Source of the DNA: an uncultured Alphaproteobacteria bacterium
GTDB lineage: Bacteria > Pseudomonadota > Alphaproteobacteria > CAAHEQ01 > UBA3637
Length of the DNA: 64,000 bases
Direction: 5' to 3'
NCBI GenBank assembly: GCA_944392125.1
Contig: CALXVP010000001.1
Coordinates: 132,325-196,324, forward strand
Positions 1 through 64,000 of this stretch are shown one piece after another. Under the pieces are notes generated by a model that was given only the letters and a program-made list of their open reading frames with translations, searched no databases and had not been told where the DNA came from. Position 1 is the stretch's first letter. Every line of letters starts with the position of its first letter. A program made the translations under genes and the position numbers.

Positions 1-1896
1 TGCTTCTCACGTGACCCGGCTACGGGTGAAAACTACTTCTACGGTGAATACTTGAAGAACGCCCAAGGTGAAGACGTTGTGGCCGGTATTCGCACACCGC
101 AACCGATGACAAAACTCGTCAAAGAACGTCGCGGAATTGACTTGCCGTGCATGGAAGAAGAATTCCCTGCCGTATATAAGGAATTAAGCGATATTCGTGC
201 CAAATTGGAAGCACATTATAAAGATATGCAAGATATGGAATTTACCATTCAAGACGGTAAATTGTGGATGTTGCAAACACGTAACGGAAAACGCACGGGA
301 ACAGCCGCTTTGCGTATTGCCGTAGAAATGGTCAAAGAAGGCTTAATTGATAAGAAAACAGCCATTATGCGTGTTGAAGCCCCGCAATTGGATCAATTAT
401 TGCACCCGATGTTTGATAAATCCGAAAAACGCACGGTTTTAACAACCGGTTTGCCGGCTTCTCCCGGCGCTGCTGTCGGACAAGTTGTTTTCTCGGCAGA
501 AGATGCAGAAAAAGCAGCAGAAGAAGGCAAAAAAGTGGTTTTGGTGCGTATTGAAACTTCACCGGAAGATATTGCCGGTATGCACGTTTCACAAGGTATT
601 TTAACAGCTCGTGGCGGTATGACATCACACGCAGCCGTGGTTGCTCGCGGTATGGGCAAACCGTGTGTTTCGGGCGTTCAAGATTTACGCATTGACTATG
701 CTGCAAAAACATTGAAAGTCGGCGACACGGTCATTAAGGAAGGCGATATGATTTCAATTGACGGAACAACCGGTCAAGTTATGAACGGCGCATTGAAACT
801 CGTATTACCGGAAATGACGGGTAACTTCGGTGAATTCATGGGCTGGGTTGATGAAATCCGCACATTAGGCGTTCGCACAAATGCCGAAACACCGTTAGAT
901 GCCAAAACAGCGCGTCAATTCGGTGCCGAAGGTATCGGTTTGTGCCGTACGGAACACATGTTCTTTGATCCGGCACGTATTAACCACATGCGTCAAATGA
1001 TTTTGGCTCATACGGTTGAAGATCGCCGTAAAGCATTAGAGAAGTTATTACCGTATCAACGTCAAGATTTCATTGACTTGTTCACGATTATGGAAGGCTT
1101 ACCGGTAACAATTCGTTTCTTGGATCCGCCTTTGCATGAGTTCTTACCGAACAAACGTGAAGAACAAGAAGAAATTGCACGTGAATTGGGTGTTTCAGTA
1201 GAAGAAGTTGCAGCCAGAACAGCCAAATTGCACGAAGCCAACCCGATGTTGGGTCACCGTGGTTGCCGTTTAGGTATCACCTATCCGGAAATCAACGAAA
1301 TGCAAGCACGGGCCGTATTTGAAGCTGCCGTTGCCGTTATGGAAAAATCGGGCAAAACGATTGTTCCCGAAATTATGATTCCGTTGGTCGGCACGAAGAA
1401 AGAATTAGATATGGCAAAAGCTATTGTGGTAAAAGTTGCAGACGAAGTGATGGCTGAAACAGGTAAGAAATTTGAGTATCATGTCGGTACAATGATTGAA
1501 TTACCGCGCGCTGCCATTACAGCTGACAAGATTGCCGAAACAGCCGAGTTCTTCAGCTTCGGCACAAACGACTTAACTCAAACAACATTAGGTATGAGCC
1601 GTGATGACGCCGGATCATTCTTACCTGAATATGTCCAAAAAGGCATTTACGAGCAAGATCCGTTTGCTTCATTAGACCAAGAAGGTGTTGGTGCATTGGT
1701 TGAAATTGCCGTTCAAAAAGGTAAAGCAACACGCCCGAACATCAAACTCGGTATTTGTGGCGAACACGGTGGTGATCCGAAGACAATTGACTTCTGTCAT
1801 CGTGTCGGATTGACATACGTATCATGCTCACCGTATCGTGTTCCTATCGCACGTTTGGCCGCTGCACAAGCAGCAGTCCGCAACGAAAAGAAATAA
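1..1896 (+). CDS. ppdK: pyruvate, phosphate dikinase; C-terminal part only, the frame is open to base 1 so the gene is 5'-truncated by the window
   Basis: Translation in frame from nt 1 reads [29 protein letters not shown]..., continuing into the PEP-utilising-enzyme mobile domain ([19 protein letters not shown]) and the TIM-barrel domain ([14 protein letters not shown]). The annotated TTG at 52 is internal. Confidence 0.93.
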
Positions 1897-1916
1897 GCGG
1901 TAGCTAGCGAAAAAAG

Positions 1917-1947
1917 AAATCCCCTGCTCTTATGCGGGGGATTTTTA
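1917..1947. terminator. rho-independent terminator hairpin (aaatcccc...ggggattt followed by a T-run) downstream of ppdK; may act bidirectionally
   Basis: An 8-bp perfect inverted repeat with an 11-nt loop followed by TTTTT, seen directly in the sequence. Confidence 0.5.
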
Positions 1948-1978
1948 TATCTATTGAGTGTTGATGCTTAAATAAGTA

Positions 1979-4861
1979 TCAATGCTGTTTACACGTATAA
2001 CCCGTAATCACGCCATCGGCATTTGTGGATGCAACAGCCTCACGGTTATCGCAACTATTGCATAATGCAACGGACTCGCTATCCGTCCCGATAGTGCGAT
2101 TGCCACCCTCACTGCATAACAAGCAATTTCCGTTGGAATCTTGCCACAACCCCGGCACACATTCTTCAACACATTTTGCCGTGAGGTTATTTGTGGCACT
2201 ATTGCCGAGCGTCATTTCACGGCGATTATCGCAAGAATCGCAAAGATTATCTTCATTCGGATTCACGGCAACATTCTTTTCCGAACAATCACGACATGTA
2301 TTATTTGTATCTAAAAACTGGTGTGTTTCTTCGCATTTACCGTATTGACACAACCCGTTACTATATCGTCTGTTTGCGCATAAATTGCATTGTGCGACTC
2401 CGGCACCCGGAGACACCTTTTCATCCGAACATGAATAGCACTTATAATCGTTTCCACGAAACAACTCTCCATCATGATCACCGTCAAGATAAGGCTGAGC
2501 CTTTGCTTTTATATCCTCATTCAAGTCATCAATTAAGGGACCATCTAAACTACTGCATATTCCACTACCATTATTACCGGGTGCAACTTTAACACATTTG
2601 CCATCAATTATCATCCGATTACCACATGCCAAGCATGAAGATTGCGCTATGGAATTATCACTGACTGTTGGTGTATCCTCTCCATCGCAATGATAACATT
2701 TTCCTGTATTACTTTGATAATAATCACTGTCTGCCGGACACTCTTTACGGGCACAATATCTTCCATATAATTGATGCGTTTCGCCACAAATTTTTTCACA
2801 GTCATCAGGAATTAAGGGAATAAATTGATCCGAACTAGAACAAGAAACGCATCCGTATGTATAACTGCCATCCTGTATCTCATCACTATCACAAACTGGT
2901 AAACATCTCCAATGTCCATTCGGATCTTGACCCTTCCATCGCTGTATTAGCGAGGATTTACAATTCGTTTCGCAACTCATGTCATCTTCATCAATCAAAA
3001 CACCCCCATTTTGTGTACAAGGATAACACTTTCCGTCTTTTCCTTTAAATTGATTTTCAGAACATACTTCTTCATACGAGCAATAAAATCTCAAATCATC
3101 TTGTCTGATAACTTTTCGACCGCATAATTCACACATTGTTTTTGCTTCCTCATCATTTGCCCAAATGATATTAGAGTTAATTATATCATTACATTTCAGG
3201 CACTGACTGGATGCGTTTTGCCAAACGCGATTACAATTTACTGGATCATCACATGAATCTGGCGCATCCGTCGGTTGTTCACAATTAACAACACAGTATA
3301 TCCATCCAACTCTAAATAATCTAGCACTTCTATTTGAACATTCATTGCATAATTGGTTTAAATAATCAGAATTTATATTGTTTGAAATTAAACCACCATT
3401 TATTTGAATATTATATGCAGAAGAATCAGCATCACACGAAACACATTTCCCATAATCAGTTTCTAAAAATTGGTTGTCACTGCAAGAAGTTTTTGATGCA
3501 CAATAATAACTTGCATTACTCATAATTTTAAACCAGAATCTATCCTCGCCACAAGCTAAACATTGCGCTTTTGAGACAGTATCACCGCTAATAGTATGCG
3601 GTGTTTTATCCGAGCAAGGCACACAGCCTGCGCCGTCGCTTGCTTGATATGTATATCCGTTTGTGCAAGCGTAAGAGCAATACGCTTTTTCATCGTCTAC
3701 ATCCCCGTAGTATCTCGTTGGGTTGTTGCACGCTGCGCATTGCTCTTTCCCCGACTTTGTATCCTTAAAATTTAACGCACTGTTCTCAAACGGTGTTAAA
3801 CTCACCAGAAAATTATTCGGATTACTGCATGGCACGCAAACGCCGTTTGGCGTGCGAAACTCTTTCCCAAACGCACATTCCGCAGGCACTTCCACGCAGG
3901 TGTTCGTTATCTCCGAACACGTATAATTTGTGCCTTTCTCGGCACAGTCTTTCGGCGTTAGACACTCCACACAGGCGCATTGCTCTTGATTGCAGTAAGG
4001 CGTGCTTGCATTTCCACTGCATTCATCGCGACACGTTAATGTATTTTCATCACACGTCGGCGTTCCGCAACAGGAACTGCAATCTCCGTCTTCCACACAG
4101 TTTTCATTGATGAGTGAATCCGATTCACTATTCAAAAAGATCGTAAACACCATTTCATTTTGAATATTGCCGTTTATATCTCCGCAAATAGCTACATCGC
4201 CCGTATATTTTGTGCCGTTCACTTGCACAAACTGCAATCCTTTAATGACGTTTATCAACGGCATATTTAAGACGCTTTTACAAATCCGCGAACTCACTTC
4301 GCCCACAAATACCCGAAATGCCACATCGGGTTTAGATTGCATAGATATCGGAAAGCCCGACGCTGTGGTTTGCGCAAATTCTAAAAAATCTTTTCCGCTC
4401 TCGCTCGGTTCGGGTAACGGCATTCGCTGATACCGATTCCATATATCCGTTGCTCGCAGATTCACTTCATAGATAATATCGTTTGACCGATATTTTTCCA
4501 TGGCATACCGATAGCCTGCAATTCCCGCAACCGACAACACACCAATCACCGCCAACACGCCCAGCATTTCTACCATACTCCGACCGCATTCGGCTAAATA
4601 CATACCCCTTAATCCGTTCAATCCGTGCAATCCCCGCACATTCCTTAATCCACTTAATCCATGCAACCCGCAAAATCCGCCAAATCCACGTTGCGTTTGT
4701 GATTCTGGTGAATATTCCGCTTTTTGATTGTTTTTCAAGCGCGTGAGACTATTTTGATTCGCTGATTTTATCTCTTGTTTTGCGCGATTCGCCTCAAATT
4801 CCCTGTTTTTTACTTTTTTTGCATAAAAAGAAGCCACGTTAACTATTTGTTTTATTTTCAT
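1979..4861 (-). CDS. giant cysteine-rich protein with a type IV pilin-like N-terminal domain (class III signal peptide ...ECG|RSMVEMLGVLAVIGVLSVAGIAGYRYAM) and many CxxC-containing repeats; the true start is probably internal
   Basis: Prepilin-peptidase motif: G-1, E+5, hydrophobic helix, G14 and Y24 at pilin-conserved positions. More than 90 Cys with a recurring K/QCxxC periodicity. The annotated 93-aa leader contains GLHGLSGL/GLHGLNGLRG encoded by roughly 9-nt repeats. Paralogous to the gene at 16830-18500. Confidence 0.55.
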   Translation of the reverse strand: MKIKQIVNVASFYAKKVKNREFEANRAKQEIKSANQNSLTRLKNNQKAEYSPESQTQRGFGGFCGLHGLSGLRNVRGLHGLNGLRGMYLAECGRSMVEMLGVLAVIGVLSVAGIAGYRYAMEKYRSNDIIYEVNLRATDIWNRYQRMPLPEPSESGKDFLEFAQTTASGFPISMQSKPDVAFRVFVGEVSSRICKSVLNMPLINVIKGLQFVQVNGTKYTGDVAICGDINGNIQNEMVFTIFLNSESDSLINENCVEDGDCSSCCGTPTCDENTLTCRDECSGNASTPYCNQEQCACVECLTPKDCAEKGTNYTCSEITNTCVEVPAECAFGKEFRTPNGVCVPCSNPNNFLVSLTPFENSALNFKDTKSGKEQCAACNNPTRYYGDVDDEKAYCSYACTNGYTYQASDGAGCVPCSDKTPHTISGDTVSKAQCLACGEDRFWFKIMSNASYYCASKTSCSDNQFLETDYGKCVSCDADSSAYNIQINGGLISNNINSDYLNQLCNECSNRSARLFRVGWIYCVVNCEQPTDAPDSCDDPVNCNRVWQNASSQCLKCNDIINSNIIWANDEEAKTMCELCGRKVIRQDDLRFYCSYEEVCSENQFKGKDGKCYPCTQNGGVLIDEDDMSCETNCKSSLIQRWKGQDPNGHWRCLPVCDSDEIQDGSYTYGCVSCSSSDQFIPLIPDDCEKICGETHQLYGRYCARKECPADSDYYQSNTGKCYHCDGEDTPTVSDNSIAQSSCLACGNRMIIDGKCVKVAPGNNGSGICSSLDGPLIDDLNEDIKAKAQPYLDGDHDGELFRGNDYKCYSCSDEKVSPGAGVAQCNLCANRRYSNGLCQYGKCEETHQFLDTNNTCRDCSEKNVAVNPNEDNLCDSCDNRREMTLGNSATNNLTAKCVEECVPGLWQDSNGNCLLCSEGGNRTIGTDSESVALCNSCDNREAVASTNADGVITGYTCKQH

Positions 4862-5185
4862 TTTTCTTTCTCCCCATTCTTCATAAAGGTCCGTTTATGT
4901 AGAGGGAGAACAGCACAAAATCGCCCCGCGAAATGAAATTTCAAAAAATTATTATTTTACAAGTAGATATTCATATTTAAATTTTTACTTGATTATTTTA
5001 AAAATACCCTTATAATCCTCTTTATACTATATCATCTAGACGGACCTTTTTGTAGAGTGAATCACTGCTGACCGTAAAATCCGTGATTTTAGATAAATTC
5101 ATTGTTTCGTTCCCTATTCTAAACGCGCCAATGCCCTTGTCGGAAAAATAGGTGTATCCGATTGTGCGCTTTTAAAAAAGTGAAT

Positions 5186-7408
5186 TTAGGAGCCGAATTT
5201 ATTGCTTCTTGGGAAGCCAACCGGCGGGAATTTCCCGACTGTTGCCCGTTTGGCTAACCACAAATTAATGTTGCGTTCTACCCGCGTGCCGTTGCCACTC
5301 GGAAATGATAACCCGTCTTCCAAATTAAAGAACTTGGCATCCGATAACTTTGCTTCCTGATACCGCTGTAAGATTACACCGCTACCGCGAGTCATTGTCG
5401 GAATCTCATCGGCCGAAAACACCACCATTTTGCGATTCGTGCCGATAACGGCAACATGTGTTCCGTTGGCGGGTTTACAAAGCAATGCCTTATCCCCCTC
5501 AGCCAAATTCAAAATAATCTTGCCAGCTCGTGTTTGCGCAATTACATCGTTGCTGTTCACAATAAATCCTTTTCCGTTTCGCGATGCAACCAGCAATTTT
5601 TGATCGGGTTGCCAGGCAAACATCGTTACAATCTCAGCATCCTCAGCCACGTCAACCGATAATCTTAACGGCTCGCCATATCCGCGCCCGCCCGCAATAT
5701 TATTGCCCAAAATCGTGTAAAAACGACCGTTATCGGCAAATAATACAATGTTATCGGTTGTATACGTCTTTAAGGATAATTTAAGAGAATCGCCCTCTTT
5801 GAATTTAACATCGTCGGCCGAATCAATATGCCCTTTCATGGCGCGTATCCAGCCTTGTTTTGAAAGAACAACCGTTATCGGTTCTTTTTCAATCATCGCT
5901 TCTATGGAAATTTCTACTTCTTTCGGCGCTTCTGCTACAAGCGTCCGCCGTTTGCCGAGTTCCGTTTTCTGCCCGAATTTCTTTTGTATTTCTTTGATTT
6001 CTTCCGCTAATTTATTCTTGCGCAACTCCTCATCGGTCAGTAAGGCTTCCAAACCTTCTTTTTCAATCTCCAAATTCTTATATTCGGTTTTAATTTGTTC
6101 TTCTTCTAATTTTCTGAGTGAACGCAACCGCATGTTTAAAATGGCTTCCGCTTGAATATCCGAAAGGGAAAACTCTTTCATCATCACAACTTTCGGCTCA
6201 TCTTCGTTGCGAATAATTTCAATCACGCGATCCAAATTCAAATACGCAATTAAAAACCCTTGCAATAATTCCATTCTGTGCGCAATTTTATCGAGCCGAT
6301 ATTTTGATTTGCGGATTAAAACCGTATCACGATGTTTTAAAAAGGCAGTCAGCACCTCGCGTATATTCATAACGCGCGGTGTATGATCTGCATCCAACAC
6401 ATTCATATTTAAGTTGAAATTAACTTGTAAATCCGTGTTTTTAAACAGATGTTCCATTAACTGTTCCGGTTCAACCGAACGTGATTTCGGCTCCAACACC
6501 AACCGAACAACATCCGATGATTCATCGCGAATATCCGCCAACATCGGCAACTTCTTTTCCGATAATAACTTGGCAATGCGTGCCACCAAATCCGATTTTT
6601 GAACTTGATACGGAATTTCCGTTACAACAATCTGATATTGCCCATGCGAAAGATCTTCTTTTTCCCATTTTGCACGCACTTTCATTGCCCCGCGCCCCTC
6701 CGTATACGTTTTAACGATACTTTCGTGACTTTCGGCCAAAATACCGCCTGTCGGGAAATCGGGGCCTTGAATAAACGTCATCAACCGTTCAATTTCCGCG
6801 TCCGGTTTTTTCAATAAATACAAAAGCGCATCACATACTTCACCCACGTTATGCGGTGGAATGTTTGTTGCCATACCGACGGCAATTCCCGACGCCCCGT
6901 TTGCCAGCAAATTCGGAAAAGCGGCCGGCATAACCATCGGCTCTTCCTCCTCGCCGTCATACGTCTTTTCAAAATCAACGGCATCATCATCCAGCCCGTC
7001 CATCAACGCAACGGCAACAGCCGTTAACCGCGCTTCCGTATAACGCATGGCTGCGGCTTTATCGCCGTCTATATTTCCGAAGTTACCCTGCCCGTCTACC
7101 AACGGATACCGCACGGCAAAATCTTGTGCCAAACGCACCATTGCTTCATATACCGACGAATCCCCGTGCGGGTGATACTTACCGATAACATCACCCACCA
7201 CACGGGCGCATTTCTTAAAGCCCGAAACCGGGTCCAGCTTTAATTGCCTCATGGCAAATAAAAGCCGGCGATGCACGGGTTTTAAACCGTCTCGCACATC
7301 CGGCAACGATCGTGCCACAATCGTGGAAACGGCATACGCCAAATATCTCTCGGAGAGGGCATTTGCCAGTTTTGTTTCTCTAATATTTTCCGTTATGACT
7401 TCATTCAT
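5186..7408 (-). CDS. parC: DNA topoisomerase IV subunit A (ParC; GyrA-family, 740 aa, lacking the long GyrA C-terminal extension)
   Basis: The N-terminus [30 protein letters not shown] and the active-site region [10 protein letters not shown] are typical of GyrA/ParC. The 740-aa length favours ParC. Confidence 0.8.
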
Positions 7409-7650
7409 CTTGCTTAACTGCCGATTTAGTTATATTCTGTTTTATGGTTTATAAAAATACGCTGTTTGTGTGCGGATTATAAAACATTTGTTTTTAAAAC
7501 GCAAGTTTTTTTTCAGAAAACAATTCTCTCATTTTCTCGCCCCATTCCTTGCAAAACGCCTCGTATAAAAAAATAAGATGAGAATGGATTTTGCCTTGCT
7601 ATTTTGTTTTCTTTTGTGTAGACTCGTTACCATATCAAAAAGGAGAAATC

Positions 7651-8187
7651 ATGAAATTTTCAATTTTATGCTGTGCACTCATCACGCTTATCCCGATGTT
7701 TTCCACCCCGAGTTTAGCGCAGGAAGATATGGCAACGGCAACGGAAGAAAACGATATTCAACCGCTCGGGCATTATTCCGCCTGGCGGATTTACACGGCA
7801 ACGCAAGACGGCGAGAAAGTTTGCTTTATGGCCGCCTCACCGCTCTATGCCTCGCCGACAAAAAGAAAAGATGCGTACTTAATGATTGCCAGACGCCCGG
7901 CATTTAAAGAATACAATGTTGTTTCGGTTATGACGGGTGTGGATTACCCCGAAAAATCAACACCGACAATCGGCGTGGATAATAATAAAGTGTTTGCCAT
8001 GTTTGCCCAAAAGAATACGGCGTTCATTAAAGATTCCGCGAAAGAAAAAGAAGTTATAAAACAGATGATTGACGGGAACATTGCCCGCACCGTGGGGAAA
8101 TCAAAACGCGGGACAACGTTTAAAGATTCTTATTCGCTGAAAGGATTTACAAAAGCGCTGGATAAAATTACGAAGGAGTGCCCGTAA
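7651..8187 (+). CDS. secreted invasion-associated locus B (IalB)-like protein; probable start at MKFSILCCALITLIP
   Basis: Signal peptide followed by the SAWRIY...DGEKVCFMAASP pattern characteristic of the Invasion_assoc_B family. Weak, fold-level call. Confidence 0.4.
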   Translation: MKFSILCCALITLIPMFSTPSLAQEDMATATEENDIQPLGHYSAWRIYTATQDGEKVCFMAASPLYASPTKRKDAYLMIARRPAFKEYNVVSVMTGVDYPEKSTPTIGVDNNKVFAMFAQKNTAFIKDSAKEKEVIKQMIDGNIARTVGKSKRGTTFKDSYSLKGFTKALDKITKECP

Positions 8188-8252
8188 ATTACAAGGAGTC
8201 TGCCCGCATCATCTTGGCGTTTTATGATACCGATAACATAGAGGAAAAGAAA

Positions 8253-9356
8253 ATGAAAAAAGAACTTGTGGGGCTTTCAAAAGCCGATTTGCAACAAGAA
8301 ATGCTTGCGTTGGGCGAAAAACCGTTTCGCGCCAAACAACTCTGGCACTGGATTTATAACAAGGGAAAGACGAACTTTGCCGATATGACAACCCTTGCCA
8401 AACCGTTTCGCGAAGAGTTAGATACGCTTTATACCGTTTCGCATCCTAAAATCATAACGGAGCAAAATTCCGTGGATGGCACACGCAAGTGGTTGATGGA
8501 ATTTGCCGACGGGAAACAAGTGGAATGCGTCTATATTCCGGAAGCCGACAGAGGCGCCGTTTGTATTTCCACGCAAGTAGGGTGCGCACAAGGGTGCAAA
8601 TTTTGCCATACGGGCACACAACGTATGATGCGCAATTTAACGGCCGGCGAAATTGTCGGGCAATTTATGTCGGCACGCGATAGTTATGGCGAATGGCCGA
8701 CGCCGACAGATGAAACGCGTTATTTATCCAACATTGTGGTGATGGGTATGGGTGAGCCGTTATGTAATTTTGAAAATTTAAAAACGGCGCTTTTAATCGC
8801 CATGGACGGCGACGGGCTTGCTATTTCAAAACGGCGGATTACCGTTTCAACCTCGGGCGTTGCCAACCATATTCCCGAGCTGGCCGATTTAGGCGTTAAG
8901 TTAGCCGTCAGTCTGCACGCGCCGAATAACGAAATTCGGGATAAAATTATGCCCGTTAATCGTAAATTCCCGCTGGAAGTTTTGATTGAAGCTTGTAAGG
9001 AATATCAACGCAGATGCGAACGCCGTCAATTTATTACTATGGAATACGTGCTGTTAAAAGATATTAACGACCAGCCGAAACATGCGGAAGAATTGATGAA
9101 ATTGGTTGATGGGTTGGAAGTAAAGTTTAATTTAATTCCGTTCCATTCATGGGAGGGAGCACCGTTTGAAGCATCAAGTAATAACGCCATTCACCGCTTT
9201 TCAAAAATTTTGGAAAGCAACTGGTTTGCAGCGCCCGTTCGCCGTTCGCGCGGAGAGGATATTATGGCAGCCTGCGGGCAACTCAAATCAGCCAAGGGAA
9301 CGGACGGAACCGTTTCACGCACACAACGGCCGACGAATGAATCAACGGAAAAATAA
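8253..9356 (+). CDS. rlmN: 23S rRNA m2A2503 / tRNA m2A37 methyltransferase (radical SAM)
   Basis: GEKPFRAKQLWHWIY N-terminal motif, CxxxCxxC radical-SAM cluster (CAQGCKFCHTG), and GMGEPL. The start is placed at the internal MKKELVG. Confidence 0.9.
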   Translation: MKKELVGLSKADLQQEMLALGEKPFRAKQLWHWIYNKGKTNFADMTTLAKPFREELDTLYTVSHPKIITEQNSVDGTRKWLMEFADGKQVECVYIPEADRGAVCISTQVGCAQGCKFCHTGTQRMMRNLTAGEIVGQFMSARDSYGEWPTPTDETRYLSNIVVMGMGEPLCNFENLKTALLIAMDGDGLAISKRRITVSTSGVANHIPELADLGVKLAVSLHAPNNEIRDKIMPVNRKFPLEVLIEACKEYQRRCERRQFITMEYVLLKDINDQPKHAEELMKLVDGLEVKFNLIPFHSWEGAPFEASSNNAIHRFSKILESNWFAAPVRRSRGEDIMAACGQLKSAKGTDGTVSRTQRPTNESTEK

Positions 9357-9467
9357 TTTGCGCATTTTACCATATTTACCGTTGTATTTGCCGATATATA
9401 TGCTTATGTAAACAAAGAACGAATTGGTATTTAAAAATTTGAAAATTGAAAAAACAAGGAGGGGAAA

Positions 9468-9977
9468 ATGAATATTGAAAATGCTATTTTACAGCGTCGC
9501 TCAATTCGTCAATACGAAAAAGGGGCTCACGTTTCGCAAGATGATTTACACCGCATTTTGCGTTCTGCCATGTATGCGCCGAGCGCTATGAATCGTCAAC
9601 CATGGGAATTTTATGTGGCAACGGAAGAGTCTCTTTTGCAAACAATTCAGACCATTCATCCGCATTGTGCTTTCTTGACAGATGCCGGAACCGGTATTAT
9701 CGTTTGCATTGATACGGAAAAAGAATATGCCGGCATGGGCATTATTGATGTCTCTCTTGCTTCTCAAAACTTAATGTTGGAAGCCTATGCGCTCGGCTAT
9801 GGCACCTGCTACTGCGGTATCAGCGAAGAACAATCCGTTGCCTTACAACAGTTGCTTTCCATGCCGAAAACAATTAAACCCAGCGGATTGATTGTTCTCG
9901 GAAAACCACTTAATGCTACCGAACATACACCGTCTGAAAGATTCAATCCAAATGCCGTGCATTTAAATAAATGGTAA
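9468..9977 (+). CDS. nitroreductase-family protein
   Basis: The RRSIRQY motif at the N-terminus and the nitroreductase-fold length (169 aa). Confidence 0.75.
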   Translation: MNIENAILQRRSIRQYEKGAHVSQDDLHRILRSAMYAPSAMNRQPWEFYVATEESLLQTIQTIHPHCAFLTDAGTGIIVCIDTEKEYAGMGIIDVSLASQNLMLEAYALGYGTCYCGISEEQSVALQQLLSMPKTIKPSGLIVLGKPLNATEHTPSERFNPNAVHLNKW

Positions 9978-10074
9978 ACAAGGCGAATTTTAAAAATTCT
10001 TCTCACCAAAAACCCCGATTGTGCGTAAAGCCAATCGGGGCGATTTTTTTTATTCTATATCACACATTACTTCT

Positions 10075-11127
10075 TTACTGTCGGTCAGCCGTATTCTCTG
10101 CTTTCGGTGCCGTATTTTCCTGAGCATTATCTGCTTTTTTCGGCGTTTTTTTGGCCTTTTTCAAGACGGCTCGCCAATTTTGAACATTCTTTTGATGCCC
10201 GGCATACGTTTCCGAAAAGTTATGTCCGCCCTTACCGTTCGCAACAAAATAAATATACTTTGTTTCTGCCGGTTGCAAAACGGCTTGAATGGCGGCGCGC
10301 CCCGGATTTGAAATGGCGCCTTTCGGCAATCCCTTGATATAATAGGTGTTATACGGGCTGGGATGCTTTAAGTCTTTATAAGTTAACGAACGCTTTAAAT
10401 CATACTTCCCGTTTGTCAAAGCATATAAAACCGTCGGGTCGGATTGAAGTGGCATTCCTTTATTTAAACGATTCACAAATGCCGAAGCGATGAGCGGTCT
10501 TTCTTTTGCCAACGCTGTTTCTTTTTCAACAACAGAGGCTAAAATAACCGCCTCTTCCGGTGTGTCAATCGGTAAATTTTCCGCCCGTGTTTCCCATAAC
10601 TCCGCCACCGTGCGTTGCATGGCATTTTTCATGCGTGTAATCATACCGTCTTTAGTGTCGCCGTATGAGTAATGGTATGTATCGGGCAACAAAGTGCCGT
10701 CTTTCGGAACTTGCGAAACTTCGCCCGTTAATCCTTTTGCTTTATCCAACAGCGCAACAATTTGATGAGAACTTAACCCCTCGGGCACTTTGAATTTGCG
10801 AATATACGTTTGCCCACCCACTAAAATATCCATCACCATTTTGGCGCTTGAATGTTTGGGAAACGAATATTCGCCCGCTTTGATTTTACTCAAATTACCG
10901 CTGGCTCGCACACCCAACATAAAAACGGACGGACTTGCAATAACCCCCTCGCGATAGAGCAATCTGGCAATCTGTTTCAAGCCCTTCCCTTTGGGAATAT
11001 AAACTTCCTTATGCGCCGTCAGCGGTCCTTCGGAAACAAATTGCGAGTAAGTTGTAAAAACACTGCCCCCGATAAGGGAGGCTAAAATAAAAACAATAAA
11101 AAAATAAATAAAAACTCTTTGGCGCAT
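10075..11127 (-). CDS. mltG: endolytic murein transglycosylase MltG (YceG family)
   Basis: N-terminal TM anchor and YceG-like domain motifs (IPEGLSSHQIVALL, QSDPTVLYAL, YNTY...GLP). Confidence 0.85.
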   Translation of the reverse strand: MRQRVFIYFFIVFILASLIGGSVFTTYSQFVSEGPLTAHKEVYIPKGKGLKQIARLLYREGVIASPSVFMLGVRASGNLSKIKAGEYSFPKHSSAKMVMDILVGGQTYIRKFKVPEGLSSHQIVALLDKAKGLTGEVSQVPKDGTLLPDTYHYSYGDTKDGMITRMKNAMQRTVAELWETRAENLPIDTPEEAVILASVVEKETALAKERPLIASAFVNRLNKGMPLQSDPTVLYALTNGKYDLKRSLTYKDLKHPSPYNTYYIKGLPKGAISNPGRAAIQAVLQPAETKYIYFVANGKGGHNFSETYAGHQKNVQNWRAVLKKAKKTPKKADNAQENTAPKAENTADRQ

Positions 11128-11355
11128 ATAAAATCCTTTTTATGTCTTTTACCATATCTTTCCTCAAAACGCAAGCAAAATCCCGTGTACTCAACTCAAA
11201 CCGTTGTAGACAAAAATCCGCCCAGCATTCTTTTCGCCCCATTTAAAACAAGAAAGATACACAATAATTCTCTGTTTTTATTATACGATTATCAAAACAA
11301 CTTGACTTTTTTAAAAAAATATGTCAATTTAATTACCTATTCATAAGGAGGAAAA

Positions 11356-11784
11356 ATGGAGATTCAACCCAATTGTTTTAATGAGATTCAACAAGCCTAT
11401 TTTCAAAATGCCACTCTGAAATTTGATAGCATAAGCCTATTGCAAACACTGCGCACCGGCTCCCCGAATGCCGTCAGTTTGGGCATGGGCGATACGGTTT
11501 TACATCTTTATGTCCGCGGTTATGCCGGTGGCAAATTCAAAGATATTATTCCGGAAGATATTTTAAATCACAAGCCCCATATCAATCCCTTTATACGCAA
11601 TAAAGAGGGGTTAACGGCGTCAACACTTTTAAAGGTTTTACTGACACATCAGTCTATCAACTACCAGAAAAATCAACTCTATCAAACATTAGTTTCATAC
11701 GAAAAATGCTTTGCGGAAAAAAGATTGTGTTTAAAGCCGAATTTGATGAAATACCGTTGCGAACAAAGAGAGCGCGATTGCTAA
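11356..11784 (+). CDS. hypothetical protein, possibly ankyrin-repeat-like
   Basis: GDTVLHLYVRGYAGG ... NKEGLTASTLLKVLLTH resembles ANK repeats. Weak. Confidence 0.25.
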   Translation: MEIQPNCFNEIQQAYFQNATLKFDSISLLQTLRTGSPNAVSLGMGDTVLHLYVRGYAGGKFKDIIPEDILNHKPHINPFIRNKEGLTASTLLKVLLTHQSINYQKNQLYQTLVSYEKCFAEKRLCLKPNLMKYRCEQRERDC

Positions 11785-11892
11785 AATACCGCAAATAGTT
11801 TTGTGTATATCGCAAAAAACCGCCCGTTTCCAACGGACGGTTTTTCATTTATTCGGGTATTTTTTTATTAAACGCTCAAACAACAAACGCTT

Positions 11893-12270
11893 TTAACGGC
11901 GGTTAATAATCCGTTGCACTTCTTGCGTCACAATTCGCTCCACGATTTCGGGCAAATTCGCATTCAGCCACTCGCGCAACATCGGGCGTAAAACGGTTTC
12001 AACCTGCCCCGCAATTGGACTTTCTTCCTTTACCGCCTGCAATTTATTCAATGCCACTTGCGTGCGAAGAGCCGTTTCGGAATCAATCAGCGTTCCTTGC
12101 GATACCTGCATTTGAGGCGTTAATTCAAAAACAACGTCATTTTGTTCATTATCCGCATAAGATTTAGCTGTCTCCTTCGGGGCTTCACTTTTTAATGTGG
12201 CTGCCTCTTTTGAGAGCACTTGACGAATGGATGATAGAATCTCGCTGACTGATTGTTGCTCTTCTTGCAT
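11893..12270 (-). CDS. DUF2497 / PopZ C-terminal-domain-like protein
   Basis: The C-terminal LRPMLREWLNANLPEIVERIVTQEVQRI matches the conserved DUF2497 (PopZ C-terminal) signature. Adjacent to tolC, as in many Alphaproteobacteria. Confidence 0.45.
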   Translation of the reverse strand: MQEEQQSVSEILSSIRQVLSKEAATLKSEAPKETAKSYADNEQNDVVFELTPQMQVSQGTLIDSETALRTQVALNKLQAVKEESPIAGQVETVLRPMLREWLNANLPEIVERIVTQEVQRIINRR

Positions 12271-12279
12271 ATTCGCTCC

Positions 12280-13644
12280 TTAATCTATATTAAATCCAAT
12301 CCACTTATTTTTGATTTCATCATAATATTTTGTCGGATCATACGAGGGCACATTTAAATTTAAACCTTCCGGATTTAACTGCCCGATGGCCGACAACAAT
12401 GTAAACGCAGAAACAATTTCATCCCGATGCACTTTAACGAGTGATACTTGGTTATCTAAATGTTCCTGCTCGGCATCTAACACATCCAGTACCGTTCGTG
12501 ATCCGACTTGTGCTTCTCGAATCACACCGTCCAAAGCAATTTTAGAGGCCTTGATTTGGGCTTTAATTGAGTTAATCTGTGCTTTGTTAGAGGTATAGTT
12601 TTCCCAAGCGCTGATGGTTTGGGAACGAACGGTTTGCCGAATTTTGGAGAGCAAAATCCGATATTGATTTTCAGTGTGTTTTGCCGCCCGAATTTCGGAA
12701 TATTCACTACCCGATTGATACAACGGCACCCGCATATTCGCCATCACTTCCCAAGTATCGTTTCGTTTAAATGAGCTGTTGTCATGTTGCTTCGCCGCGG
12801 CGGCCGACACGTCAATTTGTGGCGCCAACGCACCTTTTTTCGCACTCACGGTATAGCCTGCTGCTTTTACGGCATGCTCATAAGCTTTCACTTGCGGATT
12901 GTTGGCCAACGCCAGTTGAATAGCCTCATCCAATGATTTGGGCAACCGAATGGTTGAATCGGATACATCATCCATTTGTTCTGCCGGTTCTAACCCGACC
13001 ACATCAAAATAATTTGCATTTGAAACTTGTAAACTGCCTTCAGCAGCAATCCGATTTGCCGTTGCCCCCGATAACCTGGCTTCCGATTGCGCAACGTCTG
13101 TCCGTGTCAACTCACCGGCTTTAAATCTTTTTTGGTAAGAATCCAAGTGCCGACGCAAAACCTTTTCATTATTTATTTGTAATTTTAAAACGGCCTTATC
13201 GCGAATCACATCCATATAAACGGAAATGGCATCCAGCAAAGTGGCTTGTTCCGTATTGTTCAAATTGGAACGTGCCGAGCGAACTTGACTTTTAGCCGCC
13301 TTAACGGAATTATATGTTGAAAGCCCTGAAAACACCGGTTGAACAAAGCTGATTGATAAGGCATTCGGATCTAAATCTTGATCCATTTTACTACCGCCGA
13401 ATTCATTGCTATAAATGCTTTGGATATGCGAACGGCCGACATTTCCTTCGCCGATAACCGTCGGACGATAGCCGGATTTTGCCTGTGCCACGGATTCGTC
13501 GGTTGCCTTTAATCCGGCCCGTTCGGCGTTAATGGTTAAGCTGTTTTCATACGTATATGATAAAACATCGGATAATGTTTCTGCCATAGCCACGGAAGAA
13601 ACGGTTGATAAAATTAAAGTCAGCACACTGATTTTCTTAAACAT
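12280..13644 (-). CDS. tolC: TolC-family outer-membrane efflux protein
   Basis: Signal peptide, two internally repeated halves with coiled-coil-rich segments, typical of the OEP/TolC family. 454 aa. Confidence 0.75.
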   Translation of the reverse strand: MFKKISVLTLILSTVSSVAMAETLSDVLSYTYENSLTINAERAGLKATDESVAQAKSGYRPTVIGEGNVGRSHIQSIYSNEFGGSKMDQDLDPNALSISFVQPVFSGLSTYNSVKAAKSQVRSARSNLNNTEQATLLDAISVYMDVIRDKAVLKLQINNEKVLRRHLDSYQKRFKAGELTRTDVAQSEARLSGATANRIAAEGSLQVSNANYFDVVGLEPAEQMDDVSDSTIRLPKSLDEAIQLALANNPQVKAYEHAVKAAGYTVSAKKGALAPQIDVSAAAAKQHDNSSFKRNDTWEVMANMRVPLYQSGSEYSEIRAAKHTENQYRILLSKIRQTVRSQTISAWENYTSNKAQINSIKAQIKASKIALDGVIREAQVGSRTVLDVLDAEQEHLDNQVSLVKVHRDEIVSAFTLLSAIGQLNPEGLNLNVPSYDPTKYYDEIKNKWIGFNID

Positions 13645-13766
13645 TTGTTTTACTCCTTATCAATTCGTCATTTCAAAATAAAACATTTCAAAAAAAAATT
13701 CAAGAATTTTATTTTTTTTCTTGACTTGTTTTTCAAAATTAGATAAAAGAAACATATTCTTTGAAT

Positions 13767-13841
13767 GGCCGGTTGGCAGAATGGCTTATGCAGAGGACTG
13801 CAAATCCTTTTATGTCGGTTCGATTCCGGCACCGGCCTCCA
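13767..13841 (+). tRNA. tRNA-Cys (anticodon GCA)
   Basis: Cloverleaf: acceptor ggccggt/accggcc, anticodon loop ctGCAaa, T-loop ggttcgattcc, CCA encoded. Confidence 0.85.
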
Positions 13842-13858
13842 CTCAAAGAACAGGGTAT

Positions 13859-13933
13859 TCCAGCGTAGCTCAGTGGTAGAGCAATCGGCTGTTAACCGAT
13901 CGGTCGTAGGTTCGAGCCCTACCGCTGGAGCCA
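13859..13933 (+). tRNA. tRNA-Asn (anticodon GTT)
   Basis: Acceptor tccagcg/cgctgga, D-arm tagctcagtggtagagca, anticodon loop ctGTTaa, T-loop ggttcgagcc, CCA encoded. Confidence 0.85.
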
Positions 13934-14140
13934 TTTAAAAGTCCGCATATACTGCGGGCTTTGTTATTATTTCACTACCGGTAATTTTGTTCCTCATTTT
14001 CGGTTCGCTATTGATAATTGATTTACGGCTCTTTATCTTCCATTGTAAAAACCAATATATTTACATAGCCAAAAACAAAGCGCATTCTTCATTGAACACG
14101 CTTTTTGCTTATTATACTTTTTTATCGCAATGCTACTAGC

Positions 14141-14764
14141 TTAATCCCGCACATTTTCATGGTTCAGTTTTCGAAAATCTCTCATTCCGATATTTTTCCA
14201 TTCCGCAACCGTCAATGTTTTCCCCTGTGCTTGCAGATTAAAATTCATCAAAAATTCGCTTCTAAGCCTCACAGCCTTAGCCTTTATCTCGGCAGTTGAT
14301 ATATCGCCGTCTGTATCAAAATACGCAGTTCCGCCCAGCTCAACTTTTATAAATTTTGCCGGCATCGGAAGCATTGCTTTTTCTTCTTCAGCCAAACGAT
14401 TTTCGTTTTCAATACACGCCTTAATACCGCATGCAATCAAACCACCCAAAACGGCTAATCCCGTTATCTTACCGGCTATTTTCAGTTTCGTGCGGAGTGT
14501 TGTATATTTGTGAGAGTTTAGATTCGAATCCCAAACTGTATAAGAATCAGAAGTTATATCCATAATGCGATATACTCTCTCAGCATGAGGCATTACAACA
14601 CCTTCGTGTGTATATAATGATCGACTCGAATCAAAATGTCTGACCCAAATATATTTATCTATCGCTTTAAACTCACATATATCATTTGCAATCACATTAT
14701 CATTCTTGTTCCGCCACACATATAAACCTGTTTCTTTATCCTCTTGAATATTCAATATTGTCAT
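14141..14764 (-). CDS. hypothetical protein with a central TM helix
   Basis: ORF only. One hydrophobic segment (ITGLAVLGGLIACGIKACI). No recognisable family. Confidence 0.3.
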   Translation of the reverse strand: MTILNIQEDKETGLYVWRNKNDNVIANDICEFKAIDKYIWVRHFDSSRSLYTHEGVVMPHAERVYRIMDITSDSYTVWDSNLNSHKYTTLRTKLKIAGKITGLAVLGGLIACGIKACIENENRLAEEEKAMLPMPAKFIKVELGGTAYFDTDGDISTAEIKAKAVRLRSEFLMNFNLQAQGKTLTVAEWKNIGMRDFRKLNHENVRD

Positions 14765-14856
14765 TTTAAATCCTTTTTAATATGCTTCAATTTACGCACA
14801 ACCATGCAAGATAGCAAGCATAGTATCTTTTTTTGATATATTTGTCAATAATTATT

Positions 14857-15468
14857 TTATAATTTTAACAATGTTTGCAAAACATCGTTTGGTGTTTGAG
14901 GAGAATAAACTTCAAACCCCTGCTCACGATAAAATGAATCACTGATTAAATCGTTATCAATTAAAATACAATCTTGTGGATTCAAGGCATTATCAGCCAT
15001 AAATTTCTTAAAAAACGGGCGTGTTCCGTCAGGTAGCGTGTCTGCCTTTAAACAACCGCTCTCGGAAGAAGAAAGATATCCGTCAAACACCTTTTCCAGA
15101 TGATGATACGGATAAATATATCCACCGAAAACATCAAAATAATCGGCAACCACAATAACCCGATACCCCTTTTCTCTCAAACGTTGAACAGCCGGAATAA
15201 ACTCGGGCAAATCAGGCCGATGCGCCGATAAATCCTGCATAAATGCCGCCTGCACAACCCCTTTCGGGATAAATTTATCCTCAAAGAAATGCCAGACATT
15301 GCAAAAACGCGTATAACCGCGCATCCAATCCAGCGTCAACTCGGGGTTTTGTTCAAATAACACCGTTCGGATTTGATGAAAAAGCGCCGAATCCGTTTCT
15401 TTCAAGGAGTCCCACAAAAAATGAGAACACCATGTTTTATACCAATTTATCAAAATAACACGACGCAT
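14857..15468 (-). CDS. hypothetical protein
   Basis: ORF only. No clear motifs. Confidence 0.3.
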   Translation of the reverse strand: MRRVILINWYKTWCSHFLWDSLKETDSALFHQIRTVLFEQNPELTLDWMRGYTRFCNVWHFFEDKFIPKGVVQAAFMQDLSAHRPDLPEFIPAVQRLREKGYRVIVVADYFDVFGGYIYPYHHLEKVFDGYLSSSESGCLKADTLPDGTRPFFKKFMADNALNPQDCILIDNDLISDSFYREQGFEVYSPQTPNDVLQTLLKL

Positions 15469-15768
15469 CTTTACTCTCCCCTCAACATCTAAATCCCCAT
15501 GAGTTGATTATAGCAAAGGCATTTAAAAAGTCAAGGCATTTTCATATCGAACAACGGCGTTGCAAACAAAAGTCAGCGCCGAATAGGAGTATAAGAAGGA
15601 GTGGGTTATCGGGAAATTAACCCCTCTTTTATAAAAAATCGTTTAAAAAACAAAAAGATAAAAAGTGTCACAAAAGTGTCATTTGATTTTTAACAAAAGA
15701 TTTTGTATAAAGGGAACACGAATTTATGTGTATTTTGTTAGATGATGTAAGAAGGAAGGAAAAAGATA

Positions 15769-16602
15769 ATGAAAACAGGAATTATGGCAGGCAAAAAAGG
15801 CCTGATTATGGGTGTGGCGAACGATCACTCAATCGCATGGGGTATTGCAAAAGCAATGGCTGACCAAGGGGCGGAAATTGCCTTTACGTATCAAGGTGAA
15901 ACATTGGAAAAACGGGTGCGCCCGTTAGCGGAATCCATCGGATCGGATATTTTGATTCCGTGCGATGTGTTAAACAGCGAATCCATGGATAATGCTTTTA
16001 AAATGATTAAAGAAAAATGGGGAAAGTTGGATTTTGTTGTCCACGCCATCGCTTTTTCGGATAAGAACGAATTAAAGGGACGGTATGTTGATACATCGGC
16101 AGCGAACTTTTCAAATTCCATGTTAATTTCATGTTATTCATTCACGGATGTTTGCCGTCGCGCATCAGAATTGATGGTAGATGGCGGTGCATGTTTAACA
16201 CTCACATATCTCGGCGCTGAAAGATACTTGCCGAACTACAATGTAATGGGTGTAGCCAAAGCAGCATTAGAAGCTTCTATTCACTTTATTGCATTTGATT
16301 TGGGCCATCAAAACATTCGTGTGAACGCTATTTCGGCGGGTCCGATTCGCACATTGGCCGCTGCCGGTATCGGCGACTTCCGTCAAATTTTGGGCTGGAC
16401 GGAAAATAACTCCGCTTTGTGCCGGAATGTGACGATTGAAGATGTCGGCAAGGCAGGTATGTTCCTCTGCTCCGATTTATCATCCGGAATTACGGGAGAA
16501 ATTGTGCACGTAGACGCAGGGTATAACAAAAACGCCATGATTAACCCGAAGAATGCACAAAAATCGGCGGAATTATTAGCTTCATTCAAACTTTCGGAAT
16601 AG
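15769..16602 (+). CDS. fabI: enoyl-[acyl-carrier-protein] reductase (NADH)
   Basis: GKKGLIMGVANDHSIAWGIAKAM Rossmann N-terminus and FabI-type SDR motifs (LTYLGAERYLPNYNVMGVAKAALE). Confidence 0.9.
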   Translation: MKTGIMAGKKGLIMGVANDHSIAWGIAKAMADQGAEIAFTYQGETLEKRVRPLAESIGSDILIPCDVLNSESMDNAFKMIKEKWGKLDFVVHAIAFSDKNELKGRYVDTSAANFSNSMLISCYSFTDVCRRASELMVDGGACLTLTYLGAERYLPNYNVMGVAKAALEASIHFIAFDLGHQNIRVNAISAGPIRTLAAAGIGDFRQILGWTENNSALCRNVTIEDVGKAGMFLCSDLSSGITGEIVHVDAGYNKNAMINPKNAQKSAELLASFKLSE

Positions 16603-16829
16603 ACTAAAACCAAAGTGAATTTATTTTTTAACAATCCTCGTTTAACGCGGGGATTGTTTTTTTTCACTATAACACCTCTTTATGCGATAAATCAAAATAA
16701 TAAAAATAAAATCACGATTCGTCTTTTTTCAAAAAAAGCCCTCAATATGGCTTTGATTTGCGAAAATATAGTTGACGAAGCATGGAAATTTTTATAAAAT
16801 ACTGTAAATTGTTTTTATAAATAAAATGC

Positions 16830-18500
16830 ATGAATATACAGATACACAAAATTACGGGAGACGGAATGAAAAAAACGATTTCTTTTTTTAAACAAATAGG
16901 TTGTCTAGAGCAAGAGAGTATACAAAGCAAAATGCCTCATCACTCGGCTTTGTCCACTGATTTTCCTGCGATACACACCGAGAAAGCCGAATCGGGGCGA
17001 TCCATGGTGGAAATACTGGCGGTGTTGGCGATTATGGGCGTGTTGGCCGTTGTGGGGATTGTGGTTTATAAATACGCCATGGATAAACACCGCGCCAATA
17101 CGATTTTACAAGATGCACATCTCGGCTTTGCCTCTATCAGAGGCACACGTGCCGAACAATTTGATTGGACGCCCGTTAATTTTGAGCCTAAAAGCGGAAA
17201 GCCCGTTGATGTTTTGCGCGATTCCGATAGAGATGACTATGTGCGCGTGCAAGAAATTGAACTTTCGGTTTGCAAACAAATTTTATTGATGGCCGTTCCG
17301 GGGAAATTGATGTTTTACGATGAACAAGGCGAAGATATGCTTACCTGCCCCGATGAATTAAACACGATTATCTTTGCGTTTGAGGGCACACGGGCGCCGG
17401 GCGTCAACTGCGAAACGGGCACCGACTGCGAGGGCGAAGGCGAAGGCGCATATTGCAATATGGATAAAGGAGTTTGTCGCACCTGCCCTGTGGAAGAAGG
17501 ATTTGTTGTCAGCCCGAACGGAGAGGCTTGTTGGCCTGTTTGCGATGAAGATACCGAAACAACCTGTATGACGGACACCGAACGTTGGTGTTGCAATAAC
17601 GAAACCGAGCTTTGCGGAGATGAAGCAGGCGTGTGCGAACTTTCAAGCGGTGTTTGCGAATATCGGTTAAAATCTCAAACAAGCGAAAAAGAGGCTGATT
17701 GCAGTTATCGGTATGAAAACCAAACCAGTAAAAAATATTCTGAGTGTGAATGCAAATTTACAAACCAAACTAGTGAAAAATATGCTGATTGCAGTTACGA
17801 AAGTTCTGGCACAGCCGAAAATTTCAAACTGAACCTCATAAAAGGGTGTCCCAGTGGACAATATTGTTATTTGGCATACTCGGACGACAGTTGTGAAAAT
17901 TCACTGGGTAGCGCAGGTGCTTCAATCATGCATGGCACATGCACGGCTTGGGCAATGACAAATCCGTCGTGCCGTATCCGTTCATTGGGGGATGTGTTGT
18001 CTTCGTGTACAACATGTCCAAACGGGCAATATTGCTATCTAGCATACAAGGATGATCAGTGTGAGCAAACTCTTGGCAGTGAGGGTGCAGCCACTATGTA
18101 CGGAACATGTACGGCTTGGGCAATGACAAATCCAACTTGTCGTATTAAAGAATTGAGCGGGGTTGTTACACCAATTCAAACGTGTCCAAACGGGCAATAT
18201 TGCTATTTGGCTTATCAAGATGAAGGTTGCGAATCCTCACTGGGCAGTACCGGAGCGGAGATCATGTACGGTGCTTGCACGGCTTGGGCAATGACAAATC
18301 CAACTTGCCCAATTAAATGGTTGGATACTGATATACTGACGCCCGTGGAAAAATGCCCAAGTAGTAAGTACTGCTACTTAAAATATGCGTCACCCGGTTG
18401 TGTGGATCCTGTAGGTTCAACCGGTTCAGACCCAATTTATGGTGTTTGTATTCCAGGAAACTCCAATAATGCAAACTGTCCTAGTGAGAGTTCAGAATAA
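16830..18500 (+). CDS. cysteine-rich tandem-repeat protein with a type IV pilin-like N-terminus (…ESG|RSMVEILAVLAIMGVLAVVGIVVYKYAM); paralogue of 1979-4861; the real start is probably internal (for example M35 at about 16932)
   Basis: Same class III signal-peptide motif as the 960-aa protein. Four C-terminal roughly 55-aa repeats (CPNGQYCYLAY...GTCTAWAMTNPTCRI). The stop overlaps the avd start (TAATG). Confidence 0.55.
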   Translation: MNIQIHKITGDGMKKTISFFKQIGCLEQESIQSKMPHHSALSTDFPAIHTEKAESGRSMVEILAVLAIMGVLAVVGIVVYKYAMDKHRANTILQDAHLGFASIRGTRAEQFDWTPVNFEPKSGKPVDVLRDSDRDDYVRVQEIELSVCKQILLMAVPGKLMFYDEQGEDMLTCPDELNTIIFAFEGTRAPGVNCETGTDCEGEGEGAYCNMDKGVCRTCPVEEGFVVSPNGEACWPVCDEDTETTCMTDTERWCCNNETELCGDEAGVCELSSGVCEYRLKSQTSEKEADCSYRYENQTSKKYSECECKFTNQTSEKYADCSYESSGTAENFKLNLIKGCPSGQYCYLAYSDDSCENSLGSAGASIMHGTCTAWAMTNPSCRIRSLGDVLSSCTTCPNGQYCYLAYKDDQCEQTLGSEGAATMYGTCTAWAMTNPTCRIKELSGVVTPIQTCPNGQYCYLAYQDEGCESSLGSTGAEIMYGACTAWAMTNPTCPIKWLDTDILTPVEKCPSSKYCYLKYASPGCVDPVGSTGSDPIYGVCIPGNSNNANCPSESSE

Positions 18501-18868
18501 TGTCTTCTCGGAGTGAACTTTTACCGATATACATAGCCTGTTACCGTTTAACGCAGGAAATTTTTTCGTGTACGATAAAATTTCCAAAAGAGTATAAATT
18601 TCTCTTAGGACAGTCATTAAATGAAAACGCCTTAAATTTATGCTGTTTAATTTCTCGCATAAACCAAATGACACAAAAGGGAACGTATTTTGAGGACTTT
18701 TTTGCGACATTTGAACGTGTGCGGATAGAATTACGTTTGAGTGCAGATTTTAATTTACTGAGCTTAAAAAAACAAGCGCATCTGGCAGTTATGCTTGAAG
18801 ATATCCATACTCAAGCGCTTGCTTGGAGGAGAAGCAACTTAAAAAAGGAGGAAAAAACGATTACATAA
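18500..18868 (+). CDS. avd: DGR accessory variability determinant (Avd-like four-helix-bundle protein)
   Basis: 122 aa. LPIYIACYRLTQEIFSCTIKFPKEYKFLLGQSL matches the Avd / four-helix-bundle family pattern. Position is immediately upstream of the TR and RT. Confidence 0.75.
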   Translation: MSSRSELLPIYIACYRLTQEIFSCTIKFPKEYKFLLGQSLNENALNLCCLISRINQMTQKGTYFEDFFATFERVRIELRLSADFNLLSLKKQAHLAVMLEDIHTQALAWRRSNLKKEEKTIT

Positions 18869-19030
18869 TCGGCCGGAGTCAGGGAAAATTCCGAATTATC
18901 CTGAGTGAGCTATATTTTAATTTTAAAAGGGTCAGTCACCAAATGATGTTTAGTAGAATTAAACGATATTTGGTATATATAATAGTATTGACTTATTCAC
19001 GGAAGATTTTTATCTTCTATAACGCCTTAG

Positions 19031-19118
19031 GCGTTAATCTTTCTTCCGGAGATGTGAACAACAACAACCGTAACAACACTAACTACGCAGTTTGTCAGTA
19101 GGTTAGGCGCCGCTTTTA
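19031..19118 (+). repeat. DGR template repeat (TR, 19031-19101) plus a conserved 3' IMH-like extension gttaggcgccgctttta (19102-19118)
   Basis: Near-identical to the 3' end of the minus-strand gene 20461-20871. Every mismatch maps to an adenine in this copy. It is A-rich (AAC)n, and its translation (…NNNNRNNTNYAVCQ) appears as the spurious ORF 18823-19101. Confidence 0.85.
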
Positions 19119-19141
19119 AAATTAAAATTTAATAAATTGAT

Positions 19142-20440
19142 ATGGAACAGATTGATTTTTTTAACTTATTATCTGATTTAACACTTGAAGATGTATTTCA
19201 AGCGTATTTTGAGTGTCGCCGAAACAAAAGGCGCACGCTATCGTCTTTAAATTTTGAAATGAACTACGAACAAAATTTAATTCAACTATGGAAAGACATA
19301 ACGCAAAGGCGCTATCAACTAGCTGATTCTAATGCTTTTATTGTAAAATATCCTGTCCCACGAGAAGTATTTGCAGCACAATTTAGAGATAGAATTGTTC
19401 ATCATCTCGTAATTGGACGGTTATTACCGCATTTTGAAAAAGCTTTTTCAGATTATTCATATAGTTGCCGCGCTGGGAAAGGAACATTGTATGGCATTCG
19501 TGACATAGAAGAAATGCTCAAAATTTGCTCTAAAAATTACACAAAAAATTGTTTTGTTTTACGTTTAGACATTGAGGGTTTTTTCTTCCATATCGACAAA
19601 CGAATATTGCATAAACAAATTATATCACTTGTTAATAATTCCTATTTTAAATCAAATAAATCCACAATACTCTATCTTATTGACTTAATTTTAAACGATA
19701 AACCAACAATTCACTGCAAAAAAAAGACGCCGCAAAACAGTTGGAAAAATTTACCAAGAACAAAAAGCCTATTTTATGCAGATAGGGATTGTGGCTTGCC
19801 TATCGGAAATTTAACAAGCCAAATTTTTGCAAATTTTTATTTAAACGGGTTAGACCATTACATCACACAACTGAATCCGGAATTGTTCTATGGCCGGTAC
19901 GTGGATGACATGGTACTTATTCATTCCGACAAAGAATACCTGTGCCACGTAAAAAACTTAATTCAAACTTATCTTCATAATAACTTAAACCTTAATTTAC
20001 ACCCTAAAAAAATAGTCTTACAACACTACGGAAAAGGCTTTTTATTCATTGGAGCATACATTCTTCCAAATCGAACATATCCGTCCAAAAGGCTACAAAA
20101 ATCTTTTTATAGGCGAATTTCATATCTGAATAACCTGTGGAAAAATAAAAATATGAATACAGTTGAAAAAGAATTGGTAAATAAAACATTATGTATCTTA
20201 AATTCCTATTTTGGGCTACTTAGGAACTTCAATTCTTGGCGTATTAAACTGAAAGGTTGGAATATGCTTTCTCCCGAAATAAGAGAGGTTTTTTTTAGTG
20301 ACTTAAATTTTTCAAAAGTCAAAATTTGCGATAAAATGAAAGAAAGGTTTAGAGTTGAGGCACGTAACATTCTGCAGCCCCCGCTAATGGGGCTGCAAAA
20401 TAAAACCGCCTTTTTAAAAAGGCGGTTTAAGAAAAAATAA
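19142..20440 (+). CDS. diversity-generating retroelement reverse transcriptase
   Basis: RT motifs, including YVDDMVLI (YxDD) and the DGR-diagnostic LPIGNLTSQIFANFYL (SQ replaces the group II intron QGxxxSP). 432 aa with no maturase or endonuclease domains. Adjacent TR/VR pair. Confidence 0.9.
   Translation: MEQIDFFNLLSDLTLEDVFQAYFECRRNKRRTLSSLNFEMNYEQNLIQLWKDITQRRYQLADSNAFIVKYPVPREVFAAQFRDRIVHHLVIGRLLPHFEKAFSDYSYSCRAGKGTLYGIRDIEEMLKICSKNYTKNCFVLRLDIEGFFFHIDKRILHKQIISLVNNSYFKSNKSTILYLIDLILNDKPTIHCKKKTPQNSWKNLPRTKSLFYADRDCGLPIGNLTSQIFANFYLNGLDHYITQLNPELFYGRYVDDMVLIHSDKEYLCHVKNLIQTYLHNNLNLNLHPKKIVLQHYGKGFLFIGAYILPNRTYPSKRLQKSFYRRISYLNNLWKNKNMNTVEKELVNKTLCILNSYFGLLRNFNSWRIKLKGWNMLSPEIREVFFSDLNFSKVKICDKMKERFRVEARNILQPPLMGLQNKTAFLKRRFKKK
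20382..20436. promoter_or_regulatory. two strong hairpins inside the 3' end of the RT coding region (tgcagcccc-N7-ggggctgca at 20382-20406; aaaccgccttttt/aaaaaggcggttt palindrome at 20410-20436), immediately 3' of the VR/IMH on the target strand
   Basis: Seen directly. Their position relative to the IMH resembles the hairpin/cruciform element that enhances DGR homing. They could also terminate the convergent transcripts. Confidence 0.4.
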
Positions 20441-20443
20441 AAT

Positions 20444-20534
20444 TAAAAGCGGCGCCTAACCTACTGACAAACTGCGTAGTAAGTGGTGTAACGGCCGACG
20501 TCGTTGACCACATCTCCGGAAGAAAGATTAACGC
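20444..20534 (-). repeat. DGR variable repeat (VR, 20461-20534) plus IMH (20444-20460, gttaggcgccgctttta)
   Basis: Reverse complement aligns to TR 19031-19118. Differences are only at TR adenines (aac to gtc/gac/ggc/tac/acc), plus one extra codon relative to the TR. Confidence 0.85.
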
Positions 20535-20871
20535 GGTACGCATTTGTAGTACCAGACCCTAAGCTAGACCAAACCCACTTGTCCGGTCCCATACTGACTA
20601 CATTTGGGCAACTACCGGAAGCAGATCCTCCCAACCAGCGTTCCTCTTCACTAATGTAACAAATATCGTCCATTGAAGCCAATTCCATTCCTTGTGATTC
20701 ACACCATGTGAACGCACTCCACCAGTTCACACTAACATCACTCACACAAAAGGTTTTGCCGTTTTTACCAGTAAACATTTCGCCATCATTGCAAGTGCCT
20801 GCCCATACGGATTGAGATACCAATACGGTATAAAGTGTTAATCCAAGTAACCAAATATAATTTTTTCTCAT
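20461..20871 (-). CDS. DGR target protein: small secreted C-type-lectin-fold (CLec) protein with the VR at its C-terminus (…GDVVNDVGRYTTYYAVCQ)
   Basis: Signal peptide (LLGLTLYTVLVSQSVWA). CTLD-like motifs (WCESQGMELAS, WLGG, WVWS). The VR encodes the last roughly 24 aa, and the stop codon is followed directly by the IMH. Confidence 0.8.
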   Translation of the reverse strand: MRKNYIWLLGLTLYTVLVSQSVWAGTCNDGEMFTGKNGKTFCVSDVSVNWWSAFTWCESQGMELASMDDICYISEEERWLGGSASGSCPNVVSMGPDKWVWSSLGSGTTNAYRVNLSSGDVVNDVGRYTTYYAVCQ

Positions 20872-21089
20872 TTCATCTCCTTTTCTTCTTTGTCGTTATA
20901 ATAGTTCTGGTTCATTTTACCCGATTTTCCCGTTTTTTTGCAAGTATTATTTCTGTTTTTCTAAAAATTTATGCTTGCACTGCTCATTCGCGCACCGCTC
21001 TTAAAAAAGTGACAGTGTTTCTCTATATATAACACCTGCAAACATAACGTCGGCTTAACGTTTGTTTGTCTTCTTGATTATCCCAAAAT

Positions 21090-21419
21090 CTACGCGTTCC
21101 GTTTCCAAACACGCAATTTGTTCTTTTCTTCTTTGTTACGCAAGGCTGTTTCTAAATCAATCCCGTGCATATTCGCAAGCGAACATACGTATATCAACAC
21201 GTCCGCCAACTCGTCTGCCACATTTCCCGCAACGGAACCCGTGCCGATTGAGCCACCTTTGGCATTTTTACGGACAGCGCTAATCAACTCTCCGCATTCT
21301 TCCGCTAATAAACAACATTCATAAAAACAATCGGTTGTATTAAATCCGCGCGCTTTTTTCATTTGCAATACATACGATTGTATTTCAGCCAACGTAGGTT
21401 TTTCGGGTAAATCAATCAT
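21090..21419 (-). CDS. MazG-like nucleotide pyrophosphohydrolase domain protein
   Basis: 109 aa. EECGELISAV...ELADVLIYV is the MazG/NTP-PPase EExxE...D/E pattern. Confidence 0.6.
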   Translation of the reverse strand: MIDLPEKPTLAEIQSYVLQMKKARGFNTTDCFYECCLLAEECGELISAVRKNAKGGSIGTGSVAGNVADELADVLIYVCSLANMHGIDLETALRNKEEKNKLRVWKRNA

Positions 21420-21552
21420 TTAAGCCTCCTTCTATTTTCCACATAAACATTTTATACGATTCATCTTTTAATTTTCAAGTAATTCATCAAAAAAAACTGG
21501 ATTTTTACACATAAGTGTGTTATCTTCACTTATACACATATTAAAGGAGGCG

Positions 21553-22701
21553 ATGATGGACAACAATAATCCTATTTTCTTACCTGATTACGATAACAGT
21601 ATTCTTTCCGTATCGGCATCACTGGCTTCTTATTATCAAATTCCGACCGATTACAAAACAAATCCGCTGATTGATTCTGCGCTTCAAAAAGGATATAAAA
21701 ATGTTATCTTATTCGTTGTGGACGGATTAGGCAAAAGTATTCTGTTTAACCATATACCCGAGACGGCTTTTTTGCGCCAAAAATACCGCAAAACAATTTC
21801 CTCCGTTTTTCCGCCCACAACCGCTGCCGCTACCCGAACGCTACAAACTGCTTTACCGCCGATTGTTCACGGCTGGCTCGGTTGGTCTTGTTATTTTAAA
21901 GAGTATCAGCGAACCATTACGCTTTTTACCGATACCGACTATTATACGGATTTGCCCGTTCCCGATTTCCCCGGTTCGCGTAAACTTATTCCTTTTACCT
22001 TCTTTTGGCAGAAAATTAATCCCGCACTCAATATTCAAACGCATACCCTTTTCCCCGATAAGATTGACCATAAGGGCATTGTGAATTTACACAAGATGAA
22101 TAGAAGAATAAAAGAAATTACGCAATCGGACGGAAAACATTTTATTTACGCTTATTGGGCCGAACCGGATCATACATCTCACGCGTATGGTCCCGATAGT
22201 CCGGAAGTGGCTAATCGGGTACGCTTAATCAATCGCCGTTTGCGTCAACTCCATGCCGATTTGAAAGATACCCTCTTAATCATTACGGCTGACCATGGGC
22301 AAATTTCCGTTTCGGAAACATTACTCATTAACCAATACCCCGAACTTTTGGATTGTTTGGCGTGTCCGCTCAGTTTGGAGGGGCGAGCCGTATCAGTATT
22401 CGTAAAACCGGATAAAAAAGATGTATTTGAACGCGAATTTGCTAAACATTTAGCGCAAGATTTTATTCTTGTTCCGCGCGAGGAGGTTATTAAGAATGCC
22501 TTGTTCGGAAAAGGAACTCCGCATCCAAAAGCGCATGATTTTATCGGCGATTATCTCCTTATTGCCATTACGGATAAAATTTTGGAGCAAACTTACCCCG
22601 AGGACAAACGCAATTTAATTCTCCGCGGCTCCCATGCCGGCATAACGAAAAAAGAAATGGAAGTGCCGTTGATTATTGCGCCCTCAAAAGATAAATCTTA
22701 A
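21553..22701 (+). CDS. alkaline-phosphatase-superfamily protein (type I phosphodiesterase / nucleotide pyrophosphatase-like)
   Basis: VILFVVDGLGKS, FPPTTAAATRTLQTALPPIVHG and AEPDHTSHAYGPDS match AP-superfamily metal-ligand motifs. An RBS (aggagg) precedes the ATG at 21553. Confidence 0.6.
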   Translation: MMDNNNPIFLPDYDNSILSVSASLASYYQIPTDYKTNPLIDSALQKGYKNVILFVVDGLGKSILFNHIPETAFLRQKYRKTISSVFPPTTAAATRTLQTALPPIVHGWLGWSCYFKEYQRTITLFTDTDYYTDLPVPDFPGSRKLIPFTFFWQKINPALNIQTHTLFPDKIDHKGIVNLHKMNRRIKEITQSDGKHFIYAYWAEPDHTSHAYGPDSPEVANRVRLINRRLRQLHADLKDTLLIITADHGQISVSETLLINQYPELLDCLACPLSLEGRAVSVFVKPDKKDVFEREFAKHLAQDFILVPREEVIKNALFGKGTPHPKAHDFIGDYLLIAITDKILEQTYPEDKRNLILRGSHAGITKKEMEVPLIIAPSKDKS

Positions 22702-22865
22702 TTTTAGGATTACTTGTTGCAACGCTTAATATACAATACAAGCGTTGTGATACTTCTTCATTGAGGTGATTTGCGTTATCTTTAAAAGCGTTATATCCAT
22801 TTCAATAACGGCGTTGCTTGCACTTATTCCAATAACGCATTGCCTCTCTGCGTTTATCTTCCGAA

Positions 22866-24098
22866 TTAAAAAGCGCTTTCTTTTTGGGAGGTTTGTTCGG
22901 TCGGCAATTTTAAAAGTTTATATAGCGGCACAATACTGAATGCAAAGGCAATCATATACACAATAAAAGATTGTTCAAGCGTAATCCCATCCAACACAAA
23001 CTTGAACATAATTAACATCACACCCGCCATAAAACGCGAAACCAGATTTTTAACCGATGATGCCGTTGAACGCGTTTCGGAAGAAACAAGTGTATGCAAC
23101 AGTGCCGTTGAACCCAGCGTAAACGTGAGTTGCATACCGATGGCAACGCAAATAAACGTCAGCAATATCATTCCCACAATCGGATTAGCCACCTTAATCA
23201 CAACAACGGATGCCATAAATGAAAGAATAAATAAAATATACGTTAACTTCCCGATTGTTTTTAAAGAAAGCCACTTCACGGTTTGTTGTAAAAAGAGCGC
23301 TGCTCCCGCTCGGCAAAAGTGATTGATAAAGTAAATAACACCGAATAATGTAACCGGAATCATGGATATTTGCATGAGCGGTTGAAAACTCCATACAAAT
23401 ACCATGGTAGTTGCAGCGATAATGCCCGAATACATGATATAATGGCAAAGCTGCGGATTGGAAAGCGTATCTTTCGTAATAGTATATAATTCATGATACT
23501 TTGCACGCAACCCTTTTGTTTTGTGATGAAAAGCCGGCACACTCGGCAATAAAAACAATAATAACGTTGCTCCCGTGTTTAAAACAATTTCAATTAAAAT
23601 CAAAACAGGAAATCCATACGCTTTATATAAAAACGGCCCGACAAGCGATGCCATTGCCGTTCCGAGCGACATCCAAAAATTTAACTTTCCGTATCCCGAA
23701 AGCATTTTTTTTGTTTTCCCTTTGGATTTTAAATAGTCGTATATATATCCGTCCGACACGCCCGAATAAAAGGCTTTTGACATGGAAAATAAAATTTCTC
23801 CCGCCAATACAATCCAATATCCTCGGAAGAAATACCATAAAATCAACCGCATTAAGAATAATAAATATGAAAAAATCAAAACGTTCCGACGCGGAAATAT
23901 ATCACCGATATACCCTGCCGGAATTTCAAACAACAACGCAGTTATGGAAAATATCCCTTGAAATAAAAATAAGTCCCCCGCCGTTAAACCATTCTCTTCA
24001 TAAAAGAGCAACATCACGGGCAACATTAAAATTTGCGTTTGTAAAAAGGTTGATATATTAAAAATTCTTAAAGGTTTCCGTAAAGTCATGCCGTCCAT
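22866..24098 (-). CDS. MFS-family transporter
   Basis: 12 predicted TM segments. The GDIFPRR-like motif between TM2 and TM3. Confidence 0.7.
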   Translation of the reverse strand: MDGMTLRKPLRIFNISTFLQTQILMLPVMLLFYEENGLTAGDLFLFQGIFSITALLFEIPAGYIGDIFPRRNVLIFSYLLFLMRLILWYFFRGYWIVLAGEILFSMSKAFYSGVSDGYIYDYLKSKGKTKKMLSGYGKLNFWMSLGTAMASLVGPFLYKAYGFPVLILIEIVLNTGATLLLFLLPSVPAFHHKTKGLRAKYHELYTITKDTLSNPQLCHYIMYSGIIAATTMVFVWSFQPLMQISMIPVTLFGVIYFINHFCRAGAALFLQQTVKWLSLKTIGKLTYILFILSFMASVVVIKVANPIVGMILLTFICVAIGMQLTFTLGSTALLHTLVSSETRSTASSVKNLVSRFMAGVMLIMFKFVLDGITLEQSFIVYMIAFAFSIVPLYKLLKLPTEQTSQKESAF

Positions 24099-24180
24099 CC
24101 CCCATACTTTATAACGACAAGTTTTTTAAATCCTGCTTTCTTTTCATCTGAAACATCTTTCAAAATCGTCTGCCAAAATA

Positions 24181-24879
24181 CTAATAATCTTCGTTTGAAA
24201 TTAAAGCGTTCTTATTCTTTTTAACTACTTTACGCGGGCGCCCTTTTAACTCCGGAACCAATTTTGTAATAATTTCTTGCACCTCGTTTAAATGCTTTGA
24301 ATACACATGATCCGCATTCGGAATCACCTTATATTCCACACGCAAATATCTATGATTAGATAATTGCTCCGCCAGCATGGAAACCGATGACTCCGAAACA
24401 ATCGTATCTTTTCCGCCTTGAATAATCAACCCTGAGGCCGGGCACGGTGTTAAGAAGTCAAACGAATAGGCATCTGCCGGCGGTGAAACAAAAACAAATC
24501 CCTTGATTTCCGGCCGACGCATTAAGAGTTGCGCCGCAATCCAAGCACCAAACGAATATCCCGCAATCCAGCAGACACTCGATTCGGAATCAATGTTTTG
24601 CAACCAGTCCAATGCAATAATCGCGTCCGCCAATTCGCCGACGCCTGTTCCGTCAATCTCTCCTTGCGAATTTCCGACTCCTCTGAAATTGAATCGCAAA
24701 ACGGAAAATCCCATATTAACAAAGGCTTGAAACATGGCATAAGTAACGCGATTATTCATTGTTCCACCCTGAGCCGGATGCGGATGCAATATCAAAACAA
24801 GCGGTGCTCTCGGATTTTCCGATTTATGAAAACGGCCTTCCAATCGCCCTGCTCCCCCGTTAAAAAATACTTCTGCCAT
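24181..24879 (-). CDS. alpha/beta-hydrolase-fold protein
   Basis: A GYSFGAW nucleophile elbow (GxSxG), followed by Asp and His at positions consistent with a catalytic triad. Confidence 0.65.
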   Translation of the reverse strand: MAEVFFNGGAGRLEGRFHKSENPRAPLVLILHPHPAQGGTMNNRVTYAMFQAFVNMGFSVLRFNFRGVGNSQGEIDGTGVGELADAIIALDWLQNIDSESSVCWIAGYSFGAWIAAQLLMRRPEIKGFVFVSPPADAYSFDFLTPCPASGLIIQGGKDTIVSESSVSMLAEQLSNHRYLRVEYKVIPNADHVYSKHLNEVQEIITKLVPELKGRPRKVVKKNKNALISNEDY

Positions 24880-25004
24880 CGTTTTTTCCCTTTCAAATCA
24901 ATAAATCAGTCAATATAAGAGCGATTTTAAAATATTTTTTTTAAAAATGCAATCTTTTTTGTTGACATTCCTTTTTTTTACGTGTATATATCTTTATATC
25001 CGAT

Positions 25005-25080
25005 GGCGGAATAGCTCAGATGGTAGAGCGGTGGAATCATAATCCATGTGTCGGGGGTTCGATCCCCTCTTCCGCTACCA
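25005..25080 (+). tRNA. tRNA with CAT anticodon (Met elongator, or Ile2 if lysidine-modified)
   Basis: Cloverleaf: D-arm tagctcagatggtagagc, anticodon loop atCATaa, T-loop gggggttcgatcccc, CCA encoded. Confidence 0.75.
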
Positions 25081-25085
25081 CTTTT

Positions 25086-25114
25086 AAAGCCACAGTTTCT
25101 GTGGCTTTTGTTTT
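25086..25114 (+). terminator. rho-independent terminator after the tRNA (aaagccacag-tttc-tgtggcttt + TGTTTT)
   Basis: A perfect 10-bp stem with a 4-nt loop and a T-run. Confidence 0.6.
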
Positions 25115-25150
25115 AGATTTACAGTGTGTAATACGCTCGGGGGGAACGCT

Positions 25151-25534
25151 ATGAGAACGCTGCACAAATCCATTCGTCATTTACGGAACGCCATCCGGTT
25201 TTCTTGCGACGGTTTTCACGCTGTTTTCCGTTCCGAAATTGCGTTTCGACTGGATCTGCTTATTGCACTTTGCATTTTATTGATAACAATTTTTTTGCCG
25301 ATTTCTCTGCTTGAAAAAGGGTGGATTATTTCTTCACTTATTTTTATTTTGTTTGCGGAACTTGCCAATACGGCAATTGAAACCATTATAGATCGCATTT
25401 CAACCGCTTATCATGAATTATCCAAAAAAGCAAAAGATATCGGCTCCACACTCGTTTGTTTATCTTTTATCAATTTATTTATTGTGCTGGGTTGCGTTTT
25501 CTTCTCTCATATCGGCGCATTTGCGCTTCATTGA
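25151..25534 (+). CDS. dgkA: diacylglycerol kinase (prokaryotic DgkA family)
   Basis: Three TM helices. ELANTAIETIIDRIS...KKAKDIGSTLV matches the DgkA signature. Confidence 0.75.
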   Translation: MRTLHKSIRHLRNAIRFSCDGFHAVFRSEIAFRLDLLIALCILLITIFLPISLLEKGWIISSLIFILFAELANTAIETIIDRISTAYHELSKKAKDIGSTLVCLSFINLFIVLGCVFFSHIGAFALH

Positions 25535-26010
25535 TTTGGAACGGCCTTAATATCTGCAAATCGTGCCTGAATACACTTGGATAACGTAATCGGATTTATC
25601 CCGATTGAAACGCCGATTTTGCCCGCACTTAAAAATATCTTATCAAACCGTTCGGCGCTTTCATCAATGTAAACGGGAAAAGGCTTTTTTAACCCGATAG
25701 GAGAACACCCGCCGTGCATATAGCCCGTTATCGGCAATAATTGTTTCATCGGCAACATTTCCAAACTTTTTTCACCGCAAACGCGCGCCCCTTTCTTTAA
25801 ATCCAAATCATACCCGGCCGGCACCACAAATACGTAATACTTTTTGGAATGCCCAACCGTTACCAATGTTTTGAAAACCGTTTCAGGCAATTTACCGATT
25901 TTTTCGGCTACTTCATACACATCTAACAATCCATCGGGATTATCGTAAGTTAATACTTCATACGCGCATCCTTGCGTATCTAAAAAGCGCATGGCATTTG
26001 TTTTATTCAT
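25528..26010 (-). CDS. ybaK: Cys-tRNA(Pro)/Cys-tRNA(Cys) deacylase YbaK
   Basis: 160 aa. YbaK/ProX deacylase-domain pattern (…HGGCSPIGL…). Confidence 0.75.
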   Translation of the reverse strand: MNKTNAMRFLDTQGCAYEVLTYDNPDGLLDVYEVAEKIGKLPETVFKTLVTVGHSKKYYVFVVPAGYDLDLKKGARVCGEKSLEMLPMKQLLPITGYMHGGCSPIGLKKPFPVYIDESAERFDKIFLSAGKIGVSIGINPITLSKCIQARFADIKAVPNQ

Positions 26011-26681
26011 CGTCTCACCAAATTTGGCGCAACTTTAAAATCAGCTTCGGTTGTCGCCCGAATTGTTTCTAAATCGGAGTATGGACTGATTTCAACAAGC
26101 GTGAGCCCGTTTTCATCACACGTAAAAACACCTTTTTCCGTAATAATCATATCAACTTCATGTGAGGCCGTCAACGGCAATGTGCACCGTTTTAAAATTT
26201 TTGGTTCGCCGTGATTGGTATGCTCCATGGCAACAATCACTTTTTGCGCCCCGACAACCAAATCCATTGCACCGCCCATACCCGGCACCAGTTTCCCCGG
26301 CACCAGCCAATTTGCCAGATTTCCCTCTTCATCTACTTGTAAACCACCCAAAACGGTTGCGTTAATATGTCCGCCCCGAATCATGGCAAAAGAAAGAAAA
26401 CTATCAAAATAAGCGCCTCCTTCTTTAATGGTGACTAATTGCCCGCCCGCATTCGTTATACGCGCATCAGCCGTCAACTCATCAGGCATTTTGCCAACGC
26501 CTAAAATTCCGTTTTCCGACTGTAATGTAATATGTTTATCCGGGCTGATATAATTGGCGGCAAGCGTCGGCAACCCGATGCCCAGCGTTACCACGTCTCC
26601 GTCATGAAATTCCTCGGCAACCCGTCGGGCAATAATTTGTTTTATTTCATTTTTATCCAACATGTTGTCCCGCCTTATCAA
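26007..26681 (-). CDS. 3-oxoacid / acetate CoA-transferase subunit B
   Basis: Family I CoA-transferase beta subunit (ENGILGVG…, conserved Glu region). Paired with the A subunit upstream. Confidence 0.8.
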   Translation of the reverse strand: MIRRDNMLDKNEIKQIIARRVAEEFHDGDVVTLGIGLPTLAANYISPDKHITLQSENGILGVGKMPDELTADARITNAGGQLVTIKEGGAYFDSFLSFAMIRGGHINATVLGGLQVDEEGNLANWLVPGKLVPGMGGAMDLVVGAQKVIVAMEHTNHGEPKILKRCTLPLTASHEVDMIITEKGVFTCDENGLTLVEISPYSDLETIRATTEADFKVAPNLVRR

Positions 26682-27333
26682 TAATATAATCCACCAATAA
26701 CCCCGGTATCACAACTTCATTCGGATTCAATGCCGTTTCCACATACTCATCGGCTTCCACAATCACCGTTTTGGCAGCCGTTGCCATAACGGTATTAAAA
26801 TTACGCGTTGTGCCGTAAAAAGCGATATTGCCGAACGAATCAACCTTTGAGCCGTAAATCAACGCAACATCGGCCGTCAATGGTCTTTCCAACAGATATT
26901 CCTTACCGTCAACAACCATTTTTTGCTTACCGTCTTCCACAACCGTGCCGATACCGGTCGGCGTTAAAATACCGCCCAGCCCCGCACCGCCCGCGCGAAT
27001 ACGCTCCGCCAACGTGCCCTGTGGCACTAATTCAACCTCTAATGTGCCCTCGTGCATTTGTCGGCCCGTTTCGGGATTCATACCGATATGCGTCACAATG
27101 GCCTTTTTGACACACCGATTGGCAATCAGCAACCCCTTATCCGAATCAATAAAAGAAGTATCATTTGCAATCAAGGTTAAATTTTTGCGCTCCAAGAGAT
27201 GCGGTATTACGCAAACAGGTGAACCACACTTTAAAAAACCGCCAATCATCAAAGACATACCGTCATGAATCAATGTGGCCGCCGCTTCCGGCGTTGTCAA
27301 TTTAGATTTTTTCGTCATAGTATGTTCATACAA
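26653..27333 (-). CDS. 3-oxoacid / acetate CoA-transferase subunit A
   Basis: Family I CoA-transferase alpha subunit (MSLMIGGFLKCGSP; GMNPETG). Confidence 0.8.
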   Translation of the reverse strand: MYEHTMTKKSKLTTPEAAATLIHDGMSLMIGGFLKCGSPVCVIPHLLERKNLTLIANDTSFIDSDKGLLIANRCVKKAIVTHIGMNPETGRQMHEGTLEVELVPQGTLAERIRAGGAGLGGILTPTGIGTVVEDGKQKMVVDGKEYLLERPLTADVALIYGSKVDSFGNIAFYGTTRNFNTVMATAAKTVIVEADEYVETALNPNEVVIPGLLVDYIIDKAGQHVG

Positions 27334-27478
27334 AAAAATTCATCATCTGTCAATCCGAAAAACAAAATGCCATTCGGATATCATCATAAAATTTGTGGAG
27401 CGAAGCCGTATTCAAACAAATTTCCGCTAATAAATAAACGGCATTTTGAATAAAAATAAAAGGATAACCACCCAAAAT

Positions 27479-27919
27479 TCAATTAACTTGGTGAAGTGAG
27501 CGATAAAATGCAATGTGTTTCAATAAAATATAATTAAGAACCGCAATAATAATCAGACATGGTATTTGCGCCGTATACGGATTTAGGGAGAAAAAAGCCG
27601 TAAACCCTAATAAAAGTCCGGCATTGGCAACATACGAAATGCCCCAAGAAGCCAAACATAACACATATTCGCGCATATAGTGGCCACGCGTATTAAACAC
27701 ATAAAATTTTTGCGTTAAATAGCTATTCACGGAAGAAATCAAGAAGCTGAAAAGTAATGCAAGTTGAGGATAATTTCCTTCTAAAAAATAAAGGCATAAA
27801 ACATAAATCAAATAGGAAATAACCGTGTTATATCCACCCACCAATAAAAACCGTAATTTTTCGGGAAATTTCATCCAGAAATGAAACAGCACCAGATAGT
27901 ACTCAACTAATTTTTTCAT
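27479..27919 (-). CDS. GtrA-family membrane protein
   Basis: 146 aa, four TM segments. FLLVGGYNTVISYLIYVL is GtrA-like. Confidence 0.6.
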   Translation of the reverse strand: MKKLVEYYLVLFHFWMKFPEKLRFLLVGGYNTVISYLIYVLCLYFLEGNYPQLALLFSFLISSVNSYLTQKFYVFNTRGHYMREYVLCLASWGISYVANAGLLLGFTAFFSLNPYTAQIPCLIIIAVLNYILLKHIAFYRSLHQVN

Positions 27920-28044
27920 TCGGCACGCTCCCTATTCAATCAATTCCCCCATATACCCTTTTGCATTCAATCAACACGCCGTTTTATCTTTTGATATACC
28001 GCAATCTGCAACAAAAAAGCCCGACTGTTTCAGCCGGACTTAAA

Positions 28045-28120
28045 TGGTGCCTGGGGACGGAATCGAACCGCCGACACAGGGATTTTCAGTCCCTTGCTCT
28101 ACCAACTGAGCTACCCAGGC
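28045..28120 (-). tRNA. tRNA-Phe (anticodon GAA)
   Basis: Reverse complement gcctgggtagctcagttggtagagcaagggactGAAaatccc...ggttcgattccgtccccaggcacca. Full cloverleaf with CCA. Confidence 0.85.
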
Positions 28121-28198
28121 GATGAACAGGATTGTTTATACACGAATAAAAAGAAAAAGTCCAGCCCTTTTTGAAAAAAATTTAATTTTTTTTATAAT

Positions 28199-28405
28199 CT
28201 ACTCTTTTTCCTCATCAATTTTGTCGGCGAAATCCGTTTCTTTCGGGCGTTCGTCCGTATGAATCACATACGTTCCTTTCAACCAGCGCCCTAAATCAAT
28301 ATCCGCGCATTTTTTTGAGCAAAACGGATGATACGCCTGCACCATCGGTTTTCCGCAAATCGGGCATTTTCGTTCTTTAACTTCATTTTGTTCGTTTTCT
28401 GCCAT
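28199..28405 (-). CDS. yacG: DNA gyrase inhibitor YacG (zinc-ribbon)
   Basis: CPICGKP...HPFCSKKCADIDLGRWL is the YacG signature. Confidence 0.75.
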   Translation of the reverse strand: MAENEQNEVKERKCPICGKPMVQAYHPFCSKKCADIDLGRWLKGTYVIHTDERPKETDFADKIDEEKE

Positions 28406-28409
28406 TTTC

Positions 28410-29369
28410 TTATCCTTTCACTTCAAAAAAATCGGGAGCAACATCGCCGTTTGTCCGAACCTCGCAATAAGCCGTTATATCCTGTGGTAAATACGGCAAA
28501 ATACCGGGGTGAACAACCAATACCGCTTTCCCGCTTTTAATCTTAAACACGGCGCGCATTATCATCGGAACCAATGCCGTAGGCGTTATATATCCGCCGG
28601 GCGTTAAGAATGAATCAATAAGGGAAGCCGTTGTGCGCATCCGTTTAAGTTCCAACAACTTTGTGCGTGTGAACCCGTAAACCGTTGTGCGCTTGTCACG
28701 CTTCAACAACCGTTTTATTTGCAAAATAAGTTCCGCTTGTTCTGCTTTGCTTTTAAATCCCGCAAAATCAATTAAAATAATGCCGGATAAATTCTTTAAA
28801 ATGATTTGTTTGGCAATCAACTCTACCGCTTGTGCGTTAATTTCGCGTAACGGCAAAAGCGAAGTTGCCGAATCAACATCTATACACCAACATCCGTTTG
28901 TGCGCTCAATATGAATTTTGGCACCCCGCGCCATCCCGATATCCGCTTCAAGCGCTTCTTCAATGAGCGAATCAGTCAGATTCGTCGTATCGTTTTCAAT
29001 AGGGCTGATTTCTTGCGGTAAATTTGCCGTTATATCCGGTAAACGGCAGGCAGTTTCAGCCGTCAAGCGTCCCGTTGCGTCTTTGCCGAGGCGTGCTTCC
29101 TTTGTGATTTCTACAAAAACCGAATCACCCTCTTTTAATTTTTCATTCGTGGGAATAAAAACCGAGCAACACATATCAATGCGCGACTTTTTATCGGTTT
29201 TCACAAAATAACCGCGGAGTGTTTCATTTCTTTGAATAACTTTCCCCGAAACCACTTCACCGAAATTCAGCATATTCTCACGCTGGATTCTAAAATAAAG
29301 TGGCGTTCCGTCATTTTCCATAACGGTTAAGATTTTTTGCCCGAATCCGGATTGAAGAATGGCTTTCAT
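28410..29369 (-). CDS. rng: RNase E/G-family ribonuclease (short, RNase G-like)
   Basis: S1-like segment GEVVSGKVIQRNETLRGYFVKTD and catalytic-core-like DIGMARGAKIHIERTNGCWCIDVDSA. Conserved maf-rng synteny. Confidence 0.6.
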   Translation of the reverse strand: MKAILQSGFGQKILTVMENDGTPLYFRIQRENMLNFGEVVSGKVIQRNETLRGYFVKTDKKSRIDMCCSVFIPTNEKLKEGDSVFVEITKEARLGKDATGRLTAETACRLPDITANLPQEISPIENDTTNLTDSLIEEALEADIGMARGAKIHIERTNGCWCIDVDSATSLLPLREINAQAVELIAKQIILKNLSGIILIDFAGFKSKAEQAELILQIKRLLKRDKRTTVYGFTRTKLLELKRMRTTASLIDSFLTPGGYITPTALVPMIMRAVFKIKSGKAVLVVHPGILPYLPQDITAYCEVRTNGDVAPDFFEVKG

Positions 29370-29956
29370 TAACCGAGTATCCCGCGCAGAATATGAACAA
29401 CATCGTAAACGGGAATACCCACCACACTATCGTATGAACCGTTCATCCGATGAATAAATGCGCTGATAATCCCCTCTATCCGATACCCGGCAACACCCTT
29501 CCATTCATCCGTTTTTAAAATAAAATCAATATCTTCCTTTGATAACCGTTTCATTTTCACGGAAGTGGAATTAACTCTGGTTATTGCACGTCCGTCGGGC
29601 GCAATCACGCATAATCCCGTAATAACCCGATGCGTTCTGCCCGAAAGCAATTCCAAATGCGCCCTTGCCTCCTCTACCGTATGCGCCTTTCGGATAACAC
29701 GTCGGCCGACAGCCAAAATCGTATCGGCCGCTACCACGCATTTATTCGGATGTTCCTCAAAGACGGCGCGCGCCTTCTGAACAGCGATTCGTTTCACATA
29801 TCGCGCGGGCAATTCGCCTTTTTGCTCGCATTCGTCAATATCGGGGGATATAACGGCATCCGGCTCCAAATAAACGCTTTGCAATAAACGTTTGCGTTGA
29901 GGCGAACCGGATGCCAGAATAAATCCCTGTTTTAACTGCCAGAAATTACTATTCAT
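29369..29956 (-). CDS. maf: Maf-family nucleoside triphosphate pyrophosphatase
   Basis: ILASGSPQRKRLL N-terminal motif. 195 aa. Confidence 0.85.
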   Translation of the reverse strand: MNSNFWQLKQGFILASGSPQRKRLLQSVYLEPDAVISPDIDECEQKGELPARYVKRIAVQKARAVFEEHPNKCVVAADTILAVGRRVIRKAHTVEEARAHLELLSGRTHRVITGLCVIAPDGRAITRVNSTSVKMKRLSKEDIDFILKTDEWKGVAGYRIEGIISAFIHRMNGSYDSVVGIPVYDVVHILRGILG

Positions 29957-29971
29957 TCATCTTCGCTTTTA

Positions 29972-30391
29972 TTATTCGTCGGCCTGCGTTTTTTCTTTGC
30001 GTTCGTGGCGTTCCTGCGCTTCAATGCAAAGCGTTGCGACCGGACGCGCCTCTAACCGTTTCAAGCCGATAGGCTCACCCGTTTCTTCGCAATAACCGTA
30101 TGTGCCGTCGGCAATACGCGCCAACGCGCCGTCAATTTTCTTAATCAACTTACGCATACGATCCCGCGTGCGCAATTCAAGCGACTGATCGGCTTCATTG
30201 CTGGCTCTGTCATTCATATCGGCGGCACGCAGATTTGTTTCTTTTAAGTCTTGCAACGTAAAAGCCGATTCTTTCAATAATTCTTCCTTCCATGCCAGAA
30301 GTTTTTGTCTGAAATATTCCAGCTGTTTTTCGTTCATATATTCTTCATTTTCAGAGGGAACATAGTCGGGTGGTAATGTGATAATGGTCAT
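29972..30391 (-). CDS. dksA: RNA polymerase-binding transcription factor DksA (2-Cys variant)
   Basis: Acidic coiled-coil tip (ADMNDRASNEADQS), LELRTRDRMRKLIKKID, and a C-terminal GYCEETGEPIGLKRLEARPVATLCIEAQ. Only two of the four canonical zinc-finger Cys are present. Confidence 0.8.
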   Translation of the reverse strand: MTIITLPPDYVPSENEEYMNEKQLEYFRQKLLAWKEELLKESAFTLQDLKETNLRAADMNDRASNEADQSLELRTRDRMRKLIKKIDGALARIADGTYGYCEETGEPIGLKRLEARPVATLCIEAQERHERKEKTQADE

Positions 30392-30525
30392 AACTTCCTC
30401 CTTTTTTGGTGTTGATGATTCTTATAGATAGCGAAATTATATCTGAATGTCAAGGTTGTTTTTTTACTTGCCATTCATAAAACCTTTTGTTATGTATAAA
30501 AGAAAGAGTTAAAAGGAGCAAGATA

Positions 30526-31929
30526 ATGAAAATCGGTATTTTATTGATGGGTTGTTTTTTGGCATACACGCCGTTTTCCGCTTGGAGCGCCATTCCGGAT
30601 AATTGCGAAACACTTCTTCGGCAAGCCGAATCGTCCGATACGGCAAACATGCCAAATTCTGCCGAAAATCCCTATGACGCATGCGGATTTAACGATGAAA
30701 AAATCGTTTGGGAAACTTGGGCCCCGTTTGCCTCGCAAAATAATTTAAAACGAGCGCTTTATGAAATATGCGTGCGCTACCCGGAACATATTTACCACGA
30801 TACATACTGCGAAAAATCGGCAGAACTCGGTTACGGCCCCGCCTTGGCAATCAAAGCGGAAAATTTAATACAAAAAGGAGAAATTAAAACCGGTTTATCA
30901 TGGGCAACAAAAGCCATTGAAACAAATCAACTTTCAACGGAACAAACGGGAAAATTATTAGAGGTTATCGGCGTTAATTATTTTCAAAATAAAAATCCGC
31001 AATATCAAGCCTATTTAGAGCAAGCCGCCGTGCGTCGCTCGGCTCTTGCCAATCATTTGTTGGGTGTTTTGGCGTATGAAAAAGCAGAACAAAATGCCGA
31101 ACAGGAACAAATGGCGTTTCAACTGATATGGCGCGCTATTTTACTCGATTGCCCGAATGCCGAGGAAAATTTAGGATTATTTCATTTGAAACGACAAGGC
31201 AAAATTCCCTTTGATACCGCCTTACGCATGATGCAGGAAAAAATGATGACGTGTCAACCGACACCGCAAGGCACAAGCGCTTCGGATTCGGAAGATAAAG
31301 AATTTTATTCCTGTCGCTGTAAAACAGCTATTGAAACAGAAAAAAGATACCGTGAAAAGCCATATCTGCTCCTCAAAACAGAAGGTGATCGTGCCCTATT
31401 GCAAGATGAGAGCGGACAAGAATATCAAGTATCCGTTAAAGATAACCTGCCCAATCAAGGAACGGTTGCCGAAATTCGCAAAAGCGCCGTTATCTTAACA
31501 TATCCGAATGACCGCGTTATTTTAAACTTATATAAACCCAATAAATGTGCCGAATTTTGCACAAAAAACAATATTACGGAAAACTTAACACCCGAAGAAA
31601 TGGAAAAGCGTTTAATGGGAGATGTCGGCCTTATCATCAAGCCCTATCATCTTTCGTTTACACCCCAAGAATGCGAAACAATCCTTTATTATGCGCCGGA
31701 TTTGGTGGATACGAATTTACCTTTTGTCGGGAAAGAAGAATGCGCCACCGCCGTCAATGCCGGCACCGAGAACAGTATATTAAATCAAATTTTATCACGT
31801 GAAGAAAGCAATAAGCCAGAAACTTCCGATACGGCAGAAGCCGATGATACGCTTGATGAAGAGCCAACGGATATTACGGAAGAAACCAAGCGCAGACTCA
31901 AACAATTCGGCGCAGACTTGATGGAATAA
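30526..31929 (+). CDS. secreted hypothetical protein (helical-repeat N-terminal half, acidic C-terminal tail)
   Basis: Signal peptide (MKIGILLMGCFLAYTPFSAWSA). No assignable family. Confidence 0.35.
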   Translation: MKIGILLMGCFLAYTPFSAWSAIPDNCETLLRQAESSDTANMPNSAENPYDACGFNDEKIVWETWAPFASQNNLKRALYEICVRYPEHIYHDTYCEKSAELGYGPALAIKAENLIQKGEIKTGLSWATKAIETNQLSTEQTGKLLEVIGVNYFQNKNPQYQAYLEQAAVRRSALANHLLGVLAYEKAEQNAEQEQMAFQLIWRAILLDCPNAEENLGLFHLKRQGKIPFDTALRMMQEKMMTCQPTPQGTSASDSEDKEFYSCRCKTAIETEKRYREKPYLLLKTEGDRALLQDESGQEYQVSVKDNLPNQGTVAEIRKSAVILTYPNDRVILNLYKPNKCAEFCTKNNITENLTPEEMEKRLMGDVGLIIKPYHLSFTPQECETILYYAPDLVDTNLPFVGKEECATAVNAGTENSILNQILSREESNKPETSDTAEADDTLDEEPTDITEETKRRLKQFGADLME

Positions 31930-32059
31930 CAGTTCCATACTGCCGTCTCAAGCGAAGATTTAAGCAAGTCGACGCACGATGCGAAAACGATAACAACGGC
32001 ACAACATTTTAAATTTTAAAAATTTGCCGACACTCTCTGTGCAAAGAGTTCAAATACAT

Positions 32060-33022
32060 TTACATCGGCAAAGATTTTAAGAATGCGCGTATATATTTCT
32101 TTGAAAGACATGATAATTTTTTCGAACCATGCCCGATATCCGGCACGATTTTAAGCTCGGCATTATCCATGGCGCGGTATAAATCGTATGCTTGCGAAAC
32201 AGGACACGTCATATCCAACCGATTATGCACAATCAGTGTCGGAATATGCTTAATTTTACCGATATTTTTGAGTAATTCGTTTTCTTTTAAAAACATACCG
32301 TTTCGTTCATATTCCAAAGCAATCTTTAATGAGTTGACTGAATTATCATACAGAGCCGTTATCGGCTTAAAAGCCGGGTTCACTTTCCCTAAACAGCGTT
32401 CGTATGCTCCGTAATACTGCATAGCCGTTTTCATTTGTTCATAATTACCCGAAAATAATAAACGGGCATAGCCGTCTAATAAATTTTCTTTCGGTTTCAA
32501 AACAGATTTCATCTCCGCCATCAAATCGGGATAAAATAAAGCGCTTGTCTCATCTGCCCAATCTAAATCTGCTTTCCGCGCCAAGAAAACGGATTTCAAC
32601 ACAAGCGCTTTGACCAATTTCGGATTTTTTTCGGCAAACAATAAAGCCAATGTTGATCCGTAAGAACCTCCGGCGACAATAATTTTCTGATTCGGCACCA
32701 ACATTTCAAGTAGTTTTTCCGCATCGTTGACAGCCTCATGCGACGTATTATTTTTGAGTAAGTCGGTATAGCGAGATTGTCCGCACCCGCGTTGACTGAA
32801 TAAAATAATATGATATACCGATAAATCATACGCACTCGCTTGCGCCGGACGACAAGATCCGCCCGGTCCGCCGTGAAATTGTAGCACGGGGATTCCCTTT
32901 GGATTACCAAATTCCATATAATGAATTTCGTGTCCGTCGTCGACGGGCAAAAAGCCCTCGTTAAACGGTTTTGGGTCTTTTCTAAAACATTTAACGAACA
33001 GAGATAACAACATATTTTCCAT
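32060..33022 (-). CDS. pip: proline iminopeptidase (alpha/beta hydrolase, S33 family)
   Basis: HGGPGGS oxyanion motif and GGSYGSTLAL nucleophile elbow. Confidence 0.75.
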   Translation of the reverse strand: MENMLLSLFVKCFRKDPKPFNEGFLPVDDGHEIHYMEFGNPKGIPVLQFHGGPGGSCRPAQASAYDLSVYHIILFSQRGCGQSRYTDLLKNNTSHEAVNDAEKLLEMLVPNQKIIVAGGSYGSTLALLFAEKNPKLVKALVLKSVFLARKADLDWADETSALFYPDLMAEMKSVLKPKENLLDGYARLLFSGNYEQMKTAMQYYGAYERCLGKVNPAFKPITALYDNSVNSLKIALEYERNGMFLKENELLKNIGKIKHIPTLIVHNRLDMTCPVSQAYDLYRAMDNAELKIVPDIGHGSKKLSCLSKKYIRAFLKSLPM

Positions 33023-33035
33023 ATTTTAAATTCCT

Positions 33036-33404
33036 TTATTTTGAGTAAGGCACACCAGCCATTTTTTGAATCTGAATACCAACCACGCCCGTTTTTTCTT
33101 GGGCATCAAGCGCATAAATAGAGCGCATTGTTTTCACGAGTGCTTCTCTATTTGAAAAACCTGCCGATTGTGGCGAAATCATTTCGGATAATTCCCGAAA
33201 ACTCCTTGCGTGAATCAGGCTTATGACGGTTGCGGGAAATGAATCATGCGGGTTTTCCGCTTTCAAAAAAACGATGGTATCTCCCACCTGAATTTTTTGA
33301 CGCTTTTCATCCCATAACCGCAATTCAACCGTCTTTACACCTGATTTTAACAAGTGATAATAAGGCTCGCGGACGGATAATTGATGAATGATACTTTTAT
33401 CCAT
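33036..33404 (-). CDS. ASCH-domain protein
   Basis: 122 aa. YYHLLKSGVKTVELRLWDEKRQKIQVGDTIVF matches the ASCH/PUA-like beta-barrel pattern. Confidence 0.55.
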   Translation of the reverse strand: MDKSIIHQLSVREPYYHLLKSGVKTVELRLWDEKRQKIQVGDTIVFLKAENPHDSFPATVISLIHARSFRELSEMISPQSAGFSNREALVKTMRSIYALDAQEKTGVVGIQIQKMAGVPYSK

Positions 33405-33522
33405 TGTTATTATTCTTGATTATTCATTTCCCGTTTTGAAGATAACCTATTTTTAAAAGCGTTGCAAGAAAATTTTATGGATTGCTTCTCCAATGTATAT
33501 ATTTATCCGAGATATTACTTAT

Positions 33523-35442
33523 TTATCCCAGCCGTTCGCTGAGGTTGAGCCAAATTTCTTCTTGCTCGGCGATTTTGGTTTCTATCTTTTTCAACTCATT
33601 TTGAATTTGCAGAATTTCGGCACCCGAAAGCGGTGTTTCAAATTTTTGTTGCAAAAGATGTTGTTGCGCTGTCAATTCCGAAAGAATACGCTCCGCCTGC
33701 CCCATTTTCGCCTTGATTTGCCGGATTTGTGACGCCGAAAGACGCGTTATTCCTTGCATGGCTTCCGAAGATTTTTGAGAAGCACTCGCACCCGCCTCAG
33801 CCGTCGCATCCGGTAACTGATTTGTTTTTGAGGCAAGCGTTGTTGACTTTTTTTGCTTTTGAGCAACCTGTTCATTTTTATGCAACAAAAAATCGCGGTA
33901 ATCGGATAAATCGCCTTGATACGGTAAACACCGTTCTTTATCAATTAACCACAATTCATCGGCAAACAGTTCAATTAAGTGAAAATCGTGCGTAATCAAT
34001 AAAACCGAGCCTTCAAATTGATTCAAGGCGTCCAAAAGCGCCTCGCGACCTTTCATATCCAAGTGATTTGTCGGTTCGTCCAAAATCAGAAGCGCGGGTT
34101 TTTCGCGCGCAATGCGGGCAAAAATAAGCCGTGCTTTCTCACCGCCCGAAAGATATTTAATCGCCGTCAAAGCCTTATCATTATTGATACCGAACGTTGC
34201 CAAATAAGAGCGAACGGCGGTAGGCGTTGAATCGGGCATCATGGGTTGAAAATAAGAAAGAGGCGTTTCGTCAAGAGGTAAATCCTCTTCTTGATGTTGG
34301 GCGAAATAACCGATTTTCAAACGCGATAATCGGTTGATTTTTCCTGTAAAAGCCGGCAATTTGCCATCTAATAATTTCGCAAACGTGGATTTGCCGTTTC
34401 CGTTTTTCCCAAGTAAGGCAATCCGTTCGTTTAAGCCGATACTGAGTGTTAATTTTCGCAAAACAACATGTTCACCGTAACCGGTTGATACATCGTCTAA
34501 CGAAATAAGCGGCGGGGCTAATCGTTCAGGCGTCGGGAAAGTAAAATGATCATGCGATTCGGCACCGAGCACTGCAACATCTTTTAACTTTTCAAGCATT
34601 TTTAAGCGACTTTGCGCCTGTTTTGCTTTGGATGCTTTATAACGAAATCGATCAACATACGCTTGTAAATGGGCGCGCTTTTCGGCAATTTTGGCGGATT
34701 GTGCCACCTGTTGCGCGCGCGTTATGTTCCGTGTTTCTTCAAATGTATCATAATTACCGCGATATAAAATTAATTTTTGCGAATCAAAATGTAAAATGGT
34801 ATCGCATAAGTCATTTAAAAGCATTCTGTCATGACTGATGAGCAAAAGCGTGCCACGATACTTTTTTAAATGCGATTCAAGCCAAACGGATGCCTCTAAA
34901 TCCAAGTGATTTGTCGGTTCGTCAAGTAGCAAAATATCGGAATAGCGAAACAAAGCCCCTGCCAAAGATAACCGCATGCGCCATCCGCCCGAAAAATCGG
35001 AAACGGGTCGCGTTAAATCTTCATTGGAAAAGCCTAACCCGTTTAAAATCTGGGCAATTTTTCCTTCCGCACCCTCCGAATCAAGCATTTTTAACCGTTC
35101 GTGAACCTCGGCCAAATCGGGTGTGTTCGGATTTTCGGCCAATCGGCGCAAATGCATCAATTCCGTATCTTTGGAAAGAACATACTCCATTACCGTAAGA
35201 GCCGGATTGCCGATTGTTTGCTCCACATAAGCAATTTTCGCCGAAAGCGGTAATTGAATTTCATGATTTGCATTTCCCTCTTGATTTTCATACGCATTTA
35301 ATATTGCCCGAAAAAGCGTTGATTTACCACACCCGTTTTCGCCGACAATGCCGACTTTTTGCCCATCGGCAATATGAACGGAAGCTTTATCCAATAAAAC
35401 CCGCGCACCGATTTGAAGCGTTAAATTCGTTATATCAATCAT
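33523..35442 (-). CDS. uup: ABC-F family ATPase (Uup/EttA-like, two ABC domains plus a C-terminal coiled-coil)
   Basis: Two Walker A motifs (GENGCGKST; GKNGNGKST), two LSGG signatures, and a C-terminal coiled-coil tail. 639 aa. Confidence 0.85.
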   Translation of the reverse strand: MIDITNLTLQIGARVLLDKASVHIADGQKVGIVGENGCGKSTLFRAILNAYENQEGNANHEIQLPLSAKIAYVEQTIGNPALTVMEYVLSKDTELMHLRRLAENPNTPDLAEVHERLKMLDSEGAEGKIAQILNGLGFSNEDLTRPVSDFSGGWRMRLSLAGALFRYSDILLLDEPTNHLDLEASVWLESHLKKYRGTLLLISHDRMLLNDLCDTILHFDSQKLILYRGNYDTFEETRNITRAQQVAQSAKIAEKRAHLQAYVDRFRYKASKAKQAQSRLKMLEKLKDVAVLGAESHDHFTFPTPERLAPPLISLDDVSTGYGEHVVLRKLTLSIGLNERIALLGKNGNGKSTFAKLLDGKLPAFTGKINRLSRLKIGYFAQHQEEDLPLDETPLSYFQPMMPDSTPTAVRSYLATFGINNDKALTAIKYLSGGEKARLIFARIAREKPALLILDEPTNHLDMKGREALLDALNQFEGSVLLITHDFHLIELFADELWLIDKERCLPYQGDLSDYRDFLLHKNEQVAQKQKKSTTLASKTNQLPDATAEAGASASQKSSEAMQGITRLSASQIRQIKAKMGQAERILSELTAQQHLLQQKFETPLSGAEILQIQNELKKIETKIAEQEEIWLNLSERLG

Positions 35443-35700
35443 TTTTTACTCAAAATATCTAAATTATCTTATCGGCAACATATCTGATATTTTAAAAATA
35501 ATCAACCGCTATTTCAAATTTTTAAAAAGGATTCTCCTTGCGCATATACATATTGAAAATTTTTGTTTTCCCGAAAAAAGAGTCTCAAAAACAATTATTA
35601 TCCGAAAAATATAATTTTTTATGTATTTTTTAATGGACATTTGATTTTGTTTCTTGTATAAAAGGCTCATCATATTTTAATGATGATGAAAGGAAAAAAT

Positions 35701-38700
35701 ATGTCTGATAAACCAAAAATGAAAATGTTGGATGCAAACGAAGCAGCTGCTTTGGTTGCTCACAAATTAAATGAGGTATCCATTATTTATCCGATTACGC
35801 CGTCATCACCGATGGGCGAATGGTCGGATACATGGTCAGCCGCCGGCGTTAAAAACATCTGGGGCAAAGTGCCGGAAGTGTTGGAAATGCAATCGGAAGC
35901 GGGGGCTATCGGCGCCGTTCACGGCTCATTACAAGCCGGTTCCATCACAACCACATATACGGCTTCACAAGGCTTATTATTGATGATTCCGAATATGTTT
36001 AAAATCGCCGGTGAATTAACACCGTTTGTTATGCACGTTGCCGCGCGAACGGTTGCGGGTCATGCGTTATCCATTTTCGGCGACCACTCCGATGTGATGG
36101 CCTGCCGTCAAACGGGATTTGCCATGATTGCTTCTAACTCCGTTCAGGAAGCACAAGATTTCGCAGCGATTGCGCAAATGTCAACTTTCCTTTCACGGAT
36201 TCCGTTTATTCACTTCTTTGACGGATTTAGAACATCTCACGAAATCAACAAAATCAATTTGCTTTCGGATGATGATTTAAAAGCATTGATGGCTGATATT
36301 CCGACAGACTTTACGGCAAAACATGCCTTAAAGCCGGAAGATCCGAAAGTGCGCGGAACGGCACAAAATCCGGACGTTTATTTCCAAATTAAAGAAGCCG
36401 CCAATAAATACTATAACGCTTGCCCGGCCATTGTGGAAAAAGCAATGCGTAAATTTGAAGAAATTACGGGTCGCGCTTATCACTTGGTGGAATATCACGG
36501 CGCTACGGATGCGGAACACATCATTGTTTCCATCGGGTCCAGCGTTGAAACGGCCGAAGAAACAATCAAAGCATTAAATGCCAAAGGCGGAAAATACGGC
36601 GTTATCGGTATTCACTTGTATCGTCCGTTCCCGAAAGAAGCCTTCATTAACGCTATGCCGAAAACGGTAAAATACGTTTCTGTTTTGGATAGAACAAAAG
36701 AATCCGGCTCCGTCGGCGAACCGTTGTATTTGGACGTTGTTTCCACATTGGCGGAAGGTGTTGCAAACGGAACGGTTGCTTCTATGCCGAAAGTGTTGGG
36801 CGGACGTTACGGTTTATCTTCAAAAGAATTTACGCCGGCAATGGTCAAGGCCGTTTTGGAAAATACACAAAAAGCGCACTTTACGGTCGGTATTGATGAT
36901 GATGTGACGAACTTGTCATTATCTTATGACCCGACGTTTGATATTGAAGGCGATGACGTCAGTCGTTGTATTTTCGTCGGACTCGGTTCGGACGGAACGG
37001 TCGGTGCCAACAAAAACTCAATTAAAATTATCGCTGACGGGGATGATTATTTCGGACAAGCTTACTTTGTGTATGATTCCAAAAAGTCGGGCGGTATGAC
37101 AACTTCTCACTTGCGTTTCTCAAAGAAACCGATTAAAGCACCGTATTTAATCAGTCAAGCGGGATTTGTTGCCTGCCACCACATGCCGTTCTTATTTAAA
37201 ACGGATATATTAACATACGCCAGTAAAAATGCCGTTTTCTTGATTAACTCAACGGAACCTGCCGATAAAGTATGGGATAGTTTGCCGATTGAAGTGCAAC
37301 AAGAAATCGTTGATAAGAATATTAAATTATATGCGATTGATGCCGTAGACGTTGCGGCCAAAACGGGTATGGGCCGTCGGATTAACACGATTATGCAAAC
37401 GTGTTTCTTTGCCATTTCGGGCGTATTACCGCGTGAAGAAGCCATTGAAAAAATTAAAAAGGCCATTCAAAAAACATACGCACGCAAAGGTCAGGAAATT
37501 GTTGATGCGAATATTAAAGCCGTTGACGCTTCTTTGGCTCACTTGCATGAAATCAAAATCGGTGCCGTGAACTCTGTTCACAGACGTCAACCGGGTATCC
37601 CGACAACGGCTCCCGAATTACTGCAAAAAGTAACAGGAAAAATCATTGAAGGTCGCGGGGAACAATTACCCGTCAGCGCCTTTGAATGGACGGCGGACGG
37701 CACATGGCCGACGGATACGGCAAAATACGAAAAACGCCGGATTGCAACGGAAATTCCGGAATGGGATCCCTCGGTTTGTATTCAATGCGGCAAGTGCGTA
37801 TCGGTTTGTCCGCATGCTGCCATTCGGGCAAAAGTCTTTTCACCGGACGAACTCAAAAATGCGCCGAAAGACTTTAAATGCGCCGATTACAAAGGCAAAG
37901 AATTTGCGGGAGATAAATATGTGGTTCAAGTAGCGCCGGAAGATTGCACGGGCTGTTCACTTTGCACACAGGTTTGCCCGGCAAAGAATAAGGCAAATCC
38001 GGAGAAGAAAGCCGTCAATATGGTTCCGATTGAAACACACTTGGATGCTGATATTGAAAACTTTGATTTCTTCATGTCGTTGCCTGATGTAGATCGCACA
38101 AAGTTGTCGCCGAAGCAAATTAAGTCGGTGTCATTGATGCGTCCGTTGTTTGAGTTCTCGGGAGCGTGTGCCGGTTGCGGTGAAACACCGTATGTTAAGA
38201 TGATGACGCAATTATTCGGTGATAGATTGTTGGTTGCCAATGCAACGGGTTGTTCATCAATTTACAGCGCTAACTTGCCGACAACGCCGTATGCCAAAAA
38301 TGCGGAAGGTCGCGGTCCGGCCTGGGCAAACTCTTTGTTTGAAGATAATGCCGAATTCGGTTTGGGTATGCGCACATCCGTTGACGCCAAGACAGTCTTT
38401 GCCCTGCAATTATTAGCCGAGATGAGTGCTGATTTAGGGCAAGAACTGGTTGATGCAATTGTTTCGGCCGATCAATCGACGGAAGAAGGCATTATGGCAC
38501 AACGCACCCGCGTTCAAACGCTCAAAGATAAATTAACGGCGATGAATACGGAAAAAGCCAAATTGTTGCTTGATAATGCCGATTATCTCGTCAAGAAATC
38601 CGTTTGGATTTTAGGCGGAGACGGTTGGGCTTATGATATTGGCTACGGCGGTTTAGACCATGTGTTGTATTCGGGAAAGAATGTCAACATTATGGTAATG

Positions 38701-39243
38701 GACACCGAAGTTTACTCCAACACGGGCGGACAACGTTCAAAAGCAACACCGATCGGGGCATCAGCTAAATTTGCCATCGCCGGCAGTGAATTACCGCGTA
38801 AAGATTTGGGTATGATTGCGATGTCGTCAGGGGGTGTCTATGTTGCGAGCATTTCACTCGGTGCAAAAGATGCCCATGCTTTGCAAGCTATGAACGAAGC
38901 CGAAAGTTTCAATGGTCCTTCATTGATTATCGCATACAGCCATTGTATTTCACATGGTTATGATATCGGTAAGATGGGTCTGGAACATCAGAAGATGGCT
39001 GTTGAAACCGGTTTGTGGCCGTTGTATCGGTTTGACCCGCGTCGGGCCGAGCAAGGTTTAAATCCGTTCCAATTGGATAGTAAACCAACTCGTCCTGTTG
39101 CAGACTTTATGGCAACCGAAACACGGTTTAAAGCAGTCAAACAAAGCAATCCTGCTCATTATGAGGAGTTGGTTGCCAAAGCACAGGCTCAAATTGAACA
39201 ACGCTTCAAATTATATAACAGATTGGCAAATAACGCCGATTAA
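35701..39243 (+). CDS. nifJ: pyruvate:ferredoxin (flavodoxin) oxidoreductase, single-polypeptide PFOR
   Basis: About 1180 aa. Two 4Fe-4S ferredoxin motifs (CIQCGKCVSVCP; CTGCSLCTQVCP). TPP-binding GDGW...motif near the C-terminus. RBS upstream of the ATG at 35701. Confidence 0.93.
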   Translation: MSDKPKMKMLDANEAAALVAHKLNEVSIIYPITPSSPMGEWSDTWSAAGVKNIWGKVPEVLEMQSEAGAIGAVHGSLQAGSITTTYTASQGLLLMIPNMFKIAGELTPFVMHVAARTVAGHALSIFGDHSDVMACRQTGFAMIASNSVQEAQDFAAIAQMSTFLSRIPFIHFFDGFRTSHEINKINLLSDDDLKALMADIPTDFTAKHALKPEDPKVRGTAQNPDVYFQIKEAANKYYNACPAIVEKAMRKFEEITGRAYHLVEYHGATDAEHIIVSIGSSVETAEETIKALNAKGGKYGVIGIHLYRPFPKEAFINAMPKTVKYVSVLDRTKESGSVGEPLYLDVVSTLAEGVANGTVASMPKVLGGRYGLSSKEFTPAMVKAVLENTQKAHFTVGIDDDVTNLSLSYDPTFDIEGDDVSRCIFVGLGSDGTVGANKNSIKIIADGDDYFGQAYFVYDSKKSGGMTTSHLRFSKKPIKAPYLISQAGFVACHHMPFLFKTDILTYASKNAVFLINSTEPADKVWDSLPIEVQQEIVDKNIKLYAIDAVDVAAKTGMGRRINTIMQTCFFAISGVLPREEAIEKIKKAIQKTYARKGQEIVDANIKAVDASLAHLHEIKIGAVNSVHRRQPGIPTTAPELLQKVTGKIIEGRGEQLPVSAFEWTADGTWPTDTAKYEKRRIATEIPEWDPSVCIQCGKCVSVCPHAAIRAKVFSPDELKNAPKDFKCADYKGKEFAGDKYVVQVAPEDCTGCSLCTQVCPAKNKANPEKKAVNMVPIETHLDADIENFDFFMSLPDVDRTKLSPKQIKSVSLMRPLFEFSGACAGCGETPYVKMMTQLFGDRLLVANATGCSSIYSANLPTTPYAKNAEGRGPAWANSLFEDNAEFGLGMRTSVDAKTVFALQLLAEMSADLGQELVDAIVSADQSTEEGIMAQRTRVQTLKDKLTAMNTEKAKLLLDNADYLVKKSVWILGGDGWAYDIGYGGLDHVLYSGKNVNIMVMDTEVYSNTGGQRSKATPIGASAKFAIAGSELPRKDLGMIAMSSGGVYVASISLGAKDAHALQAMNEAESFNGPSLIIAYSHCISHGYDIGKMGLEHQKMAVETGLWPLYRFDPRRAEQGLNPFQLDSKPTRPVADFMATETRFKAVKQSNPAHYEELVAKAQAQIEQRFKLYNRLANNAD

Positions 39244-39263
39244 GTGTTGTTGTCAAAATAAAG

Positions 39264-39297
39264 AAGTCCCTGCCCTTTACGGCAGGGATTTTTTTTA
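39264..39297 (+). terminator. rho-independent terminator after PFOR (gtccctgcc-cttta-cggcaggga + T8)
   Basis: Perfect stem plus a T-run. A second hairpin at 39337-39368 with a T-run probably terminates the convergent hdeD-like gene. Confidence 0.6.
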
Positions 39298-39422
39298 AGA
39301 ATAAATCAAATAGGAAAAAACACTGCCGTAAGGCAAAAAAAATTCCCGCTCCGCAGAGGGGAATTTTTTAAACAAGATAACTTAAATTCTTTTTATCAAT
39401 AGGCGAGTTATTGATGTCTTAA

Positions 39423-39980
39423 CTAACACCCTCTGAAATAGCGCACGATTTCCAGTATACCGTAAGCCATTAAATAAATACCAATAAGGGCTGTAATCAT
39501 AACGGTTCCAATAATCGGATAGGCAAAAATTAACAAAGAGAAAATCAACCCGCCGATACCGCCCCAAAACAAAATCGGCCAATTTGTATCATGCGATTGT
39601 TTCATTTCAACACCCATCACAATTTCGGTTATACCGTTAAACAATGTCCAAAGAGCAAACACAATCGGCATACTCACGGCCGTAATGCCGATATTTGCCA
39701 AAAAGAGAACACCAATAACCAAATCCAGAATGCCTAATGCGAGCATCATATACGAATTGCTTTCGCGGAAGACCATCAAGTATCCTGCACCGAGCAAGAT
39801 AAATACAAGTCCGATAAACATAGCCGAAGCTAACAATGCCGTTATCGGATTAAAAATAACATAAATACCGCTTAATACCAGCAAAGCCCCTAGTAAAAGC
39901 AACCATTTACTTCTTTTGCCAAGTGGCAAATTTGTTAATACCTGTAAATCACTTTCAAACTCCATCTTATTTTTTACCAT
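39423..39980 (-). CDS. HdeD-family (DUF308) membrane protein
   Basis: Six TM helices with the repeated small-residue pattern typical of DUF308/HdeD. Confidence 0.6.
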   Translation of the reverse strand: MVKNKMEFESDLQVLTNLPLGKRSKWLLLLGALLVLSGIYVIFNPITALLASAMFIGLVFILLGAGYLMVFRESNSYMMLALGILDLVIGVLFLANIGITAVSMPIVFALWTLFNGITEIVMGVEMKQSHDTNWPILFWGGIGGLIFSLLIFAYPIIGTVMITALIGIYLMAYGILEIVRYFRGC

Positions 39981-40140
39981 AGTTCCTCCTTTTGATTTTA
40001 CATACTCTATATGTTGGGAGCCAAGATAAAAAAATCAAGAAAATTTATTTAAAATAAGTATTGACTTTTGTTTCAAAATCTTTTATTCTTTCATTATACA
40101 AATATATTGCCAATTTTTTTTATTTTGAAAGGAGCTCAAA

Positions 40141-41193
40141 ATGGAAGAAGAAATTCAAGAAAATAAATCACCGCTTGTTTCCGTTGTTATGCCTGTGTAT
40201 AATACGCGATATGATTATTTAACCATTGCCATTGAGAGCATTTTAAAGCAGACATATAAAAATCTTGAACTGATTATTGTTGATGACTGCTCACAAACTG
40301 ATATTTTTAACGATGTTGTTCGCACGTTTCAAGATGACCGCATTCATTTTATTCGGAATGAAAAGCACATCGGTGTGGGGGCTTCACATGCGCGAAATAT
40401 CGGTATGTCTTACGCAAAAGGGAAATATATTGCCGTTTTGGACAGCGATGATTACGCCTATCCGACACGGATTGAAAAACAAGTTGCTTTTCTTGAAAAA
40501 AATGAAAATATCGGCATCTTGGGCACGAAATATCGGCAAATTCCCGGTGATTTTGTTTATGATAAAACCGGAAGTAATGAGTATTTGAAGGCATTTTGTC
40601 TTTTAATCAATCCGCCCTTCGGCCATTCAACGGTCATGATGCGTAAATCAGTTTTAGACGAAACAGGGCTTTCATACGAACCTAATGTTATTTGCGATGA
40701 CTACCGTTTGTGGTTAGATTTGGTGGATAAAACAAATTTTGCAAACTTGGATGAAGTGTTGATAGATTATCGGTATCACATAGAAAATATCTCTCACGAT
40801 AAAGAAGCCGATTTGGAATGGGATGCCCGCCAATCGCAAGTCAGAACGGCCTATCGTTTAATGGATAGAGAGTTATCTCCCGAAAACGAAGAATTATTAT
40901 GTCGCTTACTCACTTCGCGCACCCTATTGCCGGCGGAATTAAATAAGGCTCTTTATTTGCACCAAAAAATTGTTAATTATTGTGAAGAAATGTATGGCAC
41001 AAATGCAACGGATAAAGCCCTTAAATTATCGTATTTTGCGCGCTTACAATCAATTATCGATCCCGAATATCAGGCATTATGGAGAAATCCGCAGGTGCAG
41101 GAAGCATTCCATATTCCGGAAGATAAACAAGTCTGCTCGTTTAAGGAAAGTTTATTGAAACGCTATTTGCGTCGCGATGAACGGAGCCGTTAA
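40141..41193 (+). CDS. family 2 glycosyltransferase
   Basis: VSVVMPVYNT...IIVDDCS...ARNIG...AVLDSDD is the GT2 (GT-A) DxD/DD signature. Confidence 0.75.
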   Translation: MEEEIQENKSPLVSVVMPVYNTRYDYLTIAIESILKQTYKNLELIIVDDCSQTDIFNDVVRTFQDDRIHFIRNEKHIGVGASHARNIGMSYAKGKYIAVLDSDDYAYPTRIEKQVAFLEKNENIGILGTKYRQIPGDFVYDKTGSNEYLKAFCLLINPPFGHSTVMMRKSVLDETGLSYEPNVICDDYRLWLDLVDKTNFANLDEVLIDYRYHIENISHDKEADLEWDARQSQVRTAYRLMDRELSPENEELLCRLLTSRTLLPAELNKALYLHQKIVNYCEEMYGTNATDKALKLSYFARLQSIIDPEYQALWRNPQVQEAFHIPEDKQVCSFKESLLKRYLRRDERSR

Positions 41194-41211
41194 ACGAGCC
41201 ATCCGTTCATC

Positions 41212-41748
41212 TTATACCAATAATAAGATAGCCGTTGAAAAGCCGACGAGTATTTCCGCCCACTCTGTCGGCTTTTTAATGTATCCCCAATCATATAAAT
41301 ACCAGCAGACGGCATATATATTTGTTAACACAATTCCGGCAAAAGCGAAAGAAGGTTTCATTAAAATGAGTGAAATCAAAACAGCCGGACCCGTGTATCT
41401 GATAAGCATCACAATATAATCGCACCCGAATCCATATAATGCCACATTCGGGATATACTTCTTCAGATATTTCCAATACCACAATTGCTCATAGCGAGAT
41501 TCATCCGGTTGGGTTTGTCTGCCTAAATCAAAGCAACACCCATGTGAACGCGCCCAAAATAAACCTTGCAAACAAAGTGCAACGCATAAACTTTGAAGCG
41601 GAAGATAATGATTCAAATATAATACACTCGCACAACATAAAAATCCGATTACATGTTGCAAGAAACGATTATCGCCTAATGCATCAAATCCACCGCCAAA
41701 CCAACGACGCCAACATCCTAAAAATAAAATATATATCATGTTTATCAT
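41212..41748 (-). CDS. hypothetical polytopic membrane protein at the distal end of the phage-like late operon (possible moron)
   Basis: ORF with 4-5 hydrophobic segments. Its start overlaps the o-spanin stop by 4 nt. Confidence 0.3.
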   Translation of the reverse strand: MINMIYILFLGCWRRWFGGGFDALGDNRFLQHVIGFLCCASVLYLNHYLPLQSLCVALCLQGLFWARSHGCCFDLGRQTQPDESRYEQLWYWKYLKKYIPNVALYGFGCDYIVMLIRYTGPAVLISLILMKPSFAFAGIVLTNIYAVCWYLYDWGYIKKPTEWAEILVGFSTAILLLV

Positions 41749-41966
41749 TTGATTGTTCCTTTTTCATGATTGCTTTGACACATTCCATACGCCATTTTGT
41801 AAGCTCTGTAATTCAACCATAAATCCCGCACGGTTTGATTCCGGCGCTCTATCACCGGCGGACACATATTTTCATAAACATATATTGGTTCACTGTGGCA
41901 AGCAGTCAAAAATATCAGTATCAAGCAACTGCTGACAATTTGGTTTTTCCTCCATAAGTTTTTCAA
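41745..41966 (-). CDS. o-spanin (outer-membrane lipoprotein, Rz1-like)
   Basis: Lipobox LILIFLTAC. 73 aa. Embedded in the +1 frame in the 3' end of the i-spanin gene, adjacent to the endolysin. Confidence 0.45.
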   Translation of the reverse strand: MKNLWRKNQIVSSCLILIFLTACHSEPIYVYENMCPPVIERRNQTVRDLWLNYRAYKMAYGMCQSNHEKGTIK

Positions 41967-42228
41967 GACGTTTCTCCTCGTTTAGTTGGAACGCACATAG
42001 GGTTTCCGTATGTTGCCGTATTTGATTCAATAAATTGTGTGATAACGTTTGTTTCAATTCCGCTTGGGCAACGGCCTCGGCTCTTTGTTGCTCTTTCATT
42101 CCGCATAAATAAGCTACAAAAAGGGAAGCAATCCAGATAAGGAGAATATAAATTATCCGTTGCAAATTATTCCTCGTTTCATCATATCGGCTAAGGTTTT
42201 CGCGCGTTTGCCCACTTGCGTTGCCCAT
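41890..42228 (-). CDS. i-spanin (Rz-like; N-terminal TM + coiled-coil)
   Basis: TM segment IIYILLIWIASLFVAYL followed by a charged helical region. Its 3' end overlaps the o-spanin. Confidence 0.45.
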   Translation of the reverse strand: MGNASGQTRENLSRYDETRNNLQRIIYILLIWIASLFVAYLCGMKEQQRAEAVAQAELKQTLSHNLLNQIRQHTETLCAFQLNEEKRLEKLMEEKPNCQQLLDTDIFDCLPQ

Positions 42229-42575
42229 TTACTCGTTAACATTTCTTGCCCGGCAACGGCAAAATTTCCGATTTCAACGGCTTTCAACATTTTTTTAAAT
42301 CCCTTTAATCGGACCAATCCTAAATTAAAGCACATTTCGCAGATAACGCTTTGTCGCACTTCATCTAAATCGGCATACCAAGGAAATGATGATAAGCATT
42401 CTTGATGACACCGTTGTAAATCATTTTCCAATAAATAGCGCGCCTCGCTTTCGGTAATGCCCACATCGTCTAAATTGCGCCCGATACCGATTGTCAACTT
42501 CCCTGCCGTGCATCGATAAGGTTTTAACTTGACTCCCTCATGGCGTATAACACGCTCAATAAATTCCTCTTTCAT
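42153..42575 (-). CDS. endolysin, glycoside hydrolase family 24 (T4-lysozyme-like)
   Basis: RHEGVKLKPYRCTAGKLTIGIGRNL contains the catalytic Glu/Asp/Thr arrangement of the GH24 lysozymes. Confidence 0.75.
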   Translation of the reverse strand: MKEEFIERVIRHEGVKLKPYRCTAGKLTIGIGRNLDDVGITESEARYLLENDLQRCHQECLSSFPWYADLDEVRQSVICEMCFNLGLVRLKGFKKMLKAVEIGNFAVAGQEMLTSKWATQVGKRAKTLADMMKRGIICNG

Positions 42576-42593
42576 CGTTTATTTTATCCTTCC

Positions 42594-42965
42594 TTATTTA
42601 AACAAAAAGGTTCCGATTTCACCAACGGAAACGCCGAATGTGGCACACAACAATGTAATCAATACATAAATAAAAACCTTGTTGCTCAATACTTCTTTTA
42701 ATGTAGCGGAAATGCTGGCGCGATTGGTGCATAATTCCAACACTCTGTCAATTTTGGCATCCAGCGTTTCTACTTTACGCTCAACCGCATCTACTTTCTT
42801 TTCTAAATCCGTCATTCGGTGTTCCAATTTTGAAAAATCTTCACATTGTTTTTCGTGTAATAAAATGGCGGCTTTTGATAAGCCGCCTTTACGTGGTTGT
42901 CCTAAAATTACATCCAGAGCAACCCTTTGTTCACACATTTTTTTCCTCCGATTCATCAACATCAT
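42594..42965 (-). CDS. putative holin / lysis-associated membrane protein (coiled-coil + C-terminal TM)
   Basis: Position immediately upstream of the endolysin. A single C-terminal TM (VFIYVLITLLCATFGVSV). No family-level match. Confidence 0.3.
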   Translation of the reverse strand: MMLMNRRKKMCEQRVALDVILGQPRKGGLSKAAILLHEKQCEDFSKLEHRMTDLEKKVDAVERKVETLDAKIDRVLELCTNRASISATLKEVLSNKVFIYVLITLLCATFGVSVGEIGTFLFK

Positions 42966-43332
42966 GATTTATATTTTTCCACTCATCAAATGTTTGAATT
43001 ACCACATTCGGAAATGCCTCATCACTCGGTAAATCCCGCAAGTATTGCCGATATTGTTTATAGGCTTCTCTTTCTTCTTCCGTTATCGGATAATCAGGAA
43101 GCATAAAAACATCGGTTGATTGCAAAACGGTATCACGCTCGGCTCGCTTTTCCGATTTTTGCAATTCTATCGGTTTTTCGGGAGCATAACCCAATAGATA
43201 CCAACTTCCGTTATAGGCTTGCTCTACTTCTTGTTCAGTCATTCCGATAGATTGATAAAATTCAATATTTGTTCCTGTTCCTACCGAACATTCTTTTGTT
43301 TCTTCATTTTCTATTTTCGCATATTTCAGCAT
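42931..43332 (-). CDS. tail-fibre assembly/chaperone-like protein (paralogue of 45546-45875)
   Basis: The N-terminal 70 aa are about 60% identical to 45546-45875 (NEETKECSVG.GT..FYQSIGM.E..VEQAYNG.WYL.GY.P.KP). Lies directly downstream of a fibre gene. Confidence 0.4.
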   Translation of the reverse strand: MLKYAKIENEETKECSVGTGTNIEFYQSIGMTEQEVEQAYNGSWYLLGYAPEKPIELQKSEKRAERDTVLQSTDVFMLPDYPITEEEREAYKQYRQYLRDLPSDEAFPNVVIQTFDEWKNINHDVDESEEKNV

Positions 43333-43333
43333 T

Positions 43334-45178
43334 TTACGCTCCTTTCAATGGATAATACACCATTTTACTTGTTGTTTTTGGACTATCTATTGTTATAATA
43401 TCACCCTTGTTTAAAAACAGGTTTTGTGTTTGCGTTATTTGATTAACAGTATTCGTAACAAAACTTGATACTGTGCTACCATTCATTGTTATTACGCCGC
43501 CATTTCCGTTTTGATAATCACATATACCTATCAGAGAAAATAAACACGGAACAGGTGCTGTAAAACTCGTTCCGCTTATACTAACTCCGGCACTGTAATC
43601 AGGCATTCCCCAAGCAATAATGGTTTGTTTTCCCGTTGGTGTAAAATTATTTGCATTTATATAATCAAATTCATCAACCGCTTTGAAAGTTTTTCTCAAA
43701 TTAAATGATGTGATTTTTCCAGCGGAAACATCAACAGTTCCAATTATACACGAATCACTTTTAACTCCATTATTTTCGTTTATATTCAATTCATAATTGT
43801 ATGTATAACCGTCTGACAATAATGATATATCTTGGGCATTTCCTATAACGGTATATCTCCCTGTTTCTGTTGTTCCGTTAGTTATAGTAATTACATTACT
43901 TGTTTTATATGCGTAGTTATTTGAAGTGCCGTCCGAATCTCGTCCATCCGGAATTAAGCCCTCAACACCGGGCAATGAAAAGATAGTGTTCCCAATATAT
44001 CCGAATCCATTGAATGTTTGTTCGATTGATATAGGAACTCCATTAGAAACATTTACAATAGCTAAAGGAAATGACCAGTTAGATTCTTGCAAAACACCTG
44101 AATTATAAAAATCAACAGACTTTGTTGAAGTATTGTAAAACATTCCTGTGCCAACAGGAGAAATGGCACCGGAAGAACAATCAGACACATTTTGATTGCA
44201 GTATGCTTTATCTTGCTTTGTAGAGTAAAAAATAAACTTTATATTATTTCCTGAACACAACACAATGTAATCCTTGTTTAAACTAATTGCATTACCTGCG
44301 CCATCATATACCTTACTTCCGGCTTTCAGTGTCAGCGTGCCATCAGTTAATTCAAGTTTAATATCTTGTGGTATTGATTTAATACAATTTGCAACATTGT
44401 GAAACGTTATAGCTCCTGAGGATTGCACTGTTTGATTAAACGCATCTGTTTTGTCTGCCGCGTTTTGATTAAAAACATTTGTTGCGTCTGCTACATTTTG
44501 GTCAAAAGCATCTGTTTTATCTGCCACGTTTTGATTAAAAACATCTGTTTTATCTGCCACGTTTTGGTTAAAAACATCTGTTTTATCTGCCACGTTTTGG
44601 TTAAAGACATCTGTTTTATCTGCCACGTTTTGATTAAATGCATTTGCTGTAGTGATGAGTGTATCTAAACTATTCGCAGCACTTATGGCGCTTGTTTCGG
44701 CAGCTTGCGCTTTTACTGTGGCAACGGATGCCTGCTCTACCGCTGTCTGAGCTGACAAGGTAGCTGATGAGGCACTATTTTCGGCACTTGTAGCACTTGC
44801 AGACGCCTCATTTGCCATTGTTGTGGCGGTGGTTGCCTGCGCGATTGCCGTGCTTGCTGCCGTTTGGGCACTATTAACAAGTGGCGAAATAATGGTATCC
44901 GTTATCTCATTTATTTCAGGGATAATCGTATTTTCAATATATTCGTCCACCGTCGGTTTGGCTATTTCATTCACAATTTGCGAAACAAGCGGTTTTGCCT
45001 GCGTCTCTACATAATCCGAAATTTCGGGCTTTGAAACGGTATCAACATATTTTTGTATTTCCGCTTCCCCGCTTTTGATGAAAAGTAAAGAAGCATTATT
45101 ATCAATATGCGCATTTTCTTCGTAATATACTTGAATTGCATCATCTTTGACTAAATTAACATTGATTGTTTGCTCCAT
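43334..45178 (-). CDS. tail fibre protein with an internal 11-aa (33-nt) tandem-repeat stalk
   Basis: Seven roughly NQNVADKTDVF repeats. An Ala/Thr/Ser-rich coiled stalk. A C-terminal beta-rich domain. Confidence 0.6.
   Translation of the reverse strand: MEQTINVNLVKDDAIQVYYEENAHIDNNASLLFIKSGEAEIQKYVDTVSKPEISDYVETQAKPLVSQIVNEIAKPTVDEYIENTIIPEINEITDTIISPLVNSAQTAASTAIAQATTATTMANEASASATSAENSASSATLSAQTAVEQASVATVKAQAAETSAISAANSLDTLITTANAFNQNVADKTDVFNQNVADKTDVFNQNVADKTDVFNQNVADKTDAFDQNVADATNVFNQNAADKTDAFNQTVQSSGAITFHNVANCIKSIPQDIKLELTDGTLTLKAGSKVYDGAGNAISLNKDYIVLCSGNNIKFIFYSTKQDKAYCNQNVSDCSSGAISPVGTGMFYNTSTKSVDFYNSGVLQESNWSFPLAIVNVSNGVPISIEQTFNGFGYIGNTIFSLPGVEGLIPDGRDSDGTSNNYAYKTSNVITITNGTTETGRYTVIGNAQDISLLSDGYTYNYELNINENNGVKSDSCIIGTVDVSAGKITSFNLRKTFKAVDEFDYINANNFTPTGKQTIIAWGMPDYSAGVSISGTSFTAPVPCLFSLIGICDYQNGNGGVITMNGSTVSSFVTNTVNQITQTQNLFLNKGDIITIDSPKTTSKMVYYPLKGA
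44425..44650. repeat. roughly 33-nt tandem repeat array (about 7 copies) inside the tail-fibre gene
   Basis: acgttttg(a/g)ttaaaaacatctgttttatctgcc repeated head-to-tail, seen directly. Confidence 0.8.
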
Positions 45179-45185
45179 TTCAACC

Positions 45186-45545
45186 TCACTTTGTTATTTG
45201 TTTTGTAATGCGCAATACGCCGACCTTATTAACATCGGACGGGAAAAATGTATGCACACGCCCGTCAGGCATTTGAAACTGCATATCTGTTTGATAATCC
45301 CCAATATCTATATTCGTGTCGCTGGGCGTTAAGGTTAAGCAAAAAAGACCCTTTTGAATGTCAATCGGTTCTGCTGTTTTTGATAAAACAGGCTCTCCGC
45401 TTTCATTCACTGCCTGCATTTTGATAACGCTGTTTGTCATATCAATCGGCGTTCCGCAGGGAATTCTGAATTGAAAATATAAGTCATAACTATCTCCTTG
45501 ACGAATAGTTATGATATTTGATAATGGACTAATTTTGCCTGTCAT
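45186..45545 (-). CDS. phage hypothetical protein (small beta-rich)
   Basis: ORF located between fibre module 1 and fibre 2. Confidence 0.3.
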   Translation of the reverse strand: MTGKISPLSNIITIRQGDSYDLYFQFRIPCGTPIDMTNSVIKMQAVNESGEPVLSKTAEPIDIQKGLFCLTLTPSDTNIDIGDYQTDMQFQMPDGRVHTFFPSDVNKVGVLRITKQITK

Positions 45546-45875
45546 TTATCCCTCCAACTCGTTAATTTCCAAACGCCATTCTTTGCGTTCCAGAATTTTC
45601 TCCGAATACTCTTCTTTTGTTGCCGAACCCTCGGCAATTTTCACAACGATATAATCCGTATCCGCAAGTTTTTGCTTCAACTCGGCAATTCTTTCCGAAT
45701 TTATTACAGATTGTGGCTTATCGGGTACATAGCCTGCTAAATACCATCGCCCGTTATAGGCTTGCTCTACATCGGCTTCTTGCATACCGATTGATTGATA
45801 AAATTGACTATCCGTTCCAATTCCTACCGAACATTCTTTTGTTTCTTCATTTGTAACCAACACATATTTTTTCAT
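45546..45875 (-). CDS. tail-fibre assembly/chaperone-like protein (paralogue of 42931-43332)
   Basis: Shared N-terminal domain with 42931-43332. Lies directly downstream of a fibre gene. Confidence 0.4.
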   Translation of the reverse strand: MKKYVLVTNEETKECSVGIGTDSQFYQSIGMQEADVEQAYNGRWYLAGYVPDKPQSVINSERIAELKQKLADTDYIVVKIAEGSATKEEYSEKILERKEWRLEINELEG

Positions 45876-45876
45876 A

Positions 45877-46773
45877 TTATTCTCCTATCGGATAAAAAGT
45901 TACGCTGACGCCTGTAAATGTAATTTTTTGATTTTTCCCCACCGAAAAACCTGCATTATCCGGAGCCCCGTAACTGGCACCCCACGACGATTCAAAAACT
46001 CGGACAGAATCAATATCCAGCCATGATGTTCGGTTATTTCCGCCGGCACGAACAACACAAAGGCCATTGGAAGGCGTCGTATATCCCGAGCTAACGGAAA
46101 TAGCCCCCTTATAATCGGGAGTCCCTTTTTCTTTGATAAATGTATTTAGCCAGCTTGTTGTAACAATATCTTGGCAATTACTCTCTAAATCGGGCGTAAC
46201 GGCATGCGCATACATACCCGTCTTTTCCGAGTATCCTAATATAATCGCCTCACCTGCACTTTCATTCGTCAAAGGATTATAAACAACTCCCGCTACTTGC
46301 ATTGCATTATCGGCACTTTGAGATGCGCTTAATTCAAAAAGCAACGTTTCTCCGGCATTGGTTTTAAAGGCAATGGCAGGTGTTTGAATCGTCTTGTCGT
46401 CATAAATCGATTCAGTTTGCACGGTTATGTCTGATTCATTTACCACAACACCACTGTTAAATTGTTTGATACCCGAAGCTGTTTCATCACCCGTTTTATG
46501 CAAAGCCGTATCAAATTGGCGTTTATTTACGGCATCGCTTGCAACAGTTCCGTCAGCAACATTTTTGATTTGAAAATTATTCATATTTAAACTACCGCTT
46601 AACGGAACACGTCCGTCTCGCAAAAATGCCAAGTTCAATCCGTTAGCAAAATTATCATCTTCTTCATCATGCCTATCAGAAACAATATCAATTTCATTCA
46701 CACGATCTTCTTCCCAAGAATGAATTCTCGTAAAATTCCCCTCACTATCAAACGGCATATTCTCTCCTTTCAT
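45877..46773 (-). CDS. tail fibre / receptor-binding protein
   Basis: FQIKNVADGTVASDAVNKRQFD is the widespread phage tail-fibre motif (…NV.D…DAVNK.Q.D). Confidence 0.6.
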   Translation of the reverse strand: MKGENMPFDSEGNFTRIHSWEEDRVNEIDIVSDRHDEEDDNFANGLNLAFLRDGRVPLSGSLNMNNFQIKNVADGTVASDAVNKRQFDTALHKTGDETASGIKQFNSGVVVNESDITVQTESIYDDKTIQTPAIAFKTNAGETLLFELSASQSADNAMQVAGVVYNPLTNESAGEAIILGYSEKTGMYAHAVTPDLESNCQDIVTTSWLNTFIKEKGTPDYKGAISVSSGYTTPSNGLCVVRAGGNNRTSWLDIDSVRVFESSWGASYGAPDNAGFSVGKNQKITFTGVSVTFYPIGE

Positions 46774-46920
46774 TACAACTAAAAAATATGTTTTATAAAC
46801 AAATTATTAAAATTGATTATTTAATAATTACATTAAGTTTTCTTTCAATCGTTTTTATCTACTCAACCGGTTAAAATAAAATCGTTTCACACAGCACAAA
46901 CCTTATCAACCCACACAATC

Positions 46921-47601
46921 TTACTTAGACCCAAACAAGCGTGAAACTCCGCTGATTAAAGAATTTGTTAAAGCCAGTTGATTATTAGCTGCTTGTTGTT
47001 TTGAAGCATAATTATTTGCCGCAATGTTATTGGCTGCCGCATAAATATCCATTTGCTTATCATATTCACTGAGCGAACCGTTCAAAAGCGATTGCAATAG
47101 GTTGATGTAATTTTGATTTGCCGTTGCCGTATAGTTACCGACATCAATTTGATTCGCCAAACTTTGTGTGAACGCATCTTGTCCGTTTAATACAGATTGG
47201 TAGGCAGCTTGATTTAACGCATCATTTTGCGATGATTGCAAATCACTCATGGCGCGACTATATGCTTCTGATCCCACAGGTAATCCTTTATTTTGTAATG
47301 ATGTTGCCAAATCGCTCGTTTGGTTTTGAAATTGGGGTGTTAATTTATCCACATAGGCTTGATATGTGGCATTTTCGGCCCGTTGACGCGCAGCATCACT
47401 ACCATCCACATTAAACGTATAATTCCCGAGCGTATTTGCTAAATTTTGACTCATGGAATTGGCAGCCGTTGTCATATTTGAAAGCGTATTATCCACATTT
47501 GACGTATTGATTCCCTGCAAATAATTGATTAAATTTTGTGCCCCGCTGTTATCATATTTAACCGTGCCTGTTCCCGTAATACTCTTAAATGCTTTACTCA
47601 T
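46921..47601 (-). CDS. Q/N/S/A-rich virion protein (possible internal/ejection or tail protein)
   Basis: Low-complexity composition within the structural module. Confidence 0.3.
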   Translation of the reverse strand: MSKAFKSITGTGTVKYDNSGAQNLINYLQGINTSNVDNTLSNMTTAANSMSQNLANTLGNYTFNVDGSDAARQRAENATYQAYVDKLTPQFQNQTSDLATSLQNKGLPVGSEAYSRAMSDLQSSQNDALNQAAYQSVLNGQDAFTQSLANQIDVGNYTATANQNYINLLQSLLNGSLSEYDKQMDIYAAANNIAANNYASKQQAANNQLALTNSLISGVSRLFGSK

Positions 47602-48088
47602 TTTTTTTCCTCCATAAACATTCTGTTTCTAACAACCCGTAAACAAAGCAATCTTTTCCGTTTTCCCGAAATTGACGCAGTTTACCTTCTTTTTTAAATC
47701 CGATACCCGATAACAAACGAATACTCTTTTCATTATCCGTATCCACCAGCGCATTTAAACGCCGACAATTTAAACCATCAAAAGCAAATCCGAAAATAAG
47801 TTGCAATATCCGCCGTGAACACCACCTTTTATCCGTGCTGTATATGGTCAACCAACAATCTTGACCAAACCGAATATCGTGAAAAATAATTCCGGCAATC
47901 AGTTGATGATCTAAATAAATACCCAACGTTGTGTGTTCACCAACCCAATTCGTCGTTTCATTCAATCCATCACAAACCCATTTAAGAATCGAATCATCCG
48001 TATCGGCAATCGCCGTTAATTGCGTGGATTGCGTAGCTTGTATTGAGCTATTTTCGGAAGTTTCCGATGTTTTATTTTTGACTTTCAT
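47594..48088 (-). CDS. GNAT-family N-acetyltransferase embedded in the structural module
   Basis: RLNALVDTDNEKSIRLLSGIGFKKEGKLR matches GNAT motif A/B (Q/RxxGxG/A-like). 164 aa. Confidence 0.55.
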   Translation of the reverse strand: MKVKNKTSETSENSSIQATQSTQLTAIADTDDSILKWVCDGLNETTNWVGEHTTLGIYLDHQLIAGIIFHDIRFGQDCWLTIYSTDKRWCSRRILQLIFGFAFDGLNCRRLNALVDTDNEKSIRLLSGIGFKKEGKLRQFRENGKDCFVYGLLETECLWRKKNE

Positions 48089-48228
48089 TTTATCTTTTTC
48101 GTATCCCTTCTTATATAAATTTTACAAGATTTTGATACTTAAAATTTAATTTATTTACAATAAATTATTTATGTAATCAAAAGTGATACATTAATTTATT
48201 TTTTTTGATTTTCTTCTTATATAAAAAA

Positions 48229-49782
48229 CTACATAATACCCGAACCGAGTTCATAACGAATACCCGTATCATACCATTCAATCACATTACCCTTTGTCTT
48301 TGTTTTAAAAACAATGCTGGCTTTATAACCCGTTGCACTATCGGCTATCCATTGAGATTGAATGCGCGTTGCAGAAGAAGATGACCATTTTGTTCCGATC
48401 GGTGTTGCCGATGATGACCATTTGGCTTCATTCCATTTTGTCTGGCCCACCTCACCCACATTGGTATAATATTCAACCGTTCGTTGATCAAAGTCCATAT
48501 TCGTATATATGACCAACTGAAACGGCGTTGCCGAACGCGTGCGCGGATTCAATAATTGTATTTTTTTGAGGTTATCCGTTCCCAAATTATTAAACGCTTG
48601 CTCAATTTTGCCTTCAATCGGCAAGCCGTTATCAGAATAACCCGTATCAAATTTATATACGGCATCATCGGAACCAAAATACAAATTATCATCATACAAT
48701 GCCCAACATAATGCCCGTATTCCCGTAAAACGGCACCATGCGCCCGTGTTGATATTGATAACATGCTGTTCAAACTGTTGCGCAACGGGAACATTGAAAA
48801 TCGCATAACCACACTTTGAATAAATAATACCCTGCCAACCGTTTTTGTTTTTATTTTTTGATGTTCTATCCAACACAAGTCCGCGGATGGCATCGCTAAA
48901 TGCAACGGCAGACGTGCCGGCATTGGAAAGGCTGAGAGATTTTCCCATGGGGATATAGCCATCTTGACTGATAATGACAATATCGCCCTGATACGGTAAT
49001 ACGCATTGATAGCCGATTGGTTTACTTAATTGATATGAGCCTTTTAAAGACCAATCATCCGCACTGTTCGGGTTAGAACCGGAATAAACCAATGCCTCGC
49101 CTTCCGATGTAATAAATACCGTTAAATCATCTATACCCTGTCCGCCGTCAACCGTCCAATTTGCAACGGCAACGAGGTATCCGCCACATTTAACAACCTG
49201 CGATAAGTCAAAAGAATATAAATCGCCCGAAATATTTCCGGCCTCGCTTGTATACCATACTTTCAACGTATCTTTTTCTATGAACCATAAAAACTCTTTG
49301 CTGACGGCACCGGAAATAATCCGTTCCGATTGTAAATTTTCACCCGTAAAGCCCCATTCTTCAAAATGCTCAACCCCATCTGCATCAATATAATAAACAC
49401 GCGGTTTATCCGAACCGTTCATCAAATATAAATAATTTTTATACTGAACCTGCTGGCAATATGAATCCGTAAAAGATATATCATATTGACGCACCACTGC
49501 ACTGCTTGATACATTATAAGCATGTCCGCCGGCAATGGCAATCAAGGCACTGTCGCCGGGTTTACGATATGCAGCCAACGTGCGCACCGGTGCTCCGATA
49601 GATGCATGCAATGTATATCCCGGCCGTAAGGCGATTTTATTATCCAACGGAATGTAATTATCCATCGTTTTGGCAAAGAGCGGTTTCATTGTGCTTAATG
49701 AATCTCGGGCATTGAGTCCCAATACGGGCGCGGATAATATATAATCCCGTGATTTAACGCCACGATTAATTGTTCGTTTCAT
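48229..49782 (-). CDS. large virion structural protein (candidate short-tail hub/nozzle protein)
   Basis: 517 aa, beta-rich. Its size and position between the head genes and fibres. Confidence 0.3.
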   Translation of the reverse strand: MKRTINRGVKSRDYILSAPVLGLNARDSLSTMKPLFAKTMDNYIPLDNKIALRPGYTLHASIGAPVRTLAAYRKPGDSALIAIAGGHAYNVSSSAVVRQYDISFTDSYCQQVQYKNYLYLMNGSDKPRVYYIDADGVEHFEEWGFTGENLQSERIISGAVSKEFLWFIEKDTLKVWYTSEAGNISGDLYSFDLSQVVKCGGYLVAVANWTVDGGQGIDDLTVFITSEGEALVYSGSNPNSADDWSLKGSYQLSKPIGYQCVLPYQGDIVIISQDGYIPMGKSLSLSNAGTSAVAFSDAIRGLVLDRTSKNKNKNGWQGIIYSKCGYAIFNVPVAQQFEQHVININTGAWCRFTGIRALCWALYDDNLYFGSDDAVYKFDTGYSDNGLPIEGKIEQAFNNLGTDNLKKIQLLNPRTRSATPFQLVIYTNMDFDQRTVEYYTNVGEVGQTKWNEAKWSSSATPIGTKWSSSSATRIQSQWIADSATGYKASIVFKTKTKGNVIEWYDTGIRYELGSGIM

Positions 49783-49902
49783 TTTATTATCCTTTTTATT
49801 TTTAAAACAATATGTTATTTGATTTACTTAAATTAAAACTAAAATATTTTTTCAAGTAATGATATCACGTTAAAAACATGACTCTTTGCAAATATGCCGA
49901 AC

Positions 49903-50619
49903 TCAACAGGTTGTTCCCGTTAAGGAGCAGATAACCACACTGCCCGTCATATCGTCAAAAATCGGTCCGCCGATAGAAATATCGCGTGTTGCCAAACCGG
50001 TTCCGAATTTCTTTTTGAGTTCTTTTTGATATTCGTTATATTCCTCCGTATAATCCATACCGTTACGTTTTAACCAACGGTAAGTGATTCCGAGCTTAAC
50101 AACATATTTATCAAAAATAGGAATATCGGTATTTTTGCTCAAAACGGATTTTTCTTCCATTGTATCGGCATCCGTGCAAATACTGTTTGAACGGTATTGA
50201 AAAACAATTTTCACACCGGCCGGAGGCGGTGTTAAAAATTTAACGGCATTATTTTGAATCTTAAACCGCACGCCGATCGGTGCGCAATTAAAATACTTTT
50301 CGCGCATCCATTGCTCGGGCGTAATGGAACCGATGACTTCTTCCGCCGTATCTTTCACATAAACGGTATTATTTAAAATACAATAAAAATCGGGTGCAAT
50401 TTCCTCTATCGGATAAATTGTTTTATTCGCTACCGTATATAATACACCCTCTTTTGTTAAATCCTGCCAATTACCATAGCGCATCAAGCTATCCAATTCA
50501 TTTTTGGCAACACTCAGAAAAATGGCACTGTGTTGTGAATTTTTATCAAATAAATCCGTCGGACGTTGTGTTGCTGTCACATCTGCAACTTCCTGACATA
50601 TTTCCAAAATACTACTCAT
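49903..50619 (-). CDS. phage hypothetical structural protein
   Basis: ORF in the structural module. Its start overlaps the upstream gene. Confidence 0.3.
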   Translation of the reverse strand: MSSILEICQEVADVTATQRPTDLFDKNSQHSAIFLSVAKNELDSLMRYGNWQDLTKEGVLYTVANKTIYPIEEIAPDFYCILNNTVYVKDTAEEVIGSITPEQWMREKYFNCAPIGVRFKIQNNAVKFLTPPPAGVKIVFQYRSNSICTDADTMEEKSVLSKNTDIPIFDKYVVKLGITYRWLKRNGMDYTEEYNEYQKELKKKFGTGLATRDISIGGPIFDDMTGSVVICSLTGTTC

Positions 50620-51265
50620 TCGGTTGTTTCTCCTTCAATTTGCGAATACCGGATTTTAATGCTTGTATTTCCGATTTTAATTGATGAATTTTATCTTGAT
50701 ATTCTTTTTCTTTTTTTTCAAAATCGGAAATTACGCCATTATTTTTTTGAACGGCTAAAAACTTTTCAGCCAACTTCTGCTCTGCTTCCAATCCGATTAA
50801 AGAGGCTTTTTCAGAGTCCAATCCGGCCAACTCCTCAACGGTAAAAATGCCACGATATTTGCAACATTCAATTTGTCCGGCATCCAAAAATGCAAACAAA
50901 GTAAGCGGTGTGCCATTTTCGGAACATTTTTTTTCTTGTTTAAAAATCTGATATTCATACGGGAATCTGATAAAATCGCCCTCTTTTGCCGGTCGGTCAA
51001 CAATATCATTTGTATCTTGAATACGAATTTCCACAAACGGAACTGCTTTAATTTCAGGTAATCCGTTCTCGGTTATTTTTCCCGTTTTAACGGCTCGTTC
51101 ATAAAAACGCGCAATCACATGCGTTTCGGGCATGGATTGATGAAAATACTCAAACGACATTTTTCTTCCTTTCACTCCATATATTGAATTACGTAAATAT
51201 GATGATTTCTTTTTGATGATGAATCGGGGGGAGAATTGTTTTACCGTTTTCATCTCATCATTCAC
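50612..51265 (-). CDS. phage hypothetical protein (C-terminal coiled-coil)
   Basis: ORF in the structural module. Confidence 0.3.
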   Translation of the reverse strand: MNDEMKTVKQFSPRFIIKKKSSYLRNSIYGVKGRKMSFEYFHQSMPETHVIARFYERAVKTGKITENGLPEIKAVPFVEIRIQDTNDIVDRPAKEGDFIRFPYEYQIFKQEKKCSENGTPLTLFAFLDAGQIECCKYRGIFTVEELAGLDSEKASLIGLEAEQKLAEKFLAVQKNNGVISDFEKKEKEYQDKIHQLKSEIQALKSGIRKLKEKQPNE

Positions 51266-51321
51266 ACTTCTTCATCATGCGGGCAGACGCTGATATTCCG
51301 CCTGCCCGTTTTTAAAAAGCA

Positions 51322-51867
51322 TTATCCGAGATGATTTTTTAAATATGCCAATACCATGCGATAATCCTCGTCCGAAAGCGCACCGCCGTTATCAGCCGAT
51401 TTAATCGCACTCACCTGCTTTCCTTCCGAGCCCACTGATCGAGCAAGCTGATTATTTGCATTCATCCGATTCTCCTGCAATGCCGTTTTATCGGACATAA
51501 CATTCGGATTATCCGATGAACGGTTATTTTGAAGAACATCATTCCGGAATGCAGGCGTGGATTCCATTACGGATTTTGTATCATCCGTCGGCAAAAATTC
51601 AGATGATTTTTCACCCATATCGGTTGATCGATCAGGCAATTTCACAAAAGCATACTCCCGTGGTTCAATCATACCGCTACGTTCCATAAGTCTCCGAATA
51701 TGATTAACATCATCAATACCCTTAATATCTTTTGTTCTTAATATATAATCGTGAAGATCTTTTGCTTTTTCTTTCAGTTCGGCTTTTTCAAATAAGTCTT
51801 CCAACATTTTTCTGTATTTATTCATTTCTAACCCTTTCATTTTCATATACTTCGGTTGCTCATTCAA
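51322..51867 (-). CDS. phage hypothetical protein
   Basis: ORF immediately downstream of the capsid gene. Confidence 0.3.
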   Translation of the reverse strand: MNEQPKYMKMKGLEMNKYRKMLEDLFEKAELKEKAKDLHDYILRTKDIKGIDDVNHIRRLMERSGMIEPREYAFVKLPDRSTDMGEKSSEFLPTDDTKSVMESTPAFRNDVLQNNRSSDNPNVMSDKTALQENRMNANNQLARSVGSEGKQVSAIKSADNGGALSDEDYRMVLAYLKNHLG

Positions 51868-51924
51868 GCAGAAAAAAAGCCATACTTACCCGTATGGCTT
51901 TTCTCCGTTTGCAACTAAAATGCG

Positions 51925-52890
51925 CTATTCGGCATTATTAACCAAAACACCTTGTAAAGCGGCGTTAGACATTGTTAAGTTTCCAGCCCAACCGATTAAT
52001 TTATACAAAGCATCTTGATTGATTGCCAAACGATTACCCTCAATGGCGCGCATATTCCGATCTTTATGCGGTCTTAAATATAAGTAGTTCGTATTTAAAA
52101 AATACATGTGATCCGCAGGGCACGCACCCCCTTGACCACCGTCAAACAGCACATCGGCGCCTTTAAATTTCAAAGAGACGATACCGCCGTCGGCAACGGC
52201 CGGATTGGTAAAGCGTTGTAAATCCGTTAAAGAATCTTCAAACATGGTATAGAGTTTATCATCGGCAACAATTAAATCCGGTTTATCCACACCGCGCGAG
52301 CATTTTAAATATAAGTCGTTCATCTTTGTGCGGATATTCTCTTTTGTTAAGGTATCCGTCACGGCTTGATTTCGCCAAAATTCATTACCCGTTGTGGCGC
52401 GGTTAATGTTGCCGACGGTGCCCGTTGTCGGCGTATCGGCAACCAACAGTTTCAATCCGCCGATGGATTTACCGTCATTTTCCGTTCCGTCACCGTATAA
52501 AGCCATCGCCATTTGATTGGACATTGCTTTTTCCGCATTATTCAAGCGTTTTTCAAACAAATCAATCATCCGTTGTGAACCGGCATTTTTCAACATTTCT
52601 TCACCGGTAATAGCAACGGGAACGGCGCACATTTTTAACGGATATTCCGCAGCCGTAAATAATTGTTTCGGCGTATAAGTAATCGTATCATAACCCGAAT
52701 ACCAAATCACATCACCCAATCCATACTCTAATTCTTCCAAGATTTTTGTTCCGCCGTCAATCTCTTTAATTTTATCTTTTTGGCTTAAACGCGATAATAA
52801 CACATTATTTTTCGTTACGTTATCTGCCATATCTTTAGAACGGCACTCAACTGCGGTTGTAAATAAATCATTATAGTTTGGATTACTCAT
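51925..52890 (-). CDS. major capsid protein (candidate)
   Basis: 321 aa. Position after the scaffold-like gene. Gly/Thr-rich loops typical of HK97-fold coat proteins. Confidence 0.5.
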   Translation of the reverse strand: MSNPNYNDLFTTAVECRSKDMADNVTKNNVLLSRLSQKDKIKEIDGGTKILEELEYGLGDVIWYSGYDTITYTPKQLFTAAEYPLKMCAVPVAITGEEMLKNAGSQRMIDLFEKRLNNAEKAMSNQMAMALYGDGTENDGKSIGGLKLLVADTPTTGTVGNINRATTGNEFWRNQAVTDTLTKENIRTKMNDLYLKCSRGVDKPDLIVADDKLYTMFEDSLTDLQRFTNPAVADGGIVSLKFKGADVLFDGGQGGACPADHMYFLNTNYLYLRPHKDRNMRAIEGNRLAINQDALYKLIGWAGNLTMSNAALQGVLVNNAE

Positions 52891-52902
52891 TTATTTTTCC
52901 TT

Positions 52903-53700
52903 TCAATTCATTGTGTTAAAAAGTTCTTCAAGCTCCTGCCGAAATGTTTTCTTTGCTTTTGATTCGGCGCTTGCTTTTGAGTGCGGCGAAAACGAAGCCT
53001 CTTTGGCCTTTTGAGCCGCCGCCGCTTTACGGTTCAATTCATTATCGGCATAAACGGCAAGTAATTGCTTACGCACGTTATTATCCAGCCAAATGGCTTT
53101 TTGATAAGCATCATCAATATCATCTGCCATTCCCTTCCGAATTAAATCGGCCATGGCGGGACGAACAAAATCAAAATACGGATGTTTATAACTTCCGCTG
53201 TCATCTTTTTCCGCCTGATAGGCCGTCACCTTTTCACGGTATTTAAAATTCGGCGTATACGGCATGCCGACACCGTATATCTCACATAACTCACGAATGA
53301 TTCCTTTCGGATTTTTTTCCATTTCATCATCTATTTGCGTTAAGAATAAAAAGTAATCATGCGGTGTTTTAAACCCGATATTTTCTAATCGGGCTTTTCG
53401 GTTTAAAAACGTTTGCTCTACCCAATCATACGGATTTGTTTTTTCGGTTTCTTGACGTATGGACTGACTGATTTCCTCCGCCACCTTTTGCTTTCCAATC
53501 ACGGCATTATTATCTTTTTCTACGCTTTCCACAGCTTCTTTTTTTTGAGCTGACTCCTTTTCTTTTTGGGATTTTGAAGACTGTTCCATCAATCTCTTCA
53601 CAGCCTCCATAAATTTAAAAAAATCGTCCGATTTTATCTCATCGGGCGATTTTGCTTGACATGTGAGTTTATCACATTTGGATTTTTCATCACTCATACC
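52903..53700 (-). CDS. scaffolding-like protein (highly charged, helical)
   Basis: Lys/Glu-rich, predicted helical. Immediately upstream of the capsid gene. The start is placed at MSDEKSK. Confidence 0.4.
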   Translation of the reverse strand, partial: GMSDEKSKCDKLTCQAKSPDEIKSDDFFKFMEAVKRLMEQSSKSQKEKESAQKKEAVESVEKDNNAVIGKQKVAEEISQSIRQETEKTNPYDWVEQTFLNRKARLENIGFKTPHDYFLFLTQIDDEMEKNPKGIIRELCEIYGVGMPYTPNFKYREKVTAYQAEKDDSGSYKHPYFDFVRPAMADLIRKGMADDIDDAYQKAIWLDNNVRKQLLAVYADNELNRKAAAAQKAKEASFSPHSKASAESKAKKTFRQELEELFNTMN

Positions 53701-53902
53701 AAATTCCTTTCTTAAACAAATGAATAATATCAGCCCGCAACTTTGCGCGCTGTTTTTGGTTTTCCCGAAACCGAACATTATCAAGATAAGCTTTTGAATA
53801 ATCACCGGCCAATGCGTTACCGGAACGTTTTAAGTAGCTATCAATATCGGCATAGGATTCGGCAACACTGCCGTCGGGCAAACAAATCGGTTCTTTGAGC
53901 AT
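53690..53902 (-). CDS. small phage hypothetical protein
   Basis: ORF only. Confidence 0.25.
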   Translation of the reverse strand: MLKEPICLPDGSVAESYADIDSYLKRSGNALAGDYSKAYLDNVRFRENQKQRAKLRADIIHLFKKGIWYE

Positions 53903-53999
53903 ATTTTTCGTCCTTATACTTCACGATATACGGCAATAAAGATTGTTGATTCAATTTATCTGCAACAAATGTTATTTATTAATTGAAAGCAACACTTCA

Positions 54000-54230
54000 T
54001 TAACCCGGATTTAATACATTGGCTAATTCTTCGCGTCTGCTCTCATCATACATTTTTTCCCATTTTTTTTGCTTTAACAATTCTTTGATTTCGGACCATT
54101 TTTGTCCTTGTTGATAATTTTGAATCATTGCATCAAAATTAACGGATTGTCCTTCTTTTACTTTCGGTCGCGTTAACGTGCCGATTTGCGCAATTAACCC
54201 GGCGCTGTTTTCTCTTAAATTCATACTCAT
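54000..54230 (-). CDS. small phage hypothetical protein
   Basis: ORF only. Confidence 0.25.
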   Translation of the reverse strand: MSMNLRENSAGLIAQIGTLTRPKVKEGQSVNFDAMIQNYQQGQKWSEIKELLKQKKWEKMYDESRREELANVLNPG

Positions 54231-54297
54231 TTTTCCCTTTCAAAACGTTCTCACTCTATCTGATACAAACGATGCCTTATGATTAACAATTCAACTT

Positions 54298-54603
54298 TCA
54301 GTCGGCATGCGCCATATATTTCATTATATTATCGGGAGCAATTTTTTTTCTTTCTTGAAAACGGCGGTAATAATCAAGCCATTGTTCAAACTGCTCACGC
54401 GGAGATTTATCCATAAATCGCCTCAATGAATTTTCTCTTTTGTGCGGAATGGTTATTGAATCCGTTGCGGAAATTGTTTCTTCCCCACTCAAAAATTCAT
54501 CCGATAAACCGCCCTTGCCGGCTTCTTCCGCTAATTTTTTAAGCAATAAATCAATGTAAGCCTGTTCGGCTCTTTCACTTGTAAATTGATTTTTAGAATA
54601 CAT
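54298..54603 (-). CDS. small phage hypothetical protein
   Basis: ORF only. Confidence 0.25.
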   Translation of the reverse strand: MYSKNQFTSERAEQAYIDLLLKKLAEEAGKGGLSDEFLSGEETISATDSITIPHKRENSLRRFMDKSPREQFEQWLDYYRRFQERKKIAPDNIMKYMAHAD

Positions 54604-54647
54604 TTTTATTCCTTTATAAAAAAATAAACGTGAGAATCAATTAAAAA

Positions 54648-56243
54648 TTATTCTTTCAACTCGGTTTCAATTTTTTGAAATACTTGCCCGATAACAGGTT
54701 CGTATTGACGTGCCGTCGGCATTGTCATTGCGATACTCTCCAACATTTTTTGATATAACGGTAAAAGCAAAGGTTGATTGGAAACAACCTCAAATGCTTT
54801 GATGATGATTTCGTTAATTAATGTAACAGATTCCAATGTGGCCTTTGCCGTATTTTCGTTTTGGTAAGATATATCCGTTTCTATTCCGAGAATCATCCCG
54901 CGCAATTTATCCGTTTTTAATAAACGAATAGCCTCATCAACCGCTTCTTGATTTGATAAATCTTCCGCCTGCAAAAACGAACGCAACGAGTCTTCCGAAA
55001 ATAATTCGCAAATCATTTCGGCTTTAATGCGCAATAAATCGGTTATAAAACGAAGCATATCATTTTGTCTGTCTTGATTGCGCAAAGTGCCGAAATTCGT
55101 TTTTTTGGTAACGGCGGTTGCCGTTTCAGACTGATTAGACGTGCCACGCATAATATCCGAAACACCCGTGATTTCGTAAATTTGTTTAGATAAATCTTCC
55201 CGTCGTTGCGCCAAAGCCTGCAAAGCTTCCACATATTGCGTAATCGGAATAAAATCTATTGCACCGCGAATACCGCCCACTTCTTTCAAACGATCAAATT
55301 CCGGAATGGAAACAAGTGTAACGTCTTTTTCAAAAATATCCGCTAACCGACTAAATGAATTATCATACACGCCACTCACTTTTAACGCTTTCATTGTTAA
55401 CCGCATGCGTTCATTGATGCCATCCATTTCATTTAACATTGTTCGGATTTGAACAAAATCGGGGACGGGCACCAATCCATCATTTGCCAATGTTGCAAAA
55501 ATGGGCTTGGGAAACGGGAAAAAACCATCTAAATGCAAATAGTCTTCAATGATTTTTAAAAACCTGTTCGGCAGAGATTCCGTTAAATACTTAACGGTTC
55601 TATCCGTTTTATCCCAAATTTCGTAGATAACAATCTGATTTTTATCATCACCTGAAAGAGATTGAAAAATATCATCACCGAATTGTTCACGCGCTTCTTT
55701 AACCGTCATGTTAATTTTTCGGGCAATCCAGGAAACATCTTCCCAAACATTAACATTTTCCGTATCAATTAAAAAATCTTTCGGCGATACGTAAACGGTA
55801 TCCACTTGCTCCGTTTCAATAATATCCACTTGATTTTCTGCGTCCAACGTCTTAAAGACCGGTTGATATTTTTCATAGCAAACCCCCATACCCACCAGCA
55901 AAAAATCATTTCTGGCGTATTTAATTACACTATCAAAATCAAAATGAGATAAATTCCAATCAAGAGCGCGTTCCATTATTTTACAAGCCAATGCCGCCGA
56001 TTGATTCGTTGATTTATCTTTTCTTTCAATATACGGCTTTGGCGTTTTAAAATATAAAAACGGTTTAAGCGTTTCAATAGAAGACCAAAACAAGTTATTG
56101 ATGTTTTTATTTTTATCGTTTTTATAATAGTTTCTTATTTTATCAATCAATTCATGATAATCTTTATATTTTTCTTTGGACTTTTGAATTCTATGCAGCC
56201 ATACATCAACCGCCATCGGATTCACTAAATTATCCTCTTGCAT
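54648..56243 (-). CDS. portal protein (candidate)
   Basis: 531 aa. Position between TerL/GroES-like and the scaffold/capsid genes. Acidic helical C-terminus. Confidence 0.55.
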   Translation of the reverse strand: MQEDNLVNPMAVDVWLHRIQKSKEKYKDYHELIDKIRNYYKNDKNKNINNLFWSSIETLKPFLYFKTPKPYIERKDKSTNQSAALACKIMERALDWNLSHFDFDSVIKYARNDFLLVGMGVCYEKYQPVFKTLDAENQVDIIETEQVDTVYVSPKDFLIDTENVNVWEDVSWIARKINMTVKEAREQFGDDIFQSLSGDDKNQIVIYEIWDKTDRTVKYLTESLPNRFLKIIEDYLHLDGFFPFPKPIFATLANDGLVPVPDFVQIRTMLNEMDGINERMRLTMKALKVSGVYDNSFSRLADIFEKDVTLVSIPEFDRLKEVGGIRGAIDFIPITQYVEALQALAQRREDLSKQIYEITGVSDIMRGTSNQSETATAVTKKTNFGTLRNQDRQNDMLRFITDLLRIKAEMICELFSEDSLRSFLQAEDLSNQEAVDEAIRLLKTDKLRGMILGIETDISYQNENTAKATLESVTLINEIIIKAFEVVSNQPLLLPLYQKMLESIAMTMPTARQYEPVIGQVFQKIETELKE

Positions 56244-56261
56244 TTTTTTCCCTTTCTTTTT

Positions 56262-56528
56262 TTATTCGTTTTCATAAATGCCCAATAAACTGGCTTGCCG
56301 TATCACAATCACATTCGGATCATACGTCGGCAACTCCTCCCACCTGTAAAACAAAACCTCATCTCCCGCCTTTACGCATTGAACCAGTGGTCCTACCGAT
56401 TCTACAACACCGCGCGTCGGCGCCTCTGTCTGCGTCAGCAAAACACCGCCGGCACTTTTATTTTGCGGTTGAATACGCACAAATATACGATCCATCACAG
56501 CTTTTATCATCCGTTCAACTCCTTTCAT
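56262..56528 (-). CDS. GroES-like co-chaperonin (Hsp10 fold)
   Basis: DRIFVRIQPQNKSAGGVLLT...RGVVESVG...VKAGDEVLF...VIVIRQASLLGI aligns with the GroES mobile-loop and beta-barrel motifs. Confidence 0.55.
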   Translation of the reverse strand: MKGVERMIKAVMDRIFVRIQPQNKSAGGVLLTQTEAPTRGVVESVGPLVQCVKAGDEVLFYRWEELPTYDPNVIVIRQASLLGIYENE

Positions 56529-56679
56529 TTTCTATTGATAAAATCTCAACTTGAATCTCATGATAAAACAAGCCATACATTTTTGGATAAAAACGATTGC
56601 TCCATGCAACCGAGATTCTGACTTTCAAATTTATCATCAACTATGTTCTTTCGCCGAATGCGGAGAATATCTTTATAAA

Positions 56680-58005
56680 TTACCACTCGTTCCGGGATGA
56701 ATGAGATAATCGATTGGCATCCGAAAACATTTTTTCTATGGTAATTCGTCCGTTACCGTAAAATGTATCCTCACCGGTATCATAAACAGGTTCGGCAAAT
56801 GTCAGTGCAAGCGCATCGGCTTTATCGGGAGAACGCCCCAACCTTTTTTTAACTTCCTCTTTTTCTTCCAGTTGCAACCGCCCCATTTTATCATATTTTT
56901 TATTTACCGAGACCAGCTCATCCAACAGGCTTTCATCATACGGCAGTTGAACGGCCTCACCGAGCCAAGCCCGAACGGAATCCCACATTTCAGCCCGCCT
57001 GTTTGTATACCGATCCGAATTAATGGCTTTTTCGCCGAAATAAATACCACGCACGATTCTTCCGTAACCTCTGTCTTTCAAAATATCATAAACGCCGGCA
57101 CCTTGCCCGCCGATATCCATAAAAACTCTGGCCGGATGATACTGTTGTATGAAATGTGTCGTTAAATTAGCAACCTCAACCGTATCATATTGATTATAAA
57201 CTTCAAAACGGGAACAAAGTCGCCCTTTCCGAAAACAAAAAACCGTGGAATCATCACCAAATCGTGCAATATCCAACCCGATAATCAACGGACTTGTGGA
57301 AGATATGATTTTTGCCTCAAAAGCACGTCTGACCATTTCGGCATTCATCAATTTTGTATGCCCTTGTCGCACCGGTTCTCCCAACCAAATATGTGCATAA
57401 TCCTCCGGATTTTGTTGACGGGATTTTTCGGCCTGTATTTTTAACTCTTCGGAACAAAACGGATTATCGCAATAATTTACTTTAACCACCAACGTTCGTT
57501 CATCGGGATGACTGCCGACAGCCACCCATATCGGATCATTTTCGGCCTCGCGATTCATGGAAATCCAAATTTCGGATCCATCTTTACGAATGGTCGGTTC
57601 CAAAATTTCCCATGATTTTTTCGTTATGGTTTGCGCTTCCTCAATCCAAGCAATATCCGTTCCTTCCAGTGATTTAATTTTTTGCGGATCTTGATCTCTT
57701 AATCCCTTAAAAACAATTCGTGAGCCGTTTTTTAAATTGATGATTTCATCCGCCTTAATTTGCCAATTGGGCAAGCCGTGCACCGAAATTCTATCCGCAA
57801 TCAATTTATATACCGAATCCCGAATTGATTCTTGCACCTCCCGTAAACAAACCGCAAATAGTTTTTTACGCGTTGCCCTTACCAACAACGCATCGGCAAA
57901 CGCATACGACTTTCCACCGCCACGACCGCCGTAATACAATTTAATCCGATATTTTTTTGTAATCAACGGCAAGAACGGGCGGGCAATTTGAATATTAACC
58001 TGCAT
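56680..58005 (-). CDS. terL: terminase large subunit (PBSX/Terminase_3-like)
   Basis: Walker A YYGGRGGGKSY, Walker B-like IAWIEEAQ, and a C-terminal RNaseH-like nuclease region with conserved Asp (LDIARFGDDSTV). Confidence 0.85.
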   Translation of the reverse strand: MQVNIQIARPFLPLITKKYRIKLYYGGRGGGKSYAFADALLVRATRKKLFAVCLREVQESIRDSVYKLIADRISVHGLPNWQIKADEIINLKNGSRIVFKGLRDQDPQKIKSLEGTDIAWIEEAQTITKKSWEILEPTIRKDGSEIWISMNREAENDPIWVAVGSHPDERTLVVKVNYCDNPFCSEELKIQAEKSRQQNPEDYAHIWLGEPVRQGHTKLMNAEMVRRAFEAKIISSTSPLIIGLDIARFGDDSTVFCFRKGRLCSRFEVYNQYDTVEVANLTTHFIQQYHPARVFMDIGGQGAGVYDILKDRGYGRIVRGIYFGEKAINSDRYTNRRAEMWDSVRAWLGEAVQLPYDESLLDELVSVNKKYDKMGRLQLEEKEEVKKRLGRSPDKADALALTFAEPVYDTGEDTFYGNGRITIEKMFSDANRLSHSSRNEW

Positions 58006-58065
58006 CTTTATAATCCTTTTTTATCACCGGATAATTTAAAAATAAAACCGCTGTCAAAAGTTGTT

Positions 58066-58404
58066 TTACTGAGAATCAGCCCCACTATCCGCATGCATTT
58101 CGTTAACGGCGCCGTCTGATACTTTAACAATTTTTTTCTTCGCTTTTTCTTTCTTTTTTTTAGGGGTTGCCGATTTTGAATTTAATTCGACAACCTCAAT
58201 TTTTATTTTATCAACGGATTCATCTTGTTCTGTTTTCCCTTTCTCACCGATTAAATCACGAATCACCTCAAACGCACGAATATCTCCTCCCGAGGCTTTT
58301 TCAAATAACGCCTGCAATAAATTATTTTGAAGTTCCTCATTTTGCATCATATCAATCATGGCGGCACGCAATGTCCGCTTGCCTTGTTTTACTTTTTTCA
58401 TCAC
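58066..58404 (-). CDS. terS: terminase small subunit (candidate)
   Basis: 112 aa. Immediately upstream of terL. Helical N-terminal DNA-binding-like domain with a Lys-rich tail. Confidence 0.45.
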   Translation of the reverse strand: MMKKVKQGKRTLRAAMIDMMQNEELQNNLLQALFEKASGGDIRAFEVIRDLIGEKGKTEQDESVDKIKIEVVELNSKSATPKKKKEKAKKKIVKVSDGAVNEMHADSGADSQ

Positions 58405-59036
58405 ACTTCACTCTTATTTCTTCACTCGGTTCAAAAATAAATAATGCGCAAAAGAAATGCGGATAGCCGTCTTCCGTTTGTATCGGAAAAGAAATATCAA
58501 AGATAAAGTTATGACCCCCTATACCACAAGGCTCATTTAAATCATATAAATAAAATATAAACGAAAATCCGCCACTTTGTTTGCGTTTTCAAAAGCAAAC
58601 ACCTCTTTTGATGATTTATCTTTTCTTATTGTAACAACCATCAAGATTAGCCTTTTACGCCGATTATATCTATCCTTATACCACAAAATAAAAAAAATGC
58701 GACAAGAAAAATACGTCAAAATGCGTCAATGTGCGACAGCTTACTTTTTTGACAAATAATATTCTAAAAAAATATATGAATTTCAATAAATTATAAAAAA
58801 TAAAATCATCTGGCAAAATCTCTAAAAAAATGATTTAAACCGCGAAAAAACATCTAATCCGAGATTTCAGAAACAAAAAACGGCGGGAAAATGCCTTAAT
58901 GCTTTCCTTCGGCATTCAATCCCGCTCTGTTTTTTTTAGCCAACAACACAGGTTATTTGATTCTTTTTACCGCCTTTCGCCGAATCGCTTTACGAATCGA
59001 ATATCCGCGATAAACAAACACTCTGTCCATTCAACC

Positions 59037-59279
59037 TTATTCTGCTTTTTTAAACAAATTACAGTGGCAATGTCCCATCTCTGCAATTTCTTTTTCATGC
59101 TCACCGCAAGGGCAATATCCGCGGGAAACATCGCAAGGGCAACGTCCTGCACACGCATTCAAACACCGGTTGATAATTTTATCCGCAAACGGCGTCAACT
59201 GGTATCCCTTTGCCCGTGCATAAAGTTCTAAAACGTGTTTAAAGTGGTTATTATTATTCAAAACTTCTTCATTATCCAT
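59037..59279 (-). CDS. ferredoxin-thioredoxin-reductase catalytic-subunit-like small Fe-S protein
   Basis: CPC...CPC...CHCNLF motif arrangement characteristic of the FTR catalytic chain. Confidence 0.45.
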   Translation of the reverse strand: MDNEEVLNNNNHFKHVLELYARAKGYQLTPFADKIINRCLNACAGRCPCDVSRGYCPCGEHEKEIAEMGHCHCNLFKKAE

Positions 59280-59299
59280 TTTTAACTCCTATTCTAAAA

Positions 59300-59818
59300 T
59301 TAAACCATAACAAAATGAAAGCCTAACAAAATCAATCCGGCATAAATACCGGCCATTATATCGTCCGTCATCACACCGAATGCACTATGAACTCTTTTAT
59401 CAAAATATGATGCCGGCCATACTTTTACAATATCAAAGAACCGAAATAACATAAATCCGATGATATAATAATACCAAGGCATCACAAAACAAGAAACAAA
59501 TAAAAAAGTAATGCTCTGCCCCGCAAATTCATCAATCACAACAAATCCGGGATCTTGATTTTTTTGTATTTTTAAAATGCGGTATGTTGCATACCATCCG
59601 CTCAAATAAAAGAAGATTGATAATACCACAATCCCCCAGACACCAAATTGTGCACCACCCCATATCGGTAACAAGGCACAAAAAGAACCAACCGTACCCG
59701 GCGCTTTCGGGGATAAACCGGAACCCAGCCCTGTCGCAATCAGAAAGGCTATTTTATCCTTAACTGTGGCCTTATCCAGAAAAACGAATCTTTTTAACAT
59801 TTTTATACTCTTTTTCAA
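59300..59818 (-). CDS. pgpA: phosphatidylglycerophosphatase A
   Basis: ATGLGSGLSPKAPGTVGSFCAL matches the PgpA signature. Membrane protein, 172 aa. Confidence 0.75.
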   Translation of the reverse strand: MKKSIKMLKRFVFLDKATVKDKIAFLIATGLGSGLSPKAPGTVGSFCALLPIWGGAQFGVWGIVVLSIFFYLSGWYATYRILKIQKNQDPGFVVIDEFAGQSITFLFVSCFVMPWYYYIIGFMLFRFFDIVKVWPASYFDKRVHSAFGVMTDDIMAGIYAGLILLGFHFVMV

Positions 59819-59864
59819 TTAACGTTTCATACCCTGTATTGCATTATCGCTTCTTCTGTTTGAC

Positions 59865-61259
59865 TTATTTTTTATCATCCGGAGCAACGTCGGTCGGATT
59901 TGTTACGCGTGCCGACGGCATTGGTGCACGCACCTTTTTAGGCATTTCCGTGGCCGTTTTTTGTGAATCAGCGTCTGATTTTTCCTGCGACTTAGCCCCG
60001 GATACTTGCTTTTCTGTTTCGCTTGATTGTTCGGATGATATTTGAGATTCGGGCGAATCTTCCTCCGATATTTCCTCCTCATCGTCTACAAAATAAATAT
60101 CGTCTATTTTCTCATCATCTTCTTCATCTTGGACAAGATCATCACCTCCGGCAACATCATCTGATTCATCAGAATTATCCAACCTTTCCTCAAAATCATC
60201 AACTTCTTGCGACGATTCTTCTGCCGTATTTTCTTCCGAATCACTACCTTCTTCGGGCTTTTCTGCCGTATTATCCGCTATCTGTTTAGACTTTAAAGGC
60301 ACTTTTTCAACGGGATGTGGCGCCGGATCAGTTTCACCCGCTTTTAAATCAAAATATGCACTTAAAAACGAGGGCAAATCAAGCAAATCCGATTTCGGTT
60401 CGGCATTATTAAAACCAATTAAGAAGATACCCTTTGATTTAAAATATTCAACAGCTTGTTTCGCATTTAAAATACGACCGTCCGTTACGACAATGGCCGA
60501 CAGGATTTCGGAATTCGGCTCGGATTTAGCCAACGAAGCACTTGCCAGCATTAAATCTTGCGCCAATTTATCCATCACACCACCCTCAGAATACCAGCTT
60601 CCCTGCGTAACATCATCCGTAAATTCAACAGACCAATTCACATTCTTTTTATTAACAATTTCAATCAAAACAGCACGTGCATCCGTTGAAATTGCCATCG
60701 GGACTCTGTGCCCCTCCAATAAAATATGTTGAAAAATTTCCACCTGATATTTCTTCGCCAGCGTTGCAATGGAACGAATCATTTGAACGAGATTTGTATG
60801 ACTCTTTGCTCCCGATACAACTTCTTCCGTTTGATTTGGCAATTTCGGAGCCACATAACGCGTTGGCTGAACGGTTGACGGCATTTTACGTGGCATGTGA
60901 TATATTTGCCTATTTTCACGCAACTCAAATGTTTTCCGAGCAATCGTTTTTTTCCGCGGAGCCGGCTTAAATTTTTTCCAATTTATTTTATATACATACC
61001 ACCAGCCAAGTAACCAAAACGGAATCCACAGCAACATAGCAAAAAACAAGAGTGTGTCAAACAGCGTATTGACCTGCCACTTATAGTTGACAAATGCTTG
61101 ATATTTATTTTGCCATTCCGTGCCGGACAAAAAATTAAAATCGAGTAACCATCCGATTACGGGCACAATCAGACCGAAATATAAAGCACTCCATAAAACA
61201 CCCGTCAATATCGCTTGAACTATACTTATTTTCCCTTTTTTAGCCATGTTTCCCACCAT
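59865..61259 (-). CDS. hypothetical membrane protein with a roughly 110-aa polyacidic (Asp/Glu/Ser-rich) C-terminal tail
   Basis: Three N-terminal TM segments, a central globular domain, and an extreme acidic tail. Confidence 0.3.
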   Translation of the reverse strand: MVGNMAKKGKISIVQAILTGVLWSALYFGLIVPVIGWLLDFNFLSGTEWQNKYQAFVNYKWQVNTLFDTLLFFAMLLWIPFWLLGWWYVYKINWKKFKPAPRKKTIARKTFELRENRQIYHMPRKMPSTVQPTRYVAPKLPNQTEEVVSGAKSHTNLVQMIRSIATLAKKYQVEIFQHILLEGHRVPMAISTDARAVLIEIVNKKNVNWSVEFTDDVTQGSWYSEGGVMDKLAQDLMLASASLAKSEPNSEILSAIVVTDGRILNAKQAVEYFKSKGIFLIGFNNAEPKSDLLDLPSFLSAYFDLKAGETDPAPHPVEKVPLKSKQIADNTAEKPEEGSDSEENTAEESSQEVDDFEERLDNSDESDDVAGGDDLVQDEEDDEKIDDIYFVDDEEEISEEDSPESQISSEQSSETEKQVSGAKSQEKSDADSQKTATEMPKKVRAPMPSARVTNPTDVAPDDKK

Positions 61260-61286
61260 TTCTACATATTGATATGATCACATCTC

Positions 61287-63668
61287 TTACATTCCGCGTT
61301 CAGGGCCTCTCGTTCGACCTTGATTTTGCTGCATCTGTTGTTGTCCGGTTCGACTGCGATTAACACTTCGCATATTCTCATTTGTTTTTTCGGCGCGTTC
61401 CTTTAATTCTCGGGCTCTTCTTTCAAGACGACGCGCTTCTTCTTCCAACTGTTCTTTCGTCGCATTATCCGCTGCCAATACAGTTCCGTCAGGCAATGTA
61501 ATTTTAGGATTCTTCGGCGTTCCTGAAATTTTGACATCTGCTAACGGCTCCAATTTTTTTAAGTCTTCCAACTCTTTTTGCGCCTCAACTTCTGCCTTGC
61601 TACGCACTGCTGACGGAGCAGCAACCGTATCTGACATACCTGCACGTTCCGGTTCCGTATATGCCGGTGTCGGCGCACCCGGTTCACTTCTACCCGTCCG
61701 TTCGGGTGTCGTATATGCCGGTGTCGGCGTTTCTGTCTCGCCTCTATCCATCCGCCCGGGTGTCGTGTGTGCCAGCGTTGGCGCTTCTGTCGCACTTCTG
61801 CCCGTCCGCCCGGGTGCCGTGTGTGCCGGCGTCGGCGTTTCTGTCTCGCCTCTATCCGTCCGTTCAGGTTCACTGCGTGTCGGGGCGACCGTCGGGCTGA
61901 CGACTTTTGGAGTAGCAGCGTTTTCCGCCGCTTGCACTTGTGCTGCTTTTGCCAAAAGCGGATCAGCCACTTTCATCTGAGAAGCCGCTTTAATCTGATC
62001 CAGCACTTCGCTACGTTTAATTTGAACGCCCATCATTTCGCAAGCATAGCTCATCCATTTATCGGAAAGTGCGTAAGCCGACACATAACGCCCATATTTA
62101 TTTTGCTGGCTTTTTGACATTTTGCCCCAATCTAAATCACCATTTTCTTTACGTGGCAGTGATTTAGCAAAATCTCTTTTTTCCAGCATGGCTTTTTCAT
62201 ATTTTGTAAACGGGCCTTTCTCCGGCAAATTGGCATATCTCGGATCATTTAAAATCCAATCTTTTGCTTCATGTGCCAGTCTTGAAACCAAGTCATTTCT
62301 GCCCAGTCCTCTGTTTTTTAAGTTTGAATCTATTGCATTTTCCCGATTATCCTTTAATCTTTTCGCAGATTCTTTTTTATTTTCACGACGTTGTTTTAGC
62401 GCTTCGGCAGCAAACTCAACCGGCATTAACGCTACTGTATACATCACATTTACAATTAAATCACCGATTTCTTTCTCACCACCGAATTTTTTCATCGGAT
62501 CTATAACCGTTTTTTCAAACAACGGTAACCAATCCATCTTCTTCGGATTGGCAAATTGCCAATCTCCCGCAAAACCATATTCCCCCTTCGGCTGTAAGTC
62601 AGCTAAATTTCCCGGGCCGACGGACTTCCCATCACGCGCAGCCATCTGATTATTATTGGCTTGAATATTCTCTTTTTCAAAATCCGAATCACCCGTGAAA
62701 GAATCGTATTTATCGTTATCTTTAAAACCGCGATACATACCCGGTTTTTCCGACAATCTGTCTTTATCTGTTGCATGCTCGCTTTCAGGTGTCATTTCAT
62801 AATCTCGGATAACCGGCGCATCCGAATAAGAAGCAGTTGCCGTTTCACCCTCATTACTTGCCTGATAAGGTTGTTTCTCTGTCTCGGGAGAAAAATTAAT
62901 ATCGTTTATATCTGTCGCCTGCGTGTAATCCGGAACGGTAGAGTCAACATATCCTTCTTGCAGTGCCTCGTGATCTATCGGATGTGTTACCGTAAATTTC
63001 GTATCCGCTTCCTCCCGAGGCAACTTGTCAGACTGCGGAGCGTTATCTGCAAAATCCTTTTCGGCTGTTTCTGCACCGGATGAAACATTTTCTTGTTTAT
63101 TTTCGCTACCTGTTACCCTCTCTTGCCCAGCTTCATTTTGATCAACTTGTGCTTGTTCACCTTCGTTTTGATTAACTTGTTTTGGTTCATTTAAAGTGGC
63201 TTTGTCCGCCGTTGACGTATCGTGTAACTGCTGTTCACGATTTTGATCATGCATCGTTTGCGTTTCTTCTTTGGCTTCCGGATACATTTTAAGCAAAAAA
63301 TCAACACCATTCCTAAGTTGTGCCTCCTGACTTAAAAACTGTGTTTCCTGAGGCGTTAATTTTTCAGACTTTTCTTTTTGTTTTAAGATATTGTATGCAC
63401 GTGTTGCATCTGTTACCTTTCGCACCAGTTGATTCATTTCAAGGGCAGCTTGAAGTTTTTCGAAATCCGTTGAATTTAAATAACCCTGCATATTTTGTGC
63501 CAGCATCTGCGCACGGCCCATATCATTTCCTCTAATTGCCTCCCGCAAATCTTCCGTTTCTTTCTGAGGAATTTGGCCTGCAAACATACTTAACTGTGCA
63601 TCCAAATCATTTCCGGACAATTTCAATAAATGCGCCATCTGTTTTTCGGTTAGCATTTCTTCAGACAT
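61287..63668 (-). CDS. large hypothetical protein with 4 x 18-aa Pro/Thr-rich tandem repeats and flanking coiled-coils
   Basis: ORF of 793 aa. Repeats RTDRGETETPTPAHTAPG / RTGRSATEAPTLAHTTPG ... encoded by 54-nt DNA repeats at about 61660-61900. Confidence 0.3.
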   Translation of the reverse strand: MSEEMLTEKQMAHLLKLSGNDLDAQLSMFAGQIPQKETEDLREAIRGNDMGRAQMLAQNMQGYLNSTDFEKLQAALEMNQLVRKVTDATRAYNILKQKEKSEKLTPQETQFLSQEAQLRNGVDFLLKMYPEAKEETQTMHDQNREQQLHDTSTADKATLNEPKQVNQNEGEQAQVDQNEAGQERVTGSENKQENVSSGAETAEKDFADNAPQSDKLPREEADTKFTVTHPIDHEALQEGYVDSTVPDYTQATDINDINFSPETEKQPYQASNEGETATASYSDAPVIRDYEMTPESEHATDKDRLSEKPGMYRGFKDNDKYDSFTGDSDFEKENIQANNNQMAARDGKSVGPGNLADLQPKGEYGFAGDWQFANPKKMDWLPLFEKTVIDPMKKFGGEKEIGDLIVNVMYTVALMPVEFAAEALKQRRENKKESAKRLKDNRENAIDSNLKNRGLGRNDLVSRLAHEAKDWILNDPRYANLPEKGPFTKYEKAMLEKRDFAKSLPRKENGDLDWGKMSKSQQNKYGRYVSAYALSDKWMSYACEMMGVQIKRSEVLDQIKAASQMKVADPLLAKAAQVQAAENAATPKVVSPTVAPTRSEPERTDRGETETPTPAHTAPGRTGRSATEAPTLAHTTPGRMDRGETETPTPAYTTPERTGRSEPGAPTPAYTEPERAGMSDTVAAPSAVRSKAEVEAQKELEDLKKLEPLADVKISGTPKNPKITLPDGTVLAADNATKEQLEEEARRLERRARELKERAEKTNENMRSVNRSRTGQQQMQQNQGRTRGPERGM
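61660..61900. repeat. 54-nt tandem repeats (4 copies) within the 793-aa ORF
   Basis: Seen directly in both the DNA and the translation. These repeats generate the cluster of spurious antisense ORFs at 61531-62117. Confidence 0.7.
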
Positions 63669-64000
63669 AATACTTCCCTTTCTTTCCGTTCACCCAACGA
63701 ATTACCATACACTTTCGGTGTTCGATTATAACATATTCCACCACATTGTCAAATCTATATTTTCAGACCTTTCAAAAATTTTGCAAGTTTTGCATTTTCT
63801 TCCGTTGCCTCTTTCGGATTAAGCATCACATTTCCAGCCGAATCGGTTGTCTGAATCGGCGAAAAATATGCAGGATTCGTAATCAAGGTTTCATAAGCTT
63901 TTTTGGAATCTTTCCGATACATCACAAAATAAGAAGTCATCAATTTATATCCATCAACATAGAAACCGGCTTCGCGAATTTTATCACCGAATGCACGTGT

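What the first reader, a model, noticed from the sequence alone, without database searches (positions are those of the whole stretch)
41745..58404. 16.7-kb phage-like head/short-tail/fibre/lysis cluster with no integrase, replication or regulation genes: prophage remnant or GTA-like element
Roughly 27 co-directional genes encode terS, terL, GroES-like, portal, three small proteins, scaffold, capsid, four virion proteins, a 517-aa putative hub, GNAT, a Q/N-rich protein, two fibre plus chaperone pairs, holin-like protein, GH24 lysozyme and i/o-spanins. No tape-measure, tube or sheath gene is present, which implies a podovirus-like morphology. The cluster is bounded on one side by a convergent GT2 gene (40141-41193). 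On the other side a 630-bp AT-rich non-coding stretch is followed by cellular-type genes (FtrC-like, pgpA). Nothing resembling an integrase, excisionase, repressor, primase or polymerase lies between those boundaries. A packaging-competent particle gene set of this size, lacking its own replication module and sitting in the chromosome of a likely alphaproteobacterium, resembles gene transfer agents. It may equally be a degraded prophage.
Basis: partly seen in the sequence, partly recalled or inferred. Interest (0 to 1): 0.6.

Follow-up and report, generated by a model that had tools for sequence, protein, structure and literature searches.

The report
Domesticated short-tailed phage particle cassette
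A 17-kb block of intact phage head, short-tail, fibre and lysis genes, with no integration or replication genes, has been kept by selection in the chromosomes of many uncultured gut Alphaproteobacteria, which makes it a candidate gene-transfer-agent-like element rather than a decaying prophage.

Summary
Window 41212-58404 (minus strand) holds 25 intact co-directional ORFs: terS-like, TerL, GroES-like, portal, scaffold-position gene, Mx8-like capsid, tail proteins, a tubular-tail-B-like 517-aa protein, GNAT, two fibre/chaperone pairs, endolysin and spanins. No integrase, repressor or replication gene lies inside or within about 10 kb. There is no tRNA or att repeat at the borders, and cellular genes sit on both sides.

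New evidence argues against a decaying remnant. A sister species (87% nt identity) has the cluster at the same site. Its synonymous divergence (mostly 0.2-0.7) is similar to that of the flanks (0.38-0.79), and dN/dS is 0.01-0.05 for core genes. Every conspecific contig long enough to show it carries the cluster. A roughly 340-nt upstream leader is about 94% conserved.

Thirty species-level MAGs carry the same reduced cassette. In one clade it sits at one locus beside an S24 repressor and co-diverges with host flanks. Larger related contigs (31-38 kb) carry extra genes, including 2.5-4.7 kb where podophages encode internal virion proteins; the cassettes lack these.

Caveats: one conspecific strain lacks the cassette, several copies are decayed, and the reduced form may not be monophyletic. 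Particle production and DNA content are untested.

Verdict: a domesticated podophage late-gene cassette, a GTA-like candidate and a new variant of a known kind.

The parts
58405..58745 (-). Conserved non-coding leader/promoter region upstream of the first gene. It contains TGTCGCA/TTGACG repeats (58700-58740), two copies of TTGTGGTATARGG (58517, 58674) and a conserved 34-aa small ORF (58537-58641).
   Evidence: About 94% identical to L001, whereas adjacent genes have dS about 0.5 and the stretch further upstream is about 65% identical. Motif copies. No Rfam match. Fold z-score only -1.4. The 34-aa ORF is called on public contigs.
58066..58404 (-). Small-terminase-like protein (112 aa); the assignment is weak.
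   Evidence: Position before TerL. phrog_2412 (unknown function), 1.6e-7. No Pfam hit. A 36% homologue sits before TerL in L035. dN/dS 0.155 vs L001.
56680..58005 (-). Terminase large subunit.
   Evidence: phrog_3717 2.8e-55 and phrog_2 1.3e-50. Pfam Terminase_6N/Terminase_3 on the identical protein. dN/dS 0.039.
56262..56528 (-). GroES/Cpn10-like co-chaperonin.
   Evidence: phrog_3188 1.6e-10. Pfam Cpn10. Conserved between TerL and portal across the family.
54648..56243 (-). Portal protein.
   Evidence: phrog_12082 9.8e-104. P22_portal (faint). dN/dS 0.030.
53690..54603 (-). Three small proteins (101, 76 and 70 aa) of unknown function. The 70-aa one is conserved family-wide; the other two occur only in the window lineage.
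   Evidence: No family hits. Clusters. The g70 homologue (c11) is present in nearly all loci. dN/dS 0.06-0.18.
52903..53805 (-). Scaffold-position protein (300 aa by the longest ORF; 264 aa in public gene calls).
   Evidence: Position between portal and capsid, as in pCB2047-C where that gene is annotated head scaffolding. No family hit. Conserved at 25-34% across loci.
51925..52890 (-). Major capsid protein, Mx8-like.
   Evidence: phrog_9953 3.2e-100. 48% identical to the Mx8 major head protein; 45-46% to BUCT555 and ppBjS10J-1; 29% to Brucella Tb-group. dN/dS 0.025.
51322..51867 (-). Lineage-specific 181-aa protein, fast-evolving.
   Evidence: Present only in the window and L001. 63% identity, dN/dS 0.37. 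No family hit.
50612..51265 (-). Conserved virion/tail-proximal protein (217 aa).
   Evidence: phrog_20268 3.7e-8. Present in all 30 genome loci. Not a detectable paralogue of the next gene (hhalign probability 0.3%).
49903..50619 (-). Tail protein (adaptor / tubular-tail-A position).
   Evidence: phrog_6013 'tail protein' 1e-29. Syntenic with the pCB2047-C 'tail protein'. dN/dS 0.048.
48229..49782 (-). 517-aa tail hub, tubular-tail-B-like protein.
   Evidence: phrog_5107 1.3e-78. Homologues are annotated 'tubular tail B protein' (phiGT1), 'phage stabilization protein', 'neck protein' and 'head closure protein'. 27% identity, E 6e-51 to pCB2047-C gp7. At least 635 database clusters. dN/dS 0.028. 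No PDB sequence homologue.
47594..48088 (-). GNAT acetyltransferase embedded in the virion module.
   Evidence: phrog_4470 5e-28. Acetyltransf_4 (weak). Same position as the acyl-CoA N-acyltransferase of pCB2047-C.
46921..47601 (-). Q/N-rich virion structural protein (226 aa).
   Evidence: phrog_6121 3.5e-17. 30% identical to the pCB2047-C virion structural protein. dN/dS 0.012. Sequence.
45546..46773 (-). Fibre 1 (298 aa) plus its chaperone-like partner (109 aa).
   Evidence: Tail-fibre PHROGs for the N-terminus. YadA_stalk (weak). The 109-aa protein clusters with the tail-fibre-assembly protein. The 175-nt junction is repeated at 76% identity (D2).
45186..45545 (-). 119-aa minor tail protein (BppU_N-like in relatives).
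   Evidence: phrog_1084 1.4e-11 and phrog_6183 minor tail 8e-5. BppU_N (weak) on homologues.
42931..45178 (-). Fibre 2 (614 aa, with 33-nt tandem repeats at 44393-44656) plus a tail-fibre assembly chaperone (133 aa).
   Evidence: phrog_4912 tail fiber assembly 1e-15. Phage_tail_APC. Repeats: D1. The distal part, 43341-44601, cannot be aligned with L001. 57% aa identity, dS 1.26.
42594..42965 (-). Holin-position protein with a coiled coil and one C-terminal TM segment.
   Evidence: Position before the endolysin. TM segment at residues 92-110. No convincing family hit. dN/dS 0.014.
42153..42575 (-). GH24-type endolysin.
   Evidence: phrog_7 endolysin 7.5e-23. Pfam Phage_lysozyme.
41745..42228 (-). 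i-spanin (41890-42228) and overlapping o-spanin (41745-41966).
   Evidence: Rz-like spanin PHROGs, 4.6e-3 and 1.3e-6. N-terminal TM segment in the i-spanin; signal plus LTAC lipobox in the o-spanin.
41212..41748 (-). 178-aa hydrophobic, Trp-rich membrane protein; the last gene of the cassette, function unknown.
   Evidence: Overlaps the o-spanin stop. 92% conserved in L001, with a 29% homologue at the same position in L018. dN/dS 0.089. No family hits.
40141..41193 (+). Convergent family-2 glycosyltransferase abutting the cassette end. It may be a former lysogenic-conversion gene; membership of the element is uncertain.
   Evidence: GT2. phrog_22739 GtrB-like O-antigen conversion 2.9e-10. Local GC 0.36. 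GT2 homologues are inserted inside the cassette in L024/L025.

Best explanation
The cluster is the late (virion plus lysis) half of an Mx8/pCB2047-like temperate podophage. It has been fixed in the chromosome without its integration, immunity and replication genes, and selection has kept it working: a domesticated, GTA-like particle cassette.

Shown:
- a complete, intact set of packaging, head, short-tail, fibre and lysis genes
- no mobility or replication genes
- the same locus in a sister species, with cluster divergence equal to flank divergence
- strong purifying selection on core genes
- rapid turnover of the fibre tip
- a strongly conserved upstream leader
- the same reduced architecture in 30 species

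Inferred mechanism. A host-controlled signal acts on the conserved leader/promoter at 58405-58745 and switches on the single operon in a subpopulation of cells. Terminase then packages chromosomal DNA in situ, because the element cannot excise or replicate. If the head keeps the roughly 38-40 kb capacity of its phage relatives, headfuls starting near terS would carry the whole cassette plus the downstream chromosome (GT2, HdeD, PFOR and beyond). That is a lateral-transduction-like mode which would also explain how an integrase-less cassette is replaced or spread by flanking homology. If the head has become smaller, packaging would be classically GTA-like. Holin, endolysin and spanins then release the particles.

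The cassettes lack the 2.5-4.7 kb that larger relatives carry between the virion protein and the fibres, which is where podophages encode internal virion (ejection) proteins. Delivery into the cytoplasm would therefore probably depend on recipient competence functions, as in RcGTA and BaGTA. Alternatively, the particles may act without delivering DNA at all.
For: Gene content and boundaries:
- Complete late-gene set; nothing else phage-like within about 10 kb on either side.
- No tRNA or att-like repeats at the borders.

Comparison with the sister species L001:
- 87% nt identity, colinear across 21 kb including both flanks.
- Flank dS 0.38-0.79; cluster genes mostly 0.2-0.7.
- dN/dS: capsid 0.025, portal 0.030, TerL 0.039, hub 0.028, virion protein 0.012.
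- Every contig carrying the identical GT2 (12 contigs) or PgpA (14 contigs) that extends far enough shows the cassette; no empty site was seen. The contigs come from several samples of two assembly series plus Logan runs.
- The leader is about 94% conserved, against dS about 0.5 in neighbouring genes.

Family-wide evidence:
- 30 species-level MAG loci carry a colinear cassette. Their flanks, where visible and tested, are cellular (phosphodiesterase, M23 peptidase, FlgE, nitroreductase, LD-carboxypeptidase, AsmA) with no integrase seen.
- In the clade with a shared locus, cassette distances track flank distances: Mantel r = 0.78, p = 1e-4 vs M23 (9 loci), and r = 0.97 vs FlgE (5 loci). Cassette proteins diverge less than FlgE.
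- Related full-size phages exist. pCB2047-C (40.9 kb) has the same late-gene order plus integrase, repressor and primosomal protein. There are also roughly 38-kb IMG/VR contigs, and 31-38 kb gut contigs with extra genes.
- The distal fibre region has been replaced between the sister species. This suggests selection on adsorption specificity.
Against: - There is no direct evidence for particles, for packaged DNA, or for transfer.
- The capsid's nearest phage relatives have 38-49 kb genomes. The GTA hallmark of a capacity smaller than the locus may therefore not hold.
- One strain, 98.4% identical in its flanks to L011, lacks 14.9 kb of the cassette.
- Several copies are truncated or rearranged: L016/L018 lack terminase, L024/L025 are rearranged, L026 lacks the portal, and L012 has a split portal.
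- The cassettes occupy at least four or five different chromosomal contexts.
- The window lineage groups with larger contigs in the hub tree (90/100) but not in the portal or TerL trees. The reduced form may have arisen more than once, or it may recombine with phages.
- The extra genes of the larger relatives are 'internal virion proteins' by position only.
- A 17-kb scaffold of a related cassette was deposited as 'Bacteriophage sp.' from human faeces. If it came from virus-like particles, it could mean self-packaging.
Confidence: 0.55

Rival explanations
1. It is a cryptic prophage remnant. The cluster is what is left of a prophage after deletion of its early region. It has no current function and is simply decaying slowly.
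For: No integrase, repressor or replication genes. Some family members are clearly decayed or deleted. Cluster GC is slightly below the flanks, 0.386 vs 0.416.
Against: All 25 ORFs are intact in both the window and L001, despite about 13% nucleotide divergence and dS about 0.5. dN/dS is 0.01-0.05 for core genes. The non-coding leader is about 94% conserved. The same complete architecture is kept in most of 30 species. Neutral decay over that divergence should have produced many frameshifts and stop codons.
Confidence: 0.08
2. It is a still-mobile minimal phage or helper-dependent element. The roughly 17-kb unit would be the whole genome of a small temperate element. It would rely on host functions, or on a larger related helper phage, for replication, integration and ejection proteins, and it would package itself.
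For: A 16,998-bp scaffold of a related cassette was deposited as a bacteriophage from human faecal samples in Mexico. A virome study of DNase-treated particles from that setting exists, but I could not link the accession to it. There is a presence/absence polymorphism within one species. Chromosomal contexts differ between lineages. Larger relatives that could act as helpers coexist in gut metagenomes. Gene trees are mosaic.
Against: Divergence equals that of the flanks at the same site in two species. Distances co-vary with host flanks. The element is fixed in all conspecific contigs that show the site. No att repeats, and the one 'empty' site has a junction inside a cassette gene with unrelated filler, which looks like a deletion or replacement. 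No recombinase lies next to any cassette examined, apart from a truncated resolvase near the 5'-truncated copy in L018. A satellite would not need a full virion gene set.
Confidence: 0.2
3. It is a domesticated particle used for something other than gene transfer. The possibilities are a PBSX-like killer particle, a lysis or DNA-release device, or a superinfection or adsorption decoy. DNA packaging would be incidental.
For: The block that in relatives sits where internal virion/ejection proteins are encoded is absent (PMC10386132). Fibre tips turn over quickly, as in tailocins. In the large clade an S24 CI-like repressor sits divergently next to the operon, as in SOS-inducible pyocins and PBSX. 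[quoted passage not shown]
Against: Terminase, portal and capsid genes are under the strongest purifying selection. That would be unnecessary for a pure killing device, because headless tails suffice for tailocins. Short podovirus tails are not known to kill on their own.
Confidence: 0.17

Closest known systems
Temperate podophages of the Mx8 / Brucella Tb / Sulfitobacter pCB2047-C and phiGT1 lineage
   Same: Same late-module order: TerL, portal, small protein, scaffold, capsid, virion protein, tail protein, tubular-tail-B-like protein, GNAT, virion protein, fibres, lysis. Capsid 48% identical to Mx8. Hub 26-32% identical to phiGT1, pCB2047-A/C and others. Podovirus morphology of these phages is documented (PMC10386132, PMC4047441).
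   Different: No integrase, repressor, excisionase or replication genes, and none of the large genes between the virion protein and the fibres. About 17 kb instead of 38-49 kb. Chromosomally fixed and co-diverging with flanks.
BaGTA (Bartonella gene transfer agent, Bartogtaviriformidae)
   Same: An alphaproteobacterial host-associated element. The core cluster is of similar size (about 14 kb, 11-13 genes), with a similar run of gene sizes: 330-bp hypothetical, TerL 1344 bp, portal 1863 bp, 840 bp, 1119 bp..., 1464 bp, tail fibre (PMC3610622). BaGTA TerL is reported to nest with Sulfitobacter phages pCB2047-C and NYA-2014a (PMC9662315), whose hub, GNAT and virion proteins are homologous to those here. 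BaGTA co-evolves with its hosts, and uptake needs recipient competence genes (PMC9662315, PMC5496983).
   Different: Direct homology to BaGTA proteins could not be tested because no Bartonella sequences were reachable. No run-off-replication module or dispersed accessory loci were seen here. The window capsid and portal show no BLAST similarity to pCB2047-C. Function is unproven.
FpGTA of Faecalibacterium (gut, podovirus-like GTA-like element)
   Same: A gut commensal; inferred podovirus-like particle; operon of packaging, head, tail and lysis genes without replication genes; near-ubiquitous in its host genus (PMC12946183).
   Different: Firmicute host. Two operons of 10.5 and 5.5 kb. Packaging of 8.4-8.9 kb random fragments was measured for FpGTA; nothing has been measured here. 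No sequence comparison was made.
PBSX / SOS-inducible defective prophages and pyocin-type regulation
   Same: A chromosomal phage-derived particle cassette that cannot propagate. In the large clade it is controlled by an adjacent S24/CI-type repressor.
   Different: PBSX is myovirus-like and unrelated in sequence. The window copy has no adjacent repressor.
RcGTA-like clusters (Rhodogtaviriformidae)
   Same: An alphaproteobacterial, roughly 15-kb head-to-tail structural operon that is vertically inherited.
   Different: RcGTA is siphovirus-like, with a prohead protease, tube and tape measure. None of these is present here, and the capsid, portal and tail proteins belong to podophage families.

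Membership tests
Gene transfer agent (functional definition / viriform criteria) | Chromosomal cluster encoding a phage-like particle (packaging, head, tail, lysis) | tested here: met
Gene transfer agent (functional definition / viriform criteria) | No genes for its own replication, integration or excision | tested here: met
   None found inside the cluster or within about 10 kb on either side. This is limited to what family models can recognise; 10 small or unknown ORFs remain unassigned.
Gene transfer agent (functional definition / viriform criteria) | Vertical inheritance with the host, with purifying selection | tested here: met
   Same locus in L001; dS matches the flanks; dN/dS 0.01-0.05. 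Co-divergence with flanks in the clade that shares a locus. Caveats: a loss polymorphism, decayed copies, and unresolved monophyly.
Gene transfer agent (functional definition / viriform criteria) | Particles package essentially random host DNA rather than their own genome | not testable with these tools
   Needs sequencing of particle DNA.
Gene transfer agent (functional definition / viriform criteria) | Head capacity smaller than the coding region needed to make the particle | not testable with these tools
   The capsid's relatives are phages with 38-49 kb genomes, so this may not be met. No structural data.
Gene transfer agent (functional definition / viriform criteria) | Transfer of packaged DNA to recipient cells | not testable with these tools
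   The host is uncultured.
BaGTA-like (Bartogtaviriformidae) | TerL and capsid group with BaGTA homologues | not testable with these tools
   No Bartonella sequences could be retrieved. Indirect evidence only: the hub and the TerL N-terminus are homologous to pCB2047-C, whose TerL nests in the BaGTA clade (PMC9662315).
BaGTA-like (Bartogtaviriformidae) | Coupling to a run-off replication origin and dispersed accessory genes | tested here: not met
   Nothing phage-like elsewhere in the parts of the 64-kb window that were examined. Not all ORFs in 1-20 kb were scanned.
RcGTA-like (Rhodogtaviriformidae) | Siphovirus-type cluster with prohead protease, tube and tape measure | tested here: not met
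   No such genes; podophage-type proteins instead.
Intact Mx8/pCB2047-like temperate podophage (ordinary prophage) | Late structural and lysis module in the family order | tested here: met
Intact Mx8/pCB2047-like temperate podophage (ordinary prophage) | Integrase, immunity repressor and replication module contiguous with the late genes; att repeats | tested here: not met
   pCB2047-C has all of these.
Intact Mx8/pCB2047-like temperate podophage (ordinary prophage) | Large internal virion (ejection) protein genes between tubular tail B and the fibres | tested here: not met
   The gap between the virion protein and the first fibre is 151 bp in the window and at most 420 bp in the other cassettes where both genes were found (L025, a rearranged copy, is the exception). 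It is 2.5-4.7 kb in larger relatives. pCB2047-C has 643-aa and 670-aa genes there. The identity of those genes as ejection proteins is positional (PMC10386132).
Capsid-forming phage satellites (cf-PICI-like) | Integrase, regulator and replication genes, with tails supplied by a helper | tested here: not met
   No integrase or replication genes; a full tail and fibre set is present.

The most novel reading that the evidence does not exclude
This would be a previously unrecognised lineage of gene transfer agent with podovirus morphology, widespread in uncultured gut Alphaproteobacteria. It would derive from the same Mx8/pCB2047-like podophage stock that may also have given rise to BaGTA. It has shed its early genes and its ejection-protein block. 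It would package chromosomal DNA in situ from a fixed locus and depend on recipient competence for uptake, and it would spread or replace itself by recombination in the flanks.
Probability: 0.3. Interest if true: 0.8.

Novelty: new variant of a known kind. Interest (0 to 1): 0.6.

Why it matters
Experimentally supported GTAs are few. According to a 2026 study (PMC12946183), the Faecalibacterium element is the first GTA-like element from the human gut and the first with podovirus-like morphology.

A second, unrelated, podovirus-type candidate that is conserved under selection in dozens of gut alphaproteobacterial species would broaden the picture in three ways:
- It would show how often phage late modules are domesticated.
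- It would offer a natural series for studying the steps of domestication: full-size relatives, then repressor plus late operon, then late operon alone, then decayed copies.
- It would give virome studies a concrete locus to look for. Reads starting at terS and running into the chromosome would indicate lateral, in situ packaging; even short fragments would indicate GTA-like packaging.

If homology to BaGTA were confirmed, it would push the origin of that system beyond Bartonella.

Tried and rejected
1. att sites and tRNA targets. No tRNA lies at either border and no convincing direct repeats were found.
2. Known RNA element in the conserved leader. No Rfam hit at E <= 1, and the fold z-score is only -1.4.
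3. Leader motifs elsewhere in the cluster, as possible internal promoters. No further copies beyond chance.
4. S24 repressor, c15 or c17 homologues in the window. None found.
5. 'Dual tubular tail A' (the 217-aa and 238-aa proteins as paralogues, as in phiGT1). hhalign probability 0.3%, not supported.
6. PDB sequence homologues of hub, capsid and portal. None.
7. Structure prediction of the hub from my locus-derived alignment.
8. Genes at 59.8-64 kb and just beyond as a hidden early region. The 464-aa, 793-aa, 211-aa and 535-aa products have no Pfam, NCBIfam or PHROG assignment (only two marginal PHROG hits, E about 0.005, for the 211-aa one), and pgpA plus an FtrC-like ORF lie between them and the cluster. 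They remain unexplained but show no phage signal.
9. Integrase near tRNA-Met at 25 kb. The neighbouring genes are an MFS transporter, a hydrolase and others.
10. Function of the extra large genes in the larger relatives. PHROG and tblastn searches gave only unknown-function families and scattered domain matches.
11. Linking MT835830.1 to a specific virome paper. The accession is not in the text of the candidate paper.
12. Pooled Pfam scan of 134 flank ORF representatives. Only the top 25 of 99 families are displayed, so the absence of Phage_integrase from that list is not conclusive on its own.
13. Direct BaGTA comparison.

Full report
**What is there.** The minus strand of window 41212-58404 carries 25 tightly packed, co-directional ORFs (17,193 bp, 94% coding, GC 0.386 against 0.416 to the left). 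Family scans identify TerL, a GroES/Cpn10-like protein, portal, major capsid protein, a tail protein, a 517-aa protein of phrog_5107, a GNAT, a Q/N-rich virion protein, fibre N-termini, a tail-fibre assembly chaperone, a GH24 endolysin and Rz-like spanins. Precomputed Pfam hits on identical public proteins agree. The o-spanin has a signal sequence with an LTAC lipobox, the i-spanin has an N-terminal TM segment, and the 'holin-position' protein has one C-terminal TM segment.

The small-terminase and scaffold assignments rest on position and size only. The last gene (41212-41748, a hydrophobic 178-aa protein) overlaps the o-spanin stop and recurs at the same place in another species, so the cluster starts at 41212, not 41745. 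No tape measure, tube or sheath gene is present. The capsid is 48% identical to that of Mx8 and 29% to Brucella Tb-group phages. The 517-aa protein matches proteins annotated as tubular tail B or stabilization protein in Sulfitobacter phiGT1, pCB2047-A/C, Mx8 and Brucella phages.

**Boundaries.** To the left lie a convergent GT2 glycosyltransferase, an HdeD/DUF308 protein, pyruvate:ferredoxin oxidoreductase, an ABC-F ATPase and a prolyl aminopeptidase. To the right, reading away from the cluster, come:
- a roughly 480-bp AT-rich stretch;
- a terminator-like hairpin;
- pgpA, which is confirmed;
- five ORFs with no hit in Pfam, NCBIfam or PHROGs, on an identical 369-kb scaffold that reaches about 2 kb past the window's right edge.

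No tRNA lies at either border and no convincing direct repeats were found. No integrase, excisionase, repressor, primase or polymerase was found in the cluster, its flanks, or around the tRNA genes at 25-28 kb.

**Host and family.** A scan of one genome per species with the 517-aa protein returned 30 loci. All are from MAGs titled uncultured (gut, rumen or faecal) Alphaproteobacteria or proteobacteria, at 48-96% identity. The protein database holds at least 635 clusters of this protein, named only 'hypothetical protein [Alphaproteobacteria bacterium]'. tblastn of all window proteins shows the cassette is colinear in these loci.

**This copy is maintained, not decaying.** L001, from a different species (87% nucleotide identity over 21 kb), has the cassette between the same flanking genes.
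- Nei-Gojobori estimates give flank dS of 0.38-0.79 and cassette dS mostly 0.2-0.7.
- dN/dS is 0.025 for the capsid, 0.030 for the portal, 0.039 for TerL, 0.028 for the hub and 0.012 for the virion protein.
- The cassette was therefore already at this site in the common ancestor and has been under purifying selection since.
- The exceptions are informative. The distal part of the long fibre (43341-44601) cannot be aligned at all. A lineage-specific 181-aa protein and the overlapping spanins also evolve fast.
- About 340 nt upstream of the first gene are about 94% identical between the two species, although neighbouring synonymous sites differ at about 0.5. This stretch contains repeated TGTCGCA/TTGACG and TTGTGGTATARGG motifs and a conserved 34-aa ORF. 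It matches no Rfam family.
- Every contig carrying the identical GT2 (12 contigs) or PgpA (14 contigs) that is long enough shows the cassette; no empty site was seen. The contigs come from several samples in two assembly series plus Logan runs.

**The wider family.** At least 16 species share another arrangement. It runs: host phosphodiesterase; then a small gene (c15) and an S24 (CI/LexA-type) peptidase gene, both transcribed divergently from the operon; then the operon itself, an unknown 160-aa gene (c17), a gp3-type TerS and TerL through to endolysin and o-spanin. In the 10 or so of these loci that extend past the o-spanin, host M23 peptidase, DUF2934, GtrA and the flagellar hook protein FlgE follow. 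In this clade:
- cassette protein distances track flank distances (Mantel r = 0.78, p = 1e-4 against M23 in 9 loci; r = 0.97 against FlgE in 5 loci);
- cassette proteins have diverged less than FlgE;
- the clade is monophyletic in 100/100 bootstrap NJ trees.

Other lineages sit in other contexts, such as nitroreductase, LD-carboxypeptidase and AsmA. The window copy has no S24, c15 or c17 homologue.

**Relatives that are larger.** Sulfitobacter phage pCB2047-C (40.9 kb) shows the same late-gene order, followed by integrase, repressor and primosomal genes. IMG/VR holds many roughly 38-kb contigs with the same module at 25-54% identity. It also holds 31-35 kb gut contigs at 57-72% identity that carry ParB-methyltransferase, HNH and invertase genes ahead of TerS. 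The closest hub proteins to the window (69%) lie on 32-38 kb contigs.

A simple measure separates two classes. In the window and the MAG loci where both genes were found, the distance between the Q/N-rich virion protein and the first fibre is at most 420 bp (L025, a rearranged copy, is the exception). In the larger contigs it is 2.5-4.7 kb, filled by genes of 269-317 aa and 598-848 aa. In podophages of this lineage the internal virion (ejection) protein genes lie exactly there (PMC10386132), and pCB2047-C has 643-aa and 670-aa genes at that position. The function of the extra genes could not be confirmed.

**Evidence that complicates a simple story.**
- A metagenome contig (L127) is 98.4% identical to the flanks of L011 but lacks 14.9 kb, from 95 nt inside c17 to the end of the o-spanin. 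Those 14.9 kb are replaced by about 100 nt of unrelated sequence without direct repeats. The S24 gene and c15 remain. This looks like a deletion or an allele replacement through flanking homology, and it shows the cassette is not fixed in every species.
- Several copies are damaged: terminase is missing in L016/L018, L024/L025 are rearranged, L026 has no portal, L012 has a split portal, and L017/L022 have insertions.
- In hub trees the window lineage groups with larger contigs (90/100), but not in portal or TerL trees. The reduced form is either polyphyletic or recombines with phages.
- A 16,998-bp scaffold of a reduced-type relative is deposited as 'Bacteriophage sp.' from human faeces in Mexico. 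A particle-based virome study from that setting exists, but I could not tie the accession to it.

**Interpretation.** The best-supported reading is a domesticated podophage late-gene cassette that still makes DNA-packaging particles. It is GTA-like in the evolutionary sense. Because it cannot excise or replicate, packaging would have to start in situ. Two outcomes are possible:
- With a head of ancestral size, headfuls from near terS would carry the cassette plus the downstream chromosome. This is lateral-transduction-like, and it would also explain replacement by flanking homology.
- With a reduced head, packaging would be classically GTA-like.

Loss of the putative ejection block predicts either dependence on recipient competence genes, as shown for BaGTA (PMC5496983), or a non-transfer role such as PBSX-like killing. 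These steps are inference. A neutral remnant is strongly disfavoured. A helper-dependent or still-mobile minimal element cannot be excluded.

**Comparison with known systems.**
- It is not RcGTA-like: there are no siphovirus genes.
- BaGTA is the closest known GTA. It is an alphaproteobacterial element with a core of about 14 kb and a similar run of gene sizes, and its TerL is reported to nest with pCB2047-C (PMC3610622, PMC9662315). Direct homology could not be tested here.
- FpGTA of Faecalibacterium was recently presented as the first gut and first podovirus-like GTA-like element (PMC12946183). My literature searches found no description of the present family.

I therefore rate it a new variant of a known kind, with interest 0.6.

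Noticed in passing
window 44393-44656 (inside the 614-aa fibre gene): About eight tandem copies of a 33-nt unit (11-aa repeats) in the fibre shaft (D1). Just distal to it, 43341-44601 has no alignable counterpart in the sister species L001.
   Followed up: partly
window 58537-58641 (minus strand): A 34-aa ORF inside the conserved leader keeps its length and frame in L001, with an invariant C-terminal half (ANKVADFRLY.IYMI). It is called as a gene on public contigs. It could be a leader peptide or a small regulator.
   Followed up: partly
window 40141-41193; L024 7514-8971; L025 7535-8980; L009 19891-20325: Glycosyltransferase and GtrA-type genes keep turning up with the cassette. A low-GC GT2 abuts the window copy, a GT2 is inserted inside the cassette in two rabbit-gut MAGs, and a GtrA lies about 2.5 kb from the cassette in the shared-locus clade. 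These may be relics of lysogenic conversion.
   Followed up: no
L127 10118-10222 vs L011 2019-16911: Presence/absence polymorphism of the 14.9-kb late operon within one species. There is a roughly 100-nt unique filler and no direct repeats; the S24 repressor gene and c15 are retained.
   Followed up: yes
window 59865-63668 and about 2 kb beyond (L122 1-4957): A block of five ORFs (464/460, 793, 211, 535 and 443 aa) with no Pfam, NCBIfam or PHROG assignment. The 464-aa protein has two N-terminal TM segments and a long acidic tail. The 793-aa protein is low-complexity, with Pro/Thr-rich repeats.
   Followed up: partly
window 58899-59231 (+) vs 59037-59279 (-): The 110-aa plus-strand ORF is almost certainly spurious, given its odd composition. 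The real gene is the 80-aa CPC/CPC/CHC ORF on the minus strand, just downstream of pgpA.
   Followed up: partly
L031 (MT835830.1) 12162-13901: The 17-kb 'Bacteriophage sp.' scaffold carries an extra 579-aa gene between TerL and the GroES-like gene. It has much higher GC than the window cassette, so cassette composition seems to follow the host.
   Followed up: no
alignment A1 (flank ORFs of L001-L048): A HaeIII-type restriction endonuclease with a C5 cytosine methylase, a Rha regulator and a GapR-like protein occur among ORFs next to or inside some cassettes. I did not determine which loci carry them.
   Followed up: no
L142 12823-15566 and L143 10888-13632: The larger relatives encode a 1325-aa CotH-domain protein after the fibre genes.
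   Followed up: no
window 13767-13933, 25005-25080, 28045-28120: Four tRNA genes (Cys, Asn, Met, Phe). None is adjacent to the cassette or to any recombinase.
   Followed up: yes
window 21517-22701 and 27479-27919: Homologues of the phosphodiesterase and GtrA that flank the cassette in the shared-locus clade lie 5 kb apart in the window, with ordinary metabolic genes between them. The window genome therefore has no cassette at that alternative site.
   Followed up: partly
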